Of a stretch of 51,404 nt of DNA, positions 1 to 51,404 are shown piece after piece. Position 1 is the stretch's first letter. Every line of letters starts with the position of its first letter. The position numbers and the translations under genes were made by a program. The stretch covers positions 1-51,404 of the forward strand of contig JABHFC010000311.1 in NCBI GenBank assembly GCA_018676275.1, read 5' to 3'. Under the pieces are notes generated by a model that was not told the origin of the DNA, did no database searches, and was given only the letters and a program-made list of their open reading frames with translations. The stretch comes from Gammaproteobacteria bacterium. Lineage in GTDB: Bacteria > Pseudomonadota > Gammaproteobacteria > Eutrophobiales > Eutrophobiaceae.

Positions 1-1028
1 AGTTTGTAAGGATGTTCCCAGAATGTCATCTGGTAAACACCACCGCCTACTTCACGCCATGCTCCTGTTAATGATGGCAAACAGCAGATTGCGCGAATAG
101 CCTGACCACCACCCCAGTTTCTTTCTACCGCAACACCGACACGTATCGCAGCGGGGTTGGTTTTTGCAAACTCGCGTGCAAGAGTACGAATATCTTCAGC
201 AGGAATACCGGTAATGCCTTCAGCCCATTCTGGAGTGCGATCTTTCGCGCGTTCCGCCAGTTCTTTATAACCATGCGTGTAGTTATCAATATAATCCTGA
301 TCACCAATTCCTTCTTCAATGATAGTGTTAATCATTGCCATGGCCAGCGCGCCATCGGTACCTGGCTTTACCGGAATATGCCAGTCAGCCTGTTTGGCCG
401 TGCGCGACTTATATGGGTCGATGACAACAACTTTGGCACCTTTTTTTCTGGCTTCTTGAACAAAATGCCAGTGATGTAGGTTGGTACTTACGCTATTACA
501 TCCCCAGATAATTATGTATTTGGAATGCACAAAACTTTCCGGACAGACACCGCCACTGGGTCCATGGGTTAATACCCAGGCAGTTGCTGAACCTTCTCCA
601 CAGAACGTTCTTTCAGTTACTGTTGCACCGAGTTTGGCGAAAAAAGCGTCGCCACCATTCAAGCCATGAACCAGACCCTGATGTCCCAGGTAGCTGTAAG
701 GAACAATGGCCTGAGAACCATGTTCATCAATAATGGCTTTCCACTTGGCAGTGATTTCATTTAGTGCTTCATCCCATGTAATGCGCTCAAATTCTTTGCT
801 GCCTTTGGGACCAGTACGGCGCATTGGGTAGAGGAGACGGTCAGGGTGATAATGTCTTTTTTCGTAGTCCTTTAATTTTACGCAGAGTCCACCGCGGGTC
901 ATTGGATGTTCTTTATTGCCACGAACACCTGTCAATTTGCCATCCTCGACTTCGAATACCATTGAACAAGTATCGGGACAATCGTGTGGGCAACCACCGT
1001 GATGAGTTTCTTTTAATTGTGCTGACAT
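1..1028 (-). CDS. Molybdopterin (Mo-bisPGD) oxidoreductase, DMSO-reductase superfamily. Only the N-terminal ~342 aa are present; the 3' end runs off the window.
   Basis: This gene is absent from the ORF track because it has no stop in the window. My translation of the minus strand from the ATG at 1028-1026 is open down to position 1: MSAQLKETHHGGCPHDCPDTCSMVFEVEDGKLTGVRGNKEHPMTRGGLCVKLKDYEKRHYHPDRLLYPMRR...IIWGCNSVSTNLHHWHFVQEARKKGAKVVVIDPYKSRTAKQADWHIPVKPGTDGALAMAMI. The CxxxCxxxC stretch plus a downstream Cys matches the N-terminal FeS cluster motif of this family. A GAGGAGAGG Shine-Dalgarno lies at 1035-1043 (minus strand). There is no twin-Arg signal. Confidence 0.85.
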   Translation of the reverse strand, partial: MSAQLKETHHGGCPHDCPDTCSMVFEVEDGKLTGVRGNKEHPMTRGGLCVKLKDYEKRHYHPDRLLYPMRRTGPKGSKEFERITWDEALNEITAKWKAIIDEHGSQAIVPYSYLGHQGLVHGLNGGDAFFAKLGATVTERTFCGEGSATAWVLTHGPSGGVCPESFVHSKYIIIWGCNSVSTNLHHWHFVQEARKKGAKVVVIDPYKSRTAKQADWHIPVKPGTDGALAMAMINTIIEEGIGDQDYIDNYTHGYKELAERAKDRTPEWAEGITGIPAEDIRTLAREFAKTNPAAIRVGVAVERNWGGGQAIRAICCLPSLTGAWREVGGGVYQMTFWEHPYK

Positions 1029-1264
1029 ATCTGACCTCTCCTCATTATTAATACAGCCGATTTCATATCGATCTGAAGTTTTTATATAGAGTGTTGCTAG
1101 AAGACTTAGCAAAACTGACGAGTGCCAGTTCCGTCAACAAAGGCACCTTGAGTAGATCAAGCTTACGACGGTTAGGCAAGAATTTCAGTAATAATTTCCC
1201 CCTGACTGTTGAATCAAATTATCTGGCACCGCAACAAAACAGGCCTGACAATGATTTTGGTTTC

Positions 1265-2671
1265 TTATCCCTGTTTTATTGCAGGATAAACCTGGTTTCT
1301 ACCGGCTTCTTTTGCTGAATATAAAGCCTCATCGGCCTGTTTAACAAGAGCGGAACTATCCATATCTCTGTTGGGAGTTACACAGACTACGCCAAGGCTG
1401 ATGGTGATATATTCATTTACATTGGATTTTTCATGCGGAATTTTTAAAGATTCAATCGCAGAACGAATTTTCTCTGCAACAATTAGAGCCACATTAAGCT
1501 CAGTGTCGGGTAATACAATAACAAACTCCTCACCCCCGTAGCGTGCAGCCAGATCACTACCTTTACGTGATCTGCTTTCTATTGTGATTGCAATATTCTT
1601 TAATACTTCATCCCCTTCAGGATGCCCATAAAAGTCATTATAATTTTTGAAGAAATCGACATCACACAACATCACAGAGATCGGACTTTGGTTTCGAATA
1701 GCCCTTGCCCATGCGTTGGAAAGAAAAGCATCGAACCCTCGTCGATTGGCAATACCTGTTAAAGCATCCTGCACAGTTAATCTGGATAAATCATCTGCCA
1801 AACCCTCAGCTTTGATTTTGGCATCGATTAATTCCTTTTCAGTATCGATGTGATTCTCAATATCCAGTTCCAGCTTCTGGTTCATACCTGCAATTAATTC
1901 TTTTTCCTTTTCTAGTTGACGTAACAATTCAACGTTATCAAATTGCAGATTTACGACCTGTTTCAACATTTTATTGATTCGAAACATGCTGACTGAAAGG
2001 AATGCATAATATACGAGTACCAGTACGCCAAAGGTTCGTAGCGTAGATTCTTCCTGAATTACTAATATGATTCCCAATGGCAACAAAGAAGTGGAAGCAT
2101 AGATCAGATATGCCGGGCGACTAATGGCGTAAGTACCAATTGACCCACCTGCCAGACCGGTGATAACCAGCATTGTCAGGGCAGTATAACCCCGGACTTC
2201 AATGGGCAGAGTTAGCAGTGCAAAGATACCCCATAACAGGCCGGATAATGCAGTTCCTATTAGAAAACGAGTGTTCCAGACAGTATAATTATCGCTACGA
2301 TTACCCGCTTTAAAGTATGCTGTTACCAGCATATAGCGGGCGATATTGAGAACGCTAAAGAAAATTATCCATGGTAGTAAAATAGCCGATGCAGCATGAC
2401 CCCACATGGCGAATATAAAAACCAGAGTGGCTGACTGAGCGGCAAGAATGGAGACCTTCGCCTGATCATAGAGGATCTCGACTTCCTTACCTTTTATAAG
2501 TTGTAACTTGTCTCTGGTATTTTTCTGATTTTTAGATTCCAACTTAAGCCTCAAATACTCATAAATTAAAAACAGGAATAATCCAGCCCTGGATGCTGTA
2601 GCCAGGAATAAGCAGTATATACGGTAAAGGCGAGATCGAGAGCATTTGTTTGTGATAAATTGCCGATGCAT
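1265..2671 (-). CDS. Membrane-anchored diguanylate cyclase (GGDEF domain)
   Basis: 468-aa ORF with an ATG start. The N-terminal ~230 aa carry multiple hydrophobic helices, followed by a coiled-coil linker. The C-terminal GGDEF domain reads DALTGIANRRGFD...ARYGGEEFVIVLP. The usual RxxD inhibitory-site position reads KGSD. Confidence 0.85.
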   Translation of the reverse strand: MHRQFITNKCSRSRLYRIYCLFLATASRAGLFLFLIYEYLRLKLESKNQKNTRDKLQLIKGKEVEILYDQAKVSILAAQSATLVFIFAMWGHAASAILLPWIIFFSVLNIARYMLVTAYFKAGNRSDNYTVWNTRFLIGTALSGLLWGIFALLTLPIEVRGYTALTMLVITGLAGGSIGTYAISRPAYLIYASTSLLPLGIILVIQEESTLRTFGVLVLVYYAFLSVSMFRINKMLKQVVNLQFDNVELLRQLEKEKELIAGMNQKLELDIENHIDTEKELIDAKIKAEGLADDLSRLTVQDALTGIANRRGFDAFLSNAWARAIRNQSPISVMLCDVDFFKNYNDFYGHPEGDEVLKNIAITIESRSRKGSDLAARYGGEEFVIVLPDTELNVALIVAEKIRSAIESLKIPHEKSNVNEYITISLGVVCVTPNRDMDSSALVKQADEALYSAKEAGRNQVYPAIKQG

Positions 2672-2773
2672 CTTCCAAGGAGCTCTTCACGTGTTCTATC
2701 AAAACAATGAATTGCTGTACTGGTATGAATCTTCGAGACAGTGTAGTTTTTATATCTAATAGACAGCTAAAGA

Positions 2774-4423
2774 GTGAAATGTATGGCTAAACGTAGTTTA
2801 GAAACTGGAAAACAAGGGATGGTAGCTACCAGTCAGCCGCTGGCATCAAAAATTGCATTGGATGTATTAAAACAGGGTGGTACAGCCGTGGATGCAGCTA
2901 TAGCCGGCAATGCAGCTTTGGGTCTGATGGAACCACATATGTGCGGAGTTGGTGGTGATTTGTTTACCATAGTATGGGATGCGAATACCCAGAAATTGCA
3001 TGGTCTTAACGCCAGCGGGCGATCGCCGCGAGGCTTATGCTACGACATTTTGAAAAAACGATTGCAGGATGAGAAGCACGACAAGATTCCAGTTGAAGGA
3101 CTGCTTCCCGTTTCAGTCCCTGGCGCAGTTGATGGATGGTTTTCTCTACATCAAAGGTTTGGCTGTTTACCATTGTCATCCCTGTTTGAACAGGTGATCA
3201 AATATGCCGAGGAAGGATTCAGGCTAACACCGGTAATTGCAGGAGAGTGGAATCAGTATTCCGATAAACCGTCGCTAAGCTCAATAGGTGATTTTCATCA
3301 GGTTTATAGACCTGATGGCTTAGCGCCGGCCGAAGGTGACTTATTTCGAAATCCACAGTTGGCAGAAACTTATCGTGTCATTCTCGAAGAAGGTAAACGA
3401 GGGTTTTACGAAGGCGAGTTGGCGCAGCGTATAGATAAGTTTATGTCTGAGCACGGTGGTTATTTGAGCAGGGCTGATCTGGTAGCACATAAATCAGAGT
3501 GGGTAGATCCTGTTTCGGTAAAGTATCGTGGCTATGATATTTTTGAATTACCCCCTAACACAACAGGCATGGCAGCTTTGCAAATGTTCAAGTTGATGGA
3601 AGGTTTCGATCTATCTAACAGGATTGAGCCGGATCCGGAATCAATTCACTTGATGGTAGAAGCGAAGAAACTTGCGTTTGAAGATCGGGCACGTTTTTAT
3701 GCGGATCCGGATTTCAATCCTGCGCCAATAGAAAAATTGTTATCTGATGAGTACAACGATATACGCCGGGCAGGTATCTCTGATCGTGCTGCAAACCTGG
3801 TCAGTGCAGGGGATCAGTTTTTACAAAAAGGAGATACAGTCTATTTAACGACCGCTGATGCCAACGGCAATATGGTGTCTTTGATTCAAAGTATATTTCA
3901 TCCATTTGGTTCCGGCGTAGTTGTACCGGGGACTGGTTTTGCCTTGCAAAACAGAGGTCTTCTTTTTTCAATGGACCCATCTCACGCTAATGTCTATGCG
4001 CCGAACAAACGTCCTTTTCAAACTATTATTCCGGCCTTTGTTATGCATCAGGGTAAACCTCATATGAGTTTTGGTGTAATGGGTGGAGATATGCAACCGC
4101 AGGGGCATGCACAGGTGATTAGTAATCTTCTTGATCGCAACATGGATTTGCAGGCAGCGGGCGATGCTTTGCGTTGGCGACACGATGACTCTACCCAACC
4201 TACAGACAATGTTGGTGATAGCTTGAGAGATGGAGGTAAATTAGTATTGGAAAAGGGTTTCCCAGAGTCTTTCATAGAGGAATTGATTAAACGTGGTCAC
4301 AAGGTTTCTGATAATGACGGAGGTTTTGGTTTCGGCGGATATCAGGCAATCATGTGTGATGGCAAAGGTGCATATATTGGCGCATCTGAGAGCCGTAAAG
4401 ATGGCTGCGCCATTGGATATTAA
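2774..4423 (+). CDS. Gamma-glutamyltransferase family protein (Ntn hydrolase), apparently cytoplasmic
   Basis: 549-aa ORF. Family-typical stretches include GMVATSQPLASKIALDVLKQGGTAVDAAIA, GVGGDLF, a nucleophile region GDTVYLTTAD, and GVMGGDMQPQGHAQV. There is no signal peptide. The longest ORF starts at a GTG (2774); the alternative ATG is at 2783. Confidence 0.8.
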   Translation: MKCMAKRSLETGKQGMVATSQPLASKIALDVLKQGGTAVDAAIAGNAALGLMEPHMCGVGGDLFTIVWDANTQKLHGLNASGRSPRGLCYDILKKRLQDEKHDKIPVEGLLPVSVPGAVDGWFSLHQRFGCLPLSSLFEQVIKYAEEGFRLTPVIAGEWNQYSDKPSLSSIGDFHQVYRPDGLAPAEGDLFRNPQLAETYRVILEEGKRGFYEGELAQRIDKFMSEHGGYLSRADLVAHKSEWVDPVSVKYRGYDIFELPPNTTGMAALQMFKLMEGFDLSNRIEPDPESIHLMVEAKKLAFEDRARFYADPDFNPAPIEKLLSDEYNDIRRAGISDRAANLVSAGDQFLQKGDTVYLTTADANGNMVSLIQSIFHPFGSGVVVPGTGFALQNRGLLFSMDPSHANVYAPNKRPFQTIIPAFVMHQGKPHMSFGVMGGDMQPQGHAQVISNLLDRNMDLQAAGDALRWRHDDSTQPTDNVGDSLRDGGKLVLEKGFPESFIEELIKRGHKVSDNDGGFGFGGYQAIMCDGKGAYIGASESRKDGCAIGY

Positions 4424-4436
4424 GTACTAATAACAA

Positions 4437-5720
4437 ATGACTAATAACAATCTTACCCAACGTGACCGTGCTAGTGTCTGGCATCCTTATTCGTCAACAA
4501 TCAATGCGCCTGATGTTTTTCCAGTCGAGTCTGCTTCAGGAGTTTATCTCAAGCTTAGTGATGGTAGCCAGATAATCGACGGTATGGCGTCCTGGTGGTG
4601 TGCAATTCACGGTTATAATCATCCGCTACTTAATGCGGCCATTGAATCGCAGTTGACAGATATGGCGCATGTTATGTTTGGTGGATTAACCCATGCTCCT
4701 GCAATTGACCTGGCCGAAAAACTTGTCGAAATAACACCAGCGAGTCTGCAAAAAGTTTTTTTTAGTGATTCGGGTTCAGTTGCTGTAGAGGTCGCACTAA
4801 AAATGGCGATCCAGTACTGGGCAGCTAAAGGTCAGCCTGGCAAGCAAAAGATGCTGAGTCTGAGACAGGCCTATCACGGTGATACCCTCGGGGCGATGGC
4901 GGTTTGTGATCCGGTGACTGGAATGCACACCTTGTTTAATCAGGTACTGAGTTCAAATTATTTCGCCGATGCGCCGGGGACGAGATTCGCTGGGGAATGG
5001 CGAGAGCAGGATATTTCTTCTCTGCAATTATTACTTGAACAACATCATACAGAAATAGCGGCTCTGATACTTGAGCCTGTTGTGCAGGGTGCTGGTGGTA
5101 TGTGGTTTTACTCTGCGGAATATTTACGACGCGCACGTACACTTTGTGATGAATATGATGTGTTACTAATAGCCGATGAGATTGCGACCGGGTTTGGTCG
5201 AAGTGGAAAATTATTCGCTTGTGAATACGCTGACATTTCTCCTGACATCATGTGTGTAGGGAAAGCATTGACCGGTGGTTATATGACGTTGGCAGCAACG
5301 CTCGCAACAAACGATGTCAGTGAAACGATTTCCGATGAAGGCGAAGGCGTATTTATGCACGGGCCAACTTTTATGGCGAACCCACTGGCTTGTTCTGTTG
5401 CCCTGGCCAGCATAAATCTGCTGCTGGCTTATGACTGGAAGAAAAAAGTAACGTTGATAGAAGCTGAACTGGAAAACGGTTTGGCCAAATGTCGTGAGCT
5501 GAGTAATGTCGTAGATGTACGAGTACTGGGTGCGATTGGTGTAGTCGAACTGGATACACCGGTAGATATGTACACTATTCCTGCCGAGTTTGTAAAAAGA
5601 GGTGTTTGGGTGCGTCCTTTTGGCAAGCTGGTGTATGTGATGCCACCGTACATTATCGAAGCGGCTGAGCTGAACACCTTGTGTGATGCGATGTATACTG
5701 TTGTCAAAGGTCTGACGTAA
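4437..5720 (+). CDS. bioA: Adenosylmethionine-8-amino-7-oxononanoate aminotransferase
   Basis: The 427-aa protein is collinear with E. coli BioA as I recall it: WHPY, DGMASWWCAIHGYNHPLLNAA, VMFGGLTHAPAI, SDSGSVAVEVALKMA, EPVVQGAGGM, LLIADEIATGFGRSGKLFACE, VGKALTGG (PLP Lys), and WVRPFGKLVYVMPPYII. Confidence 0.9.
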   Translation: MTNNNLTQRDRASVWHPYSSTINAPDVFPVESASGVYLKLSDGSQIIDGMASWWCAIHGYNHPLLNAAIESQLTDMAHVMFGGLTHAPAIDLAEKLVEITPASLQKVFFSDSGSVAVEVALKMAIQYWAAKGQPGKQKMLSLRQAYHGDTLGAMAVCDPVTGMHTLFNQVLSSNYFADAPGTRFAGEWREQDISSLQLLLEQHHTEIAALILEPVVQGAGGMWFYSAEYLRRARTLCDEYDVLLIADEIATGFGRSGKLFACEYADISPDIMCVGKALTGGYMTLAATLATNDVSETISDEGEGVFMHGPTFMANPLACSVALASINLLLAYDWKKKVTLIEAELENGLAKCRELSNVVDVRVLGAIGVVELDTPVDMYTIPAEFVKRGVWVRPFGKLVYVMPPYIIEAAELNTLCDAMYTVVKGLT

Positions 5721-5739
5721 AAATTACCGGGAGAAATTC

Positions 5740-6960
5740 ATGACTCAAACATGTGTCATTGTCGGGGCCAGCCATGCCGCGGCACAACTTGCACCAATTT
5801 TGCGACAGGAAGGTTGGGAAGGACGCATCGTCGTTGTCGGAGATGAGCCTTACATTCCCTATCATCGACCGCCTCTGTCAAAGACCTTTCTATCTGGTGA
5901 GAAAACTCTCGAAGATATCTATATTCGTCCTCAAATGGTTTATGACAAAGCGGAAATTGAATTTCTGTTGAATACACGTGTTGAGGCCATAGATCGTGAA
6001 AAGAGGATATTGAGTTTGAACAATGGTGAAACACTTGCATACGATAAACTGGCATTAACCGTTGGTTCAAGGGTTCGAAAAGTTGATCTTCCCGGTATAG
6101 ATCTTGAAGGTATTTATTACCTGCGTGATGCCAATGACGTAGAACAAATCAAATCCAAAGTGAAGGAAGGTAAACATGCCGTTATTGTCGGTGGTGGTTA
6201 CATCGGTCTGGAAACAGCGGCAGCATTGAGAAAGCAGGGCATGGATGTGACAGTGTTGGAAATGATGGAGCGCGTACTACAACGTGTGACAGCACCTGAA
6301 ATTTCTGAATTTTATGATCGTGTGCATAAAGAAGAGGGTGTGAAAATTTGTTGTGGTGTTGGCGTTGCATCATTTGCAGGGAATACTAATGTCGAAAAAG
6401 TCATTTGTAGTAATGGTGATGAATACGCAGCTGATCTGGTTGTGGTTGGGGTTGGTATTGTTCCTAATGTGGAACTAGCTGATGCTGCGGGTCTGGAAGT
6501 GAATAATGGTATCGTTGTTGATCAGTTTGCCCGAACTTCTGATCATGACATCGTTGCCGCCGGTGATTGTACTAATCATCATAATGTTTTATATGACATA
6601 AATATCAGATTGGAGTCCGTGCAAAACGCAACTGACCAGGCAAGGGTTGCCGCACAGACTCTTTGTGGAAAAGAAAAGGCCTACGATGCACTGCCCTGGT
6701 TCTGGTCAGATCAATATGATTTGAAATTGCAAATTGCAGGTTTGTCTCAGGGTTATGATGAGGTCATCGTCCGCGGGGACAGAGACAATAGTCGTAGCTT
6801 TGCCGCATTCTATTTAAGGGGAGGCGTGGTAATAGCCGTTGATGCGGTAAATAAGGCTCCGGAGTTTATGGTGGGCAAACGCTTGATCACGGGCAAAGTA
6901 GCTGTAGACAAGATGCAACTTGCAGATGAGAATATTCCCATTAAAGAATTACTCACTTAA
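5740..6960 (+). CDS. FAD/NAD(P)-dependent oxidoreductase, ferredoxin/rubredoxin-reductase family
   Basis: 406 aa. It has an N-terminal FAD fold (CVIVGASHAAAQ), PYHRPPLSK, an NAD fold (AVIVGGGYIGLETAA), and AAGDC. A GGGAGA ribosome-binding site lies 6 nt upstream of the ATG. Confidence 0.75.
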   Translation: MTQTCVIVGASHAAAQLAPILRQEGWEGRIVVVGDEPYIPYHRPPLSKTFLSGEKTLEDIYIRPQMVYDKAEIEFLLNTRVEAIDREKRILSLNNGETLAYDKLALTVGSRVRKVDLPGIDLEGIYYLRDANDVEQIKSKVKEGKHAVIVGGGYIGLETAAALRKQGMDVTVLEMMERVLQRVTAPEISEFYDRVHKEEGVKICCGVGVASFAGNTNVEKVICSNGDEYAADLVVVGVGIVPNVELADAAGLEVNNGIVVDQFARTSDHDIVAAGDCTNHHNVLYDINIRLESVQNATDQARVAAQTLCGKEKAYDALPWFWSDQYDLKLQIAGLSQGYDEVIVRGDRDNSRSFAAFYLRGGVVIAVDAVNKAPEFMVGKRLITGKVAVDKMQLADENIPIKELLT

Positions 6961-6976
6961 CTTAAGGGCTAATACA

Positions 6977-8449
6977 GTGTTACTACATAAAAGATCATTG
7001 CACTTTCCACTTTTTCTAATTCTTGCGGGCATTTTGATATCGGCATGCAGTGAAGACGAAGCAGCTACTGGTACCAGTGTTGAAAAACCAATGCCTGTTA
7101 TTTCAAATGCACCCGCTGCTGAATCCGATTTATTACCTCATCAACAAATGGCCAAAGATTTTTTGAAAGAATTGATCGAGATTGACACTACCCACAGCGC
7201 GGGAGATGCCACGAAGGCAGCTCAGGCCATGGCTAATCGTCTTATCATAGCGGGTTTTCCTGAAGAAGATGTTCAGGTGCTGGTACCGGTTGAAACAAAA
7301 GGAAACCTGGTAGCTCGTTTCCGGGGCAAGGAAAGTGGATTAAAGCCACTGATATTATTAGCACATATCGATGTCGTGGAGGCTAACCCCGACGACTGGG
7401 AATTACCTCCCTTCACTTTCATCGAAAAAGACGGCTATTACCATGGTCGTGGTACAACAGATGATAAAGATGAAGCTGCGATCCATATTGCTAATTTGAT
7501 TCGCCTGAAACAGGAGGGCTATCAACCTGAACGTGACATCCTGGTATTACTGACAGCAGATGAAGAAGGTGGCCCACATAATGGTGCGAAGTGGCTGGCA
7601 CAGGAACACCGAGATTTAATTGATGCAGAGTACGCACTTAATGAAGGTGGTGGAGGTGCAATTAAAAATGGACGTTATATTTCCAATGCTGTTCAAGCCA
7701 GCGAAAAAATATACCAGACATTCATTCTCGAATTTACAAACTCCGGAGGTCATAGTTCTTTACCGGTGAAAGATAATTCGATTTATCATCTGGCAGATGC
7801 GTTAGCTAAAATCCGAGATTATGACTTTCCAGTAAACCTAAATGACGTCACCCGTTTGTATTTCCAGCGTTCTGCCGAACTTGAAGAAGGTGAATTAAAA
7901 ACTGCCATGCTGGAAGTATTGAAAACTCCACCTGACGCATCCGCTATTGCATATTTAGCGAATACACCATTTTATAACTCTCGTTTGCGTACCACTTGTG
8001 TAGCTACCAGGCTTGATGCAGGTCATCGTGATAATGCATTGCCCCAACGTGCACGCGCAACGGTAAATTGTCGAATTTTACCTACCGAATCTGTTGATGA
8101 AGTAGAGCTTACTTTGCAAACGCTGATCGGAGATGATCAGCTTGGTATCAGCAGGGTGAACGAAGCCGTACTTTCGGATCCATCACCGCTGACGCCAGCA
8201 TTACTTGGCATTTTGGAAAACATCACTGAATCAATGTGGCCTGGTGTACCGGTAATACCTACAATGAGTGCCGGTGCAACAGATGGTATGTATCTACGAA
8301 ATGCAGGCATACCTGTTTACGGTATTTCCGGGCTGTTTCATGATATAGATGATAAACGTGCACATGGTCAGAACGAACGAATAGAGATAAAAGCTTATTT
8401 TGAAGGACAGGAATTTCTGTATCGTCTGACCAAGGCTCTGACACAATAA
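6977..8449 (+). CDS. M20-family metallopeptidase, predicted lipoprotein
   Basis: M20 motifs are present: LLAHIDVVEA, GRGTTDDKDEAA, LTADEEGG. I prefer the in-frame GTG at 6977 (VLLHKRSLHFPLFLILAGILISAC gives a lipobox L-I-S-A-C). The track's TTG at 6920 would overlap the upstream gene by 41 nt. Confidence 0.75.
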   Translation: MLLHKRSLHFPLFLILAGILISACSEDEAATGTSVEKPMPVISNAPAAESDLLPHQQMAKDFLKELIEIDTTHSAGDATKAAQAMANRLIIAGFPEEDVQVLVPVETKGNLVARFRGKESGLKPLILLAHIDVVEANPDDWELPPFTFIEKDGYYHGRGTTDDKDEAAIHIANLIRLKQEGYQPERDILVLLTADEEGGPHNGAKWLAQEHRDLIDAEYALNEGGGGAIKNGRYISNAVQASEKIYQTFILEFTNSGGHSSLPVKDNSIYHLADALAKIRDYDFPVNLNDVTRLYFQRSAELEEGELKTAMLEVLKTPPDASAIAYLANTPFYNSRLRTTCVATRLDAGHRDNALPQRARATVNCRILPTESVDEVELTLQTLIGDDQLGISRVNEAVLSDPSPLTPALLGILENITESMWPGVPVIPTMSAGATDGMYLRNAGIPVYGISGLFHDIDDKRAHGQNERIEIKAYFEGQEFLYRLTKALTQ

Positions 8450-8775
8450 GGGAAATTGAGATTACAGATCAGGCTGCCATTAAAAATTAGGCTCGACCGT
8501 CAGACATATTATTTGTTTGTAGCGCAGATTGATAAATAGCGATTTTGTCGCTGATTTATGAGTTTAGCGGCAAAATTTCTGGTCAAGTTATACTTCTAAA
8601 ACTGGATTACTTCATCATTTAATTACGTATAATGCCGCCTGTCCGGTGAATGCCGGAAGAATGGCATTAATTTCTATTGATGTGCCTTGAATTTTTATCA
8701 TTTAATCATATATATAGAGACAGTTTTATATTAAAGGAACACTGCCAGGAACTGGCAAAAGTAAAGTAATCGTCA

Positions 8776-9786
8776 ATGAAATCGCGCATATATTATTTAG
8801 TTCTCTCCCTTTCCGTATTTGCTAGCAATGTTTTAGTGGCCGAGGAGGCAATTCCGGTTAAGACTGCAGCTCTCTCGGAACTTGCCATCTATCCACAGCG
8901 AACGGCACCGGCAACTGTTGTCAGCCTTAACACGACGAGGGTCGCAGCAGAAATTCCTGCAAAAATTGAAGTTCTTAATGCCAGGGTGGGGGACATCGTT
9001 GAGAAAGATCAGATCCTGGTCGAGTTGAAATGTATCGATTATGAAATCGAACAAGATGGGGCTGAGGCCAGGCTGAAATCTCTGGAAGCGAGAATTGAGC
9101 TGGCCAAACGTCGTTTGGAGCGTACACGCAAACTGACGATGAAGCAGTCTGTATCCGAAGAGCTGCTGGATGAACGAGAATCAGATTTGACTGTGTTGCA
9201 AGCCGATCGTTTAGCAGCGAAAGCCACGTTAAACCTTGCAAAAGTTCGTGTAGCAACCTGTACGATTAAAAGTCCGTTTCGTGCCCTGGTAACCGAACGC
9301 ACCAGTTCTATTGGTAATTATGCCGAGGTCGGCAAAACACTGGTGAAGATCCTGGATCTGGAACAACTGGAAATTTCAGCACAGATTTACGCACAGGATG
9401 TTTATCAACTTGAAACAAGTAATCAGTTAATGTTCCTGCATGATGATAAAAGTTACCCCGTTAATCTTCGTGCGATTTTACCCAGTATTAATTCCGAAAC
9501 GAGAAATAGCGAAGTTCGACTACTGTTTCAGAATGGACCCGCTTTACCCGGGGCGTCTGGCAAACTAATCTGGAATGAATTACGTGCTCATATTCCGGGG
9601 AATCTTATTGTTAAACGCAAGGGTGAGTTGGGCGTGTTTATTTATGCTGCAGGGAAAGCACAGTTTGTCGCCTTGCCGACTGCACAGGCTGGACGAGCGA
9701 GCCCTGTTGACCTGTCGTTGAACTCAATAATAATCACAGAAGGGCATTTTGCATTGAATAACAATGATGCTGTTGTAGTTCATTAA
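8776..9786 (+). CDS. RND efflux periplasmic adaptor (membrane-fusion protein, HlyD family)
   Basis: 336 aa with a signal peptide. It has a lipoyl-like hairpin (VGDIVEKDQILVEL ... TIKSPFRALVTER) around a coiled coil. It ends 2 nt before the RND permease gene. Confidence 0.8.
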   Translation: MKSRIYYLVLSLSVFASNVLVAEEAIPVKTAALSELAIYPQRTAPATVVSLNTTRVAAEIPAKIEVLNARVGDIVEKDQILVELKCIDYEIEQDGAEARLKSLEARIELAKRRLERTRKLTMKQSVSEELLDERESDLTVLQADRLAAKATLNLAKVRVATCTIKSPFRALVTERTSSIGNYAEVGKTLVKILDLEQLEISAQIYAQDVYQLETSNQLMFLHDDKSYPVNLRAILPSINSETRNSEVRLLFQNGPALPGASGKLIWNELRAHIPGNLIVKRKGELGVFIYAAGKAQFVALPTAQAGRASPVDLSLNSIIITEGHFALNNNDAVVVH

Positions 9787-9788
9787 CT

Positions 9789-12700
9789 ATGTTCTGGTTT
9801 CAACGGTTTTTATCTAACCATGTACTGGCGAACCTGACTTTTACCCTGGTTATCGTTCTCGGTGTACTTTCATATTTTCAAATGCCGAGAGCAAAAGATC
9901 CGGAAATTAATTTCAACTGGGTCAATGTTATTACTGTATTTCCCGGCGCATCTGCCATCGATATAGAACGCCGTATTACCGAGCCTTTGGAAGACTCGCT
10001 AAGGCGTACAGTCAAGGACATGAGATTTGTACTCAGTACCAGCAGAGACGGGATCTCTAATATTCTGGTTCGTTTTAATCAAATCGATGAAAGGGAATTT
10101 GATAAACGTGTGATTGATCTTCGCAGGGAAATACAAAACACCTACACCGATGAGTTGCCAACAGATGCAGATGATCCTGTCATTTATGAAATTGGTACCT
10201 CGAACGCATTTCCCAGTGCAATGATCGTCGTTAGTAGTGCTGGCGATGATGAGAATCTGCGTCGTCGGGCGCGTAATGTCAGGAAGGATATTGAACGTAT
10301 CAAGGGAGTGGATCGAGTTGATGCACTTGGCCTGTCTGATCCGGAACTGCACGTTTCATTCCTACCGGATCGTCTTGAGGGTCTTGGAATAACACCGGCG
10401 GATATTGCCGATACCATTCGTATTTATTTTCGTGATCAATCCGCTGGCGATCTGGATACCAGGGATGGCAAGTGGATAATTCGTGTTCAGGGAACCAGTT
10501 CCGATCCTTCTGTACTACGCGATGTTCCCGTGGTTACAGCCAAAGGTATAGTTACACTTGGCAGCATCGCTGAATTGTCCCGCACCAGAGAGGAGCCTTC
10601 GAAAATAGTCAGGTATAACGGTCAACCAGCAGTTACGCTGACCGTAACCAAGCAGGCCAAAGCTAATGTGCTGGAATTGGTGGATAGGATTAATGAGTAT
10701 ATTGGTGAAAGAAACCAGTACAAAAACACTACGGGTGCAGAAGTATTTTTGATCGATGATCAAACAATCAGTACCAGGGAAGCCCTGGATTTGATGCAAA
10801 CGAATGCATTCATTGGTCTGGTGCTGGTATTGCTGGTTACCTGGATATTTCTTGGAACCCGGATCGCATTACTAACCAGCATCGGTATTCCTTTCACATT
10901 GGCTGGAACATTTCTGATTGTCAGCACGATGGGTATTACTTTGAACAATACGGTGCTTCTTGGAGTTGTGATAGCACTGGGTATGCTGGTGGATGATGCG
11001 GTCGTTGTGGTGGAGTCGATCTATCAACGCCTTCAACATGGTCTTAGCAGTATGAATGCCGTGATCAAGTCATTGCAGGAAGTGTTCGCGCCTGTGACAA
11101 CCTCTGTGATGACAACAATTGCTGCCTTCCTGCCATTAATGCTACTTCCAGGCATTCTTGGTGATTTCATGAAAGTTATTCCTCTGGTTGTAACATTGGC
11201 ATTGCTGGTTAGCCTGGTGGAAGCCTACTGGATGTTGCCTTCACATATCCTCGCAGCAAAAGTAAATTTTACTAACCCGGACAGGATACAGATAAAACGT
11301 GAGGCGATGACCCATTGGGTACGTTTACGCTATACGCAAATATTACTAAAATCCTTACGGCATCCTATAGTTTCCATGATCGTGGTCTTTCTGGTGTTGA
11401 CCCTGGCAACGGGTACTATGCTTAGCGGACACATACGTTTCAATTTCTTTGAGTCAGATGCAATACGTTTATTTTATGTAAACGTAGAAATGCCACAGGG
11501 TACCAGTCTTGAAGAAACTAGTGAGATGCTTGAGAAAGTGGAAAAACGGGCACTGCAGGAAATTGAACCCGGGGAACTAAGAGCGTCCGTGTCCTTCGCC
11601 GGTCAACAATTTACCCAAACCGAACCCTTGTTTGGTGACACTATTGGTCAGGTAATGTTTAGTCTGAACCCCGAAACCAGGGGAAGTCGACATGTGTTTG
11701 ATGTTGCCGATGATATTGAAGCGGCAGTAAAGGATATACCGGGGCCGGTTGATTTATATATTCTTCGTATGGAAGATGGGCCACCGACGGAAAAAGCCAT
11801 TAGTGTCAAAATCAGGGGTGATGAGTACCCGATCATACTTGAAGCGGCAAATCACCTGCGCACTTTCCTTCGTTCAAACGATGCATACAATAATGTCTCT
11901 CTTGATTATCGTCCCGGTAATCCGGAACTGGTATTAAGGTTTGATGGTGAGGCCATCCAGCGCAGCGGACTTAGTCCGAACCAGGTAAGTAGAACACTAC
12001 AAGCTTATGTTGATGGAGAAATTGTTACTGACTTCCAGGATCAGGGCGAAGAGGTGAAAGTACGTGTCCTGTCCATAAAAGACGAAACTACAGGGATTGA
12101 AAATCTTTTAAGGCAATCTTTATCACTGGCAAATGGCCAGTCCATTGCCCTGAGTGAACTGCTTATAGCAGAGCCGGGTTTTGGCCAGCAAAATATCCGG
12201 CACTATAACTTTCGCCGTGCCATCACCCTGGAAAGTGATGTTGATAAGGAAAAAATGAATACTGTTGAGGCGAATAAATTGATCGAGGATGAATGGGCCA
12301 GAGTGCAATCACAGTACCCAAGTATCTCCCTCGATTTCTCCGGTGAGCTTGATGATATTCAGGAAAGTCTTGATGCAATTGGAATATTATTTCTGCTCGG
12401 CCTCGGGCTGATTTATATTATTCTGGGTACACAGTTCAGAAGTTATTTTCAGCCACTGATGATTATTTTCGGTACCGTACCTTTGGCATTTACCGGCGTG
12501 GTACTGGGTTTGCTGATTACGGGTAACCCTCTCAGTTTATACACAATGTATGGTGTCGTGGCATTGGCGGGTATCTCTGTAAATGCTGCCATTGTTTTAA
12601 TCTCTGCAGCAAATTCTCGACTGGAAAATGGGATGAGTTTATTACATGCAACGGTTTACGCAGCCAGACGCCGTGTAATTCCAATTTTAATTACTTCTCT

Positions 12701-12887
12701 TACCACCGTGGCAGGTCTGTTTTCACTGGCTGCAGGTCTGGCGGGACAATCTCTTATTTGGGGACCAGTGGCCACTGCAATTGTCTGGGGACTGGCCTTT
12801 TCCACAGTGCTCACCCTATTTGTGATTCCTTTTTTATACAGGACGTTTATGGCTTTTAGCCCACGTGTTAAGCTCGGGCAACATTAA
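9789..12887 (+). CDS. RND efflux permease (AcrB/AcrD/AcrF family)
   Basis: 1032 aa with the typical 12-TM, two-large-loop layout. It has the N-terminal FLSNHVLANLTFTLVIVLG helix and the VDDAVVVVESI TM4 motif with paired Asp. No outer-membrane factor or cognate regulator gene is adjacent. Confidence 0.9.
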   Translation: MFWFQRFLSNHVLANLTFTLVIVLGVLSYFQMPRAKDPEINFNWVNVITVFPGASAIDIERRITEPLEDSLRRTVKDMRFVLSTSRDGISNILVRFNQIDEREFDKRVIDLRREIQNTYTDELPTDADDPVIYEIGTSNAFPSAMIVVSSAGDDENLRRRARNVRKDIERIKGVDRVDALGLSDPELHVSFLPDRLEGLGITPADIADTIRIYFRDQSAGDLDTRDGKWIIRVQGTSSDPSVLRDVPVVTAKGIVTLGSIAELSRTREEPSKIVRYNGQPAVTLTVTKQAKANVLELVDRINEYIGERNQYKNTTGAEVFLIDDQTISTREALDLMQTNAFIGLVLVLLVTWIFLGTRIALLTSIGIPFTLAGTFLIVSTMGITLNNTVLLGVVIALGMLVDDAVVVVESIYQRLQHGLSSMNAVIKSLQEVFAPVTTSVMTTIAAFLPLMLLPGILGDFMKVIPLVVTLALLVSLVEAYWMLPSHILAAKVNFTNPDRIQIKREAMTHWVRLRYTQILLKSLRHPIVSMIVVFLVLTLATGTMLSGHIRFNFFESDAIRLFYVNVEMPQGTSLEETSEMLEKVEKRALQEIEPGELRASVSFAGQQFTQTEPLFGDTIGQVMFSLNPETRGSRHVFDVADDIEAAVKDIPGPVDLYILRMEDGPPTEKAISVKIRGDEYPIILEAANHLRTFLRSNDAYNNVSLDYRPGNPELVLRFDGEAIQRSGLSPNQVSRTLQAYVDGEIVTDFQDQGEEVKVRVLSIKDETTGIENLLRQSLSLANGQSIALSELLIAEPGFGQQNIRHYNFRRAITLESDVDKEKMNTVEANKLIEDEWARVQSQYPSISLDFSGELDDIQESLDAIGILFLLGLGLIYIILGTQFRSYFQPLMIIFGTVPLAFTGVVLGLLITGNPLSLYTMYGVVALAGISVNAAIVLISAANSRLENGMSLLHATVYAARRRVIPILITSLTTVAGLFSLAAGLAGQSLIWGPVATAIVWGLAFSTVLTLFVIPFLYRTFMAFSPRVKLGQH

Positions 12888-12904
12888 ACATTGAGCAATA
12901 AATT

Positions 12905-14452
12905 ATGAATGGCGCTGAATCTTTATTACGGACACTGGTGCACAGTGATGTGGATGTTTGTTTTATGAATCCGGGTACTTCCGAAATGCAGTTTGTTGCC
13001 GCGGCTGACAAGGAACCTGGAATGCGTTGTGTGCTGGGTCTATTTGAAGGTGTTGTTTCCGGTGCAGCTGATGGTTATGCACGTATGGCTGGGAAACCCG
13101 CAGCGACTTTATTACATCTGGGTCCCGGTTTAGCCAATGCCCTGGCAAACTTTCATAATGCACTACGTGCCAATACCCCGATTGTTAATATTGTTGGAGA
13201 CCATGCCACCTATCATAAAAAATATGATGCGCCACTGGCATCCGATGTTGCCGCCTATGCCTTACCTGTATCAGGTTGGATAAAAGAAGTAGAAGATGCA
13301 AAAGATGTTCCGACAATAACACAGGAAGCAGTGAAGGCCAGTTTGCAACCACCGGGGCAGGTTGCGACACTGATAGTGCCCGCAGACTGTGCCTGGTCAG
13401 AATCGAATGAAGCTGCAACAAGCAAAATTGAAAGACCTCGGGCTGCGCTAGTAGACGAGACTGCCGTTGAATCAGCCGCGATGGGATTACGTTCCGGTGA
13501 ACCTGCTGTGATATTGCTACGTGGTCGGGCGTTAAGTGCAGAAGGTCTGGAATGGGCCAGTCGAATAGCGAACAAAACAAAAGTTCGGGTGTTTTGTGAC
13601 ACCTTTACCTCGAGAATAGAACGCGGTGCCGGGCGGGCGACTGTGGAGAGACTGCCTTATTTCCCGGAATTGATAGTCGATACTTTAGCGGGCACAAAAC
13701 ATCTGATCATCGTCGGCTCCAAGCCACCGGTAGGTTTTTTTGCTTATCCGGATAAACCCAGCTGGCTAACTCCGGACGATTGTCAGATACATACGCTTGC
13801 TACACCTGAGCAAGATGGTATAGATGCGTTAAGCAGACTGGCAGAAGCTCTATCTGCGACTTCTACTGAAGTTAGCTATACAAGCCTGAACAAATTTGAG
13901 ATGCCACAAGGTCAATTGAGTCTTGAGACAATTGGCATGACCGTTGCGGCGCTATTGCCGGAAAATGTGATTGTTGCAGAAGAGGCTATAACTTCAGGGT
14001 TTCCACTTTTGCCGATGACGGCAAATTCGCCTCCCCATGACTGGTTAATGGTGCCTGGCGGTGCAATCGGTGGTGGCTTACCAATGGCGACCGGTGCTGC
14101 AGTTGCCTGTCCCGATCGTAAAGTTTTGAGCCTGCAGGCAGATGGCAGCGCTATGTATACGCTGCAGGCTTTGTGGACTCAGGCAAGGGAAGGCTTAAAT
14201 GTTACAACGGTTATCTATGCTAACCGAGAATATAAAATACTGAATATCGAGTTTGACAGAGTTGGTGCGGGAGAGCAGGGCAAGGTCGCGCATGATATGT
14301 TTTCGCTTGATCAACCTGCTTTGGATTGGGTGAAACTGGCAGGTGGTATGGGTGTTCCAGCAAAACGGATTACAAGCCTGGAAGATTTTGGCAAGACATT
14401 AGCAGCATATTTAAAGGAACCCGGACCGAACCTGATAGAACTGGTTTTATAA
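12905..14452 (+). CDS. Thiamine-diphosphate enzyme, acetolactate-synthase large-subunit-like
   Basis: 515 aa. The N-terminal ThDP Pyr domain reads GAESLLRTLVHSDVDVCFMNPGTSEM...GYARMAGKPAATLLHLGPGLANA. The C-terminal PP-domain motif reads LQADGSAMYTLQALWT...YANREY. It starts 17 nt after the RND permease stop. Confidence 0.75.
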   Translation: MNGAESLLRTLVHSDVDVCFMNPGTSEMQFVAAADKEPGMRCVLGLFEGVVSGAADGYARMAGKPAATLLHLGPGLANALANFHNALRANTPIVNIVGDHATYHKKYDAPLASDVAAYALPVSGWIKEVEDAKDVPTITQEAVKASLQPPGQVATLIVPADCAWSESNEAATSKIERPRAALVDETAVESAAMGLRSGEPAVILLRGRALSAEGLEWASRIANKTKVRVFCDTFTSRIERGAGRATVERLPYFPELIVDTLAGTKHLIIVGSKPPVGFFAYPDKPSWLTPDDCQIHTLATPEQDGIDALSRLAEALSATSTEVSYTSLNKFEMPQGQLSLETIGMTVAALLPENVIVAEEAITSGFPLLPMTANSPPHDWLMVPGGAIGGGLPMATGAAVACPDRKVLSLQADGSAMYTLQALWTQAREGLNVTTVIYANREYKILNIEFDRVGAGEQGKVAHDMFSLDQPALDWVKLAGGMGVPAKRITSLEDFGKTLAAYLKEPGPNLIELVL

Positions 14453-15361
14453 AGCCCCGGTATTCGTTTCTTTTGCCATTTCCAGTTCCGGTATTTTTTT
14501 GCCGTGGCTGACAACGTAAATTCCACTGGCAATAATTATTATAATGCCCACCCATGTAATCGGTGTTGGTACTTCTCCAAATATTAGATATCCAATCGAT
14601 ATCATCCACAGCATCCGGGCGTAATCAATAGGGCTGACTACAGCTGGCATTGCATATCTTAAAGACTGTACAAAACAACCAAGAGCGACGGTGGCAGTCG
14701 TGCCCAACAGCACAAACAAAAACCAGTCGAAAGCAACAGGTGTTACCCAGTTATCAATAGCCCAGTAAGCTGATATGAGAATATTTGCCGGGTAGATATA
14801 AAAATTAAGCGCAGTGGCCGTTTCCGTAGTTGCCAGGATTCTGGCAGTAATTGCCAGGGCGGCGATCGATATTGCAACCGCAAGAGCAGCAAGATGTCCC
14901 GGATGGAAATGATCCGGCGTAGGTCGCAATACGATTAATATTCCGATAAAACCAACGCATATTGCAATCCACGAATGTAGTGACACTTTTTCCTGAAGAA
15001 CCAGAGGAGACAGCAGAGCTATGATAAAAGGTGCTGCGAAGGTCAAAGACACATATTCTGCAATTGGGATATATTTCAGTGAGTAGAAAATAATTATAAT
15101 TGTGCCTGAACTCATCAAGCTACGAAACAGGTGCCAGCCGGGTTTTTTTGTTTTTAATTGTTGCAGGCGACCTGTGAATAAAGCAAACAGACCGATGAGA
15201 GACAATCCCATAACACTCCTGAGCCAGGCGATTTGCATAACAGGGTAATCAGTAGTCAACCATTTCCCGGTAGAGTCACCGATGGAAAAAAACACCGTAC
15301 CTGCCAGCATATAAGCGATCCCCAGTAAGGGGTTTTGTTTCAAGTGAGTGCCGTTAGACAT
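14447..15361 (-). CDS. DMT-superfamily (EamA-type) transporter
   Basis: 304 aa with about 10 hydrophobic helices in two halves, an EamA-like pattern. ATG start. The stop overlaps the convergent ThDP-enzyme stop within TTATAA (14447-14452). Confidence 0.75.
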   Translation of the reverse strand: MSNGTHLKQNPLLGIAYMLAGTVFFSIGDSTGKWLTTDYPVMQIAWLRSVMGLSLIGLFALFTGRLQQLKTKKPGWHLFRSLMSSGTIIIIFYSLKYIPIAEYVSLTFAAPFIIALLSPLVLQEKVSLHSWIAICVGFIGILIVLRPTPDHFHPGHLAALAVAISIAALAITARILATTETATALNFYIYPANILISAYWAIDNWVTPVAFDWFLFVLLGTTATVALGCFVQSLRYAMPAVVSPIDYARMLWMISIGYLIFGEVPTPITWVGIIIIIASGIYVVSHGKKIPELEMAKETNTGAL

Positions 15362-15400
15362 AAATATATTGTTTCAACTCAGGGAAAATATTTAGCTTCA

Positions 15401-15437
15401 ATAAAAACAATAAACCCCCGAGTAAGTCAGGGGTTTA
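15401..15437 (-). terminator. Putative Rho-independent terminator of etfBA
   Basis: On the minus strand, the stem TAAACCCC / GGGGTTTA (15411-15418 pairs with 15430-15437) has an 11-nt loop and is followed by TTGTTTTTAT (15401-15410). A second short hairpin, AGCGGAA-ataa-TTCCGCT, lies just 3' of the etfA stop. Confidence 0.6.
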
Positions 15438-15492
15438 TGTTGTATTTGTGACGACTACTGTGCAGCGGAAATAATTCCGCTTAGTATTGTGC

Positions 15493-16434
15493 TCAGGACA
15501 AATTATCTAAAGCTGTCGACAATTCTGGAAGCACCTGGAAAAGATCTGCGACAAGGCCATAATCTGCAACCTCGAAAATAGGCGCTTCTTCGTCCTTGTT
15601 TACAGCAACGATAACCTTGCTGTCTTTCATACCCGCCAGATGTTGTATCGCGCCGGAGATACCTACTGCAATATACAAGTCCGGTGCAACAATTTTGCCG
15701 GTTTGGCCTACCTGGTAATCATTAGGTGCGTAGCCGGCATCAACAGCAGCACGTGATGCACCAATAGCCGCACCCAGCTTATCAGCCACTTCATTTAATA
15801 ATGCAAAATTCTCTTCACTGCCAAAACCACGACCACCGGAAATGATGATGCCGGCACTGGTTAACTCCGGTCGTTCCGATTTGGTTAACTCCTGTCTGAC
15901 AAATGCAGATAATCCGGTGGCAGGACTCGCAGCTACAGACTCAACAGTTGCGGAACCGCCATCTGTCGCAGCAGCATCAAAAGCCGTTGTGCGAATCGTC
16001 ATCACTTTAATATTGTCACTACTTTGTACAGTAGCCATTGCATTGCCAGCGTAGATCGGGCGCACAAAAGTATCAGCCGATTCGACTTTGGAAATGTCCG
16101 TTATGGCGGCTACATCAAGAAGTGCAGCAATGCGTGGAATTATATTTTTACCAAATGTAGAAGCAGGTGCAAGTATATGACTCGCGTCTGCGGCTATGGA
16201 CACTACCAAAGGTGCAAAAGCTTCAGCGAGTACATGCTCATACTGAGCATCATCTACATGGGCTACCTTGTTGACACCGGCAATACTGGCAGCGGCTTCT
16301 GCTGCGGCGCCACTGTTATGGCCGGCAACAAGAACAACTATCTCATCACCCAGCTGGCTGGCTGCGGTAACGGTATTAAGCGTAGCTGACTTGATGACAT
16401 TATTATCATGTTCTGCAATAACGAGAATACTCAT
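15493..16434 (-). CDS. etfA: Electron transfer flavoprotein, alpha subunit
   Basis: 313 aa. [12 protein letters not shown]..., and a C-terminal FAD-binding region [10 protein letters not shown]...[38 protein letters not shown]. Confidence 0.9.
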
Positions 16435-16435
16435 A

Positions 16436-17185
16436 TCAAATCACCTTTGCTTCGTTGTGGAGTTTGTCGACAAGCTCAGCTACATCGGCAACTTTGATAC
16501 CGGCGCTTCGCTGTGGTGGTTCTTCGACTTTCAATATTGTTAATGTCGGGGTGACATCCACTCCAAGTTCATCTGTGCTCAGCACATCGAGTGGTTTTTT
16601 CTTTGCCTTCATAATGTTCGGCAGTTTTACGTAACGTGGTTCATTCAGGCGCAAATCAGTAGTCACGATAGCAGGCAATTTAAGAGAAATTGTTTCCAGA
16701 CCACCATCAATCTCACGGGTGACCTCAATGTTTCCATCCTTGATATCCACCGCAGAAGCAAATGTTGCTTGTCCCCAGCCCAGTAGTGCAGAGAGCATTT
16801 GCCCGGTCTGGTTGTTGTCATAGTCAATCGCCTGTTTACCGAGAATGACCAGCTCCGGTGATTCTTTTTCAACCACGCCTTTCAGCAGTTTTGCTATCGC
16901 CAGCGGTTGTACTTCAACATCTGTTTCAACAAGAATAGCGCGATCAGCACCCATCGCCAGCGCGGTGCGTAGAGTTTCCTGGCATTGACTAGCGCCCACT
17001 GTTACAGCAATAACTTCTTCCGCATTGCCCGCCTCTTTAATACGTAAGGCTTCTTCGACAGCGATTTCGCAAAATGGATTCATCGCCATTTTTACATTAG
17101 CGGTTTCAACGCCGGAATTATCCGACTTCACCCGCACTCTGATATTGGCATCGATTACACGTTTGATGGGTACGAGAATTTTCAT
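16436..17185 (-). CDS. etfB: Electron transfer flavoprotein, beta subunit
   Basis: 249 aa. [20 protein letters not shown]...[17 protein letters not shown]...[21 protein letters not shown]-like. There is a 1-nt gap to etfA. Confidence 0.9.
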
Positions 17186-17272
17186 GATTACAAAATACCT
17201 TCGTATATATATTGTTGTTAAGTGTTTGACTTGTCCGAGACTCTAGCAAGAACCGGTCAAAACAGGATTATG

Positions 17273-17283
17273 TTGCGCCGCAA
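17273..17283. promoter_or_regulatory. TTGCGCCGCAA palindrome (within TGTTGCGCCGCAACA), candidate operator upstream of etfBA
   Basis: A perfect 15-nt palindrome at 17271-17285, about 90 nt upstream of the etfB ATG (17185, minus strand). The same TTGC-N3-GCAA core occurs at 47431, 47458 and 50928. Confidence 0.45.
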
Positions 17284-17376
17284 CAGTATCATATATGCAT
17301 ACGCCATTCAAACCTGCTGACGGGCTTAAGAGGCATGTAACTGGTCATTACGGACAGGTTTTGTGTCATCAGACAA

Positions 17377-18810
17377 CTATTGGCGATAGGTCCATTCAAC
17401 CAGAGCATTCATCAGTTCTTCGCCCGGACCACGATGGGCATCCTGATGGTTAAGCATACCAACGATTACAAAGCGTTTACCTGAGATTGCATCGACGAAG
17501 CCGGCAATAGCTGAGACGTGATCAATTGTGCCTGTCTTTATATGGGCATGTCCTGACTTTATGCGTCTGCGCAGACGGTTTTTAGCTGTGCCATCCATAC
17601 CCATAATTGATAGTGAAGAAACGAACTCGGGCATGAAGGGGATGGAATCGGCATGTAGTAAGGTATCAGCCATCAAATGTGCTGACACTCGTACATCTCT
17701 CGATAGACCTGCGCCATTGACCAGATTCAATGAAGCCGTATCTATGCCGTGTCCCTGTAAATAATCATTAATAAATATCCTGCCGTTTTCTACCGTGGCA
17801 GGAATATTTTTGCTTTGCGCTGCAAGTGTTAATAGTAATTGTCGAGTCATGACATTATTACTGAATTTATTAACCAGGCGTATTAGTTCTCCAAGAGGGC
17901 GTGATTGCCAGCTAATCACAGGTTTCCGATCAATGGGAGCGAGACCTTTCCTGACTGTGCCTGAAATACTACCCCCCAATTGTTGCCAGAGACTAAGGAA
18001 TACACCAAAGGTATAAGTATGTTGGGTGAGAACCGTGCGTGACATGACATAGTGGCCACAGTGCCTGGAATAACGACCGTCGAAAGACACGCGATCTTTC
18101 TTTTGGCCCTGAAGAATATTTATTGCGATCCCTCTCTGAAAACCACCACAGCGTGCATTACTGAGCTTTAAGTTATTTTGTATGCGCAAATTGGGTAATT
18201 CCGGGTCAGACTTCACAACCACAGATTTACCATTATCAGCGGGATAAAAATGAAAATAGGCTGCCTTGAAATTAACCAGTAAAGCATTTGGGAGCACGTT
18301 ATATGCACGGTCCGGTTTATTATCAAACTCACCCGGGTCTGTATTAGCAACAGCAAAATAACTGTCATCAATAATCAGATCCCCCTTTATTTGACTTATT
18401 CCCTGGCGCTGGATTTCCTGCAAAAGTTTCCAGAAGTTCTCGGTTACCATGTAGGGGTCACCATAACCCTTGATCAATAGGTCACCGTGAAGTGTACCGT
18501 TCTTAACTTTACCCAGAGTATAAATTTCAGTTGGCCATATATAGGCTGGTCCCAGTTCTTCCAGTGCGGCGAGTGTTGTAATGATCTTTATGGCCGAAGC
18601 CGGGTTTAAGGGTTTATCTGCATTTATAGACAAAAGCGGATCTGTACTACCAACTTCCTGAACCAGGATACTGTAATTAGAATCAGGTAATTGATGTCCG
18701 TCAGTAATAATTTCCAGACTTCGCGGTAGCGGAGTTGCAAGAACAGCGTGCTGAAAAAATAAAAACAGCAGTGACTGATAGAATAACCTCAGACTTCTCT
18801 TTTTCATCAT
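17377..18810 (-). CDS. dacB: D-alanyl-D-alanine carboxypeptidase/endopeptidase (PBP4 family)
   Basis: 477 aa with a signal peptide. It has SAIK (SxxK), FSNN (SxN) and IKTGT (KTG) motifs at PBP4-like spacing, and the GDLLIKGYGDP signature. Confidence 0.85.
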   Translation of the reverse strand: MMKKRSLRLFYQSLLFLFFQHAVLATPLPRSLEIITDGHQLPDSNYSILVQEVGSTDPLLSINADKPLNPASAIKIITTLAALEELGPAYIWPTEIYTLGKVKNGTLHGDLLIKGYGDPYMVTENFWKLLQEIQRQGISQIKGDLIIDDSYFAVANTDPGEFDNKPDRAYNVLPNALLVNFKAAYFHFYPADNGKSVVVKSDPELPNLRIQNNLKLSNARCGGFQRGIAINILQGQKKDRVSFDGRYSRHCGHYVMSRTVLTQHTYTFGVFLSLWQQLGGSISGTVRKGLAPIDRKPVISWQSRPLGELIRLVNKFSNNVMTRQLLLTLAAQSKNIPATVENGRIFINDYLQGHGIDTASLNLVNGAGLSRDVRVSAHLMADTLLHADSIPFMPEFVSSLSIMGMDGTAKNRLRRRIKSGHAHIKTGTIDHVSAIAGFVDAISGKRFVIVGMLNHQDAHRGPGEELMNALVEWTYRQ

Positions 18811-19065
18811 TTATCTAATTATTAAGCCCAGTAAAATACAAGCGGAACCAAAAAACCTGAGAATGCACCCAGGATTCATCTAATTTATGGTTGAGATAAT
18901 ACTATAACAAAAGTTATCTGCATCAGTGTTTGTAGATCGCTTCACCTGTTAGCTTGTTCAGGCAACTGTACTAAGAGAAAACTCATATTTATTTGTCGAG
19001 CTTGGGAAAATATAGATGTAGAATGGCGTTCCCCCAACCAGAACGAAATTTTGAAAGGAAAAATA

Positions 19066-19533
19066 ATGCATACTGACCTGGAATATGATGATCCTGTCGC
19101 CAAAGAAATTATTGATTTACATGTTTTTTTCGAAGACTGGTTTAGAGGGGACTGTAAAAACACTGATAATGTTTTTAAGAAACGACTCATGTCACGTATA
19201 GATCTTGATTTTTACATGGTCATGCCGAATGGAGAAAGTTTTTATGGAGAGCAGTTCTGGCCCGAGATGCGAAAGGCACACGGGTCTAATCCGAAATTTC
19301 AAATCAGCTTGCGTAACTTTGCCCGCAAACTTCAAATCGGCAGAAAAACATTTGTGGCTAATTATGAAGAATGGCAAAAAGATGCTCTCAATACCAAGCC
19401 TGCCAACAATGGCAGGGTTTCAACAGCAGTATTTGTTACAGATAGTAGCGCACCCAATGGTGTTAAATGGGTGCATATTCACGAAACCTGGTTACCCGCA
19501 AAGTTGGTAAAGTCAGAACCTTTTGACTGGTAG
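19066..19533 (+). CDS. Hypothetical protein, possibly NTF2/SnoaL-like (DUF4440-type) fold
   Basis: 155 aa from the ATG at 19066, with an AAGGA ribosome-binding site 6 nt upstream. The track's longer version starts at a TTG (19051). No motif is diagnostic; the fold guess is weak. Confidence 0.55.
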   Translation: MHTDLEYDDPVAKEIIDLHVFFEDWFRGDCKNTDNVFKKRLMSRIDLDFYMVMPNGESFYGEQFWPEMRKAHGSNPKFQISLRNFARKLQIGRKTFVANYEEWQKDALNTKPANNGRVSTAVFVTDSSAPNGVKWVHIHETWLPAKLVKSEPFDW

Positions 19534-19547
19534 TTTTGCGCAGAGGG

Positions 19548-20573
19548 TTACAGACTGGAACGGATATCATTAATAAAATCAGTGATATCCTGCTCATTTG
19601 TGTTCCATGAACACATCAGGCGGGCACCGCCTTTGGCTATAAAATTGTAATAGCGCCAGCCTTTGTCTTTCAGAGATTTATGCACATGATCGGGAAAGTG
19701 GGCGAATACACCATTTGCTTCAACTGGAGCTACTAATTTGATTTCTGAAAATTGACTTAATTGTTCAGCCAGACTTTGGGCACAATTATTCGCGTGGCGT
19801 GCATGTTTCAGGTAAGTCTTATTTTCCAGCATGCCGACCCAGGGGGCAGACAGAAAACGCATTTTCGACGCAAGTTGCCCGGCCTGCTTACAACGATATT
19901 CAAATTCATAGGCGAGTTCCTTGTTAAAAAATACAACAGCATCACCGACGGGCATTCCGAGTTTTGTACCGCCAAGGCAGAGTACATCTACTCCACATTG
20001 CCAGCTGATTTCTTTGGCAGTTACATCCAGTGAAGCAAGCGCATTAAAAAACCGTGCCCCATCCATATGTAAACGTAAGGATAAGCTTTTCGCCAGTTCG
20101 CCGATGGCTTCGAGATCATCTGTAGTATAAACGGTACCCATTTCTGTTGGTTGAGTAACAGAAATTACTTTCGATTTTGGAAAATGTACGTCGCTTCGTC
20201 GTTGCGCTATATCTTTAACCGCATTCAGATCAATTTTTCCGTTGTCACCACCAGCGAGTAATACCTTTGTGCCATTTGAATAAAATTCTGGTGCGCCACA
20301 TTCGTCCGTTTCGATATGAGCCATTTCATGACAAATAATACTATGATATGACTGGCACATGGACGCCAGTGCCAGCGAATTGGCTGCTGTTCCATTGAAA
20401 GTAAAAAATACTTCGCAATCAGTTTCAAATAATTCACGTATTAAGTCGGATGCCTTCGCAGTCCAGCTATCCTCGCCGTAGCCGGGTTCGTAGCCACTGT
20501 TTGCTGACGCCATGGCAGCCCAGGCTTCTGGAGCAACACTCGCAGTATTATCACTGGCAAAGTTATATTTCAT
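19548..20573 (-). CDS. ltaE: Low-specificity L-threonine aldolase (PLP, beta-eliminating lyase fold)
   Basis: Translation from MKYNFASDNTASVAPEAW...FTFNGTAANSLALA...CLGGTKLGMP (PLP Lys). The ATG at 20573 overlaps the end of the upstream GDH gene by 11 nt. The track's extra 31 N-terminal residues lie inside that gene. Confidence 0.8.
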   Translation of the reverse strand: MKYNFASDNTASVAPEAWAAMASANSGYEPGYGEDSWTAKASDLIRELFETDCEVFFTFNGTAANSLALASMCQSYHSIICHEMAHIETDECGAPEFYSNGTKVLLAGGDNGKIDLNAVKDIAQRRSDVHFPKSKVISVTQPTEMGTVYTTDDLEAIGELAKSLSLRLHMDGARFFNALASLDVTAKEISWQCGVDVLCLGGTKLGMPVGDAVVFFNKELAYEFEYRCKQAGQLASKMRFLSAPWVGMLENKTYLKHARHANNCAQSLAEQLSQFSEIKLVAPVEANGVFAHFPDHVHKSLKDKGWRYYNFIAKGGARLMCSWNTNEQDITDFINDIRSSL

Positions 20574-23500
20574 AATTTCTGGTAAGGAACATTTTAAGTT
20601 TATTGAAGACAACGGACAGCATAGACAGCTCATTGGATTGTGTAAATTGCATTTTGTTGTAGACATCCAGATACTGGTTATATGTATTGGCGTTTTCCTG
20701 TAACCAGAGATATACAGTTTTTACCGGGTCATCGCCGGGATTGTAAAAATCGAGTGTGCTGGCTGTTAAGGCTATATGTAGTTTGTTGAGATCCTGTATA
20801 AAATCAACTCTGGCTCTATCCTGCCAGACATTGTCTGTCGTCAGGCTGTCAGCGTTATTTCGGAGAGAGTATATTTTCAATGATGAATCGAGCTGAAAAA
20901 ACAATTCGATTACAAGATTGATATCAACCGAGTGTTGCCTGGCGAGTTGATTTATTTCCAGGTTAACAATAATTACTCGCAATGTCGCAAAGGTAAACGC
21001 TATACGGGCCGGGATACCCACATCTCGATAACGACGAATTTTCGCATTAATAGTCTTTCTCTCTGCTCCCTTTAGCACTTTGCGTAGTAACAATTTTAAA
21101 GGCTTGATGCCAGAAGAAAACTGCTCAACTGTTTTGGTGACTTCGATCAGGTAACTCTCATTTCGGACAAACCAACGCGTAGCGTGCCTGAGTAAATGCT
21201 GGGTTTCAAATACGAGTTCAGCCTGGTTTTCTACTGATACTTTATGATCAAGTTTGTCGATTTCTTCCCAGAGGCCATGAATATCAAATACATCCCGGGC
21301 GGCAAGAAAGGCCTTGGCGATAACTGCAAGTGATGCGCCGGTTTCATCGGCGAGTCTGTGTGCGAATGTAATGCCAGCGCGGTTGATCATGCTATTGGTC
21401 AGTACCGTGGAGATTATTTCACGGCGCAAAGGATGATCTTCGATGGCATGGGCATACTTTTTCCGCAATTGTGCAGGGAAATAGCGATGTAACATGCCGG
21501 ACAAATAGGGATCATCAGGTAGCTCGGAATCAAGTATTCTGTTGTAAACGGCCGTCTTGGTATGGGCCAGTAATACTGCGATTTCAGGATGGAAAAGACC
21601 TTGCTGTTTTGCTTTACGTTTTTCCAACGTGGCTTGATCAGGAATGTATTCCAGATCTCGAACAAAGGTTTTGCTTTTTTCCAGTTCATTTATTAGTAGC
21701 GCATACCAACCGGGACGAACCGAGCTTTCAATTTCCATCGTGCCGATAACACGTACCTGGCGATAATTGTCCTGTAAAACCAGTTCCGCAACATTGCTGG
21801 TCATACTATGCAAAAGCGCGTTACGTTTTGGCATTGACAACTTTTTATCTGCAACCACTTTATTAAGCAGGATCTTGATATTTACTTCTCGATCAGAACA
21901 ATCAACTCCACCAGAGTTATCAATCCAGTCTGCGTTTACACGCCCATTTTTACATGCAAAAGCAATGCGTGCTCGCTGTGTAAATCCAAGGTTGCCACCC
22001 TCACCGATCACCCTGCAATTGAGTTGCGAACTGTTAATACGAAGATTGTCATTTGACTTATCACCTACGTCCATATTCAGTTCGTCATCTGCTTTTACAT
22101 AGGTACCAATACCTCCGTTCCATAGCAAGTCAACAGGAGCCATCAACAGTGAACGAATCAGTTCATCGGGACTGATTTTGTCAATATCTATTTTCAGTAG
22201 CGCTTTTATCTCACTGGATAAGGAGATTGACTTGGTACTTCTTGGGAAAATACCACCACCGCTGGAAATAAGGTCAGGGTCGTAATCCGACCAGCTTGAA
22301 CGAGGAAGTTCAAACAGACGCTGGCGCTCAACAAAACTGGTTTCTGGATCCGGGCTCGGATCGATAAAAATATGCATGTGATTGAATGCTGCAACCAGTT
22401 TTGTATGTCGGGATAAAAGCATCCCGTTACCAAAAACATCTCCAGCCATGTCGCCAATACCAACGACTGTAAAATCAGTGCTATGTATATCAATACCCAG
22501 AGCCTGGAAGTTATGTTTGACAGATTCCCAGGCTCCACGGGCAGTAATGCCCATTTTTTTGTGGTCATAACCTGCCGAACCTCCAGATGCAAAGGCGTCA
22601 CCAAGCCAGAAGCCATACTCAGCAGAAAGATCATTGGCAATATCGGAAAAAGTTGCGGTACCTTTATCGGCGGCAACTACCAGGTAGGGATCATCATCGT
22701 CGTAGCGTACGACATCAGCAGGAGCAATAATTGTGTTCCCATCCTGGTTGTCCGTAATATCAAGTAAGCCGCGTATGAATATCCTGTAACATTCGATGCC
22801 TTCTTTTTGCAGGGCTTGTCTGTCATTTAAAGGCGCCTGTTTCACATAGAAGCCCCCCTTCGCACCTACCGGAACGATGACGGCGTTTTTTACCATTTGA
22901 GCTTTCATTAAACCAAGCACTTCGGTTCTGAAATCTTCGCGTCTATCGGACCATCTCAGTCCTCCCCTCGCTACTTTTCCGCCACGTAGGTGGACACCCT
23001 CTACCCTGGGCGAATATACAAAGACTTCATATTTGGGATGTGGCAGCGACAGGTCCGGTATTAATTCGGGTAAAACTTTAAGAGACAGGTAATCTTTGAC
23101 GTGACCATACTTGTCTTTTTGATAAAAGTTTGTTCGTAATGTTGCTTTGATAAGATCGTAAAAACGTCGCAAAATTCGATCTTCATCCAGAGATGAAACT
23201 GCATCAAGGCCGGATTCGATATTACGCTGGAGTTTTCTTAACCTGGCGGAATTATCTTTTTTTGATGCATTACCAGGATCAAAACGGGTTGTGAAAAGCG
23301 CAACAAGTAGTTTTGTAATATCCGAATTATGAATAAGTGTATCTTGAACGTAGGTTTCCGAAAAACTGGTGCCAAGTTGTCGAATATACTTTGCATAGGC
23401 TCTTAGTATCATTATTTCCCTGATATTGAGTCCGGCAGATAAGACTAGCCGGTTAAAGCCATCATTTTCTATATTACCATTCCAGATATGCTTAAAGGCT

Positions 23501-25392
23501 TCTTGAAAAATTCCTCTCAAATTAAAAAACGTCGAATTTTCAAGTCCGTGATATTGCATTCCGAAATCATGTAACCAGACAGTACTCTCGCCCTTTTGTC
23601 GAATTTCATAGGGCCGTTCAGATTCAATAAACAAACCCATATTTTCAAGGATTGGTAATACGGTTGAAAGCGGAATAGCATTAACAGGAATGAAAAGCTT
23701 TAACATGAAGTGATTGACGTCAGTATCAAGATCACGATACAAATTTAATGTCAGTCCTTTTTCCTTTAACGCCAGATCAATATACTGGCTATCAAATATT
23801 GCTTCTTCAGCACTGTTATCTTCAATATAAGATGCGGAGAAGGCGTCCTGGTAGCGATGAAAAAAATCAAGACCCTGTTTCCGGTCATATTTCTCCAGAA
23901 AAGATAATTCCAGTTTATCTGCCCAGCTACGGGTGACTTCAGCAACGTCTGCCTCAATTAGCTGCAGATCATATTTGGGTACCGTGCCGGGTTGGGTGTG
24001 AACTACCAGATAAATCTGTGCATAAACAGAATCGGAAATGGATGTAGAGAAATCAACCCCGGTGCCGTTAAAGGCATCTATCAGTATTGACTGGATTCGT
24101 TGCCTGATTACCGAATTAAAACGTTCCTTTGGAACAAAAGCTATACAGGCAAAAAACCTGTCAAAAGGATCTCGGCGGGCAAACAATCCTACCTGGTGTC
24201 TTTCCTGCAGAGAAAGTATGCCCATCGCTGTATTGTATAACTGTTGAACATCAGTCTGGAACAATTCATCACGAGGATAGGTATGCAGAATATTCAGTAG
24301 TGCCTTGCTTGCATGACCGTCAGGGACTAAAGAGGATAGTTTGACGACTTCATTAATCTTGTCTTTAATCAGCGGAATCGTCTGTGGATTACTCATATAA
24401 GCAGATGATGTATAAAGGCCAAGAATTCGGTGTTCCCCAATGACAAGTCCACGCTTGTTGAATTTTTTAATACCGATGTAATCAAGATGAACAGAACGAT
24501 GGACAGTTGAGCGCGAATTAGATTTTGTAATTATCAACATGTCCGTTGACTGGGCATCCCTTTTCACACTTTCAGGCAGGAGATCAAATGATTGTGAGGT
24601 CTTTTTACCCGTGCGTTTTCTGAGAATACCCTTACCGCTACCCGGCACGATATGTAATGAAGCACTTTGTCGAGCTTTGCCTAGTTCATAATCCCTGTAG
24701 CCGAGAAAGACAAAATTATTATCCAGTAACCAACGCAGGAATGCAGAGCTGCGTTTGAGATCGCTTTTCTTGATCGGTGGTGGGAATGACTCAAGGGTTT
24801 CGATAACTTCGGCAAGCCTGTCAGTCATTGGCTTCCTGTCTGAAACAGCTAGTCGGGTGTCTTCCAGTATCCGATCCAGGCAACTGGCAAGATTTTTCAA
24901 TTTGTCCTTGTTGTGTTCTTTGTCCACCTCCATGTAGATGAAGGATTCAAACATAAAACTGTCGACCTCGGACGAAAACGGGATGACATTATTTATCTTT
25001 TTTTGTCTGTCACGCTGAATCTCTAACAAGGGGTGTATGGTGAGATTAATGGCGTAGCCGAGCCTGTGTAATTCCATCATCACAGAGTCGACCAGGAAAG
25101 GTGTATTTGCTGTTACGATTTGAATAATAGTGTGCTTAGATTCCCAGCCATGCTCTTCCTTGTCAGGATTGAATACACGAATTATCCTGTGTCCCCTGGT
25201 CCATGATCGGGCAAGTTCAAAATGACTCCTGGCACTACACGCAAGGTTCTGAGTACTACGGTCAACCAGATCGTAAACGGGAACACCAGCGAAATAGCTG
25301 CGCACAAACGTCGACATTTGCCTGGAAATATTTTTTGCTAATCCCTTAGTTGCTTGCCTGGCGATATTATTAATTTTATTTTTCGTGGGCAT
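20563..25392 (-). CDS. gdhB: NAD-specific glutamate dehydrogenase, large (~180 kDa) class
   Basis: 1609 aa. The catalytic core reads GGLRWSDRREDFRTEVLGLMKAQMVKNAVIVPVGAKGGF...VVAADKGTATFSD...GITARGAWESV. The length and flanking helical domains are typical of bacterial large NAD-GDH. Confidence 0.9.
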   Translation of the reverse strand: MPTKNKINNIARQATKGLAKNISRQMSTFVRSYFAGVPVYDLVDRSTQNLACSARSHFELARSWTRGHRIIRVFNPDKEEHGWESKHTIIQIVTANTPFLVDSVMMELHRLGYAINLTIHPLLEIQRDRQKKINNVIPFSSEVDSFMFESFIYMEVDKEHNKDKLKNLASCLDRILEDTRLAVSDRKPMTDRLAEVIETLESFPPPIKKSDLKRSSAFLRWLLDNNFVFLGYRDYELGKARQSASLHIVPGSGKGILRKRTGKKTSQSFDLLPESVKRDAQSTDMLIITKSNSRSTVHRSVHLDYIGIKKFNKRGLVIGEHRILGLYTSSAYMSNPQTIPLIKDKINEVVKLSSLVPDGHASKALLNILHTYPRDELFQTDVQQLYNTAMGILSLQERHQVGLFARRDPFDRFFACIAFVPKERFNSVIRQRIQSILIDAFNGTGVDFSTSISDSVYAQIYLVVHTQPGTVPKYDLQLIEADVAEVTRSWADKLELSFLEKYDRKQGLDFFHRYQDAFSASYIEDNSAEEAIFDSQYIDLALKEKGLTLNLYRDLDTDVNHFMLKLFIPVNAIPLSTVLPILENMGLFIESERPYEIRQKGESTVWLHDFGMQYHGLENSTFFNLRGIFQEAFKHIWNGNIENDGFNRLVLSAGLNIREIMILRAYAKYIRQLGTSFSETYVQDTLIHNSDITKLLVALFTTRFDPGNASKKDNSARLRKLQRNIESGLDAVSSLDEDRILRRFYDLIKATLRTNFYQKDKYGHVKDYLSLKVLPELIPDLSLPHPKYEVFVYSPRVEGVHLRGGKVARGGLRWSDRREDFRTEVLGLMKAQMVKNAVIVPVGAKGGFYVKQAPLNDRQALQKEGIECYRIFIRGLLDITDNQDGNTIIAPADVVRYDDDDPYLVVAADKGTATFSDIANDLSAEYGFWLGDAFASGGSAGYDHKKMGITARGAWESVKHNFQALGIDIHSTDFTVVGIGDMAGDVFGNGMLLSRHTKLVAAFNHMHIFIDPSPDPETSFVERQRLFELPRSSWSDYDPDLISSGGGIFPRSTKSISLSSEIKALLKIDIDKISPDELIRSLLMAPVDLLWNGGIGTYVKADDELNMDVGDKSNDNLRINSSQLNCRVIGEGGNLGFTQRARIAFACKNGRVNADWIDNSGGVDCSDREVNIKILLNKVVADKKLSMPKRNALLHSMTSNVAELVLQDNYRQVRVIGTMEIESSVRPGWYALLINELEKSKTFVRDLEYIPDQATLEKRKAKQQGLFHPEIAVLLAHTKTAVYNRILDSELPDDPYLSGMLHRYFPAQLRKKYAHAIEDHPLRREIISTVLTNSMINRAGITFAHRLADETGASLAVIAKAFLAARDVFDIHGLWEEIDKLDHKVSVENQAELVFETQHLLRHATRWFVRNESYLIEVTKTVEQFSSGIKPLKLLLRKVLKGAERKTINAKIRRYRDVGIPARIAFTFATLRVIIVNLEINQLARQHSVDINLVIELFFQLDSSLKIYSLRNNADSLTTDNVWQDRARVDFIQDLNKLHIALTASTLDFYNPGDDPVKTVYLWLQENANTYNQYLDVYNKMQFTQSNELSMLSVVFNKLKMFLTRNYEI

Positions 25393-25456
25393 ATCTATTG
25401 TATTGTTTACTTTGCATAGACAAGGAAACGCTGATTAAGTCAGAGCCTCCACATTA

Positions 25457-28400
25457 CTAAATTGCTAATAATGACGCATTACCGCCGATCGCTGATGTAT
25501 TGACCGTATAAACTTGTTCGTTGGCAAATCGAAACAGATAGTTTGGGCCGCCTGCCTTTGGTCCGGTACCGGATAGGCCACAACCGCCAAAGGGCTGCAC
25601 GCCAACAACCGCCCCAATCATATTTCGGTTAACATAAACGTTGCCTACTTTAACACGTTCAAGAATATCACTGGCACGATTTTCGATACGGCTGTGTATG
25701 CCCAGTGTTAAGCCATAGCCAATGGCATTTATCTCATTCAGCACATTATCGAGTTCTACCGATTTATACCTGATCACATGCAGCACTGGCCCGAAATTTT
25801 CATTTTCAAGTTGCGCAATGTTATCAATCTCAATGACCACAGGTGCTATAAAACTCCCTCCACTTAACTCTTCTGGAATATGGCATCGGTGAATGACATT
25901 GCCATGCTTACTAATACTCTCAATATGTGTTTCTAATAATTGTTGCGCTTGCTGATCTATTACGGGTCCAATATCGGTGCTTAGGTATAAGGGATCACCG
26001 ATGACGAGTTCGTCCATATAACCTTTTAATAACGTGAGTATTTCATCGGCAATTTCTTCCTGAAGATAAAGTACACGTAATGCAGAACATCGTTGTCCAG
26101 CGCTGTTAAATGCTGACTGAACTACATCCAGAACCACTTGCTGCGGTAAAGCGGAACTGTCTACGAGCATGGTATTTTGTCCACCGGTCTCTGCGATCAG
26201 GGTGGCAATTGAACCCTCGCGCAGAGCCAGAGTCCGGTTAATTAATTTTGCGGTATCACATGATCCGGTAAATGCGACACCGGCGATTCTTGGATCGGAT
26301 AATAATGTCTCCCCGATTTGTTTTCCATCTCCCGGTAAAAAGTGCAGGGCAGACGAAGGGGTACCAGCTTCCAATAATAATTGTGTTACATAATGTGCCA
26401 CCAGTGATGTTTGTTCAGCTGGTTTTGCAATCACGGTATTTCCGGCCGCCAGCGCTGCCGCTATCTGACCGGTAAATATGGCAAGCGGAAAATTCCAGGG
26501 ACTGATACAAACAAATACTCCGCGACCCTGAAGAGCCAGTTCATTTTTTTCTCCGGTCGGTCCATTTAATTTTATCTTTTTGCTGAAATGTTTTTTCGCA
26601 AGCCCAGCATAGTAGCGGAGGAAATCAACGGCTTCGCGAAATTCACCGTGACTATCAATAACAGTCTTACCTGCTTCTCTCACACACATTGCGATCAGAG
26701 TTGCCTGATGTTGTTCAAAGATATCCGCTGCCTTGTTTAGAATTTCGGCACGATATTTTGCTGGTGTCGCATTCCACTCAGGCCAGGCCCGGCTGGCAAT
26801 ATCAACGGCGCTAAGTATATCTTTTTGTCGTGTACAGAAAACCTGACCAAGGGGCTGCGCATTTGCTGGGTTATATATCTGACATTTAACTCCGCTCAGG
26901 CTTTTACCGTTTATAATCGGGCTGGCATCCCATCTTTGGTCAAGTGTTGCGTTTATCTGCTCGTGCAAAGGATCAACTTCATTCGCATCAGAAAAATTAA
27001 TCCCGGGTGAGTTTAAACGTTGATTACCAAATATATTAGCTGGAAGTGGGATCCTGGGATGCTTTATTTCATTACCTAAACTCTCTACGATGAGTACAGG
27101 GTCGGTATTTATATCGTTATTCATTGATTCTTCGTGAGCCATTTGATTGACAAAGGATGTATTAGCTCCGTTTTCCAGCAAACGTCGAACCAGGTAGGGG
27201 AGCAAGTCTTCGTGCTTACCTACAGGGGCATAAACTCGACATGGAATATTGAGTTTGTCCTTATCAGTAACTTCTTCATAAAGTTCTTCACCCATACCGT
27301 GTAGTCGCTGAAACTCATATTCGCGAGTACCGGCATGATGATAAACATAGGCCAACGTCTGCGCGTTATGAGTGGCAAACTGAGGATAAATTGAATGGCA
27401 CTCTTCCAGTAAATAGCGAGCGCAGGCCTGGTAGGACACATCGGTATTACACTTGCGGGTAAAAACAGGATAACCAGAGAGTCCTTGTTCCTGAGCATGT
27501 TTAATCTCCGTATCCCAATATGCACCCTTAACCAGACGTAAAGGAATTATTCTGTTATTTCGCTGTGCCAGTTGATTCAGCCACTTTATTATCGGCAAAG
27601 CACGCTTTTGATAGGCCTGTACTACCAGCCCGAAACCATTCCAGTTTTCCATGTCTGCTGACAGAAAAACCTTTTCGAAAATTATTAATGACATTTCAAG
27701 TCGGTCTGCTTCTTCTGCATCTACTGTCAGACCGATCCCCTGATTCTGTGCAAGCCTGGCCAGTTCCAACAGTCGTTGTGACAACTCACTAATTGCTCGT
27801 TCCTTTTGCGTATATTCATAACGGGGACAAAGAGCTGAAAGTTTTATTGAAATTCCGGGTCGTGAAACCTCAGGTAATTCGGTATCAACGGAAGCGCCAA
27901 TTTTTTCTATCGCAATGGCATATGCCTGTTGATAAGCTTCAGCATCACCAGTAGTGATTGCAGCTTCTCCGAGCATATCGAATGAATAACGATAGTGTCT
28001 GTTTTCGGTAGAACGGGATCGTTTCAGTGCTTCGGAAATTGATCTACCCATTACAAACTGCCAGGCCATGATACGCATCGCGCTTTTCATGGCTGCACGT
28101 ACCACTGGTTCTTCCATGCGTGCGAATAGTTTGCTGATGTACTGCTTTGGGTTTTTTATCGCTGCCTTTTGTGGTTTTAGCGTTTGACCCGTCAACATTA
28201 ATGCCCAGGTAGAAGCATTGACAAAAAGTGAGTGACTTTCACCCAGATGTTTATCCCAGCTTGCTGAAGACAGTTTGTCGGAGATTAGTGCGTCCATTGT
28301 TTCATTGTCGGGAATACGTAGCAGGGCTTCTGCTATGCACATCAGAATAACGCCTTCCTGAGAAGATAGATCGTAATGATTTAGAAAAGCCTGCAGCCCT

Positions 28401-28651
28401 GAGGCCTGCTGTTGTTCGTTACGAATAGTTTTTATTAAATTCGCCGCCGTATTTTGAATTTTGATTGAATGTGCTTTTGATGCGCGCGCATGGGCTAGTA
28501 AATTTTTTACAACGCTGTTTTCATCCTCCAGGTAGTTGTTCGCAATGTATTCGTGAAGGGGGTGAAATTGTGAATTTTGAGAGCTCATTTCAGTATCTTC
28601 TTGTGTCAGTTTTTCCCTATTCACAGCCGGAATCCGGGATTGGATAAGCAT
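25457..28651 (-). CDS. putA: Bifunctional proline dehydrogenase / L-glutamate-gamma-semialdehyde dehydrogenase
   Basis: 1064 aa. The PRODH barrel (RYSFDMLGEAA, VKGAYWD) is followed by an ALDH domain (FVCISPWNFPLAIF, ETGGQNTMLVD, GQRCSALR). I see no ribbon-helix-helix N-terminus. The start could instead be MSSQNS at 28588. Confidence 0.9.
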   Translation of the reverse strand: MLIQSRIPAVNREKLTQEDTEMSSQNSQFHPLHEYIANNYLEDENSVVKNLLAHARASKAHSIKIQNTAANLIKTIRNEQQQASGLQAFLNHYDLSSQEGVILMCIAEALLRIPDNETMDALISDKLSSASWDKHLGESHSLFVNASTWALMLTGQTLKPQKAAIKNPKQYISKLFARMEEPVVRAAMKSAMRIMAWQFVMGRSISEALKRSRSTENRHYRYSFDMLGEAAITTGDAEAYQQAYAIAIEKIGASVDTELPEVSRPGISIKLSALCPRYEYTQKERAISELSQRLLELARLAQNQGIGLTVDAEEADRLEMSLIIFEKVFLSADMENWNGFGLVVQAYQKRALPIIKWLNQLAQRNNRIIPLRLVKGAYWDTEIKHAQEQGLSGYPVFTRKCNTDVSYQACARYLLEECHSIYPQFATHNAQTLAYVYHHAGTREYEFQRLHGMGEELYEEVTDKDKLNIPCRVYAPVGKHEDLLPYLVRRLLENGANTSFVNQMAHEESMNNDINTDPVLIVESLGNEIKHPRIPLPANIFGNQRLNSPGINFSDANEVDPLHEQINATLDQRWDASPIINGKSLSGVKCQIYNPANAQPLGQVFCTRQKDILSAVDIASRAWPEWNATPAKYRAEILNKAADIFEQHQATLIAMCVREAGKTVIDSHGEFREAVDFLRYYAGLAKKHFSKKIKLNGPTGEKNELALQGRGVFVCISPWNFPLAIFTGQIAAALAAGNTVIAKPAEQTSLVAHYVTQLLLEAGTPSSALHFLPGDGKQIGETLLSDPRIAGVAFTGSCDTAKLINRTLALREGSIATLIAETGGQNTMLVDSSALPQQVVLDVVQSAFNSAGQRCSALRVLYLQEEIADEILTLLKGYMDELVIGDPLYLSTDIGPVIDQQAQQLLETHIESISKHGNVIHRCHIPEELSGGSFIAPVVIEIDNIAQLENENFGPVLHVIRYKSVELDNVLNEINAIGYGLTLGIHSRIENRASDILERVKVGNVYVNRNMIGAVVGVQPFGGCGLSGTGPKAGGPNYLFRFANEQVYTVNTSAIGGNASLLAI

Positions 28652-28744
28652 TTTTGTTAATTACTATATATTTTGTATTTTTGAACATAAACAACAAAAT
28701 TATGTGCTTAATATTGGAATATATTGATATAAAATTTTGTATAA

Positions 28745-29245
28745 ATGGAAAATACGAAATATAATCTAATGATGGATTCATCCTCTCATAAGCTCGATCG
28801 TATTGACCTTCACATTCTCAGGGTTTTGCAGCTTAATGGTCGTATCTCCAATGTAGAACTGTCGCAGAAAGTTAATTTAAGCCCGGCGCCTTGCCTGGTT
28901 CGGGTTAAAAGACTAGAGCAGGAAGGTATCATCCAGCGTTATCGCGCAGAGCTGGATCCTGTCAAGCTAGGCTTTGGATTGCTCGCCTTTGTTGAGGTCA
29001 CGCTCGATCGCACTACACCGGATGTGTTTGATAAATTTAAACAGGCTGTGCAAACAATCGACGAAATTGAAGAGTGTCACATGGTTGCAGGTGGTTTTGA
29101 TTACCTGATAAAAATACGTTGTATAGATATGGATGCATATCGGCGCATACTCGGTGAAAAGATCGCTACTGTTAATGGTATCTCACAAACTCACACTTAT
29201 GTTGTTATGGAACAGGTGAAGAGTAGTAACGAACTCAATATTTAG
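28745..29245 (+). CDS. Lrp/AsnC-family transcriptional regulator, divergent from putA
   Basis: 166 aa. The HTH reads LDRIDLHILRVLQLNGRISNVELSQKVNLSPAPCLVRVKRLEQEGII, followed by an RAM/AsnC_trans_reg domain. It shares a 93-nt AT-rich intergenic region with putA. Confidence 0.85.
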   Translation: MENTKYNLMMDSSSHKLDRIDLHILRVLQLNGRISNVELSQKVNLSPAPCLVRVKRLEQEGIIQRYRAELDPVKLGFGLLAFVEVTLDRTTPDVFDKFKQAVQTIDEIEECHMVAGGFDYLIKIRCIDMDAYRRILGEKIATVNGISQTHTYVVMEQVKSSNELNI

Positions 29246-29269
29246 AGCTGGTAAAAGTATGAATAAAGT

Positions 29270-30466
29270 ATGAACAAGGCTAAATCCTATATTGGACAAT
29301 CGGTAGGTCGATACACATTTAATGAGTTAGTCGGTAAGGGCTCGATTGGAGCCGTGTATAAAGCTTTTGACCAACGTCTGTTGCGTCCAGTCGCAATCAA
29401 AGTCTCTTCTCCTCATGCTGGCAATGAAGCCACACCAAATGATCGTATTTTACGTGAAGCACAAATTGTCGCGCGTGTTGAACACGCTAATATTGTTCCA
29501 ATATATGATGTCGTTGATCATGAAGGATCGGTTTTGATCGTTATGCGTTTATTGAAAGGACGGAATCTTGATGAACTCAAACAGCTTGTTGGCAAGCCTC
29601 TTGACGTCAATGAGGCTTTAAAAATAATGCACCAGGTAATGCTGGGAATGGATTACGCTCACAGCCGTGGCGTTATCCATGCTGATCTAAAACCGGGAAA
29701 TATTTTTGTTTCCAGTTCTAATGAGATTTTCATTCTTGATTTTGGCCTCGCGGCTGTACTCGAACTGGAAAAACCGGACAAAAGTAAAATGTACGGGACA
29801 CCTTTGTATATGTCACCTGAGCAATGTAATGGTATTTATCATGATGCCCGATCTGATATTTACTCACTTGGCCTTATCTTTTATGCGCTGATTACCGGTA
29901 GACACCCTTTTGCTGATGCTCAGTCAATGCAACAACTTTTGTTGTTTCAAATGGAGAAAATACCGGAAAGACCTGACGAAATTAACCCGGCAGTACCTGA
30001 GAACCTGTCTAATTGTGTTATGAGGGCTCTGGATAAAGATCCAACCAGGCGATTTAATTCATGTAGAGATTTTTTCCGTAAAATTGAAAGCTCATTGCAG
30101 ATTGTTGATACAGGGGAGTATAAGATTAAGGATTTGCGATGGGATCCGCGTGTAAATATGAATTTGCAGGCTCAACTGCAATTGCAAGATAGTGAAGAAA
30201 TATACACTGCTGAAATTACCGATCTATCTGTTAGTGGCGCCAGCATTCTGGTTCCGGTTTCTCTAAAATCTGGAACAAAGCTAAAAATTGATTTTGATAT
30301 CATGGAAGACAACAACCATGTGACAATGTCGAGTCAGGCTACAGTTTTATGGGAAGACAAAAAATCAGGTATGCAAATGTTTGAAGCCGGGTTAAGTTTC
30401 GATAGTCTTGAGAACCTGGATAAGCAATACCTTGGCTTTTATATACGTAATCGATTATTAGCCTGA
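29270..30466 (+). CDS. Ser/Thr protein kinase (Hanks type) fused to a C-terminal PilZ domain
   Basis: Kinase motifs: GKGSIGAVY (Gly loop), VAIKV (Lys), HADLKPGN (catalytic loop, non-RD), DFGLA, GTPLYMSPE. C-terminal ~110 aa: RWDPR (RxxxR), then 23 residues, then DLSVSG (DxSxxG), which are the two c-di-GMP-binding PilZ signatures. Confidence 0.8.
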   Translation: MNKAKSYIGQSVGRYTFNELVGKGSIGAVYKAFDQRLLRPVAIKVSSPHAGNEATPNDRILREAQIVARVEHANIVPIYDVVDHEGSVLIVMRLLKGRNLDELKQLVGKPLDVNEALKIMHQVMLGMDYAHSRGVIHADLKPGNIFVSSSNEIFILDFGLAAVLELEKPDKSKMYGTPLYMSPEQCNGIYHDARSDIYSLGLIFYALITGRHPFADAQSMQQLLLFQMEKIPERPDEINPAVPENLSNCVMRALDKDPTRRFNSCRDFFRKIESSLQIVDTGEYKIKDLRWDPRVNMNLQAQLQLQDSEEIYTAEITDLSVSGASILVPVSLKSGTKLKIDFDIMEDNNHVTMSSQATVLWEDKKSGMQMFEAGLSFDSLENLDKQYLGFYIRNRLLA

Positions 30467-30542
30467 AAATTATCCTGGACAGATCTGGATATCCAGAACC
30501 ACTGGAGCAAAAAATATCTCTCTGGATTTTCTTCAATCAGAT

Positions 30543-31688
30543 TTAGTGATTTATGTTGTCACTTATCTCAACGAAGGTTTCTGGATAAAAACCATTAAAG
30601 CGGGTAACACAGGCATTGCTATACGCACCCAACTGGCTTATTTCAATCCAGTCTCCTTCCCTGATATCGTCAGGCAATGAAAATGTATAGGGCAATACAT
30701 CCATAGAATCACAGGTTGGTCCGAAGATAGTGAAATCATCCATCTTTTCACTTATCGCTCCCTGCGGTCGGTGCAAGCGTACCGGGAAACGAAAACCAAC
30801 AGTATGTGCTTCGGAAAAACTGCCATAAATACCATCATTAATATACAGTCTATTTTCTTTTCTAAGCTGTACCTGAACAATGAGGGAACAGCCGTTTGCT
30901 ACCAGAGCACGACCTGGTTCGCACATCAGTTCACAATCGTCGGGCAGGTTCAGAGACTTTACGCCTTCTTCGATGATATCGAAGTAATCTTGTAAAGGAG
31001 GTATCTCAACTCCGTCATAACTTGCAGGGAAGCCACCACCGATATCCAGGTATTTGATATCAACCTGTGCGGTATCCAGAATTGTCTTTACGAAATGTAG
31101 CGCATCTTTAAAGGAAGCTACTGTGGTGCATTGAGAGCCCACGTGAAAGGCCAAACCTGTTTCCATGCCCTGATCCCGGATCGACTGTAGTAATGCAATC
31201 GCCTCCTCTGGAGTCGCGCCAAATTTTTCTGAAAGATTATAGCTGGCTCCAGAATCAGGTGTGGCGACACGTACGATAATGGTAGTTCCTGTTGTATCAA
31301 TCTGTCTTTGCAATTTGTACAGTTCATTGAAGTGATCTATTACATAATGTCTTACGTGATAGACGTCATGTGCACTGTCGATATGTGCCTGAGGTTTTAC
31401 CGGGTGCATGTAATAAAGTGCGGCATCAGGGAATAATTCACTTATTTGTGAAATTTCCTGAAGAGAGGCGACATCGAAATGACTAATACCTGCCTTGTAC
31501 AGCATCTTCAATACGGTCGGATGGGGATTACACTTAACTGCAAACATTGTTTTCCCGGGAAAGTCTTGAATAAACTGATCGGCGCTCTTTGCTATCAGGT
31601 CTGGGCGTAAACAATAAACAGGATAACTGGGTGTCATTTCAGTCAACATTTGGTTCACGGAGACGAATTTTCCACTTGAAGCTTCCAT
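30543..31688 (-). CDS. Type III PLP-dependent decarboxylase (ornithine/lysine/DAP decarboxylase family)
   Basis: 381 aa. FAVKCNPHP (PLP Lys), HVGSQ, DIGGGFP, GPTCDSMD (active-site Cys). The substrate cannot be assigned from sequence alone. Confidence 0.8.
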   Translation of the reverse strand: MEASSGKFVSVNQMLTEMTPSYPVYCLRPDLIAKSADQFIQDFPGKTMFAVKCNPHPTVLKMLYKAGISHFDVASLQEISQISELFPDAALYYMHPVKPQAHIDSAHDVYHVRHYVIDHFNELYKLQRQIDTTGTTIIVRVATPDSGASYNLSEKFGATPEEAIALLQSIRDQGMETGLAFHVGSQCTTVASFKDALHFVKTILDTAQVDIKYLDIGGGFPASYDGVEIPPLQDYFDIIEEGVKSLNLPDDCELMCEPGRALVANGCSLIVQVQLRKENRLYINDGIYGSFSEAHTVGFRFPVRLHRPQGAISEKMDDFTIFGPTCDSMDVLPYTFSLPDDIREGDWIEISQLGAYSNACVTRFNGFYPETFVEISDNINH

Positions 31689-31864
31689 AGTTTTAACCTG
31701 CCTGTATGTGTAAAAAATTAAAGCCGCTGGAATAGGCCTATATGTATCGACAAGAGATTATGGAGTTAAAGTCAGCCAGATTGAAGGTGTAACTTTGTTG
31801 ATTTATCAGGGATAATTAGTCAATATGACTAGTTATTAAGTTAAACTGACAAGGGGAGTGAACA

Positions 31865-32302
31865 ATGAAGCAACTCGGTGATAGCGATCAGCAACTCATC
31901 TCTCTTTTACAGGCAAATGCGCGCGAATCCGTCAGTAACCTGGCAAGAAAGTTGGGTGTCTCTCGAACTGCAATTCAGGAAAGGATGAACAAATTGCAGC
32001 GAAACGGTGTGATCGAAGGATATACGGTCAAATTAAACCCGGACTGGATGGCAGAGCAAATAAAGGCTTTTGTTTCCATGGAAGTTGAGCCAAAGCATTC
32101 TGCGAAAGTGATTGCAGCTTTACAAAAGATGACGCCGGTTCAGGCTCTGTGGTCAGTCAGTGGACGTATCGACGTGCTTATTCTCGTTCGCACTTCAACA
32201 ACTGCTGAAATTGATCGCCTGCTTGATGAGATTGGTGCAATTGATGGCATTACACGAACAGAGTCGTCAGTTGTTCTAACCTCCAGGGTTAACAGTTTTT
32301 AA
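31865..32302 (+). CDS. Lrp/AsnC-family transcriptional regulator, divergent from the decarboxylase
   Basis: 145 aa. LGDSDQQLISLLQANARESVSNLARKLGVSRTAIQERMNKLQRNGVI plus a RAM domain. A GGGGAG ribosome-binding site lies upstream. Confidence 0.85.
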   Translation: MKQLGDSDQQLISLLQANARESVSNLARKLGVSRTAIQERMNKLQRNGVIEGYTVKLNPDWMAEQIKAFVSMEVEPKHSAKVIAALQKMTPVQALWSVSGRIDVLILVRTSTTAEIDRLLDEIGAIDGITRTESSVVLTSRVNSF

Positions 32303-33176
32303 CTTCATTTTTCCTTTGTAATAAAAGACCGCCGACTATCATACTTAGGCCGACAACAGTAGTAGCGGCAATGGCTTCTCCAACAAAGAAGTGAATGAAG
32401 AACAGCGATAGGAACGGGGAGCAGTAAATTAAGGTACTGATTTTGGCAACTGAACTTGTGAGTTGCAGGGCACTTAGCCACAGAACATATGTAATTCCCA
32501 TTTCGAACAGACCAACATATACCCCACCCAGAATGCCATTATTGTTCCAGTTCGGTATATCCGAGAAGAGATAACAACTAAGCATAATGAAGGGAAGACT
32601 AAACAAAAAACTCAAAAACAGTCCAAGCATCGGGTCAACTTTATCCTTAGCTTTGTAAAGCCAATACAAGGCCCAGATGATGGTGCTGCCAATAGCAAGG
32701 CTTATCCCAAGCATGCTTAATTGACCTGTAGGGAATGAATCACCACCCATACAGATAACAACAATACCTGCATAACAAACCAGGGTTGCGGCTATGTCGT
32801 AAGATGTGACTTTATGTTTAAGGATAGGAATTGACAGAAACATCAGGGTAATAGCCCAGGTATAGTTCAATGATTGAGCAATCTGTGCCGGTAACAGGTC
32901 GTAAGCCTTGAACAATATCACGTAGTATAAAAACGGGTTCAATATCCCCAGAACAAGCAAACGGAAACAATCTTTCGGCTTAAGTTGACGTAAGAGAATA
33001 AGTTTATTTTGATAAACGAGGATCGATAACAAACATAAGGTCGCTGTCAGGCTTGATACCAGAAGTAGTTGCCAGATATCAATATAATTGAGAGAGAGCT
33101 TGAAAACAGATGCGACGGTAGACCAGAGAAATACCGCGCCGATTGCATAAATATAGGATTGGGTTTGTGTCTTCAC
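32289..33176 (-). CDS. DMT-superfamily (EamA-type) transporter
   Basis: 295 aa, 10 predicted helices, GTG start. The 3' end overlaps the convergent Lrp gene by 14 nt. Confidence 0.7.
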   Translation of the reverse strand: MKTQTQSYIYAIGAVFLWSTVASVFKLSLNYIDIWQLLLVSSLTATLCLLSILVYQNKLILLRQLKPKDCFRLLVLGILNPFLYYVILFKAYDLLPAQIAQSLNYTWAITLMFLSIPILKHKVTSYDIAATLVCYAGIVVICMGGDSFPTGQLSMLGISLAIGSTIIWALYWLYKAKDKVDPMLGLFLSFLFSLPFIMLSCYLFSDIPNWNNNGILGGVYVGLFEMGITYVLWLSALQLTSSVAKISTLIYCSPFLSLFFIHFFVGEAIAATTVVGLSMIVGGLLLQRKNEVKNC

Positions 33177-33217
33177 AGAAATCGCAGAATCATTTTTTGC
33201 GATTGTGATTTTGTATC

Positions 33218-33943
33218 CTACTTGGACAACCTTCGAACCAGCGATTTGAGGATTGTCAGACGTTCAATGCTTGAGGGATGCGAACCGCTGAAGCCTACCT
33301 GTCGTTTTGATATTTTATATAATTTTTCATGAACACGTACCGCACCGGCGGGATCATAGCCAGCTTCCAATGCCCAGATGGCACCCAGGTAATCTGATTC
33401 ACGTTCGTTATCGCGGGTATATTTGCTTGATGCCGCCGTAAATGTAGTTCTACTGGAATTTTCGATTGCCTTCTTTCTTTCTTTCATATGATCCAGCTTT
33501 AGGTGCGCAAGCTCATGCCCAATGATACCGGCAGCTGCATCTACATCCATACCTATTAGAGCTAACATGCCAAAGGTAAAACCAATTACATTTTGGTCAT
33601 CTTTTCCAACGGTGGCAAAGGCATTTGGTTCCTTGCCGTCCACCACAAATAATTCTGCATTAATTTCGGCTACTTCCTGAATCGCGACCATGGCAGAGTA
33701 AATCAGCAACAATTGTTTAGTTGCCATGGAGGCGATGACTCTGTCTCTTTTATCGCGTAATTGGACTACGTCGACTGGTGCTGAGGCAATATCTCTTATT
33801 CTCCAGGCCATTGGTTCTTCCGCTTTCGCTACACATGGTTGTAGAAAAAACAGGGAGAATAGAAGGAATATCGTGCTTATTTGAAATGTAGATTGGGAAT
33901 TCATTAACGTTCCATTATATGCAGATGTCATTTCAGACATCAT
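33218..33943 (-). CDS. M48-family zinc metalloprotease, secreted (last gene of the envelope operon)
   Basis: 241 aa with a signal peptide ending CVAKA. It has HELAHLKLDH (HExxH) and a downstream ERESDYLG. Its ATG overlaps the upstream stop (ATGA at 33940-33943). Confidence 0.75.
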   Translation of the reverse strand: MMSEMTSAYNGTLMNSQSTFQISTIFLLFSLFFLQPCVAKAEEPMAWRIRDIASAPVDVVQLRDKRDRVIASMATKQLLLIYSAMVAIQEVAEINAELFVVDGKEPNAFATVGKDDQNVIGFTFGMLALIGMDVDAAAGIIGHELAHLKLDHMKERKKAIENSSRTTFTAASSKYTRDNERESDYLGAIWALEAGYDPAGAVRVHEKLYKISKRQVGFSGSHPSSIERLTILKSLVRRLSK

Positions 33944-34599
33944 TGTAAAAAACTTTTGATTTGCTGAGCCATACTTTTACATGCACCGGCCTGTACTCTG
34001 GCCAGCAGGGGTACAGGAATAATAACAGCGGGTAAATAAGATGTACCCTGAGTTTCTGCACTTATCTTTCCAGCAAGTTGCAGGGTATTAAAATCCCAGA
34101 TACTCGCTTCATAGTTTGCCTCGTCATCCCAGGTGGCAAAGCCAAAACAACCTCCGCCACCAGGACCAACTGCACAGGATATTGATCCTTTCTTGTCAGT
34201 TGTTTCTGTAGAACCATCTATCCAGATAAAAAAGCGCAGGTTAAATTCTGCAAACTTCTGCGCAATAGCTGGGTTTTGTACAAGATGATCCAGGTTCTTT
34301 ACGTCCATAGGAGCAGTGCTGGTTTCAAAATACGGGTACATTGCATCAACAAAATCTTTTTCCGGGATAACGATAATAGATTTTTCACTACCGCCGCCAC
34401 CCAGGGCATTTCCAACGCAGGACACAAAATCAATTTCTGTTTCATGCCCACTGCTATGGCGTCGGCCCAGGACTACTACAGAATCACCGATTTCGATATT
34501 ACTTGTGGGACCCTGTCGGTATTCATCAATTCGCGTTGTACTTTTACAGCCTGTCAATATCAGGATTAAAAAAAGAATTGTGACAATGCGATTGTTCAT
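33940..34599 (-). CDS. Predicted lipoprotein, function unknown
   Basis: MNNRIVTILFLILILTGC gives the lipobox L-T-G-C. It has Gly-rich segments (ALGGGGSE, GPGGGGCFGF). The start is uncertain: ATG at 34599, or TTG at 34623 as in the track. Confidence 0.6.
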   Translation of the reverse strand: MNNRIVTILFLILILTGCKSTTRIDEYRQGPTSNIEIGDSVVVLGRRHSSGHETEIDFVSCVGNALGGGGSEKSIIVIPEKDFVDAMYPYFETSTAPMDVKNLDHLVQNPAIAQKFAEFNLRFFIWIDGSTETTDKKGSISCAVGPGGGGCFGFATWDDEANYEASIWDFNTLQLAGKISAETQGTSYLPAVIIPVPLLARVQAGACKSMAQQIKSFLQ

Positions 34600-34619
34600 T
34601 TCAATCAACTGATTCTTAA

Positions 34620-35282
34620 TCAACAGATGTCAGCGTGAACGCTGTTACATACATCAGGATTATCTGCGAGCCATTGCCTGATAGGAGGTACTCGATTGAA
34701 ATTCAGTGCAAACTTGGCACCTGCATCCCTGAATGCAGAATTTATTGCGGCTTGCAGACCTTTGTCCCGACTTTTTAGAAACTCTGTTGAAGATTTACCA
34801 TAACCAGTGAGTGGCCAGTCAGCTACAAGTTCGCCTTTTGAATCCATAAGTTTAACACTGTATTTTACCCATACTTCGTACAGGTCGGATTTGGTTTCAT
34901 TAGGCAGGGCAAACTGCATTTCCGATATTTCGGGTGCCAGTAAGCCATCAAAACTATTGTTGGTATTGGCATTAATGCTATCGACATGGTCAATATTTTG
35001 AAACATGGATGGCAGTACCTGATCGAACAACTCAACCATTGAAGCGCCACTTTTGATAGCCCAGTTAGGTCGGTCTTCAGAGTTCTCTTCGTATATATAA
35101 TTGCGAAACTGTTCGTTATAGTAGACGGCCATATTAAGTGGAAGTTTTGACATAAGAGGAACAGGGACATCAGTTTCCGCTTCCATGGTCAGAGATTGAT
35201 TACAAGCTGAGAGCATAATTGAAAATGCGACAATAAAGATAAGCCGAGGCACTCTTGATAAATTTATGATTTGTAGTTTCAT
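34620..35282 (-). CDS. Predicted lipoprotein, function unknown
   Basis: MKLQIINLSRVPRLIFIVAFSIMLSAC gives a lipobox. I prefer the ATG at 35282 over the track's TTG at 35333. No recognisable catalytic motif. Confidence 0.6.
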   Translation of the reverse strand: MKLQIINLSRVPRLIFIVAFSIMLSACNQSLTMEAETDVPVPLMSKLPLNMAVYYNEQFRNYIYEENSEDRPNWAIKSGASMVELFDQVLPSMFQNIDHVDSINANTNNSFDGLLAPEISEMQFALPNETKSDLYEVWVKYSVKLMDSKGELVADWPLTGYGKSSTEFLKSRDKGLQAAINSAFRDAGAKFALNFNRVPPIRQWLADNPDVCNSVHADIC

Positions 35283-35334
35283 AGTTGACGACCCCAATTT
35301 ATATTTGCTTCTGCATAGTGTTAAATTAATCAAT

Positions 35335-36327
35335 CTAGTTCAGGGCAACAAATGTACCACCATTTTTATGTGTTAGCTCGCGCATTAGTGTTGCAAAGCG
35401 TCTACTGGTGATCTGGAAGTGTTGTGGCGCCGTTGGCGGAATCGGAAAACCCACAGCATGTATTCGGATTTTGGTTTTACCATCAGCATCTTTCGGGTTA
35501 ATACGATCAACCACCTTGATCACTTCTTTTACCGAGCCTTCACCGGCAAATTCGTCGCCAAAAATGTAAATGCTTATCTTTTTGTTTGGATCGTAGAAGC
35601 TACGAATCGCCTGTGTAATACCCTCAACGGGGCTACTGTTACTGAAGGTACGCCAGCTACGTAAAGTACTGATTATCGCTCTGCGTCTACCCGGTGTGTC
35701 CGGTACCCATTTTCGACGATATTGAGAAAACAAATATGAGCCCATGTCACTCATTATTTGTATACCTTTTACCTGTGGATAGACATCAAGTGTAGCTATC
35801 AGTTGATTAATCATTTTTTCCCAGTTGGCGTTGACCATACTCCCGGAGGTATCAATGATAAAAATAATATATTCACTGTCCACCGGGATACCACCAACCA
35901 GACTGGTATTAATATCACCTTTCTGAGCCAGTAGACGTTGCATTTCTTCAGTTAACGACTGCAGTGCCAGTTCCAGTTCACCTGTGATAATAGCCTCAAC
36001 AGAAGAGTCTTCTGTTACATCTTCATATCGGGTTTTCGTGTATTTAAGTTCGGATCGCAATCGCGCTACTTTTTCATCCCACACAGAAATCTGTTCATGT
36101 TTGGCATTCAGGTCTCTGTTTAGTATTTTTGTTTCGCCGCGAATTTCAAACAACTGTGTCTGTAACTCGCGAACAACTCCATTAAGGGATAAATCACTGG
36201 TTTCAAGAATCGTAATGTCACCGGGTCTGGCGATCATCAGAAGCAGGATGATCGCGCCAAATCCACATGTAATGACATCCAGGAATGACAGATTAAAGGC
36301 ATCATTTTCGCGATCTTTCTTGCTCAC
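35335..36327 (-). CDS. ExbD/TolR-like TM anchor + coiled coil + VWA domain protein (paralog 2)
   Basis: A GTG start at 36327 overlaps the upstream TGA (GTGA), with a GGAGGA ribosome-binding site 6 nt upstream. The N-terminus VSKKDRENDAFNLSFLDVITCGFGAIILLLMI has a basic tail, then a TM helix with an embedded Asp. A ~100-aa heptad-rich segment follows, then a VWA domain with MIDAS motif IIFIIDTSGSM. Confidence 0.75.
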   Translation of the reverse strand: MSKKDRENDAFNLSFLDVITCGFGAIILLLMIARPGDITILETSDLSLNGVVRELQTQLFEIRGETKILNRDLNAKHEQISVWDEKVARLRSELKYTKTRYEDVTEDSSVEAIITGELELALQSLTEEMQRLLAQKGDINTSLVGGIPVDSEYIIFIIDTSGSMVNANWEKMINQLIATLDVYPQVKGIQIMSDMGSYLFSQYRRKWVPDTPGRRRAIISTLRSWRTFSNSSPVEGITQAIRSFYDPNKKISIYIFGDEFAGEGSVKEVIKVVDRINPKDADGKTKIRIHAVGFPIPPTAPQHFQITSRRFATLMRELTHKNGGTFVALN

Positions 36328-37412
36328 GGCCAATCCTCCGAAGGACTCATAAAGGAACCATTTGTGATCCAGGATAATTGCCAAAACGCTTTGGCAGCAA
36401 GAGGATCACCTTCCATTGGAAACATAATTACATTCACTGGAACGCCTTTTGGCAGGGTTTTTAGTGCCCTCTCGAACAGATTTAGACGTTGTTTTCCGGA
36501 AATAGTTGCGCCACGAGTACTTTTTGAGCCTTTGGTCGGTAATCCGTCGGTAATCAGGTAAATATTGTCAGGCAGTGGGCGGAGCTGGCTTGCTGCTTTA
36601 AAGGCATTTTCCAGGTTAGTACCTTTTTCCGGGACAGTGTTTTTCATATTCTTGATGGCCCGATCCAACTGCACTTTATCACCTACCTTTAGCCATTGGC
36701 CTTTGCTTTCAGGAATAGCTGCCCTGGTCTCAGTATTGAAGGTGTAAAGTTGAAATTGACTGTTATTGGGAAACTTTGCGCTTAGCCAGCTTACGGTGTT
36801 CAATGCCCTAAGCCATTTCGGTGCAGTGCGTTTTCTCTCGTCACGCATATTGCGTCGTCTTATTACATTGACAATGGAGCTGTCCAGCATGCTACCTGAG
36901 GTATCGAGTAGCACCAGTATATTTCTACCACCCATCCTCAGCCCGGTGACATAAGCCCGATTACCATCGCCGGCATATTTACGTGAGTCCTCACCGGTTT
37001 TATTCAAATCTGCGATAAGTTGCTGTTTTTCAGTTTCCAGTCTTTTGATGTCAGATTTTATTTTATTTAGCTTGCCATCTTTTCCATCGAGTACAAGTTC
37101 ATTGGTGAGTCCTTCTGTCAGGGAAATTTCCTCCATGATACGTCGAGCCAGACCTTGAGCTGTTACCAGTTTTTCATCAATATCCGAGATAGTATTGCGT
37201 ATTATCACCAGACCTTTTTCGCCTTCAAGAACTTCTTCTTCCAGCAATACTACTTCCGAACTTAGATCTGAATTCACAATAGGTTGTGGAACATTTGTAT
37301 CGACATTATGTTTAATAATCAAAAACAGAAGAACAGCAGCGCCAAAACCGCAGGACATGATATCCAGAAAGGAAAGACTAAAGGCAGATAGTTTGCGTCG
37401 ACTGAAGGACAT
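36324..37412 (-). CDS. ExbD/TolR-like TM anchor + coiled coil + VWA domain protein (paralog 1)
   Basis: 362 aa. MSFSRRKLSAFSLSFLDIMSCGFGAAVLLFLI has the same F-x-L-S-F-L-D-[IV]-x-x-C-G-F-G-A motif as the next gene. A coiled coil follows, then a VWA domain with ILVLLDTSGSM, GTNL and ITDGLP, which form the MIDAS triad. Confidence 0.75.
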   Translation of the reverse strand: MSFSRRKLSAFSLSFLDIMSCGFGAAVLLFLIIKHNVDTNVPQPIVNSDLSSEVVLLEEEVLEGEKGLVIIRNTISDIDEKLVTAQGLARRIMEEISLTEGLTNELVLDGKDGKLNKIKSDIKRLETEKQQLIADLNKTGEDSRKYAGDGNRAYVTGLRMGGRNILVLLDTSGSMLDSSIVNVIRRRNMRDERKRTAPKWLRALNTVSWLSAKFPNNSQFQLYTFNTETRAAIPESKGQWLKVGDKVQLDRAIKNMKNTVPEKGTNLENAFKAASQLRPLPDNIYLITDGLPTKGSKSTRGATISGKQRLNLFERALKTLPKGVPVNVIMFPMEGDPLAAKAFWQLSWITNGSFMSPSEDWP

Positions 37413-37413
37413 T

Positions 37414-38730
37414 TTAATCGTCTACGTGGATAAAAACGTACTCCGTCTTTGAGCCTGTGAAACTGATGATATCACCTGCCTGTACTTCCTCTGTATGTTG
37501 AGTTTGCCGGCCGTTTACAAATACAGCGAGCTCTCCATTAGTTTGTAACTTTACTTTCCCTTTCTGCTGGCTTACACAACAATGACCGGTAGAAGCATCA
37601 TCTATGCTGATAAGACCTGAAGCTGACAAATACACAGGACCTTCATGTAAAGCAAAAGCATTATGGCCATGTAAAATATGTGTAATGTTTTGTCCGGTGG
37701 AGTTTACAGTCCCGGTGTTTTCCAGATTTTGTTTCGGAGTCTCTGTAATTACAGGACTGCTTGTTGCTGGCAGGCTGGTAACGTAATTTGACCCAGAACC
37801 AGCAGAACGAATACTTTCCGCGTGAATCATGCAGGTTTCAAAAATATTGCTGGCCGGCAATATTTGCGCTTCATTTAATGAGTTTGTAAAGCCTGGTAGT
37901 TGTCCTGTTTGATTACTTATAAGGCAGCTATCATTGGCGTCTATAGCATCGGCAATTTTGTTATACAAAGGTTGCAGAACGTGCAACAGAGATTCGCGGG
38001 ATAGTTTTGCCTGGTGCTGGGTTTGCTGATACTGAATTTCCAGTGACACTTCGGAAAGAGTTTGCAGCGAATTCAGACAGGTCGGGATCTGATCATACAA
38101 GGCCTGCTCCGTCTCCGGATGATGCTGAGGATCAAAACGTGATTCTTTAATAAACAGATCGGCAATCAGGTGTGCGGTAGTGTCGTATATGGATGCCAGC
38201 CCGGCACCATCTATGGGGTGTACTGCGCCACGAACCACCTGATCAGTGACGCTAATTCTGGTTAATATCGTTTGATGTAAATGTGTATCAATATAAACGT
38301 AGTTTCCTTTCCCTGCAGTTGGCGCGACTGCAGCAATCGCAGAATCGACAAGCCCTACTATTGTTAAGGGACTTGCTTCAACAAGACCGAGCAAAAGGGC
38401 AAGTTGATCATTGCTGTAGGAGCCGGGTACAGCAATTATGACTTCTTCAGGTTTTCCTGCCTGATCATAGATTGCGAGTAGTTGAGCAAACGCGAGATCA
38501 GCATTATGTCGCGCATGAGTGCCCGGATATTGCAGCGGTTCCTGATTCAGATTTTTCCAGTACTTGTTATGTACAGCTCGAGGTTGAAGACGAGCCTGTC
38601 TGGCAGCAACTGAGCCTAACTCAATTTTATCTTTATCGATAAAAGCGTAACCGGGACTGCGTAAAACAACCTCCTTACCCTTTCCTACGCGGATTTCAAC
38701 ATCGTTCAGTTCAATAACACTGATTGTCAT
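37414..38730 (-). CDS. Cytoplasmic degenerate Hsp70/actin-fold (ASKHA)-like protein with an FHA-like C-terminal domain
   Basis: 438 aa with no TM helix. It is collinear with the DnaK nucleotide-binding domain but lacks the phosphate-binding signatures. VIELNDVEIRV sits in place of GIDLGTTNS. AVPGSYSNDQLALLLGLVEASPLTIVGLVDSAIAAV resembles TVPAYFNDAQRQAT..AG..V.RIINEPTAAA. YVYIDTHLHQTILTRISV sits in place of DLGGGTFDVS. The tail VSQQKGKVKLQTNGELAVFVNGRQ...VQAGDIISFTG is FHA-like but lacks the canonical SxxH. Confidence 0.5.
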   Translation of the reverse strand: MTISVIELNDVEIRVGKGKEVVLRSPGYAFIDKDKIELGSVAARQARLQPRAVHNKYWKNLNQEPLQYPGTHARHNADLAFAQLLAIYDQAGKPEEVIIAVPGSYSNDQLALLLGLVEASPLTIVGLVDSAIAAVAPTAGKGNYVYIDTHLHQTILTRISVTDQVVRGAVHPIDGAGLASIYDTTAHLIADLFIKESRFDPQHHPETEQALYDQIPTCLNSLQTLSEVSLEIQYQQTQHQAKLSRESLLHVLQPLYNKIADAIDANDSCLISNQTGQLPGFTNSLNEAQILPASNIFETCMIHAESIRSAGSGSNYVTSLPATSSPVITETPKQNLENTGTVNSTGQNITHILHGHNAFALHEGPVYLSASGLISIDDASTGHCCVSQQKGKVKLQTNGELAVFVNGRQTQHTEEVQAGDIISFTGSKTEYVFIHVDD

Positions 38731-38734
38731 TTTC

Positions 38735-39532
38735 TCAACGTACCTGCAGATGACGGATTAAATTAATATCGCAATAGTTTTGACTATCCAGAACCAGGCG
38801 TTCCTGCATTAGCTGCAACTGGTGCATCAGGAACATGATGAAAATACTGATGATTAAGGCGATAAAGGTAGAATTGAAAGCCACGCCCAGGCTGACAGTC
38901 ACACCAACAATATCTCCCTCTACCGCTTTGTGAGCCTGTCCCAATGCTTCGCCAATACCGCGTACGGTTCCAATAAAGCCAATAGAAGGTACCGCCCAGA
39001 TGATATATCTGATCATGGATAGCTCTGAATCCAGCCGATCAGATTCAGTATCGCAAATCTCCCTTACCGCTGTGGACACATCCTGAATATTGCGTGTAGA
39101 GCCGAAGCGTTGCAGGGCAGAAAGCAGGGCGCGGGGTAACAAAAATTCACGTTCTTCTTCAGGCAGCGTCTGCAGAGGTCGCGAATACTGACGTGCATCC
39201 TCCGGCAAAATGCTGGTGCCGGCGCTTACTTCGAGTAAAGATTTTGACAACAAACGCCTTTCTTCAATTACCAGCTTTGCCTTTAGAGCCATTATTGCAA
39301 ACACCCACAATGCCAGTACAAAGCAGGCTTCCTGTTCATAATCTTTGATAACTATAAAAATAGAACGTTTTACTTCATAAACTTCCCCGGCTTCCTGATG
39401 GACTCGTTGTTCTTCCAGAATAGCATCAGCATTGGGCCTGATTACTGTAACGTAAGCTGCATGCACAATAATAAAAGCAAAAAACAGAGCAAATATCTGA
39501 TAAAGGAAATCTGATAATGGATTATGTTTCAT
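38735..39532 (-). CDS. MotA/TolQ/ExbB-family proton-channel protein
   Basis: 265 aa with two N-terminal helices and a ~90-aa cytoplasmic loop. The family signature follows: IRYIIWAVPSIGFIGTVRGIGEALG ... VSLGVAFNSTFIALIISIFIMFLMHQL (compare P-x-x-G-[LMF]-x-G-T-V-x-G and the last TM helix of ExbB/TolQ/MotA). Confidence 0.75.
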   Translation of the reverse strand: MKHNPLSDFLYQIFALFFAFIIVHAAYVTVIRPNADAILEEQRVHQEAGEVYEVKRSIFIVIKDYEQEACFVLALWVFAIMALKAKLVIEERRLLSKSLLEVSAGTSILPEDARQYSRPLQTLPEEEREFLLPRALLSALQRFGSTRNIQDVSTAVREICDTESDRLDSELSMIRYIIWAVPSIGFIGTVRGIGEALGQAHKAVEGDIVGVTVSLGVAFNSTFIALIISIFIMFLMHQLQLMQERLVLDSQNYCDINLIRHLQVR

Positions 39533-39561
39533 AATGGTTTCTGGCCTTTCTCCAAAGTGCG

Positions 39562-39780
39562 CTAAATATCCACGGGAAAATCGACAGGAATGTCTTCTGA
39601 TAATTTTTCCGTCGGGTCAAAAGTATCTGGTGTAATTTCTTCCTTCTTTGCTTCTTTTACTTCTGTATTGTCTGTGGGCTTGATGACTTCAGTTCCTTCT
39701 TTTTCAGTTGTTTCTGTGTTTTCCTGCGCTTGTACGAATAGCAGGCCTGTTGCAAGGATTAGAAAGAAAATTAAGCGCAT
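39562..39780 (-). CDS. Small secreted acidic protein (72 aa)
   Basis: MRLIFFLILATGLLFVQAQ is a signal peptide, followed by a Glu/Thr/Lys-rich tail ending DIPVDFPVDI. The ATG at 39780 lies 4 nt after the upstream stop, with a GGAGTG ribosome-binding site. The track's longer version overlaps the upstream gene. Confidence 0.55.
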   Translation of the reverse strand: MRLIFFLILATGLLFVQAQENTETTEKEGTEVIKPTDNTEVKEAKKEEITPDTFDPTEKLSEDIPVDFPVDI

Positions 39781-39784
39781 CTCA

Positions 39785-41875
39785 TCACTCCAGGTACCGT
39801 GCAATACGAAAGCCGACATCATCGCGTTGCTTGGCATTATAGTCTCTGTATGACAAACGCAATTCGGTGACCGTTCCATGTGCCCAACTTGAACCCCTGA
39901 TCACGTGGAATTTACCAGTGTCGGGACCAAGGGGGTCAACTTCAGCTTTGTCAGTCGCTCCCAGTTGTATGTCGTAAAAGTCATTAACCCATTCTGCCAC
40001 ATTACCACCCATATCAAACAGACCTCTTTGGTTCGCAGGGAAACTACCAATCGGTGCGGAAACCATATGGCCATCATTGTAGTTACCAATTATTTTCCCC
40101 AGAAATCCAGCTGAAGAGGTATCGGCATAATTGCCGCTTTTTTTCGTAGGCGGTAATTGTTCTCCCCATGGATATTTCAACAAACTATTCTTGCCAGTAA
40201 CACGTGCTGACCAGGCCCATTCTGCTTCGGTTGGTAGTCGATACCCATTTGCCGAACGGTTGACACCACTTATTTTTTTATTTATTTCCTTATAGAAAGG
40301 CTCCAAAGATTCGGCTTTGCTTAACCAGTTACAATATGCCACTGCCTGTTCCCAGCTGACTTTCACCACAGGTTGTTTTTCCCCGTCCAGATTATTTCCC
40401 TGGACAGTGCCAGAGACATGACTTGCAGCATACTTTCTATATTGCTCATTACTAACCTCATGAGTACCGAGGTAAAAAGGGCGTTTCAAATCAATTTTGC
40501 GGAGGGTTTCATTGGCACGTCGGCCAGGTTCACGACGTGATGCGCCCATCGTAAATGCGGTTGGATGAAATAGTTTTAGAGTCTGTCCTGCGGTATTTGT
40601 ATAAATCGGCTTTATCTTTTCCAGTTTTGCCTGCCGATCACTTTTCAGGCTGACATTTACTTTCTCAGCAATACCGGCATGCGGTGATATTTTTGTTTTG
40701 AAGCTGACATAACCTGGTTTGCGAACTTCAATGCGATGTGGTTTGGCAGAAAGTTCCAGAACCTGATTTGCTTTATCTTTGGCAACACCATCTATAAATA
40801 GCTTCGCATCCTTTGGAGTAATATTAAATTCAACTTTTACCAGTTCCGGTGCAAGCTTGACGATTAGACGTTTTTCTTCACCGGAGTTAACACTTATTTT
40901 GCGGCTTGCAGATCTATAGCCCTGTTTAAAAAGGCGTATGGTACTTTCCTTGCCTGGTTTCAGCGCGAATTCAAGTGGCGTTAAGCCCTTGTATTCTCCA
41001 TCTGCTGTAGCATTGGCCCGGGGAGGATCTGATACAAGGAATAGCACGGCATCAACAGGTTGCAGTTTTACATCAGTCAATTCTAATGATTCGTTTGCAA
41101 CGACATTTATTTTATCCTGCCAAAGCTTAAAACCGGAAAGTTTAATTCCTATTTCATGATTGCCTTCAAGGATTTCAGCGTTAAATGGAGTTTGCCCCAG
41201 TAACTCACCATCCAGGAAAATATCTGCACCTTGTGGGTCTGAATCCATCGTTACTTCTGCCCAGGCAGGAACCAACTCAGTTGTGAAGCTTTGCTCTTTG
41301 TCCAGTCCTTCAATTATCAATTGCTGTTCAAATGGGAAATAACGTTCTGCGACAATACGCAATTGATGTTCGCCCGCTTCAATATCATGAATCAGTGAAG
41401 GTGTCCGTCCCGATAAGACATCATCAATAAATATCTCTGCGTCAGTCACTTTACCTGTCTGTACCTGCAGATGTCCGGGCAGGCGTTTCAGATCAAAGCT
41501 GAAACGTTGGTTTTGCTCCGTACTTATTGACAGGTTTTGACTCAGAGGATGATAGCCTTCAGCTTTGAGCATTAGATCATGTTCGCCTGAGATAAGCAGA
41601 TATCGGTCAGCCAGTTTCAATTTGAACAGGCTGCCAATTTTAATTTCGGCATTAACAGGATTGGTTTCGATATAGACGGCTTTTGCTGTAAACAGAAAGA
41701 CAGCCGTTGTCGCACAAATAAGAAAACCACTGATAATGAGAATAGTCTTACGGCTGATTTCAAATGATACAGCAGGCTTGTTTCCACTCAATGGTTCAAA
41801 TTTTACCGGTGCAATAGTTTCTGTACCGGCAGGTGGTGCCGTTGTATTTTTTTCGTTGTTATTATTGTTATCCAT
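39785..41875 (-). CDS. TM-anchored multi-PEGA-repeat protein with a C-terminal FGE-sulfatase (SUMF1-like) domain
   Basis: The ATG is at 41875; the track's first codon is a TTG. There is one TM helix (ILIISGFLICATTAVFLFTA). About 5 PEGA-like repeats follow (for example ADIFLDGELLGQTPF...LEGNHEIGIKLSGF, AKLFIDGV...HRIEVRKPGY). The FGE-sulfatase domain reads FTMGA, VKVSWEQAVAYCNWLS, YRLPTEAEWAWSAR, YPWG, GLFDMGGNVAEWVNDFY, IRGSSW...DVGFRIAR. No Cys is present where the catalytic FGE cysteines sit. Confidence 0.8.
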   Translation of the reverse strand: MDNNNNNEKNTTAPPAGTETIAPVKFEPLSGNKPAVSFEISRKTILIISGFLICATTAVFLFTAKAVYIETNPVNAEIKIGSLFKLKLADRYLLISGEHDLMLKAEGYHPLSQNLSISTEQNQRFSFDLKRLPGHLQVQTGKVTDAEIFIDDVLSGRTPSLIHDIEAGEHQLRIVAERYFPFEQQLIIEGLDKEQSFTTELVPAWAEVTMDSDPQGADIFLDGELLGQTPFNAEILEGNHEIGIKLSGFKLWQDKINVVANESLELTDVKLQPVDAVLFLVSDPPRANATADGEYKGLTPLEFALKPGKESTIRLFKQGYRSASRKISVNSGEEKRLIVKLAPELVKVEFNITPKDAKLFIDGVAKDKANQVLELSAKPHRIEVRKPGYVSFKTKISPHAGIAEKVNVSLKSDRQAKLEKIKPIYTNTAGQTLKLFHPTAFTMGASRREPGRRANETLRKIDLKRPFYLGTHEVSNEQYRKYAASHVSGTVQGNNLDGEKQPVVKVSWEQAVAYCNWLSKAESLEPFYKEINKKISGVNRSANGYRLPTEAEWAWSARVTGKNSLLKYPWGEQLPPTKKSGNYADTSSAGFLGKIIGNYNDGHMVSAPIGSFPANQRGLFDMGGNVAEWVNDFYDIQLGATDKAEVDPLGPDTGKFHVIRGSSWAHGTVTELRLSYRDYNAKQRDDVGFRIARYLE

Positions 41876-41983
41876 CAAATTATGACTCTTTAATAATCTG
41901 GTAATGAATCAGATAGAATTTCATACTTATAGTGACGGAATCTGCAGGTCCATCATGACTTCTCTATCCCTGCAAAACAGACC

Positions 41984-43540
41984 CTAATTACCAAGTGCAA
42001 TTTTTTCAGTTGCCTGCACGGTGACCACCTGTATGGACTTGTCCGGGTCAATCATAAAAGTGACACGGGCATCGCGATAGCCCTGACGTATACCAACGGC
42101 TACATATTTCCCGGGTCGAAGGGATAGGCTCTTTTCAGCAAAATAACCGAGTTCATCAACTTTTCGTAAGGTAACCAAAGTTTGATTGTCTGAGCGTAGC
42201 AGCACATCAACTGGTGTATTTGCCTTATGCAACAATCTGTCAAGCGAAGCCAGTTGCTTACGCAGTACAGGACCTTTATCTGCAACAGCATTCATCTTAT
42301 TCTGAAATGCCATTGTCTCCTGAAAAACTTTCGGATCGTAAATACGTTCTGGTTGCGACAGAATCTGTTGCAGTCGGTCATTAATTTTGCCACGAAGAGC
42401 TGTGCGTTGTTGACCTTGCTGTGCTTCTGCCAGGCTGCTGTTAAGTGCTAATGCTGCCTCATATTTTTCCCTGGCTGCATGCCAGTTTTCCTGTGCTTCC
42501 TGCGCTTTTGCATCTGCCTGCAGCGAGTTGATATTGATTGTGGTCAGATTATGTCTGGTTTGCTCAAGAGCATTACGTGCTTCTGCTGATCGGGGTTTCA
42601 ATTTTAAAGCTTCATTAAATGATTGCCGTGCTGCAGTGAAGCTTCTTTTTTCCATCGACATAAACCCGGCAGACATATGTTTGTTAAATGCCCGATCCAG
42701 AATTTTCTTATCTGCGATAGCAATTTTCTGTTTCGCTGTGTCAAAATCGTTGTCGAGATCCAGCGCCTGTTGATAATGTTGCTTTGCTTCATTCAGTTGA
42801 CCTTTCTGCAACAGGTCGTCTCCCTGATTCATAAGAGCTAATACTTCATCCCGGTTCGCGGCTCGCGTTATACCAACATTTGCGTCTCTGTCTATTACAT
42901 CTATAGCGAGGGCTAACTGAAATGCTTCCATCGCTGCTTTGGAATCACCTTCAGCCAGTGCTTTGTTACCTTTATCCATGGTCTCTTCAAATATGACGTC
43001 GATCTTTTCAACCAGTTTTGAAAAGATAGCCAGTGCTTCTTCATATTCTGTACGTGAATTGACGAAGTCACGTTGGTTATACAGTTCATCCCCAGCGGCA
43101 GCGAATTGCATTGCAGTTGCATAGTCTTCTCCTGCCCAATTTTCCACGCCTTTCTCAGACAGTATTTTCTGAGCTTCCAGCATTTGAGACAATATATTCT
43201 GGGTTTCTTTTCTCAGCCTCGATTCCTGTGCTTTTTCCCATGGCGAGACGGCATCTTTTTTCTTTACAGTTGTCTGGACTTGCTGTTGATCGAGTGCCGG
43301 AGAAGATACAACTGTCGGTGTTTCTGTTTTTGAATTACTCACCCAGCGAGGTAGCAGGAATACGACAACAAGAGCTGAAGTCAGCAGGATTCCAAGACCT
43401 ATCCAGATCAAAGGCGAGTGTTTAAAAGATGCATATGAACCTGCAACCTTCTTTGATGAGGTCTTCGTTGTCAGATCGATTGCAACAGGCTCAATTCTTA
43501 TTATGCCCTCGCTTGAATCCTCAGATTTTTTATCCACCAT
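41984..43540 (-). CDS. TM-anchored TPR-repeat protein with a PEGA-like C-terminal beta domain
   Basis: 518 aa with one TM helix (LIWIGLGILLTSALVVVFLL). Multiple TPR-like pairs are present (AMQFAAAGDELYNQRDFVNSRTEYEEAL, EAKQHYQQALDLDNDF, ARQSFNEALKLKP...). The C-terminus reads LSLRPGKYVAVGIRQGYRDARVTFMI. Confidence 0.7.
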   Translation of the reverse strand: MVDKKSEDSSEGIIRIEPVAIDLTTKTSSKKVAGSYASFKHSPLIWIGLGILLTSALVVVFLLPRWVSNSKTETPTVVSSPALDQQQVQTTVKKKDAVSPWEKAQESRLRKETQNILSQMLEAQKILSEKGVENWAGEDYATAMQFAAAGDELYNQRDFVNSRTEYEEALAIFSKLVEKIDVIFEETMDKGNKALAEGDSKAAMEAFQLALAIDVIDRDANVGITRAANRDEVLALMNQGDDLLQKGQLNEAKQHYQQALDLDNDFDTAKQKIAIADKKILDRAFNKHMSAGFMSMEKRSFTAARQSFNEALKLKPRSAEARNALEQTRHNLTTININSLQADAKAQEAQENWHAAREKYEAALALNSSLAEAQQGQQRTALRGKINDRLQQILSQPERIYDPKVFQETMAFQNKMNAVADKGPVLRKQLASLDRLLHKANTPVDVLLRSDNQTLVTLRKVDELGYFAEKSLSLRPGKYVAVGIRQGYRDARVTFMIDPDKSIQVVTVQATEKIALGN

Positions 43541-43644
43541 CTTTTTGTTCTATTGGGGTTTATACAGACAATGAGCGTACCACGGCGAACAGTGCTTGTT
43601 CACTGCTGAAGTGCGTGCTGATTTTGTTAGGTATTGACCTGGTT

Positions 43645-44832
43645 CTATTGTACCGAAGTGGCTTCACCAGTTTCGGCTGTATATATATCTTTCAATATCT
43701 GACGCCATTGACCGTACTGTTCATTAACAGAACCGGAAAGAGTGACCGTACGATTTTCCAGTTTCATATTATGTGGTTCCATTTCCGCATCCATTGATGC
43801 AGAGATTTCTTCCAGTGCTTCTGCATGAACCTTGGCTTCTTCCTTTTTATTAAGCCCACTCATGACGGCACCAACACCAGCGCCTATACCGACGACACCC
43901 GCTGTACGTGCTGTGCGACTGTCCACACCCTGTGCGAGGACGCCAGCGAGAACTGCAAGAGCACCACCAATAATTCGGTTTCTTGATTGTTTCTTGACTT
44001 CCTGCAGGGCTTTGTTTTCTTCATAATATGCCCGACGCCATTCCAGATAAGGTTGTTCCATTTGTCGCACAAAAGAAGCGTAGTATTCCTGCAGCGTGTC
44101 GACAAACATATAGTCGCGTTCACGTATTTGTCTCACCCGTAATAGAATGGGATCATCATCAGCAGGCAGGCGGGTAATAAAATAGCGACCCTTTTTGTCG
44201 ATACCAAGATGGTCGCCAAAAGCATCTGTTGAAAATTCTCTGGCGAATTTCAGTTCGGTGATAACACGTATGGTCTTTATCTGATTAGCGTCAAGTTGCC
44301 TGTAGTAAGTCAAAATATCATTAGAGATCTGGTTGTACATAGCCTGGAATGGCTCGGTTCGATTAGGCAGGCTGGTGTCATAGGAATATTTACTGGCAAC
44401 ATCAGTATATTTTTTTGTATACCAGTTTTTCCCGGAAGAGTCCTGAACTTTGACCAGTAATTCCAGGTTCTCGCCATCTGATCGTAAAATCTCGGCGTCA
44501 ACCCAGATATCCATTTCACTCTGGCGTTGAGGGATAACTCTAACTGTGCCCCAGCTGCCACTATTTTGCATTGTATCCATTAACATATAAGGCATGAAGC
44601 GTGCTTCGGCTTCCCGGATTTTTGGATAGACACCGGGCTCGCCTGAGCTAATCGCATCGACTCCGGGTTCGAATATGCCGATACCAACATCCAGTAACAG
44701 ATCTTCAGTAACCTGCACAGTTTGCGGCGCAATTTTTTCGCGCTCTGTTGATCTGACAGATGTACTGTTACATCCCACTGTTGTTACGCAGATAAATATC
44801 AATAATGCATAAATTTGATTTTGTTTGATCAT
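43645..44832 (-). CDS. Predicted lipoprotein with a C-terminal glycine-zipper segment, function unknown
   Basis: 395 aa. LLIFICVTTVGC gives a lipobox. The Gly/Ala-rich hydrophobic stretch IIGGALAVLAGVLAQG...AGVVGIGAGVGAVMSGL lies near the C-terminus. Confidence 0.6.
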   Translation of the reverse strand: MIKQNQIYALLIFICVTTVGCNSTSVRSTEREKIAPQTVQVTEDLLLDVGIGIFEPGVDAISSGEPGVYPKIREAEARFMPYMLMDTMQNSGSWGTVRVIPQRQSEMDIWVDAEILRSDGENLELLVKVQDSSGKNWYTKKYTDVASKYSYDTSLPNRTEPFQAMYNQISNDILTYYRQLDANQIKTIRVITELKFAREFSTDAFGDHLGIDKKGRYFITRLPADDDPILLRVRQIRERDYMFVDTLQEYYASFVRQMEQPYLEWRRAYYEENKALQEVKKQSRNRIIGGALAVLAGVLAQGVDSRTARTAGVVGIGAGVGAVMSGLNKKEEAKVHAEALEEISASMDAEMEPHNMKLENRTVTLSGSVNEQYGQWRQILKDIYTAETGEATSVQ

Positions 44833-44847
44833 TTGTTATCTCGCTGA

Positions 44848-45774
44848 TTAAGCGCCTTTTTTGTATTTTCTGTATTCATCCCAGAGTTTAGCCCTCAACT
44901 CAGGATCCCTTTCCTTCTGTGCTGCTTCCCTTAGCTGACGTGCAATTATATCGTCATCCTGTCCGCTACCGACATCAGCAGGTGCATCAGAGACTGAATC
45001 AACGGGTATATCTCCGCCGACACCAAGAGACCCGGATTTACTGCTGCCTTTTGCCATAGCAGTTTGTAAGGGTACATCCGCACCGCCATAACCACCTTCG
45101 TCTTCTCCTTCACCATTGCCCATTCCATAGGAACCGCTACCGCCTTCATTATCACTTTTGGCGACAGATTCTCGTTCACCTAGCATCAAGTCATCAAATT
45201 TCCCAAACCTGGTGTTCAGCTGCGCATCCAGTTGACCCGCTTTTTCTTCATCGGTCATGACGCCTTGCCCCTGACCAGAACCAGTGGATGTACTGGCACT
45301 TGCTGAGCCCTGTTCAGAGTCCTGTCCTCCACCAGATTTACCGGAGCTGCTTTGATTCGCTTCACCTTGTTCACTGCCTTCCTGCTGTGCCTTGCTGATT
45401 CCTTTTTCAAACTGACCAAGTGCTTCCGCCAGGATTTGATCATCACTTTTGGCCTGTCCCTGACTACCTTGTTCTCCACCTGTTTTTGATTGGGTCTGCC
45501 CCTGTTCAGTTTCACTACCTGAAGTGCCTGACTGGGAGGAGGTACTTTGCTGACCAGTTCCGGTACTACTGGAACTTGATTGACTGCCACCGCTGGATCC
45601 ACTCGATTGGGACGAGGAAGATGAGGAAGACGAAGATGAGCTGGAACCACTGGGAGGTGGGCTACCCGATGACGATGAGGAAGATGAACTTGTTGGCACC
45701 GTATTGCACGCAGAGATAAATGCGAATGCTGCCAAAAGACAGAGTCGGGAAATAATTGTTTTATAGTTTTTCAT
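44848..45774 (-). CDS. Low-complexity Ser/Gly/Gln-rich lipoprotein
   Basis: 308 aa. LLAAFAFISAC gives a lipobox. About 230 aa of S/G/Q/E low complexity follow (SSSSSSSSGSPPPSGSSSSSSSSSSSSQSSGSSGG...). The tail is ordinary and charged: DDDIIARQLREAAQKERDPELRAKLWDEYRKYKKGA. Confidence 0.6.
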   Translation of the reverse strand: MKNYKTIISRLCLLAAFAFISACNTVPTSSSSSSSSGSPPPSGSSSSSSSSSSSSQSSGSSGGSQSSSSSTGTGQQSTSSQSGTSGSETEQGQTQSKTGGEQGSQGQAKSDDQILAEALGQFEKGISKAQQEGSEQGEANQSSSGKSGGGQDSEQGSASASTSTGSGQGQGVMTDEEKAGQLDAQLNTRFGKFDDLMLGERESVAKSDNEGGSGSYGMGNGEGEDEGGYGGADVPLQTAMAKGSSKSGSLGVGGDIPVDSVSDAPADVGSGQDDDIIARQLREAAQKERDPELRAKLWDEYRKYKKGA

Positions 45775-45788
45775 AAGCTACACACTTG

Positions 45789-47090
45789 TTATTCAGTGAA
45801 TACATAACGCAGACTAACACCAGTGGTTATAACGGGCTTGCCATTTTCATATCTTGGCCGAAACTTTGTTGAGGCAATACTTCTTTTGGCCCGACGTTGA
45901 AAAGATATGTTGTCACTGGGGTTAGATTCTAATATTTGTATATTTCGTGCACTGCCCGAAGCGCTGACATCAAACGAAGCTACCACGTAGCTTGGGTTTT
46001 CTTCTACGATATCAATCTGATTTTGTATCGGTAGACGAATGGCAGGCAAAGTTCTTGGTTGTCCAAATAAAACATCTATCTTCTGTTGATCGAAGCCTTC
46101 GCTATCCAGTAAATCATATGCCTGCTGATAAGTCGTGGCTGCGCTGTTTCTCTTATTAAAAAGCAAATACCAGTCCCCCAGATGGGTTAATGCAATTGCC
46201 TGGGTATCCACTGGCAAAATAGGATTGGCGGTATGAATCTCAATTATACGATTCATAGCCTTTTTACCTTTTGCGAAACTTTGCATAATCAGGTCTTCTC
46301 GAGCTCGCTGTTGTTGCAGGGCTCGACGGCGATCCGAGTTTCTAAAACCCATTCGTATATCATCGAAATCTTCAGCCCCGCTAACCCGGCTGGCGATCTG
46401 ATAATTTGTCAGGGCAATACCGTAAAGGGCATTAATCAGTCTTATGTCGTACTGACCATTTGTTGTTTCAATAATTTTGACGGCTTTATTGTATAGATTT
46501 TCCGCATCCACCAGGTGAGAAAAGGATTCGCTGGCTGGCAGTATTTCATATGCTTTCAAGTGCCAACGACCAATACGATCAATTACGTCAAGTAATTCAG
46601 TGTTATTCTCTCCGTAATGTCGTTTACTAATCCAGAAGAGGTTATGGAAGTTTTTATTCAGATTCTTCCAGTCTTTAAGTTTGGTGTTACTTTCGATCAT
46701 TTTTTCCAGGATGGAAATCTGGTCAAGGCTATACAATCCGTCATTAACACGACTTATATGCATTGAACGTTCGAATGCATCTATGGCGTTCTTATGTAGT
46801 TCCATTGACTGGTAGGTAGCGCCCAGACTTAGAAGCACTTCGGAAAGTTGTACCTGATAGACACCTCCGGTGCTCTGCAGCTGGTCTATTAGTTCGTTAT
46901 AATTTTGAATACTGCGCTTCTGTTCTGCAGTCATTTCCTTTTTGATTACTTCGACTTCGACTTGCGAAGCTTCGATTTCCGTCTGCAGTGATTCCGCCGG
47001 CGAGGAAACATCGGTCGCCGCCAGGCCAGCCATATTGCAAACCAATAAAGCTGAAACAGAGATAAAAAGGGTACGAAGAGTGACTATCAT
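45789..47090 (-). CDS. Secreted or signal-anchored helical-repeat protein ending in a TonB_C-like domain (first gene of the operon)
   Basis: The ATG at 47090 has an AGGAA ribosome-binding site 5 nt upstream and gives MIVTLRTLFISVSALLVCNMAGLAA. The centre is TPR-like. The last ~70 aa, YVVASFDVSASGSARNIQILESNPSDNISFQRRAKRSIASTKFRPRYENGKPVITTGVSLRYVF, follow the TonB C-terminal pattern (V.F.V...G.v.n..i..S......d.aa..a....kF.P....G.pv......i.f). Confidence 0.55.
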   Translation of the reverse strand: MIVTLRTLFISVSALLVCNMAGLAATDVSSPAESLQTEIEASQVEVEVIKKEMTAEQKRSIQNYNELIDQLQSTGGVYQVQLSEVLLSLGATYQSMELHKNAIDAFERSMHISRVNDGLYSLDQISILEKMIESNTKLKDWKNLNKNFHNLFWISKRHYGENNTELLDVIDRIGRWHLKAYEILPASESFSHLVDAENLYNKAVKIIETTNGQYDIRLINALYGIALTNYQIASRVSGAEDFDDIRMGFRNSDRRRALQQQRAREDLIMQSFAKGKKAMNRIIEIHTANPILPVDTQAIALTHLGDWYLLFNKRNSAATTYQQAYDLLDSEGFDQQKIDVLFGQPRTLPAIRLPIQNQIDIVEENPSYVVASFDVSASGSARNIQILESNPSDNISFQRRAKRSIASTKFRPRYENGKPVITTGVSLRYVFTE

Positions 47091-47430
47091 TAATTTCCTG
47101 TTACATTGTATAAAGTGTAAAGAGCCAGCAATAATTTGAGTGATAATCTGTGTTAATGTTCCTGTCAGATCAATGAATAGCTGAATTTTCCCTGACAAAG
47201 CAAAAAATGTATCTGATTCATCGCATCTATTATCAAGTATCCATTTAATAAGTATAGAATTTTACCGGAATTAAATAAGCAGGAATGTGATAGAAGTATG
47301 AAATTTATTACATAATTGCTCGAACGGCTGACAATGGGGTCAATTTGAGGAAAAAGTGTCCAGTTCAGGTTTTCAGTAACTCAAAATAAATAATGGCACT
47401 AAAGGGTAGTTTTTTCGGATCAGGGCAATA

Positions 47431-47441
47431 TTGCACTGCAA
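47431..47441. promoter_or_regulatory. TTGCACTGCAA palindrome, candidate operator (site A) upstream of phaB
   Basis: This is part of a 17-nt direct repeat: AATATTGCACTGCAACA (47427-47443) and TATATTGCGCCGCAACA (47454-47470). It lies about 95 nt upstream of the phaB ATG. Confidence 0.45.
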
Positions 47442-47457
47442 CATAAGTAATGTTATA

Positions 47458-47468
47458 TTGCGCCGCAA
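47458..47468. promoter_or_regulatory. TTGCGCCGCAA palindrome, candidate operator (site B), overlapping a possible -35 of phaB
   Basis: The core is identical to the etfB-upstream site. TTGCGC (47458-47463), an 18-nt spacer and TATTAA (47482-47487) form a plausible but weak sigma70 promoter. Confidence 0.4.
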
Positions 47469-47535
47469 CAATTTTATATGCTATTAATATTCAATGGGTT
47501 TTCATGGAAACCCATTCAAAAAGAAGGAGAAAGGT

Positions 47536-48258
47536 ATGGGGCGTGTAGCGATAGTAACAGGTGGTACTCGTGGTATAGGAGAGGCAATTTCAGTGGGATT
47601 AAAGGATGCCGGATACACAGTAGCGGCAATTTATGCTGGTAATGATGAGGCAGCCAAACGCTTTAATAACAAGACCGGCATAGCTGTCTATAAGCTGGAC
47701 GTCAGCGACTTTGAGGCCTGTGATGCGGCCGCTAAACAGATTGAAGCCGATCTCGGTCCGATTGATGTACTCGTAAATAATGCCGGTATTACACGTGATG
47801 GCACAATGCACCGCATGAGCTTTGACCAGTGGAACTCCGTTATCCAGACCAACCTCGCATCCTGCTTCAATATGGCCCGAGTGCTTATAGATGGGATGCG
47901 TGAGCGAGCTTTTGGTCGCATCGTTAATATTGGCTCAGTTAATGGCCAGGCAGGCCAATATGGACAGGTTAATTATGCGGCTGCGAAATCCGGTATCCAC
48001 GGCTTCACCAAGGCCCTGGCACAGGAAGGAGCTGCAAAAGGAATTACTGTTAACGCCATTGCACCGGGTTATATCGATACTGATATGGTCAGAGCTGTTC
48101 CGGAGCATGTGCTGGAAAAAATTATTGCGGGGATCCCCGTTGGCAGACTAGGTGATGCCAGCGAAATTGCTCGTGGTGTATTATTTCTGGTCAGTGATGA
48201 AGGCGGTTTTATTACCGGCTCAACTTTAAGTATTAACGGTGGTCAGCATATGTATTAA
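47536..48258 (+). CDS. phaB: Acetoacetyl-CoA reductase (SDR family)
   Basis: MGRVAIVTGGTRGIG...NNAGITRDGTMHRM...GRIVNIGSVNGQAGQYGQVNYAAAKSGIHGFTKALAQEGAAKGITVNAIAPGYIDTDMV is closely collinear with Cupriavidus PhaB as I recall it. A strong AAGGAGA ribosome-binding site lies 6 nt upstream of the ATG at 47536. Confidence 0.85.
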   Translation: MGRVAIVTGGTRGIGEAISVGLKDAGYTVAAIYAGNDEAAKRFNNKTGIAVYKLDVSDFEACDAAAKQIEADLGPIDVLVNNAGITRDGTMHRMSFDQWNSVIQTNLASCFNMARVLIDGMRERAFGRIVNIGSVNGQAGQYGQVNYAAAKSGIHGFTKALAQEGAAKGITVNAIAPGYIDTDMVRAVPEHVLEKIIAGIPVGRLGDASEIARGVLFLVSDEGGFITGSTLSINGGQHMY

Positions 48259-48308
48259 CCGCAGTATCGGATCACGTTAAAGTACGAATTATTTTAGAGG
48301 AGAATGCC

Positions 48309-48755
48309 GTGGCTACCATTAGCAACTTCACAATTGACGAAATTGAAATCGGTCAAAAAGCGACATACAGTAAAACATGCAGTGCCGATGACGTTCGTGA
48401 TTTTGCCAAACTATCTGGCGATGTAAATCCTGTTCATCTTGACGAGGAATATGCCAGCAAAACACAGTTTGGTCGTTGCATAGCACACGGTATGTATACC
48501 GCCGCCCTGGTCAGTGCAGCAGTAGCGGTTAAATTACCTGGTCCCGGCAGTATCTACCTGGGTCAGGACATGAAGTTCAGAGCGCCGGTATATATAGACG
48601 ATACGATCACCGTTGAAATGGAGGTGGAGTCTGTGCGCGAAGACAAACCAATTGTTGGACTAAAATTTATTTGTCTAAACCAGGATGGGAAAAAGGTGGT
48701 TACAGGTACAGCGGTTGTTCTGGCTCCTACTGAAAAAGTAACACTGGAAGTGTAG
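48309..48755 (+). CDS. phaJ: (R)-specific enoyl-CoA hydratase, MaoC-like hot-dog fold
   Basis: 148 aa with a GTG start, and GAGGAGA 6 nt upstream. IEIGQKATYSKT...DFAKLSGDVNPVHLDEEYA...CIAHGM...GPGSIYLGQDMKFRAPVYIDDTITVEMEVESVREDKPIV is collinear with Aeromonas PhaJ as I recall it. Confidence 0.8.
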   Translation: MATISNFTIDEIEIGQKATYSKTCSADDVRDFAKLSGDVNPVHLDEEYASKTQFGRCIAHGMYTAALVSAAVAVKLPGPGSIYLGQDMKFRAPVYIDDTITVEMEVESVREDKPIVGLKFICLNQDGKKVVTGTAVVLAPTEKVTLEV

Positions 48756-48809
48756 GAAAAAATTCTTTAACTGTAAGTAAAGACAGCTTCTTGTTAAGAG
48801 TTTAGAAAT

Positions 48810-48846
48810 CCGGAGTGAAGCACCTGTAATAATGATTTCACTCCGG
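48810..48846 (+). terminator. Hairpin downstream of phaJ, possible terminator
   Basis: CCGGAGTGAA (48810-48819) pairs with TTCACTCCGG (37-46 of the 488xx block), with a 17-nt loop. Only a short TGTTT follows, so the U-tract is weak. Confidence 0.35.
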
Positions 48847-48870
48847 TGTTTCCAGCACCAGCTTATAATT

Positions 48871-49083
48871 AGTACTCCGTCCAGGTTGTATTGATGGGTT
48901 CAGCATCACTGTGCTGTAACGCCGTGGCGGAACAGCACAGTGGTGCCCGAAGGGTTGATCTGTCAGCGCCCATGGCGGCGTTACATCTCTTGCGAAGGAC
49001 TATGGCCATTCACTGCGAGACGTGCCTTGCCATGAACACTGACAGGCCAACTGAACCCATCAATACAACCTGGACGGAGTACT
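48871..49083. repeat. 213-bp element bounded by perfect 33-bp terminal inverted repeats (MITE-like, or a long-stem structured RNA)
   Basis: AGTACTCCGTCCAGGTTGTATTGATGGGTTCAG (48871-48903) is the exact reverse complement of 49051-49083. The interior is GC-richer than its surroundings and has further stems (48903-48917 pairs with 48932-48946; CTGTCAG pairs with CTGACAG). TA dinucleotides can be read on both flanks. Confidence 0.6.
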
Positions 49084-50200
49084 AGGCAGCCAGCGCGTCT
49101 TCTGCGGGCTGGTAATCATAGTCAAGACTTTCTGCTACTGCTTTGTAGGTTATTTTTCCTTTGTGTACGTTCAAGCCATTTCTCAAATCCTGATCAGTTA
49201 ACAAGGCCTGCTTGTAACCCTTCTTTGCCAACGATATTGCAAAAGGCAGCGTTGCATTATTTAGCGCCAGTGTAGAAGTACGTGCTACTGCACCCGGCAT
49301 ATTGGCAACACAGTAATGCACAACACCGTCAACCACATAAGTAGGTTCCTGGTGAGTCGTCGCCTTTGAGGTTTCAAAACAACCACCCTGGTCAATAGCA
49401 ACATCAACCACTACCGAGCCCTTTCTCATGCGACTGATAATATCGCGACTTAACAGTTTCGGAGCAGCTGCGCCGGGGATCAGCACAGCACCTACCACCA
49501 TGTCAGCCTGTAAGGCATATTCTTCAATAGTTTCCACGGTGGAATAAACACATTTCACGCGACCACCGTATTCGGCATCCAGTTGACGTAAGCGAGGAAG
49601 TGAACGATCCAGAATCGTCACTTCTGCGCCCATACCCCTGGCCATGTAGGCGGCATTATCACCAACAACACCACCACCAATCACCAGTACTTTAGCTGGT
49701 GCTACACCAGGTACACCACCAAGTAGTACGCCAGCACCGCCTTGTGCTTTTTCAAGTGCATGAGCACCTGCCTGTATCGAAAGTCGTCCGGCGACTTCAC
49801 TCATCGGCGCCAGTAAAGGCAAAGTATTACCGGGGCCAGTGACGGTTTCATAAGCGATCGCAATTACGCCGGAATCAAGCAGTAATTTGGTTTGTTCCGG
49901 ATCCGGTGCCAGATGGAGATAGGTAAATAGCACCTGGTTTTCTCTTAACTTGAGGCATTCTTCATGTTGTGGTTCTTTGACCTTTACAACCATGTCGCTA
50001 TTGCTAAAAATCTCGTCAGCATCTGCAACGATTTTGGCACCAGCTTTGACGTAGTCCTCATCCGCCATGCCAATGGCTGCGCCTGCATTTGTTTCGATAA
50101 TGACGTCCTGTCCAAAGCGAACCAGTTCGCGAACGCTACCCGGTGTCAAACCAACCCGGTATTCATGGTTTTTAATTTCTTTAGGAACACCGATCAGCAT
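49082..50200 (-). CDS. ald: Alanine dehydrogenase
   Basis: 372 aa. MLIGVPKEIKNHEYRVGLTPGSVRELV...VLVIGGGVVGDNAAYMARGMGAEVTILD (NAD fold)...VDVAIDQGGCFETS. An AGGAGA ribosome-binding site is present. Confidence 0.9.
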   Translation of the reverse strand: MLIGVPKEIKNHEYRVGLTPGSVRELVRFGQDVIIETNAGAAIGMADEDYVKAGAKIVADADEIFSNSDMVVKVKEPQHEECLKLRENQVLFTYLHLAPDPEQTKLLLDSGVIAIAYETVTGPGNTLPLLAPMSEVAGRLSIQAGAHALEKAQGGAGVLLGGVPGVAPAKVLVIGGGVVGDNAAYMARGMGAEVTILDRSLPRLRQLDAEYGGRVKCVYSTVETIEEYALQADMVVGAVLIPGAAAPKLLSRDIISRMRKGSVVVDVAIDQGGCFETSKATTHQEPTYVVDGVVHYCVANMPGAVARTSTLALNNATLPFAISLAKKGYKQALLTDQDLRNGLNVHKGKITYKAVAESLDYDYQPAEDALAA

Positions 50201-50359
50201 GACTATTCTCCTGTTTTAAAACGCGATTTTGTTGAGATGACTTATGCGCGGAAGAATAGTCGGAAATCGGAGAAATGTTCTTGCTATATCTTCACTATTT
50301 ATTTATATAAATAGCATATAATTCAATAAATATTAAAAAAACAGAAGAATCTGTTCCAT

Positions 50360-50824
50360 ATGAAATTAGATAAGACTGATCGTGCCATTCTTCATGTCCT
50401 GCAATTAGACGGGCGATTGAGTAATGTCAATCTGGCCCACAAGGTGAATTTATCGGAGTCCGCTTGTCTGAGAAGAGTTAAATTACTGGAGGGTGCAGGC
50501 GTAATTGAGCGCTATTCGATGCTGGTGAACCAGGCTGCTGTTGGCTTGCCCGGAAATGTATTCGTGGAAATCAGTTTGGCCCAGCAACAACAGGAAGAAC
50601 TGGATACCTTTGAAAAACGAGTGTTGGAGATACCGGAGGTAATGGAATGTTACCTGATGTCCGGTGACTATGATTACTTGTTACGCGTGGTAGTCGCAGA
50701 TGCCGCCGATTATGAGCGCATCCATCATCAACATTTAACCCGTTTGCCTGGTATCGCCAAGGTAAGGTCAAGTTTTGCATTACGCACGGTAACCAAGGCT
50801 CAGGAACTGCCAATTAAACATTAG
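50360..50824 (+). CDS. Lrp/AsnC-family transcriptional regulator, divergent from ald
   Basis: 154 aa. LDKTDRAILHVLQLDGRLSNVNLAHKVNLSESACLRRVKLLEGAGVI plus a RAM domain. The ald-Lrp divergent pairing is a common arrangement. Confidence 0.85.
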   Translation: MKLDKTDRAILHVLQLDGRLSNVNLAHKVNLSESACLRRVKLLEGAGVIERYSMLVNQAAVGLPGNVFVEISLAQQQQEELDTFEKRVLEIPEVMECYLMSGDYDYLLRVVVADAADYERIHHQHLTRLPGIAKVRSSFALRTVTKAQELPIKH

Positions 50825-50883
50825 GAGTTTGTCAGACTTAGGATGTTCGTCACGAGGGGAAGATCCTGAGTTCGACAGACTCC
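50824..50883 (+). terminator. 60-nt imperfect hairpin immediately after the Lrp stop, possible terminator or REP-like structure
   Basis: GGAGTTTGTC (50824-50833) pairs with GACAGACTCC (50874-50883) with one G-U pair. An inner stem CTTAGGAT / ATCCTGAG has one mismatch. No U-tract follows. Confidence 0.3.
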
Positions 50884-50927
50884 TGGACCGCAGTGCGGAA
50901 AGAGCGTCGTACTCATCGCACGGATTG

Positions 50928-50938
50928 TTGCAGTGCAA
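50928..50938. promoter_or_regulatory. TTGCAGTGCAA palindrome, candidate operator upstream of the fadB-like gene
   Basis: It has the same TTGC-N3-GCAA core and is the reverse complement of site A at 47431. It lies 123 nt upstream of the ATG at 51061. Confidence 0.4.
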
Positions 50939-51060
50939 AACTCACTGTACTAGGATACGGACTCGTATTAAATGTCCAATAGGCGCCCAGTGATCTGGCT
51001 GAAATAAAACGAAGTAAATTAAATACACAATAATAATCAGTTTTGGAGGAGTCTCTCATT

Positions 51061-51404
51061 ATGTCCGATGTCGTTAGTTACGAGCTTGTAGACAATATTG
51101 CTGTTATCAGCATCGATAACCCACCTGTGAATGCCATGGGTCATGCTGTTCGTCAGGGTACCTGGGATGCTATTGATAAATTTACAAGCGATGAAGAGGC
51201 CAAAGCAGCGGTATTGATTTGTGCGGGGCGTACATTTATTGCAGGCGCCGATATAAGAGAATTTAATCGGCCACCTGAAAACCCCTGGCTTCCTGAACTG
51301 GTACAGAAGATAGAAGATTGTTCGAAAATTGTTGTGGCGGCGATTCATGGCACAGCACTGGGCGGAGGTCTGGAAACAGCCGTGGGTTGTCATTATCGAT
51401 GTGC
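51061..51404 (+). CDS. Enoyl-CoA hydratase / 3-hydroxyacyl-CoA dehydrogenase family protein (crotonase N-terminus). Partial; runs off the window.
   Basis: This gene is absent from the ORF track because it has no stop in the window. My translation is MSDVVSYELVDNIAVISIDNPPVNAMGHAVRQGTWDAIDKFTSDEEAKAAVLICAGRTFIAGADIREFN...VVAAIHGTALGGGLETAVGCHYR. The AGADI and GGGLE stretches are crotonase oxyanion-hole motifs. A GGAGGAG ribosome-binding site lies at about 51045-51051. Confidence 0.8.
   Translation, partial: MSDVVSYELVDNIAVISIDNPPVNAMGHAVRQGTWDAIDKFTSDEEAKAAVLICAGRTFIAGADIREFNRPPENPWLPELVQKIEDCSKIVVAAIHGTALGGGLETAVGCHYRC

Follow-up and report, generated by a model that had tools for sequence, protein, structure and literature searches.

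A predicted non-RD Hanks-type kinase fused to a canonical PilZ domain in uncultured Gammaproteobacteria is a candidate for direct control by c-di-GMP

Introduction

The fusion of a Hanks-type Ser/Thr kinase with a PilZ domain is known from Pkn1 of M. xanthus and recurs in several lineages. Pkn1 carries kinase and PilZ in one chain and is needed for normal sporulation (PMC8316039, PMC8844925). [quoted passage not shown] The same work reported for PlpA that the presence of the PilZ motifs did not guarantee c-di-GMP binding (PMC8316039, PMC8844925). Among kinases, a 2025 review of c-di-GMP effectors covers the histidine kinase CckA only. In the literature searched, a response to c-di-GMP has not been shown for any Hanks-type kinase.

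PilZ domains bind c-di-GMP by means of two motifs, RxxxR and D/NxSxxG. The RxxxR segment is a flexible arm closing over the ligand against the barrel face that carries [D/N]xSxxG. YcgR and PP4397 are examples of PilZ proteins with two domains, whose mutual orientation changes upon this closure. MapZ docks on CheR1, and MotI as well as YcgR dock on the flagellar motor. The targets of the c-di-GMP effectors recognized so far comprise transcription factors, glycosyltransferases, motors, ATPases, and the histidine kinase CckA.

Here, we analyzed a kinase-PilZ gene within a stretch of 51,404 nucleotides from a Gammaproteobacteria bacterium (GCA_018676275.1, JABHFC010000311.1:1-51404), in the following referred to as the window. 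An earlier note on this DNA had proposed that the output of the encoded kinase may be gated directly by c-di-GMP.

Results

Domain composition of the kinase-PilZ protein

The gene is located at 29270..30466 on the plus strand (stop codon included) and is open throughout, encoding 398 aa from an ATG start. Its assignment as a Ser/Thr kinase-PilZ fusion is based on the ORF itself, on Pfam and on ~75 homologous clusters, and the start codon is backed by the N-termini of homologues, which match at MNKAKSYIG. The HMM searches proposed in the earlier note placed both families above their curated cut-offs. Pkinase (PF00069) covers residues 15-263 (29312..30058, plus strand) with 179.2 bits against a cut-off of 31.7 (E 1.4e-52), and PilZ (PF07238) covers residues 290-392 with 47 bits against a cut-off of 22.5 (E 3.5e-12), spanning profile positions 3-100 of 102. 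The earlier reading had been made dependent on the C-terminal domain matching PilZ profiles, which it does at the given E value, and this domain was recovered again in a six-frame genome search. In combination with the structure models, the PilZ domain extends over residues 290-398 (30137..30463, plus strand), consisting of a beta-barrel and a C-terminal helix at residues 382-397.

Further Pfam matches (ABC1, RIO1, APH, and Kdo) represent kinase-like families overlapping the kinase stretch, and no additional Pfam domain was found in the protein. Hydropathy analysis did not reveal any TM segment, the maximum Kyte-Doolittle mean over 19 residues being 1.48; thus, the claim of a protein free of TM segments and other sensor domains could be upheld. 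NCBIfam offers no dedicated model. Its generic kinase models match the kinase part only and stay far below their cut-offs, the best of them being the PknB/Stk1 model.

Conservation of the catalytic and ligand positions

Conservation was determined from 65 aligned members sharing 34-89% identity with the window protein. All core kinase motifs named in the earlier note were located at the positions claimed, namely G22-K-G-S-I-G27, V41-A-I-K44, H137-A-D-L-K-P-G-N144, D157-F-G, and S182-P-E184, and the alignment allowed their evaluation on family level. In all 65 members, K44, E63, H137, D139, K141, N144, D157, F158, T177, P178, P183, E184, D196, and R261 are retained. The same applies to G22 and G24 of the Gly-loop, with its third glycine G27 present in 59 and the DFG glycine G159 in 63 of the 65 sequences. 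Thereby, the Hanks subdomain set is represented by the Gly-loop, the ATP-anchoring VAIK lysine K44 (codon at 29399..29401, plus strand), the alphaC glutamate E63, the HxD..N loop, DFG, PE, D196 of subdomain IX, and R261 of subdomain XI. A pseudokinase reading was considered and discarded on the grounds of these intact and invariant catalytic residues.

The catalytic loop (H137 to N144; 29678..29701, plus strand), in which P142 is invariant along with H137, D139, K141, and N144, reads HAD in the window protein, from which a non-RD kinase had been deduced. Position 138 in the middle of HxD is occupied by L in 29, S in 14, Q in 11, A in 6, C in 2, K in 2, and F in 1 of the members. Since arginine never occurs at this site, the deduction holds and, as read from the alignment, the non-RD state extends to the family as a whole. 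The segment from DFG via the activation loop to the P+1 loop and SPE (residues 157-184; 29738..29821, plus strand) has a DFG-to-PE length of exactly 27 residues in every one of the 65 sequences. Within the activation loop, the GT threonine T177 is the only conserved Ser/Thr, and this lack of any other conserved acceptor argues against phosphorylation of the loop as the switch, as far as can be judged from the alignment.

Both PilZ signatures were confirmed at proper spacing, R290-W-D-P-R294 (30137..30151, plus strand) being followed, 24 residues after R294, by D318-L-S-V-S-G323 (30221..30238, plus strand). R294, S320, and G323 are strictly conserved (65/65), R290 is found in 64 and W291 in 62 members, and position 318 is N in 41, D in 19, and S in 5, i.e., D/N in 60 of 65. 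The mean column conservation of the whole PilZ domain is only 0.52. In its C-terminal helix, R393 is invariant and a [VI]RNxLL motif is conserved. The interdomain linker (residues 264-289; 30059..30136, plus strand) combines low sequence conservation (mean 0.44) with a nearly fixed length: the distance from R261 to R290 amounts to 29 residues in 57 of the 65 members and ranges from 28 to 31 overall.

Structure models

The full-length AF2 model, calculated with the 65-row alignment, reached a pLDDT of 87.7 and a pTM of 0.89. Because the pTM is so high for a two-domain chain, the model suggests that kinase and PilZ domain are packed in a defined mutual orientation. Low confidence was restricted to residues 1-3, 50-53, and 169-172 in the activation loop (the latter with pLDDT <50) as well as to the stretch directly before R290, with a mean pLDDT of 54 at residues 281-290. 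AF2 and Foldseek agree on a predicted bilobal protein-kinase fold. In Foldseek, the kinase part matches the kinase domain of PknB best (6i2p; E 6.7e-20, TM (target) 0.83, rmsd 3.1), followed by PknI and PknE of M. tuberculosis with E values to ~1e-16 and 27-30% identity across PknB, PknE, and PknI.

A separate AF2 model of the PilZ part (residues 280-398) had a pLDDT of 87 and comprised six strands and a helix at model residues 103-118. All of the best 45 Foldseek matches of this model in the PDB belong to PilZ proteins, the majority of which were solved in complex with c-di-GMP. They include MotI (5vx6) as closest match (TM 0.78), BcsA, Alg44, MapZ, VCA0042, YcgR, MrkH, and PlzA. On sequence level, the single PilZ sequence gave no meaningful match against PDB sequences, and a profile built from seven PilZ sequences matched MotI/YpfA (E 5.7e-5). 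Both motifs were aligned in this comparison, RxxxR with RRQYVR and [D/N]xSxxG with NISAGG of MotI.

Family size, distribution and subfamilies

From 5.8 billion proteins, a word-indexed search retrieved ~75 clusters (90% identity) with both domains and lengths of 394-471 aa, ranging from 89% down to ~35% identity to the window protein. All of them originate from uncultured bacteria, mostly Gammaproteobacteria, and no cultured organism is among the sources. Where a name is given, the proteins are annotated as "serine/threonine protein kinase"; the MAGs they derive from carry the labels Gammaproteobacteria, Thiotrichaceae, or Pseudomonadota, and Myxococcota in the case of one cluster. A family-profile search of protein representatives was dominated by proteins with multiple kinase domains and contained at least 7 full-length representatives of ~400 aa at the 50% identity level. 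When the PilZ region alone was used as query, only 7 close relatives were recovered.

When the search was extended to 40 related genomes, full-length copies turned up in three of five further genomes from the same genus, with an identity of only ~54%, and in one of 19 further genera belonging to the same family; therefore, the distribution is patchy in the genomes searched. A scan of genome contigs for related loci with the single protein found nothing, and an alignment-based contig scan, which used kinase-motif patterns, returned generic kinases only.

In a maximum-likelihood tree, the window protein falls into a clade of 23 short members (support 100/100), i.e., this protein and its 22 closest relatives end without a C-terminal tail. 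Most members outside this clade carry a tail of ~20 residues after the PilZ helix with the consensus D-E-L-P-[ST]-[ED]-R-T-x-T-[FY] (P0026-P0054, e.g., L083:6001-7239). This tail could be an autophosphorylation or a pseudosubstrate site.

Genomic neighborhood

The kinase gene is surrounded by genes of amino-acid catabolism. Directly upstream on the same strand lies a gene for an Lrp/AsnC-family regulator (28745..29245, plus strand; Pfam), divergent from putA and separated from the kinase ATG by a gap of 24 nt in which no terminator-like site was found. Judged by this arrangement, both genes are probably co-transcribed. On the 3' side, a gene resembling ornithine/DAP decarboxylases and a second Lrp regulator are oriented convergently. 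Upstream of the kinase locus, a NAD-glutamate dehydrogenase of 1609 aa (20563-25392, minus strand) and a PutA of trifunctional type with DNA-binding domain (25457-28651, minus strand) form a tandem, which is ordinary amino-acid catabolism. In total, three Lrp/AsnC regulators are encoded in the window (28745-29245, 31865-32302, and 50360-50824), each adjoining a gene of amino-acid catabolism, i.e., putA, the ornithine/DAP-decarboxylase-like gene, and alanine dehydrogenase, respectively.

Comparison with six homologous loci and four more found by tblastn showed that the Lrp and ornithine-decarboxylase-like neighbors are kept only in the relatives of 89% and 73% identity. The 89% relative preserves the arrangement of the window. 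In the 73% relative, the Lrp gene is broken into two frames (L084:5460-5984) and of putA only a C-terminal remnant of 56 residues is left, with the kinase-PilZ gene as well as the decarboxylase and Lrp genes downstream of it being intact. Persistence of the kinase gene at a locus where Lrp and putA have decayed indicates that selection acts on the kinase itself. The more distant members are found next to lpt and ccm genes, a photolyase, a Tle1-like lipase, SET-domain genes, or a YcgR-like PilZ gene with a GGDEF gene. No recurrent neighbor, phosphatase, or FHA protein was present at the homologous loci inspected. The kinase-PilZ protein behaves as a stand-alone module. A conserved neighborhood as clue to substrate or partner was discarded, given that the neighbors differ beyond the 89% and 73% relatives; consequently, neither substrate nor partner can be read from the context.

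Other signaling genes in the window

The earlier note had linked the kinase to two further genes of the window. One of them, the GGDEF cyclase at 1265..2671 (minus strand), proved to be real, being a membrane-anchored protein with a GGDEF match of E 5.8e-54 and an intact GGEEF active site. The functional link to the kinase did not stand, as both genes are 27 kb apart and unlinked. Possession of a GGEEF diguanylate cyclase gene implies that the organism is probably able to make c-di-GMP. The N-terminal half of the GGDEF protein is hydrophobic and multi-pass. Where the RxxD inhibitory site is usually located, the protein reads KGSD; hence, product feedback inhibition may be absent.

The second gene had been described as coding for an FHA-like domain 7 kb away from the kinase. 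This could not be confirmed: the respective ORF of 438 aa (37414-38730, minus strand) gave no FHA signal in sequence-based searches, matching neither a Pfam family nor a PDB sequence at E<=1, and no Pfam match to FHA was obtained for the ORFs searched between 33.9 and 47.2 kb. In this region, a protein of 697 aa (39785-41878, minus strand) combines four PEGA repeats with a C-terminal FGE-sulfatase-like domain, its gene being part of a VWA / MotA-ExbB / TPR / TonB_C operon. For the kinase homologue P0117, the precomputed Pfam annotation likewise includes the FGE-sulfatase family (PF03781).

Discussion

Proposed mechanism

Judged by its sequence, the window protein is a soluble, predicted catalytically competent non-RD kinase of the Hanks type, and a canonical C-terminal PilZ domain is its only regulatory module. 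We consider it fairly probable that binding of c-di-GMP to this domain controls the output of the kinase. The earlier note's reading is partly supported and represents the best-supported interpretation, because architecture, motifs, and non-RD status could be verified and the predicted fold is that of c-di-GMP-binding PilZ domains. From these data, binding of the ligand is inferred, as are the existence of a regulation, its direction, and its target.

According to the model we propose, c-di-GMP would be enclosed by RxxxR on one side and the barrel face with [D/N]xSxxG on the other. RxxxR is located at the end of a flexible linker of fixed length that exits the kinase C-lobe, and for this reason ligand binding should move the barrel against the kinase. 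Ordering of the linker upon binding would shift the PilZ barrel and the C-terminal helix with its invariant R393 relative to the kinase, and this shift would in turn switch the output, either as catalytic activity or as substrate access. The movement might act on catalysis, on oligomerisation, or on the docking of partners. This linker-switch step is proposed in analogy to PilZ proteins of the YcgR/PP4397 type. As the HRD arginine is absent and no conserved phospho-acceptor is present in the activation loop, control would be exerted by such a ligand switch rather than by activation-loop phosphorylation.

Alternative readings

A related scenario, which we regard as rather unlikely, leaves the catalytic rate untouched: the kinase would be constitutively active, and the c-di-GMP-bound PilZ domain would dock it on a target or site and thereby set whom it phosphorylates. 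The uniformly non-RD family fits this scenario, non-RD kinases often having no need for an activation step. So does the closest structural match MotI, a PilZ protein binding to the motor, and so does the C-terminal helix with its invariant R393 and conserved [VI]RNxLL motif, the more so as Galperin and Chou singled out this PilZ helix as protein-interaction surface, as in MapZ-CheR1 (10.1101/814665). However, no conserved neighboring gene suggests a partner, and a coupling within the molecule would suit the fixed linker length and the high pTM at least equally well. More improbable still is a PilZ domain that does not bind c-di-GMP and serves as a ligand-independent structural, dimerisation, or interaction domain, a role that is predicted for the one in Pkn1 and has been reported for the one in PlpA. 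In its favor, the motifs are reported not to have guaranteed binding in PlpA, and Pkn1 to be functional without them (PMC8316039, PMC8844925). Against it stand the predicted fold, shared with ligand-binding PilZ domains and with both motifs aligned to MotI, and the four key ligand positions, which are invariant or nearly so in 65 members while the remaining domain drifts. Such a conservation pattern is hard to account for without the ligand.

One might also read the protein as a defence kinase of the PD-T4-6 / Stk2 type, which would protect against phages as a single gene and sense infection through its C-terminal domain. PADLOC models of PD-T4-6 do match residues 12-283, with E values down to 1.2e-74, and the NCBIfam models MAD6 and PglW match weakly. 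Yet, the PADLOC matches are confined to the generic kinase domain (residues about 9-292), those of NCBIfam are far below the cut-offs, and the supposed sensor is a canonical PilZ domain. In addition, the gene is situated among putA, Lrp, and the ornithine-decarboxylase-like gene instead of in a defence island, in an arrangement that is syntenic in close relatives. We judge this a poor reading and its being correct as very unlikely.

Implications

Returning to control of the kinase by c-di-GMP, it is quite possible, and put forward tentatively, that the members of this family represent the first Hanks-type Ser/Thr kinases switched directly by c-di-GMP via a fused PilZ domain. If true, they would connect the second-messenger network directly with Ser/Thr phosphorylation in free-living marine Gammaproteobacteria and, at the same time, provide a minimal model of 400 aa for the ligand control of a non-RD kinase. 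Genuine gating would link two major bacterial signaling systems and would show how allosteric control of a non-RD kinase can work. If gating were absent, the protein would join PlpA and Pkn1 as a case of PilZ being used other than for ligand sensing. The protein is a convenient test case, being a single soluble polypeptide with no membrane part and with clear point mutants at hand (K44, R290/R294, and S320). The uncultured status of the organism limits in vivo work. While the kinase-PilZ architecture as such is not new, the present analysis adds the family-wide non-RD state, the fixed lengths of linker and activation loop, the division into short and tailed subfamilies, the absence of any conserved partner, and the fold evidence.

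Comparison with known systems

In terms of fold, canonical spacing of the motifs, and C-terminal helix, the PilZ part of the window protein resembles the canonical PilZ proteins MotI/DgrA (5vx6), BcsA, Alg44, MapZ, and YcgR, with MotI/DgrA of B. subtilis being the fold match of TM 0.78. The outputs of these proteins are a glycosyltransferase, a flagellar motor component, or a methyltransferase partner, and none of them drives a fused Hanks kinase. The kinase part has its best structural matches in PknB, PknE, and PknI of M. tuberculosis, which are membrane receptor kinases with extracellular sensors, PknB being an RD kinase activated by phosphorylation of its activation loop. In contrast, the window protein is soluble and non-RD, as predicted from its sequence, and without conserved phospho-acceptors in this loop.

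The combination of both domains is shared by P0114 and P0119, two proteins of ~530 aa with an HRD kinase and a C-terminal PilZ domain, in which RxxxR and DxSxxG are intact as in the window protein. They are not close relatives, their identity of 34-38% to the window protein being confined to the kinase domain, and P0114 differs from the window family in its architecture by an additional receiver domain between kinase and PilZ. The only studied example of the STK-PilZ pairing is Pkn1, compared here by its published description. Like Pkn1, the window protein unites an N-terminal Hanks kinase and a C-terminal PilZ domain in one soluble polypeptide. Unlike in Pkn1, both PilZ motifs are intact and conserved throughout the window family, whose members are furthermore distinguished by a compact size of ~400 aa, a linker of ~26 residues, a uniformly non-RD kinase domain, and their origin from uncultured Gammaproteobacteria.

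Follow-up and report, generated by a model that had tools for sequence, protein, structure and literature searches.

We describe a 13-gene operon of cell-envelope type that is real and widely conserved in marine Gammaproteobacteria. Its products probably make up a single apparatus across the envelope with, at its centre, an atypical member of the family of 5:2 ion-driven motors. It reads best as a trans-envelope machine of the Ton/Tol or Gld kind with heads of VWA, an adhesion domain, on its axle. Most likely, its output is a process directed at the outer membrane or periplasm that assembles, exports or remodels an envelope component or tethers the outer membrane.

Gene content and conservation of the operon

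Within the window (the whole 51,404-nt stretch analysed), an open reading frame listing and direct inspection of the junctions placed 13 tightly spaced minus-strand genes in 33218-47090 (Table 1), one fewer than the 14 counted in an earlier sequence-only reading. The close packing described there was reproduced at every junction named: an ATGA overlap at 33940-33943, a GTGA overlap at 36324-36327, and gaps of 1 nt (37412/37414), 4 nt (38730/38735 and 39780/39785), 15 nt (44832/44848) and 14 nt (45774/45789). The widest gaps in the block are 104 and 105 nt, compared to about 105 nt claimed. Independent gene prediction for the source contig (JGI 3300072015, 423,837 bp) returned 13 identical products of 433, 308, 395, 518, 696, 91, 265, 438, 362, 330, 220, 219 and 241 aa.

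As had also been observed, a single long non-coding stretch adjoins the block. It has no Rfam match, and consensus promoter and terminator scans gave scores not above those of shuffles. AGGAAA lies 4 nt (TTA) 5′ of the g01 ATG at 47090.

Table 1. Features of the operon in window coordinates.
Feature	Coordinates	Strand	Assignment	Basis
Upstream non-coding stretch	47091..47493		Between g01 and a divergent SDR gene; presumed promoter region	
g01	45789..47090	-	Secreted TPR protein with TonB_C-like end, 433 aa	Pfam TPR_12, 46.9 bits
g02	44848..45774	-	Ser/Gly/Gln-rich acidic low-complexity lipoprotein, 308 aa	Lipobox FISAC/N in translation
g03	43645..44832	-	Lipoprotein, 395 aa	Lipobox TVGC/N
g04	41984..43540	-	Single-pass TM-anchored periplasmic TPR protein, 518 aa	Pfam TPR_2, 55 bits
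g05	39785..41875	-	Single-pass TM-anchored protein, 5 PEGA and a C-terminal non-catalytic FGE-sulfatase fold	Pfam
g06	39562..39780	-	Small secreted acidic peptide, 72 aa including signal peptide	Motif conservation
g07	38735..39532	-	MotA/TolQ/ExbB-family channel subunit, 265 aa, putative pentameric wheel	Pfam MotA_ExbB
g08	37414..38730	-	Cytoplasmic Hsp70-NBD-like protein with disordered linker and FHA-like domain, 438 aa	AF2, Foldseek, profile
g09	36324..37412	-	VWA paralog A, 362 aa, putative half of motor axle	Pfam, alignment
g10	35335..36327	-	VWA paralog B, 330 aa, architecture as g09	Paralogy to g09
g11	34620..35282	-	Lipoprotein, 220 aa	Lipobox LSAC/N, Cys at least 90% conserved
g12	33940..34599	-	Cys-rich lipoprotein, 219 aa, predicted PelC/CsgG-like fold	AF2 and Foldseek
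g13	33218..33943	-	M48 zinc metalloprotease, 241 aa, N-terminal hydrophobic segment	Peptidase_M48, 57.6 bits

Taken together, HMMs and structure prediction back all domain calls, with Pfam supporting both the MotA/ExbB and the VWA assignments. The four lipoproteins, the tiny acidic secreted peptide and the M48 protease of the sequence-only reading were all recovered.

The block is retained as one unit across species and spans at least three gammaproteobacterial orders. Among 52 fully covered loci, each from a different species, the order from g02 to g12 is complete in at least 41; because this order is repeated in dozens of species, the block is more than a chance arrangement. The genes g07, g08, g09 and g10 are present in all 52, g05 in 51, and g03, g04, g11 and g12 in 49 each. 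The isolate Elongatibacter sediminis carries all 13 genes.

A channel and two VWA proteins as putative motor core

The channel call at 38735-39532 is supported by a Pfam MotA_ExbB match of 54 bits (E=1.9e-14). Scores against the NCBIfam equivalogs lie far under the cut-offs for TolQ (26.8 vs 221) and ExbB (22 vs 135), and the match to solved TolQ is weak (E=0.54). Two invariant threonines, T189 and T222, align with TolQ T145 and T178 (PDB 8odt). The protein has four hydrophobic segments compared to three in TolQ, suggesting that its topology may differ. The channel gene is present in 80/80 loci and has more than 7,997 homologs, with identities of 76-98% among the 120 matches listed. No ExbD, TolR or MotB match was found by Pfam or NCBIfam in the 13 block products or the flanking products.

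Two paralogs with an Asp-bearing TM helix and a MIDAS had been proposed beside the channel, and both were substantiated: g09 by Pfam (VWA_2, 34 bits; VWA, 25.3 bits), g10 by its paralogy to g09 (22% identity, E=2e-13), and each by conserved residues. The VWA score of g10 itself is 18.8 bits, under the cut-off of 23.8. In g09, a short cytoplasmic tail precedes a TM helix (segment 15-33) with the invariant Asp17, followed by a helical stalk and then the VWA head with its MIDAS. The GTG start of g10 overlaps the g09 stop codon. Residues at least 97% conserved are F15, L16, D17, C21, G22, G24, D170, S172, S174 and D289 in g09 (72 sequences) and D17, D159, S161, S163 and D258 in g10 (71 sequences); the MIDAS is intact in both, with DxSxS plus a distal Asp conserved in each.

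The two paralogs have the N-terminal motif FxLSFLD[VI]xxCGFGA in common. Its Asp17, at the cytoplasmic end of the sole TM segment, is invariant across a pooled alignment of 73 N-termini, and ExbD D25, TolR D23 and MotB D32 likewise sit at the cytoplasmic end of their TM helices. A profile of the TM helix of the VWA pair searched against the PDB did not retrieve ExbD, TolR or MotB; the Asp helix is therefore a pattern analogy, and homology to these proteins is not demonstrated.

TM-anchored VWA proteins also adjoin TPR proteins in the case of BatA and BatB, and g04 has a weak BatC match (18.4 bits). We therefore considered a membrane VWA complex of the Bat kind, like that of BatA-E aerotolerance operons, with the TolQ-like protein as a mere channel or scaffold, or else small operons juxtaposed by chance. 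Both appear highly improbable. The BatC match is far under its cut-off of 175, NCBIfam detects no MoxR, BatA, BatB or BatD, and the invariant Asp of both VWA TM helices and the channel Thr pair are the residues that a 5:2 motor needs, while chance juxtaposition is opposed by the colinear loci (41/52) and by junctions that are 1-15 nt wide or overlap.

The motor reading agrees with an independent computational study (PMC12204202, Mol Biol Evol 2025), which recognised the three-gene core, one TolQ-like gene together with the heterologous pair "TPH-vWA", as a new, putative PMF motor: a TolQ-like pentamer in which two Asp-bearing TM-vWA proteins replace TolR/ExbD, with the Asp pair placed inside the Thr ring in AF3 models. 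The Ton/Tol-like core suggested by the sequence-only reading is thus matched. With the core in print, its statement that this is not a recognised, characterised system holds in part: the system is uncharacterised, as NCBIfam, PADLOC and the literature give no experimentally defined name or function, yet it is not unrecognised.

A degenerate Hsp70/FHA-like protein accompanies the putative motor

Wherever the putative motor occurs, g08 occurs with it, and its family comprises 1,047 clusters (50% identity) at E<=1e-30. Its AF2 model (pLDDT 89.2, pTM 0.75) matched the NBDs of Hsp70, DnaK and BiP in Foldseek (E~1e-16, TM 0.67-0.69), and an ortholog profile matched the FHA domains of KIF13B (E=0.0026), EssC (0.0034), CHFR and Ki-67. 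The claim of an Hsp70-like protein with an FHA-like domain is borne out by these three approaches and not by Pfam, which gave no Hsp70 or FHA support for g08 from this locus; Pfam FHA was matched by 2 of 67 orthologs at 1.3e-12.

In the NBD, IELNDxEIR stands in place of DLGTT and DxHLHQ in place of DLGGGT. The earlier claim that the operon has no ATPase is consequently uncertain, as the loss of the glycine phosphate loops speaks for it and the retention of the motif Asp pair (D10 and D148) against it. With the canonical GR missing and SxxH kept only in part, it is doubtful that the FHA-like domain reads phosphothreonine in this clade.

Zorya systems also use a 5:2 motor, ZorAB, and the genes flanking our block are not conserved and vary from genus to genus. 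These features would suit an anti-phage or conflict system of Zorya type, with a MotAB-like motor sensing envelope perturbation and the VWA, FHA and kinase modules signalling; VWA, FHA, kinase and Hsp70-like modules are recurrent in conflict systems (PMC7159879). We nevertheless give this explanation very little weight. PADLOC returned no match above noise for the ten products scanned (all but g06, g12 and g13), and Pfam and NCBIfam revealed no protease-effector, STAND or MoxR component and, consistent with the sequence-only reading, no nuclease. The channel gene has no relative among 2.9 million viral contigs, nor g09 among 72,556 plasmids. Across orders, the channel is 62-86% identical and gene order is strict, which resembles vertical housekeeping inheritance rather than a patchy defence island.

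Envelope components and the question of output

The TonB_C-like end of g01 is the weakest of the claimed Ton hallmarks. The domain itself is present, although borderline, in Pfam (27.6 bits at residues 368-429, cut-off 24.6), and the NCBIfam tonB_Cterm score of 21.5 is under its cut-off of 27.1. TonB-type coupling did not hold up: g01 has no hydrophobic segment apart from its N-terminal signal, which is a cleavable signal peptide, and without a TM anchor it cannot be energised as TonB is. It is also the least conserved core-adjacent gene (42/52 full-flank loci, 21-56% identity). A true Ton/Tol system, in which g01 is powered by the channel and works on a receptor in the outer membrane or on Pal/TolB from genes elsewhere, with the VWA proteins as accessories, could draw on the MotA_ExbB and TonB_C matches and on the occurrence of TPR proteins with Tol systems (CpoB). 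We judge it very unlikely, given that g01 has no anchor or SHLS-type helix for TonB/TolA-type motor coupling, that 10/52 loci have no g01 next to the block, and that the channel scores far under the TolQ and ExbB equivalog cut-offs. Scans of the block and immediate flanks (E<=0.01) and of other large window ORFs (E<=1e-5) found no ExbD/TolR, TolB, Pal or TonB-dependent receptor, the last three as the sequence-only reading had stated.

The TM-anchored TPR protein g04 was confirmed by TPR_2 and a TM segment at 44-62. In one clade, an N-terminal cytoplasmic Ser/Thr kinase domain is fused to it (kinase-TM-TPR), as in a 757-aa ortholog (L074:5289-7562) with Pkinase (E=3.7e-12) and TPR matches.

For g05, Pfam (PEGA, 161 bits over 5 stretches; FGE-sulfatase, 148 bits) and a C-terminal alignment agree with the proposed PEGA-FGE protein devoid of catalytic cysteines. 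The RGSSW..YR motif, where FGE holds its two catalytic Cys, lies within the last 57 aligned columns, and Cys appears in three of these columns only, in 1/71 sequences each. The best NCBIfam match is GldK/PorK (117.8 bits, under the equivalog cut-off of 350).

Of the accessory genes, g12 is conserved most strongly (35-77% identity). It has 1,041 homologs, all unnamed or "hypothetical" among the 120 listed, and, besides its lipid Cys, four Cys that are invariant. Its AF2 model (pLDDT 78, pTM 0.70) resembles PelC (5t0z, E=7.5e-7, TM 0.61), PelC dodecamers (5t10/5t11), PelBC (9h80), CsgG (4uv3, 2.4e-4), FlgT (3w1e) and the LPHT ring (8z5n) in Foldseek. The PelC/CsgG-like fold is that of ring-forming outer-membrane lipoproteins.

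Among the remaining lipoproteins, g11 has no relative in PDB, Pfam or NCBIfam, and its profile weakly resembles those of g12 (47% probability) and the g03 N-terminus (59%). In g03, which has no sequence relative in PDB or Pfam, Cys21 is invariant (62 orthologs) and a glycine-zipper-like hydrophobic segment spans about residues 287-325 (287-305 in segment prediction). No Pfam or NCBIfam family was found for g02; tblastn detected it in 44/52 full loci, probably an undercount because of its low complexity. The protease g13 is a frequent, not universal, last gene, with an HExxH ORF (short or long form) immediately 3′ of g12 in 29/56 loci; its similarity to HtpX, BepA and LoiP in NCBIfam is weak and far under cut-offs.

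The peptide g06 has no Pfam or NCBIfam family and is acidic (D+E 17 vs K+R 6). Its C-terminal 20-mer, FxP[ST]EEISEDxxVxFPVDI-COOH, is near-invariant, and at least 73/79 loci have a small ORF with a signal peptide and this end motif directly 5′ of the channel gene; of the six missed by the search pattern, four (L001, L023, L025 and L063) have variant tails.

These components raise a specific sub-case of our preferred explanation rather than its opposite, namely a machine that, strictly speaking, serves secretion or assembly, like T9SS (GldLM-GldKN), curli (CsgG) or Pel (PelBC). Here, the motor would power a putative outer-membrane ring of g12 and PorK-like g05, with g06, the Ser-rich g02 or a polymer as candidate cargo. 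The resemblance of g12 to PelC and CsgG ring lipoproteins and of g05 to the T9SS ring protein GldK/PorK, the secreted and universally linked g06 with its tag-like invariant end, and the frequent terminal M48 protease all point this way. However, the block has no outer-membrane beta-barrel, glycosyltransferase or polymerase and no relatives of GldL/M/N, SprA, PelB or CsgA/E/F, and the g12 model is of moderate confidence (pLDDT 78, TM 0.47-0.63). We regard the strict sub-case as somewhat unlikely.

Proposed mechanism and significance

For the envelope-spanning motor that we favor, we hypothesize that a g07 pentamer forms the inner-membrane wheel and that a g09-g10 heterodimer serves as axle in place of TolR/ExbD/MotB. 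The invariant, putatively ion-binding TM Asp of each VWA protein would face the invariant Thr ring of the channel, and ion flow, presumably drawing on the PMF, would turn or stroke the axle. The helical periplasmic stalks would bear two metal-dependent (MIDAS) VWA heads that pass work to operon-encoded partners. Candidates for these are the PorK/GldK-like g05, g12 and, likewise at the outer membrane, the remaining lipoproteins, and the two TPR scaffolds, one with the TonB_C-like domain; the g06 20-mer may be a ligand for MIDAS binding or beta-augmentation. On the cytoplasmic side, g08 is most likely a pseudo-ATPase that attaches to the motor to regulate it or to serve as a scaffold, and in one clade it may be coupled to the Ser/Thr kinase fused to the TPR protein.

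Beyond the three-gene core, the full operon is new, as are the invariant Hsp70/FHA partner, the PelC/CsgG-like lipoprotein, the peptide with its C-terminal 20-mer and the kinase fusion of one clade. Most parts of this operon of marine Gammaproteobacteria were previously undescribed.

A conserved 13-gene block

The ORF listing and a check of every junction place 13 ORFs on the minus strand, here called g01 to g13, and independent gene calls on the source contig (423,837 bp, from a Gammaproteobacteria MAG) give the same 13 products. The sequence-only reading had counted 14 genes, a figure that both gene sets correct to 13; its junction coordinates and overlaps were exact on direct check. Two junctions overlap (ATGA and GTGA), and the intergenic gaps in the block are 1, 4, 4, 14, 15, 23, 29, 52, 104 and 105 nt.

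We scanned one genome per species for the channel gene g07, found at least 549 loci and kept the best 80, of which the 52 with full flanks were used for presence counts. By tblastn of the 13 products, the genes keep the same order on one strand across the loci, and all of g02 to g12 are present in 41 of the 52. An ORF with an HExxH motif directly follows g12 in 29/56 loci. The gene-neighbourhood check proposed in the sequence-only reading thus came out in favor of a block conserved across species, with g07 to g10 retained in all 52 loci.

Elongatibacter sediminis, a cultured member of the Wenzhouxiangellaceae, has the identical order of 13 genes. Further hosts include Microbulbifer, Porticoccus, Halioxenophilus, Marinibactrum, Exilibacterium and Arenicella, and the cultured carriers, besides E. 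sediminis, include strains of Microbulbifer, Halioxenophilus aromaticivorans, Marinibactrum halimedae and Exilibacterium tricleocarpae. Relatives of g07 number more than 7,997; among 120 listed, identity ranges from 76 to 98% and source names are generic. Across all searches, the source names of relatives were generic or "hypothetical" throughout, among the matches seen.

Features of the block and its surroundings, with presence counted over the 52 full-flank loci
Feature	Position	Strand	Presence
Whole block, g01 to g13	33218-47090	-	
g01, TPR/TonB_C protein (least conserved gene)		-	42/52
g02, lipoprotein		-	44/52
g03, lipoprotein	43645-44832	-	49/52
g04, TM-anchored TPR protein		-	49/52
g05, PEGA-FGE protein		-	51/52
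g06, small peptide	39562-39780	-	
g07, MotA/TolQ/ExbB-like channel	38735-39532	-	52/52
g08, Hsp70-like/FHA-like protein		-	52/52
g09, VWA paralog A		-	52/52
g10, VWA paralog B		-	52/52
g11, lipoprotein		-	49/52
g12, lipoprotein		-	49/52
g13, M48 protease		-	21/52 (tblastn)
GTGA overlap	36324-36327		
ATGA overlap	33940-33943		
Inverted repeat, 10-bp stem	33180-33204		
Ser/Thr kinase-PilZ fusion gene	29270-30466	+	
Ordinary genes: GGDEF protein, gamma-glutamyltranspeptidase, aminotransferase, ETF alpha/beta, PBP4-type carboxypeptidase, PutA, NAD-glutamate dehydrogenase (1,609 aa), ornithine/DAP-type decarboxylase	1265-31688		
RND efflux pair (among the ordinary genes)	8776-12887		
Kinase-TPR fusion, g04 ortholog in locus L074	L074:5289-7562	+	

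SDR and MaoC genes lie upstream of the block in divergent orientation, an EamA transporter gene lies 41 nt downstream on the same strand, and an AsnC regulator gene is also among the neighbors. By tblastn, none of the four is conserved with the block in other loci; we therefore excluded them and set the start of the block at g01 and its end at g13. In a promoter scan, promoter-like sites were no more frequent than in shuffled sequence. Terminator-like sites were somewhat more frequent than in shuffles, and the same scan gave no convincing minus-strand terminator at either end of the block, so that it fixed no operon boundaries. The inverted repeat occupying the 41 nt that separate the M48 and EamA genes has no minus-strand T-run and is thus not a convincing terminator; transcription read-through from the block into EamA is possible. 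Rfam gave no RNA family match anywhere in the window.

Most of the large ORFs scanned outside the block encode ordinary functions in metabolism, transport and regulation. At 3 kb from the operon lies a gene for a Ser/Thr kinase fused to a c-di-GMP-binding PilZ domain. Other genomes do not have this gene in synteny with the block, and it was rejected as a part of it; any connection with the g08 FHA-like domain is speculative.

The channel gene and the VWA pair

The channel g07 matches MotA_ExbB in Pfam at 54 bits, and a g07 profile gave no match to PDB sequences at E<=0.01. A weak single-sequence alignment with TolQ (E=0.54), used solely for mapping Thr residues, aligns T189 and T222, both invariant among orthologs, with TolQ T145 and T178. 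The protein has four hydrophobic segments (residues 13-31, 71-89, about 175-195 and 217-235). TolQ and ExbB have three TM segments and MotA and PomA have four; the TM count of g07 may be MotA-like rather than TolQ-like.

Only g08 parts the channel gene from the VWA genes g09 and g10, and this linkage is kept at every full-flank locus. Pfam assigns a VWA domain to g09; g10 lies below the Pfam cut-off and is a paralog of g09 (22% identity, E=2e-13) with the same conserved motifs. Each protein has one N-terminal TM segment, and each N-terminus consists of a short basic tail followed by FxLSFLD[VI]xxCGFGA. Asp17, at the cytoplasmic end of this sole TM segment, is invariant in 73 pooled g09/g10 N-termini and at least 97% conserved within each orthologous group; the essential Asp of ExbD, TolR and MotB has this position too. 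A profile of the VWA TM helix searched against the PDB found no ExbD, TolR or MotB and only a chance match to NDUFB4, so that the likeness of the Asp helix to those of ExbD, TolR and MotB is not demonstrated to be homology by sequence. The SHLS motif is absent from the helix in the translations and the pooled N-termini, and none of the 13 products or the flanks matches ExbD, TolR, MotB or OmpA in Pfam or NCBIfam at E<=0.01. In both VWA heads the MIDAS site keeps its DxSxS motif and distal Asp, from which metal-dependent ligand binding would be expected. Conservation of the putative wheel is high, metal-dependent adhesion domains sit on the putative axle, and the list of parts is complete and stable.

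A TolQ-like/"TPH-vWA" putative motor family is described in section 8 and Fig. 4c-d of [quoted passage not shown] (PMC12204202; Mol Biol Evol 2025), on the basis of synteny and AF3 predictions for a three-gene core with Idiomarina loihiensis as the exemplar. According to that section, TPH-vWA genes co-occur tightly with tolQ homologs without tolR or exbD, the proteins are mostly in heterologous pairs with no function assigned, and the hosts are mainly Proteobacteria and Verrucomicrobia. The core in our window agrees, by described features, with everything listed there: a tolQ-like gene adjoining a TM-tethered heterologous vWA pair, no tolR, exbD or motB nearby, no SHLS motif, a conserved transpore-helix Asp and a conserved channel Thr ring. 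The same section describes no Hsp70/FHA partner, PEGA-FGE protein, lipoproteins or small peptide, nor TonB_C/TPR proteins, an M48 protease or a kinase fusion (PMC12204202). Our literature searches returned no other description of the system or of the other ten genes, and no experiment. The statement that the block is not a characterized system thus holds as far as experiments in the literature go and fails for the core, which section 8 of PMC12204202 had flagged in silico in 2025.

A cytoplasmic Hsp70-like/FHA-like protein

The product of g08 is annotated "hypothetical protein HN764_12500" (100% identical) and has no Pfam match, HSP70 included; its family forms about 1,000 to 1,500 clusters at 50% identity, 1,047 of them being the count at E<=1e-30. 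The AlphaFold model is confident (pLDDT 89.2, alignment of 49 homologs), and Foldseek matches its first ~330 residues to the nucleotide-binding domains of Hsp70, DnaK and BiP (E~1e-16, TM 0.67-0.69). With a 67-ortholog profile, residues ~340-425 matched the FHA domains of KIF13B, EssC, CHFR and Ki-67, and two orthologs match Pfam FHA directly (1.3e-12). The C-terminal domain is FHA-like, and the Hsp70 substrate-binding domain is absent.

On a test for Hsp70 chaperones, intact phosphate-1 (DxGTT) and phosphate-2 (DLGGGT) loops are absent from g08, where IELNDxEIR and DxHLHQ replace them, and the canonical FHA residues GR/SxxH are not kept. Because the loops are replaced and the FHA residues lost, the modeled protein is probably a pseudo-ATPase or scaffold. 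The block had been read as containing no ATPase, a status that is now uncertain: g08 has an Hsp70-like nucleotide-binding fold with replaced phosphate loops. Of the other domain assignments, MotA_ExbB, VWA, PEGA and FGE are supported by HMMs and the FHA-like domain by the ortholog profile.

Accessory proteins

Pfam and NCBIfam find TPRs in g04 and g01, and Pfam assigns g13 to Peptidase_M48. Four products, g02, g03, g11 and g12, have a lipobox with a conserved Cys. By sequence, g03, g11 and g12 have no relatives in the PDB, Pfam or NCBIfam; profile-profile comparisons of the three were weak (47-68% probability, partly signal-peptide similarity). Residues ~287-325 of g03 form a Gly/Ala-rich hydrophobic stretch, IIGGALAVLAGVLAQG...AGVVGIGAGVGAVMSG, which is reminiscent of the glycine zippers in SlyB and other outer-membrane lipoproteins and has no supporting Pfam match.

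The small ORF g06, which encodes a signal peptide, separates the PEGA-FGE gene from the channel gene in at least 73/79 loci and is a real gene. Its C-terminal 20-mer, FxP[ST]EEISEDxxVxFPVDI-COOH, is near-invariant, and the remainder is acidic and varies between loci. Judged by this pattern, the C-terminus is a candidate ligand or tag, which might bind the VWA MIDAS site or join TonB_C by beta-strand augmentation.

In one clade (loci L059, L066, L074, L075 and L078), g04 orthologs have an added N-terminal Ser/Thr kinase domain, as in the L074 fusion (Pkinase E=3.7e-12). The fusion is a Rosetta-stone-type hint of phospho-signaling in the cytoplasm, on the side of the FHA-like domain of g08. In L051, L059, L066, L074 and L078, four of them in the kinase-fusion clade, the g11-g12 pair is found upstream instead, in the reverse orientation.

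Among the accessory proteins, g12 is the best conserved. Foldseek assigns its predicted structure (pLDDT 78) to the fold of PelC, CsgG and FlgT, with E=7.5e-7 for PelC and 2.4e-4 for CsgG and 9-14% identity in the structural alignments. PelC, CsgG and FlgT are ring-forming outer-membrane lipoproteins. With PelC (Pel exopolysaccharide export) and CsgG (curli), g12 shares this predicted fold and the lipobox; unlike them, it has additional conserved disulfide cysteines as well as a GPGGGGCFGF turn. Sequence searches of the PDB and Pfam with g12 found no PelC, CsgG or other relative, and the partners PelB and CsgE/F were not found in the block. A strict secretion machine, which would be a sub-case of the motor reading set out below, is on balance unlikely.

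Comparison with known systems

With Ton/Tol, the block shares the Pfam family of the channel and its two pore Thr, a partner that crosses the membrane once and has an Asp close to where its TM helix meets the cytoplasm, TPR proteins along with a TonB_C-like domain, and a presumed transfer of PMF energy to the outer envelope. Unlike Ton/Tol, its Asp partner is a paralog heterodimer with a helical stalk and a VWA/MIDAS head in place of the ExbD/TolR periplasmic domain, and its TonB_C lies on a secreted, unanchored TPR protein. That protein, g01, combines TPRs with a cleavable signal peptide, scores borderline for TonB_C (27.6 bits, cut-off 24.6) and lacks a TM anchor; the NCBIfam TonB equivalog scored 19 (cut-off 377). 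The channel reached 26.8 bits against TIGR02796 tolQ (cut-off 221) and 22 bits against TIGR02805 exbB2 (cut-off 135). Neither a TonB-dependent receptor nor TolB or Pal turned up in the block, and Pfam and NCBIfam gave no match to TolR, TolA, TolB or Pal in the block or its flanks.

We rejected a Ton system on the missing ExbD match, the lack of a TM-anchored TonB with SHLS helix and Pro-rich linker, and the ExbB score below equivalog, and Tol-Pal on the tolQ score and the missing TolR, TolA, TolB and Pal matches. A true Ton/Tol system working through g01 is very unlikely, since g01 lacks a membrane anchor and is conserved least of all the genes. TonB_C, which had been taken as one of the hallmarks, does score above the Pfam cut-off and is peripheral to the block.

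The likeness to GldLM/PorLM with GldK/PorK-GldN/PorN is a 5:2-type motor whose dimer extends a long periplasmic arm toward the outer membrane, and a non-catalytic FGE-fold protein in the assembly near that membrane. The block's FGE-fold protein g05 has five PEGA domains and an FGE-sulfatase fold, and in the C-terminal region with RGSSW..YR, the site of the catalytic Cys pair in FGE, Cys is essentially absent in 71 orthologs. Its best named relative, and most similar NCBIfam model, is the T9SS ring protein GldK/PorK (117.8 bits, equivalog cut-off 350). GldK/PorK is a lipoprotein, whereas g05 is TM-anchored. The gliding in question is that of Bacteroidota, and the hosts of the block are Gammaproteobacteria; no relatives of GldL, GldM, GldN, SprA or PorV, nor any other T9SS/gliding component looked for, were found in the block. 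NCBIfam scores (GldK below cut-off; no GldL, GldM or GldN) led us to reject T9SS membership.

The closest overall parts list, by analogy, is that of Agl-Glt (and Nfs) of Myxococcus xanthus, with a TolQ-like AglR channel, a heterodimeric AglQ/AglS axle, several TPR proteins, TonB_C-like domains, FHA domains that touch the motor from the cytoplasm, the VWA protein CglB and outer-membrane lipoproteins (PMC11761067). The Agl-Glt axle subunits are TolR-like, the VWA domain sits on a surface adhesin rather than the axle, and the system includes the outer-membrane beta-barrels GltA/B/H, GltI, and coupling through MglA and AglZ (PMC11761067). The Agl-Glt FHA domain is on a TM TonB_C protein, and that of the block is fused to an Hsp70-like nucleotide-binding domain. 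The block products match no Glt/Agl family, TolR-like protein or Pfam beta-barrel (OMP) family; on this comparison by domains and families rather than Glt protein sequences, Agl-Glt membership was rejected (no TolR-like axle, GltA/B/H barrels or TM-anchored GltG/J TonB_C).

The block therefore fails the membership tests of GldLM-GldKN, Agl-Glt and Ton/Tol, and its architecture is partly like each: like GldLM-GldKN in a dimer with a long periplasmic arm to an FGE-fold assembly, like Agl-Glt in a heterodimeric axle with TPR, TonB_C, FHA, VWA and lipoprotein components (PMC11761067), and like Ton/Tol in its channel family.

A Zorya-like defense system, also built on a motor, is extremely unlikely. 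PADLOC, run on ten products (all but g06, g12 and g13), gave LmuB alone, at noise level (E=0.0059, 13 bits), and there is no ZorA/ZorB match and no effector gene. Searches found no relative of the channel gene in viral contigs and none of VWA paralog A in plasmids; known defense systems were rejected on these grounds. A Bat (BatA-E)/MoxR-vWA operon was rejected on NCBIfam, with BatC at 18.4 bits (cut-off 175) and no MoxR, BatA or BatB match, and the idea that the genes form a non-motor Bat-like complex or stand together by chance is highly improbable. Conflict systems with VWA, Hsp70, PEGA and FHA modules are centered on MoxR or GTPases and have no MotA (PMC7159879); we rejected them as the same system for that reason.

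A proposed motor with MIDAS heads

We consider it fairly probable that the block is built as a motor, and are much less confident of what that motor does. In the motor reading, a 5:2-type wheel of g07 would surround a heterodimeric g09/g10 axle, and ion flow would move a helical stalk with two MIDAS heads at its end. The targets of the heads, in the periplasm or outer membrane, would be encoded by the operon itself and comprise the TPR scaffolds, the 20-mer peptide, the PorK-like PEGA-FGE protein and the lipoproteins, the PelC/CsgG-like one among them. In the cytoplasm, g08 would serve as regulator or scaffold. The sequence-only interpretation of a Ton/Tol-like proton-driven machine is supported with three corrections, to the gene count, to TonB_C as a peripheral element and to the ATPase status.

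We tentatively propose that the block might represent a functional class of its own among 5:2 ion-driven envelope machines, one whose axle ends in two MIDAS adhesion heads and which is gated from the cytoplasm by an Hsp70-fold/FHA module. Its peers would be the flagellar stator, Ton/Tol, Gld/T9SS and Zorya. The heads would mechanically work either an outer-membrane ring, made of the PelC/CsgG-like lipoprotein and the PorK-like PEGA-FGE protein, or the 20-mer-tagged secreted peptide. Gating by the Hsp70-fold pseudo-ATPase/FHA module would involve Ser/Thr phosphorylation in some clades, and the whole would be a new envelope process for Gammaproteobacteria.

Flagella, nutrient import, upkeep of the outer membrane, gliding, secretion and a phage-defense system all run on 5:2 ion-driven motors. 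To our knowledge, whenever the wheel was found paired with another axle, this has revealed a new way of moving energy across the periplasm. The block is a variant within these motors, and the motor core, the central idea, has been in print in silico since 2025 (PMC12204202, section 8). Because cultured strains carry the block, its function is directly open to genetics and cryo-EM. Should the machine work on the outer membrane, it has a bearing on how abundant marine heterotrophs build their envelope; as a secretion or adhesion device, it would add a new machine type.

Follow-up and report, generated by a model that had tools for sequence, protein, structure and literature searches.

Two tandem VWA-domain proteins with an aspartate-bearing transmembrane helix as candidate axle subunits of a MotA-like motor in a gammaproteobacterial gene cluster

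In the 5:2 motors of the Ton and Tol systems, the B subunit is ExbD or TolR, respectively. In the gliding motor of Myxococcus, a TolQ/MotA-type channel, AglR, is combined with two different B-type subunits, AglQ and AglS, which are small TolR-like proteins, and the whole Agl-Glt machinery includes TPR proteins, TonB_C/TolA-like proteins, lipoproteins and a VWA protein. GldL/GldM (PorL/PorM) also form a 5:2 motor, in which a long periplasmic extension of the B-type subunit reaches GldK/PorK, a protein with the FGE-sulfatase fold. Closest to the locus studied here is the "TPH-vWA" family, proposed from genome analysis together with AlphaFold 3 models (Mol Biol Evol 2025, PMC12204202). This family is described in Proteobacteria, with Idiomarina loihiensis as its seed, and the AlphaFold 3 model for this other species puts the paired Asp residues within the ring of Thr residues formed by a TolQ-like pentamer. 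The same study describes a separate, peripheral vWA family, characterised by an SHLS motif with a conserved His and encoded beside tolQ and tolR-like genes. The idea of a VWA-tipped axle is thus not new, and the statement of the first-pass annotation of this DNA that no B subunit with a VWA output domain was known is out of date, as PMC12204202 proposes exactly that. Neither the eLife 2020 paper on vWA conflict systems nor the mBio 2025 survey of MotAB covers a system made of a MotA-like protein and a VWA pair.

The window, namely the whole stretch of 51,404 nt from Gammaproteobacteria bacterium (GCA_018676275.1 JABHFC010000311.1:1-51404), carries the features collected in Table 1. The two VWA genes are adjacent, lie on the same strand and are homologous by BLASTP (22% identity overall, E 6e-13), as expected for the tandem paralogs that had been annotated. 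The ATG of paralog 1 is located one base past the TAA of the upstream gene, while the GTG of paralog 2 (36327-36325) shares bases with TGA, the stop codon of paralog 1, in the sequence GTGA, and is preceded by the sequence GGAGGA about 7 nt upstream. The VWA pair is therefore translationally coupled, with stop and start codons that overlap or abut. A longer mechanical open reading frame, which would start paralog 2 at 36384, was rejected for the GTG at 36327, because the starts of the orthologs, the ribosome binding site and the stop-start overlap all favour the latter; the N-termini quoted in the first-pass annotation are correct, and the GTG used there is the start chosen here.

Table 1. Positions of the VWA gene pair, its sequence features and the neighbouring conserved genes, counted from the first letter of the window.
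Feature	Position	Strand	Description and evidence
M48-family metallopeptidase, loosely associated	33218..33943	(-)	Pfam Peptidase_M48 1.9e-15; 11/80 close loci
Conserved lipoprotein	33940..34623	(-)	227 aa; translation; 71/80 loci
Conserved lipoprotein directly downstream of the VWA pair	34620..35333	(-)	237 aa; translation; 71/80 loci
VWA paralog 2	35335..36327	(-)	330 aa, GTG; architecture as in paralog 1; MIDAS without Thr
TM helix, paralog 2	36229..36303	(-)	residues 9-33; Asp17 codon 36277-36279; motif FNLSFLDVITCGFGA
VWA paralog 1	36324..37412	(-)	362 aa, ATG; basic tail, transpore-type TM helix, helical stalk, VWA domain, C-terminal DWP
VWA domain, paralog 1	36348..36935	(-)	~residues 160-355; MIDAS D170/S172/S174/T265/D289; pLDDT, Foldseek
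Helical stalk (heptad-type), paralog 1	36984..37271	(-)	~residues 48-143; AF2 helices and heptad periodicity
TM helix, paralog 1	37314..37388	(-)	residues 9-33; Asp17 codon 37362-37364; motif FSLSFLDIMSCGFGA
Hsp70-NBD-like and FHA-like cytoplasmic protein	37414..38730	(-)	438 aa; between the MotA-like gene and the VWA pair
MotA/TolQ/ExbB-type channel protein, putative pentameric A subunit	38735..39532	(-)	265 aa; Pfam MotA_ExbB (PF01618)
TM-anchored protein, 5 PEGA repeats and FGE-sulfatase (GldK/PorK-like) domain	39785..41878	(-)	Pfam PEGA 4.8e-48, FGE-sulfatase 4.2e-43; 72/80 loci, plus distant L084 and L086
TPR protein, TM-anchored	41984..43540	(-)	518 aa; Pfam TPR; 67/80 loci and distant L081
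Conserved lipoprotein, glycine-zipper-like C-terminal segment	43645..44832	(-)	395 aa; lipobox in translation; 63/80 loci
Ser/Gly/Gln-rich lipoprotein	44848..45774	(-)	308 aa; translation; 54/80 loci
TPR and TonB_C-domain protein	45789..47198	(-)	Pfam TPR_12 4.5e-12, TonB_C 27.5 bits vs 24.6; 49/80 loci

Both proteins begin with a transmembrane helix in which 15 of 25 residues, counted by eye, are common to the two paralogs, and in which residue 17 is an Asp in either case. Specifically, Asp17 and the F-L-D-x4-C-G-F-G-A motif are invariant in the 80 orthologs of each paralog (160 sequences), at overall identities down to ~43%, which on sequence comparison points to a conservation of the N-terminal motif far beyond chance. 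The Asp and the motif are also kept in all the 118 N-terminally intact representatives found among the 150 listed 50%-identity cluster representatives, with identity down to 32%; the remaining 32 were left out since their N-terminus was truncated or their start mis-called. These counts bear out the conservation of the Asp and of the CGFGA segment, on which the earlier reading depended. When conservation was scored by segment, the helix reached 0.93 in paralog 1, where the stalk scored 0.55 and the VWA domain 0.70, and 0.91 in paralog 2; the values for the two proteins ranged from 0.55 to 0.61 for the stalk and from 0.70 to 0.76 for the VWA domain. The transmembrane helix is the most conserved segment of either VWA protein, which is the opposite of the pattern expected for a passive anchor. 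No His was found within the helix. In the 118 representatives, the N-terminal tail contains 3.4 Lys and Arg per ~11 residues, versus 1.6 for the 15 residues that follow the helix, with a net charge of +2.8 versus -1.2, and 100 of them obey the positive-inside rule. This charge bias indicates an N-in, VWA-out topology and supports the predicted location of the VWA domains in the periplasm, favouring the cytoplasmic N-terminus and periplasmic remainder proposed at first pass.

Downstream of the helix, each protein had been assigned a heptad-like stalk of about 100 aa. By a crude score of a/d heptad periodicity, compared to the 95th percentile of shuffled sequences, this feature is clear in paralog 1 (0.80 vs 0.68) and only marginal in paralog 2 (0.72 vs 0.70). 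The AlphaFold2 monomer model of paralog 1, of low confidence across the transmembrane helix and the stalk, predicts long helices at residues 50-102 and 111-138. Residues 160-355 are modelled with a pLDDT of ~90, and the best Foldseek matches of the model are VWA domains, including the BatB-like 4jdu/3ibs, CLCA1 and ITIH1 (E 4e-7 to 1e-5). Paralog 1 passes the Pfam gathering scores of both VWA_2 (34.0 vs 27) and VWA (25.3 vs 23.8), whereas paralog 2, homologous to paralog 1, remains below the VWA cut-off (18.8 vs 23.8). The MIDAS of paralog 1 (D170-x-S172-x-S174, T265 and D289) is conserved in 81 sequences, and its C-terminal DWP motif is conserved as well; paralog 2 keeps D159-T-S-G-S and D258, with an Ile aligned at the Thr position. 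The VWA domain with intact MIDAS previously attributed to both proteins is thus confirmed in paralog 1 by Pfam, fold and all residues; in paralog 2 the MIDAS lacks the Thr. All together, the periplasmic part is predicted to consist of a helical stalk and a VWA domain, a model that agrees with the proposed replacement of the periplasmic ExbD/TolR domain by a VWA module.

The gene located two genes upstream of the VWA pair, as annotated, with one gene (37414-38730) between, codes for a MotA-like protein matching MotA_ExbB with 54 bits (cut-off 22.9, E 1.9e-14). Its T189 and T222 align with T145 and T178 of E. coli TolQ and are invariant in 75/75 orthologs. The protein falls below the cut-offs of the TolQ- and ExbB-specific NCBIfam models, and hence is neither TolQ nor ExbB proper. 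In the loci gathered via the VWA protein, for which co-occurrence counts are one-sided, the VWA pair is present in 80/80 and is accompanied by a MotA_ExbB gene in 77, always on the same side, and the loci that were checked are colinear. This linkage and the retention of both pore threonines favour the MotA-like protein as the partner that had been proposed for the pair. In searches for ExbD, TolR or MotB, Pfam found none among the cluster proteins or the larger open reading frames elsewhere in the window, and tblastn with E. coli ExbD and TolR as queries found neither in 88 related loci and the window. MotB_plug and OmpA gave no Pfam matches among the cluster proteins, which sets the VWA pair apart from MotB/PomB.

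As for the likeness of the helix to those of known B subunits, the ExbD helix quoted in the first-pass annotation agrees with PDB 6tyi chain Y, and the "ExbD/TolR-style" label stands as far as the Asp in its [FL]-[LI]-D-[VI] context is concerned. Significant homology did not emerge from the Pfam, PDB profile or hhalign comparisons. PF02472 (ExbD/TolR) matched neither the full proteins nor their first 60 residues at E <= 10, a profile of 16 N-terminal family sequences retrieved no B subunit from all PDB sequences at E <= 10, and the hhalign comparison with the ExbD/TolR helices was insignificant (probability 0.5%, P 0.066) and needed a 4-residue gap to bring Asp on Asp. The sole PDB match of the profile, NDUFB4, was judged a chance one, obtained through the CGFG string.

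The family is large, numbering more than 5400 close homologs of paralog 1 and, at the 50% identity level, 1372 clusters. In a relative that is 32% identical, each VWA paralog has a single ortholog and the gene order is kept, each VWA copy of the distant cluster L081 matches its own window ortholog best, and the MotA-VWA-VWA arrangement persists in the distant clusters L084 and L086. Judging from these alignments, the duplication into two paralogs would be ancient and retained at 32% identity, which fits an obligate heterodimer. The proposal of two distinct paralogs working as a heterodimer is supported by the ortholog of each in the 32%-identical relative; the heterodimer itself we infer.

The pair is embedded in a wider conserved cluster. 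The 438-aa protein whose gene separates the MotA-like gene from the VWA genes (AF2 pLDDT 90) was identified only by fold search, with Foldseek matches to the nucleotide-binding domain of Hsp70/BiP/DnaK (E ~1e-17), while a sequence search against the PDB gave no match; its homologs carry Pfam FHA. The gene is found in 78/80 loci and in distant relatives, and is absent in L086. The start of the gene at 45789-47198 is uncertain, as a signal-peptide-like segment opens at an internal Met, and a TonB_C gene is also found near L081. M48 genes flank both L081 and L084, and L084 also has genes for a Ser/Thr kinase, a sigma-70 factor and a separate FHA protein at its sides. In the window, the cluster has a Ser/Thr kinase-PilZ gene at a distance of 3 kb, which lacks a counterpart in the 80 related loci. 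PADLOC defence models returned nothing meaningful on the cluster, leaving a Zorya-type defence reading without profile support.

We propose, in line with the first-pass reading, which the indirect evidence given above supports, that the two VWA proteins and the MotA-like protein probably make up a proton-driven 5:2 motor, in which the former are the two different B-type (axle) subunits and the latter is the A subunit. According to this model, the N-terminal helix of each VWA protein would enter the pore of the pentamer, bringing Asp17 beside the Thr189 and Thr222 rings, and protonation and deprotonation of both Asp residues would make pentamer and dimer rotate against each other. The C-G-F-G-A segment below the Asp, a small-residue motif, would allow the two helices to pack together. 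Outside the membrane, the two chains would run on as a helical, probably coiled-coil stalk of ~90-100 residues, for which the usual helix rise of 1.5 A per residue gives a length of roughly 13 nm. At its tip, the stalk would carry two non-identical periplasmic VWA heads, that of paralog 1 with a complete metal-ion-dependent adhesion site and the DWP tail, and that of paralog 2 with a reduced site. These heads may bind envelope partners encoded in the cluster, such as the PEGA/FGE-sulfatase, TPR and TonB_C proteins and the lipoproteins, so that proton flux would end up as force on, or movement of, the outer envelope, and the Hsp70-NBD/FHA-like protein would probably act on the motor from the cytoplasm, as a regulator or scaffold. 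Should this model be correct, the axle itself carries the adhesion domain, making a separate TonB/TolA-like transducer unnecessary, and 5:2 ion-driven motors would have a sixth kind of output, in addition to the flagellar, Ton, Tol, gliding/T9SS and Zorya ones.

The same observations have to be weighed against other readings of the locus. The helices could be ordinary anchors, and the proteins BatA/BatB-type periplasmic VWA adhesion or scaffold proteins, merely co-expressed with a MotA-like channel having another partner or none; the BatB-like structures (4jdu, 3ibs) among the best matches of the VWA domain, and the lack of significant similarity of the helix to ExbD/TolR/MotB, speak for it. 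We consider this quite unlikely, because a charged Asp in the middle of the helix is kept without exception by the 160 orthologs and the 118 representatives, in what is the best conserved part of the proteins, because no MoxR or DUF58 genes are found in the cluster, and because no MotA/ExbB/TolQ-type protein is known to work without a B subunit, of which no other was found nearby in the window and the 88 loci. Very improbable, in our opinion, is that the VWA proteins act as TonB/TolA-like peripheral transducers outside the pentamer, with a housekeeping ExbD/TolR encoded elsewhere as the axle. The precedent of the peripheral vWA family of PMC12204202 and the TonB_C-domain protein of the cluster would suit such a role, but the published family has the SHLS-His motif and tolR-like neighbours, whereas the helix here has an Asp and no His, tolR/exbD are absent nearby in 88 loci, and there is no proline-rich linker, the stalk being helical in the model.

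A signalling device is a further reading, in which the binding of a ligand to the periplasmic VWA heads would control ion flow or rotation in the MotA-like/VWA complex, with the Hsp70-NBD/FHA-like protein, and in some relatives a Ser/Thr kinase, as readout, a logic that would resemble by analogy the Zorya ZorAB sensor-motor. It draws on the position of the Hsp70-NBD/FHA-like gene inside the core of nearly all loci, distant relatives included, on the kinase, sigma-70 and FHA genes that flank L084, and on the kinase-PilZ gene close to the window cluster. We nevertheless regard it as unlikely, since L086 lacks the Hsp70/FHA gene although MotA-VWA-VWA and PEGA/FGE persist, the kinase of the window is not shared by the related loci, the phosphothreonine-binding residues canonical for FHA do not stand out on reading the 438-aa sequence, and a mechanical trans-envelope role would account at least equally well for the long stalk and for the large number of conserved partners, periplasmic proteins and lipoproteins alike.

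Beyond the motor assignment, we tentatively suggest, as a possibility, that the MotA-like/VWA1/VWA2 motor is the engine of an undescribed trans-envelope machine with its own parts list and a distinct output. Such a machine would occur widely among uncultured marine Gammaproteobacteria and have relatives in metagenomes. It would comprise the TM-anchored, GldK-like PEGA/FGE-sulfatase protein, the TM-anchored TPR and TonB_C/TPR proteins, four of the lipoproteins and, in the cytoplasm, the degenerate Hsp70-NBD/FHA-like regulator, with the VWA heads and the invariant C-terminal DWP of paralog 1 as coupling points. Its output would be unlike Ton import, Tol envelope maintenance, flagellar rotation, gliding/T9SS and Zorya defence. 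Suitable targets for point mutations are available in the invariant Asp, both Thr rings, the MIDAS site and the DWP at the C-terminus, and the conserved partner genes are candidates for what the motor acts on.

By comparing the locus with known systems, it appears that the VWA pair resembles BatA/BatB in having an N-terminal membrane anchor followed by a VWA domain whose closest solved structures are 4jdu and 3ibs. The MoxR ATPase and DUF58 proteins typical of Bat operons are missing among the cluster proteins, and Bat proteins, as far as we know, lack a conserved Asp-containing helix, a long stalk and a MotA-type partner. With ExbD and TolR the two proteins share a short basic cytoplasmic tail, a single helix in which an Asp of the essential type lies ~15-25 residues past the N-terminus, and a gene position beside a MotA/ExbB/TolQ-type gene with its pore threonines kept. 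They differ from them in lacking detectable sequence homology, in having a long helical stalk and a VWA domain in place of the periplasmic alpha/beta domain, in the C-G-F-G-A segment, which has no counterpart there, and in being two distinct paralogs, whereas ExbD and TolR are homodimers. The likeness to Agl-Glt, namely a channel with two different B subunits accompanied by TPR, TonB_C, lipoprotein and VWA parts, would be a thematic one; no Glt homologs were identified in the window cluster, and the VWA domain, fused here to the axle helix, resides there on a separate outer-membrane lipoprotein, CglB, according to PMC9946355. In type IX secretion, GldK/PorK is the best NCBIfam match of the 39785-41878 product (E 7e-34), at 117.8 bits, well short of the TIGR03525 cut-off of 350 and hence outside that family. 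GldK/PorK is a lipoprotein, whereas the protein encoded here is TM-anchored with five PEGA repeats; no GldL/M/N homologs are found here, and the A subunit is a Pfam MotA_ExbB member.

The closest correspondence is with TPH-vWA. As no accession is given in the text of PMC12204202 for the Idiomarina seed, membership in the same family rests on the matching description and not on sequence. In both paralogs, a conserved Asp is located in the only N-terminal helix, which lacks the SHLS-His motif, and the C-terminal part has a vWA fold; the genes form heterologous pairs in all 80 loci and in 77 of these are tightly linked to a tolQ/motA-like gene, with no tolR/exbD/motB found nearby, and the MotA-like partner keeps the Thr residues of the ring. 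A term search of the main text of PMC12204202 found no Hsp70/DnaK, PEGA or sulfatase, and a sole match to "FHA" in the unrelated FhaC. The Hsp70-NBD/FHA-like gene, the PEGA/FGE-sulfatase partner, the 11-gene cluster and the DWP motif therefore appear to extend the system beyond what that main text describes.

Two genes on the minus strand of the window, VWA1 (paralog 1) and VWA2 (paralog 2), encode in tandem an Asp-bearing transmembrane (TM) helix followed by a stalk and a VWA domain. The ATG of VWA1 is placed one base past the TAA of the upstream gene, and the GTG of VWA2, at 36327-36325, overlaps the VWA1 TGA (GTGA) and carries a GGAGGA sequence just upstream. A longer mechanical ORF for VWA2, extending to 36384, was discarded, since the orthologs begin at the same positions as both window paralogs. 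The first-pass annotation had described the two genes as tandem paralogs with an Asp-containing TM helix, and this description is correct: the proteins are 22% identical overall (E 6e-13), their TM helices have 15 of 25 residues in common (counted by eye), and in both the Asp is residue 17, within the motif F-[SN]-L-S-F-L-D-[IV]-x-x-C-G-F-G-A.

Coordinates of the VWA genes and of the neighbouring features in the window
Feature	Coordinates	Strand	Description
Kinase-PilZ gene	29270-30466	plus	Ser/Thr protein kinase with C-terminal PilZ (c-di-GMP-binding) domain; about 3 kb from the cluster
VWA2	36327 down to 35335	minus	330 aa, GTG
VWA1	36324-37412	minus	362 aa, ATG
VWA1 C-terminus	36324-36350		Nearly invariant ...PS-x-D-W-P-COOH in paralog-1-type proteins
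438-aa protein gene	37414-38730	minus	Between the MotA-like gene and the VWA pair
MotA-like gene	38735-39532	minus	Putative pentameric A subunit
Small ORF	39562-39879	minus	Between the PEGA/FGE and MotA-like genes
PEGA/FGE gene	39785-41878	minus	TM anchor, five PEGA repeats, FGE-sulfatase domain
TPR + TonB_C gene	45789-47198	minus	First gene of the conserved cluster

Homologs of VWA1 number more than 5400 in the 90%-clustered collection, and at 50% identity 1372 clusters match it, 296 of these below 1e-30. Both paralogs are found in 80 related genome loci; uncultured marine Gammaproteobacteria or Pseudomonadales account for nearly all of these. The ortholog check proposed in the first-pass annotation had a clear outcome: Asp17 is invariant in all 160 sequences (80/80 for each paralog), and, of the best 150 representatives of the 50% clusters, each of the 118 that are intact at the N-terminus has it together with the G-[FL]-G-[AS] segment. 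The other 32 are fragments or have mis-called starts, many from a Met two residues past the Asp. In the same 118 representatives, K+R residues average 3.4 in the N-terminal tail and 1.6 after the helix, with a net charge of +2.8 versus -1.2. This charge distribution, which obeys the expected rule in 100 of the 118, supports the topology proposed from the sequence earlier, with the N-terminus in the cytoplasm and the VWA domains in the periplasm.

The AlphaFold2 model of VWA1, which drew on 45 homologs, shows the TM helix and two long helices (50-102 and 111-138), after which residues 160-355 form a domain modelled with high confidence (pLDDT about 90). Foldseek searches with this domain returned VWA domains as top matches (BatB-like 4jdu/3ibs, CLCA1, ITIH1). 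The Pfam VWA matches of VWA1 exceed the gathering score, and that of VWA2 is sub-threshold. The coiled-coil stalk previously suggested agrees with the long helices, and in both paralogs a crude score of a/d periodicity lies over the 95th percentile of shuffled sequences; in VWA2, however, it does so only marginally. As for the MIDAS motif, thought to be intact in both proteins, it is complete and conserved in VWA1 (D170, S172, S174, T265, D289), but VWA2 keeps the D-x-S-x-S and the last Asp and has an Ile aligned at the Thr position. Of the 150 50%-cluster representatives, 102 share with VWA1 an ending in DWP and about 120 end in x-W-P, and a DWP-type ending is absent from the paralog-2-type proteins. 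We speculate that this end might serve for docking, with the cluster's TPR proteins as one conceivable partner.

The MotA-like product matches Pfam MotA_ExbB with 54 bits but does not reach the thresholds set for the TolQ- and ExbB-specific models. Its similarity to E. coli TolQ is weak overall (E 0.5), yet T189 and T222, invariant in 75/75 orthologs, fall on T145 and T178 of TolQ. The gene is found in 77 of the 80 loci, with those checked being colinear, and the loci without it are mostly contig ends. Pfam searches of the cluster proteins and of the window's larger ORFs detected no ExbD, TolR or MotB, and tblastn with the E. coli ExbD (query checked against PDB 6tyi) and TolR gave no ExbD/TolR in the window and 88 loci. 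The ExbD/TolR-like character formerly attributed to the VWA helix gained no statistical support in sequence comparisons: similarity to ExbD, TolR and MotB was not significant, and hhalign placed Asp on Asp of the ExbD/TolR helices with a probability of 0.5%. Therefore, our claim is that the pair works like a B subunit, not that it belongs to the ExbD/TolR family.

We consider it fairly probable that VWA1, VWA2 and the MotA-like protein form a 5:2 proton motor with a heterodimeric axle, whose heads act on envelope proteins. Specifically, a pentamer of the MotA-like protein would enclose the VWA1-VWA2 axle, Asp17 would be the proton-binding site, and the two helices would contact each other through the C-G-F-G-A face; on the helical stalk, two unlike VWA heads would reach the periplasm and may there engage envelope proteins encoded by the cluster. 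Alternatively, the helices could be a passive anchor. The TM helix is, however, the best-conserved segment of both paralog families, with a mean majority fraction of 0.93 and 0.91, whereas the stalk reaches 0.55-0.61 and the VWA domain 0.70-0.76; such conservation is not expected of a passive anchor. Two further explanations are that the VWA proteins act as a peripheral TonB-like transducer, or that the output is signalling instead of mechanical. The feature was well interpreted earlier as a pair of B-type motor subunits, and the evidence for this, though indirect, is consistent.

An obligate heterodimer predicts an old duplication with both copies held in a fixed order. In the distant locus L081 (32% identical) the order is MotA, an Hsp70-like gene and two VWA genes, of which the first best matches VWA1 and the second VWA2; MotA-VWA-VWA is also kept in the distant loci L084 and L086. 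These arrangements indicate that the duplication is old and that both copies were held in order.

In the related loci the VWA pair belongs to a colinear gene cluster, ordered as TPR+TonB_C, two lipoproteins, a TM-anchored TPR protein, PEGA/FGE, MotA-like, 438-aa protein, VWA1, VWA2 and two lipoproteins. The TonB_C domain of the first product scores 27.5 bits, slightly over the Pfam threshold of 24.6, and the protein has an apparent signal peptide, not a TonB-type anchor. The 438-aa protein, 100% identical to HN764_12500 of a marine Gammaproteobacteria MAG, has no match in Pfam or PDB sequences. In its AlphaFold2 model (pLDDT 90) an Hsp70-type nucleotide-binding domain, matched by Foldseek at E about 1e-17, precedes a beta-sandwich, where homologs have a Pfam FHA match; one homolog of this Hsp70/FHA type occurs in Elongatibacter sediminis. 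The phosphate-binding loops look degenerate in sequence, IELND replacing DLGTT, which would make the protein a possible pseudo-ATPase. Its gene occurs in 78 of the 80 loci and is missing in L086, and is thus frequent, not obligatory. Genes near the distant relatives include an M48 peptidase and TonB_C, the latter close to L081, and L084 is further accompanied by genes for a Ser/Thr kinase, a sigma factor and a protein with FHA. The kinase heading L084 is other than the kinase-PilZ protein of the window, which has no counterpart in the 80 related loci.

The small ORF, read from an internal Met, looks like a signal peptide leading into an acidic peptide that evolves fast and has DFPVDI as its end. 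It was matched by tblastn in only 12 of the 80 loci, but there are other loci with a short gene in this slot. Elsewhere the window carries ordinary chromosomal genes (PutA, NAD-glutamate dehydrogenase, RND efflux pump, ETF, GGDEF and Lrp-type regulators).

The first-pass annotation was not aware of a B subunit with a VWA output, but a 2025 paper (PMC12204202) proposed such a family, TPH-vWA, and the earlier idea is therefore a rediscovery. In that description, with Idiomarina loihiensis as seed and mainly Proteobacteria and Verrucomicrobia as hosts, the genes co-occur tightly with tolQ homologs without adjacent tolR/exbD, are mostly heterologous pairs, and in AlphaFold 3 models place the Asp residues within a Thr ring (PMC12204202). 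The window genes, matched by description and not by sequence, share the Asp helix, the VWA fold, the pairing and the gene neighbourhood of that description, and the Thr-ring residues of the MotA-like partner are conserved. The main text of PMC12204202 makes no mention of the wider cluster, and our literature search found no further paper on the MotA-like/VWA-pair system. In conclusion, the VWA pair is, by its features, a further member of a family already proposed computationally. In addition, the PEGA/FGE gene recurs beside MotA-VWA-VWA in distant clusters, and the top NCBIfam match of its product, far below cut-off, is the T9SS ring protein GldK/PorK; the arrangement may be viewed as a thematic parallel, by analogy, to that of GldLM with GldK.
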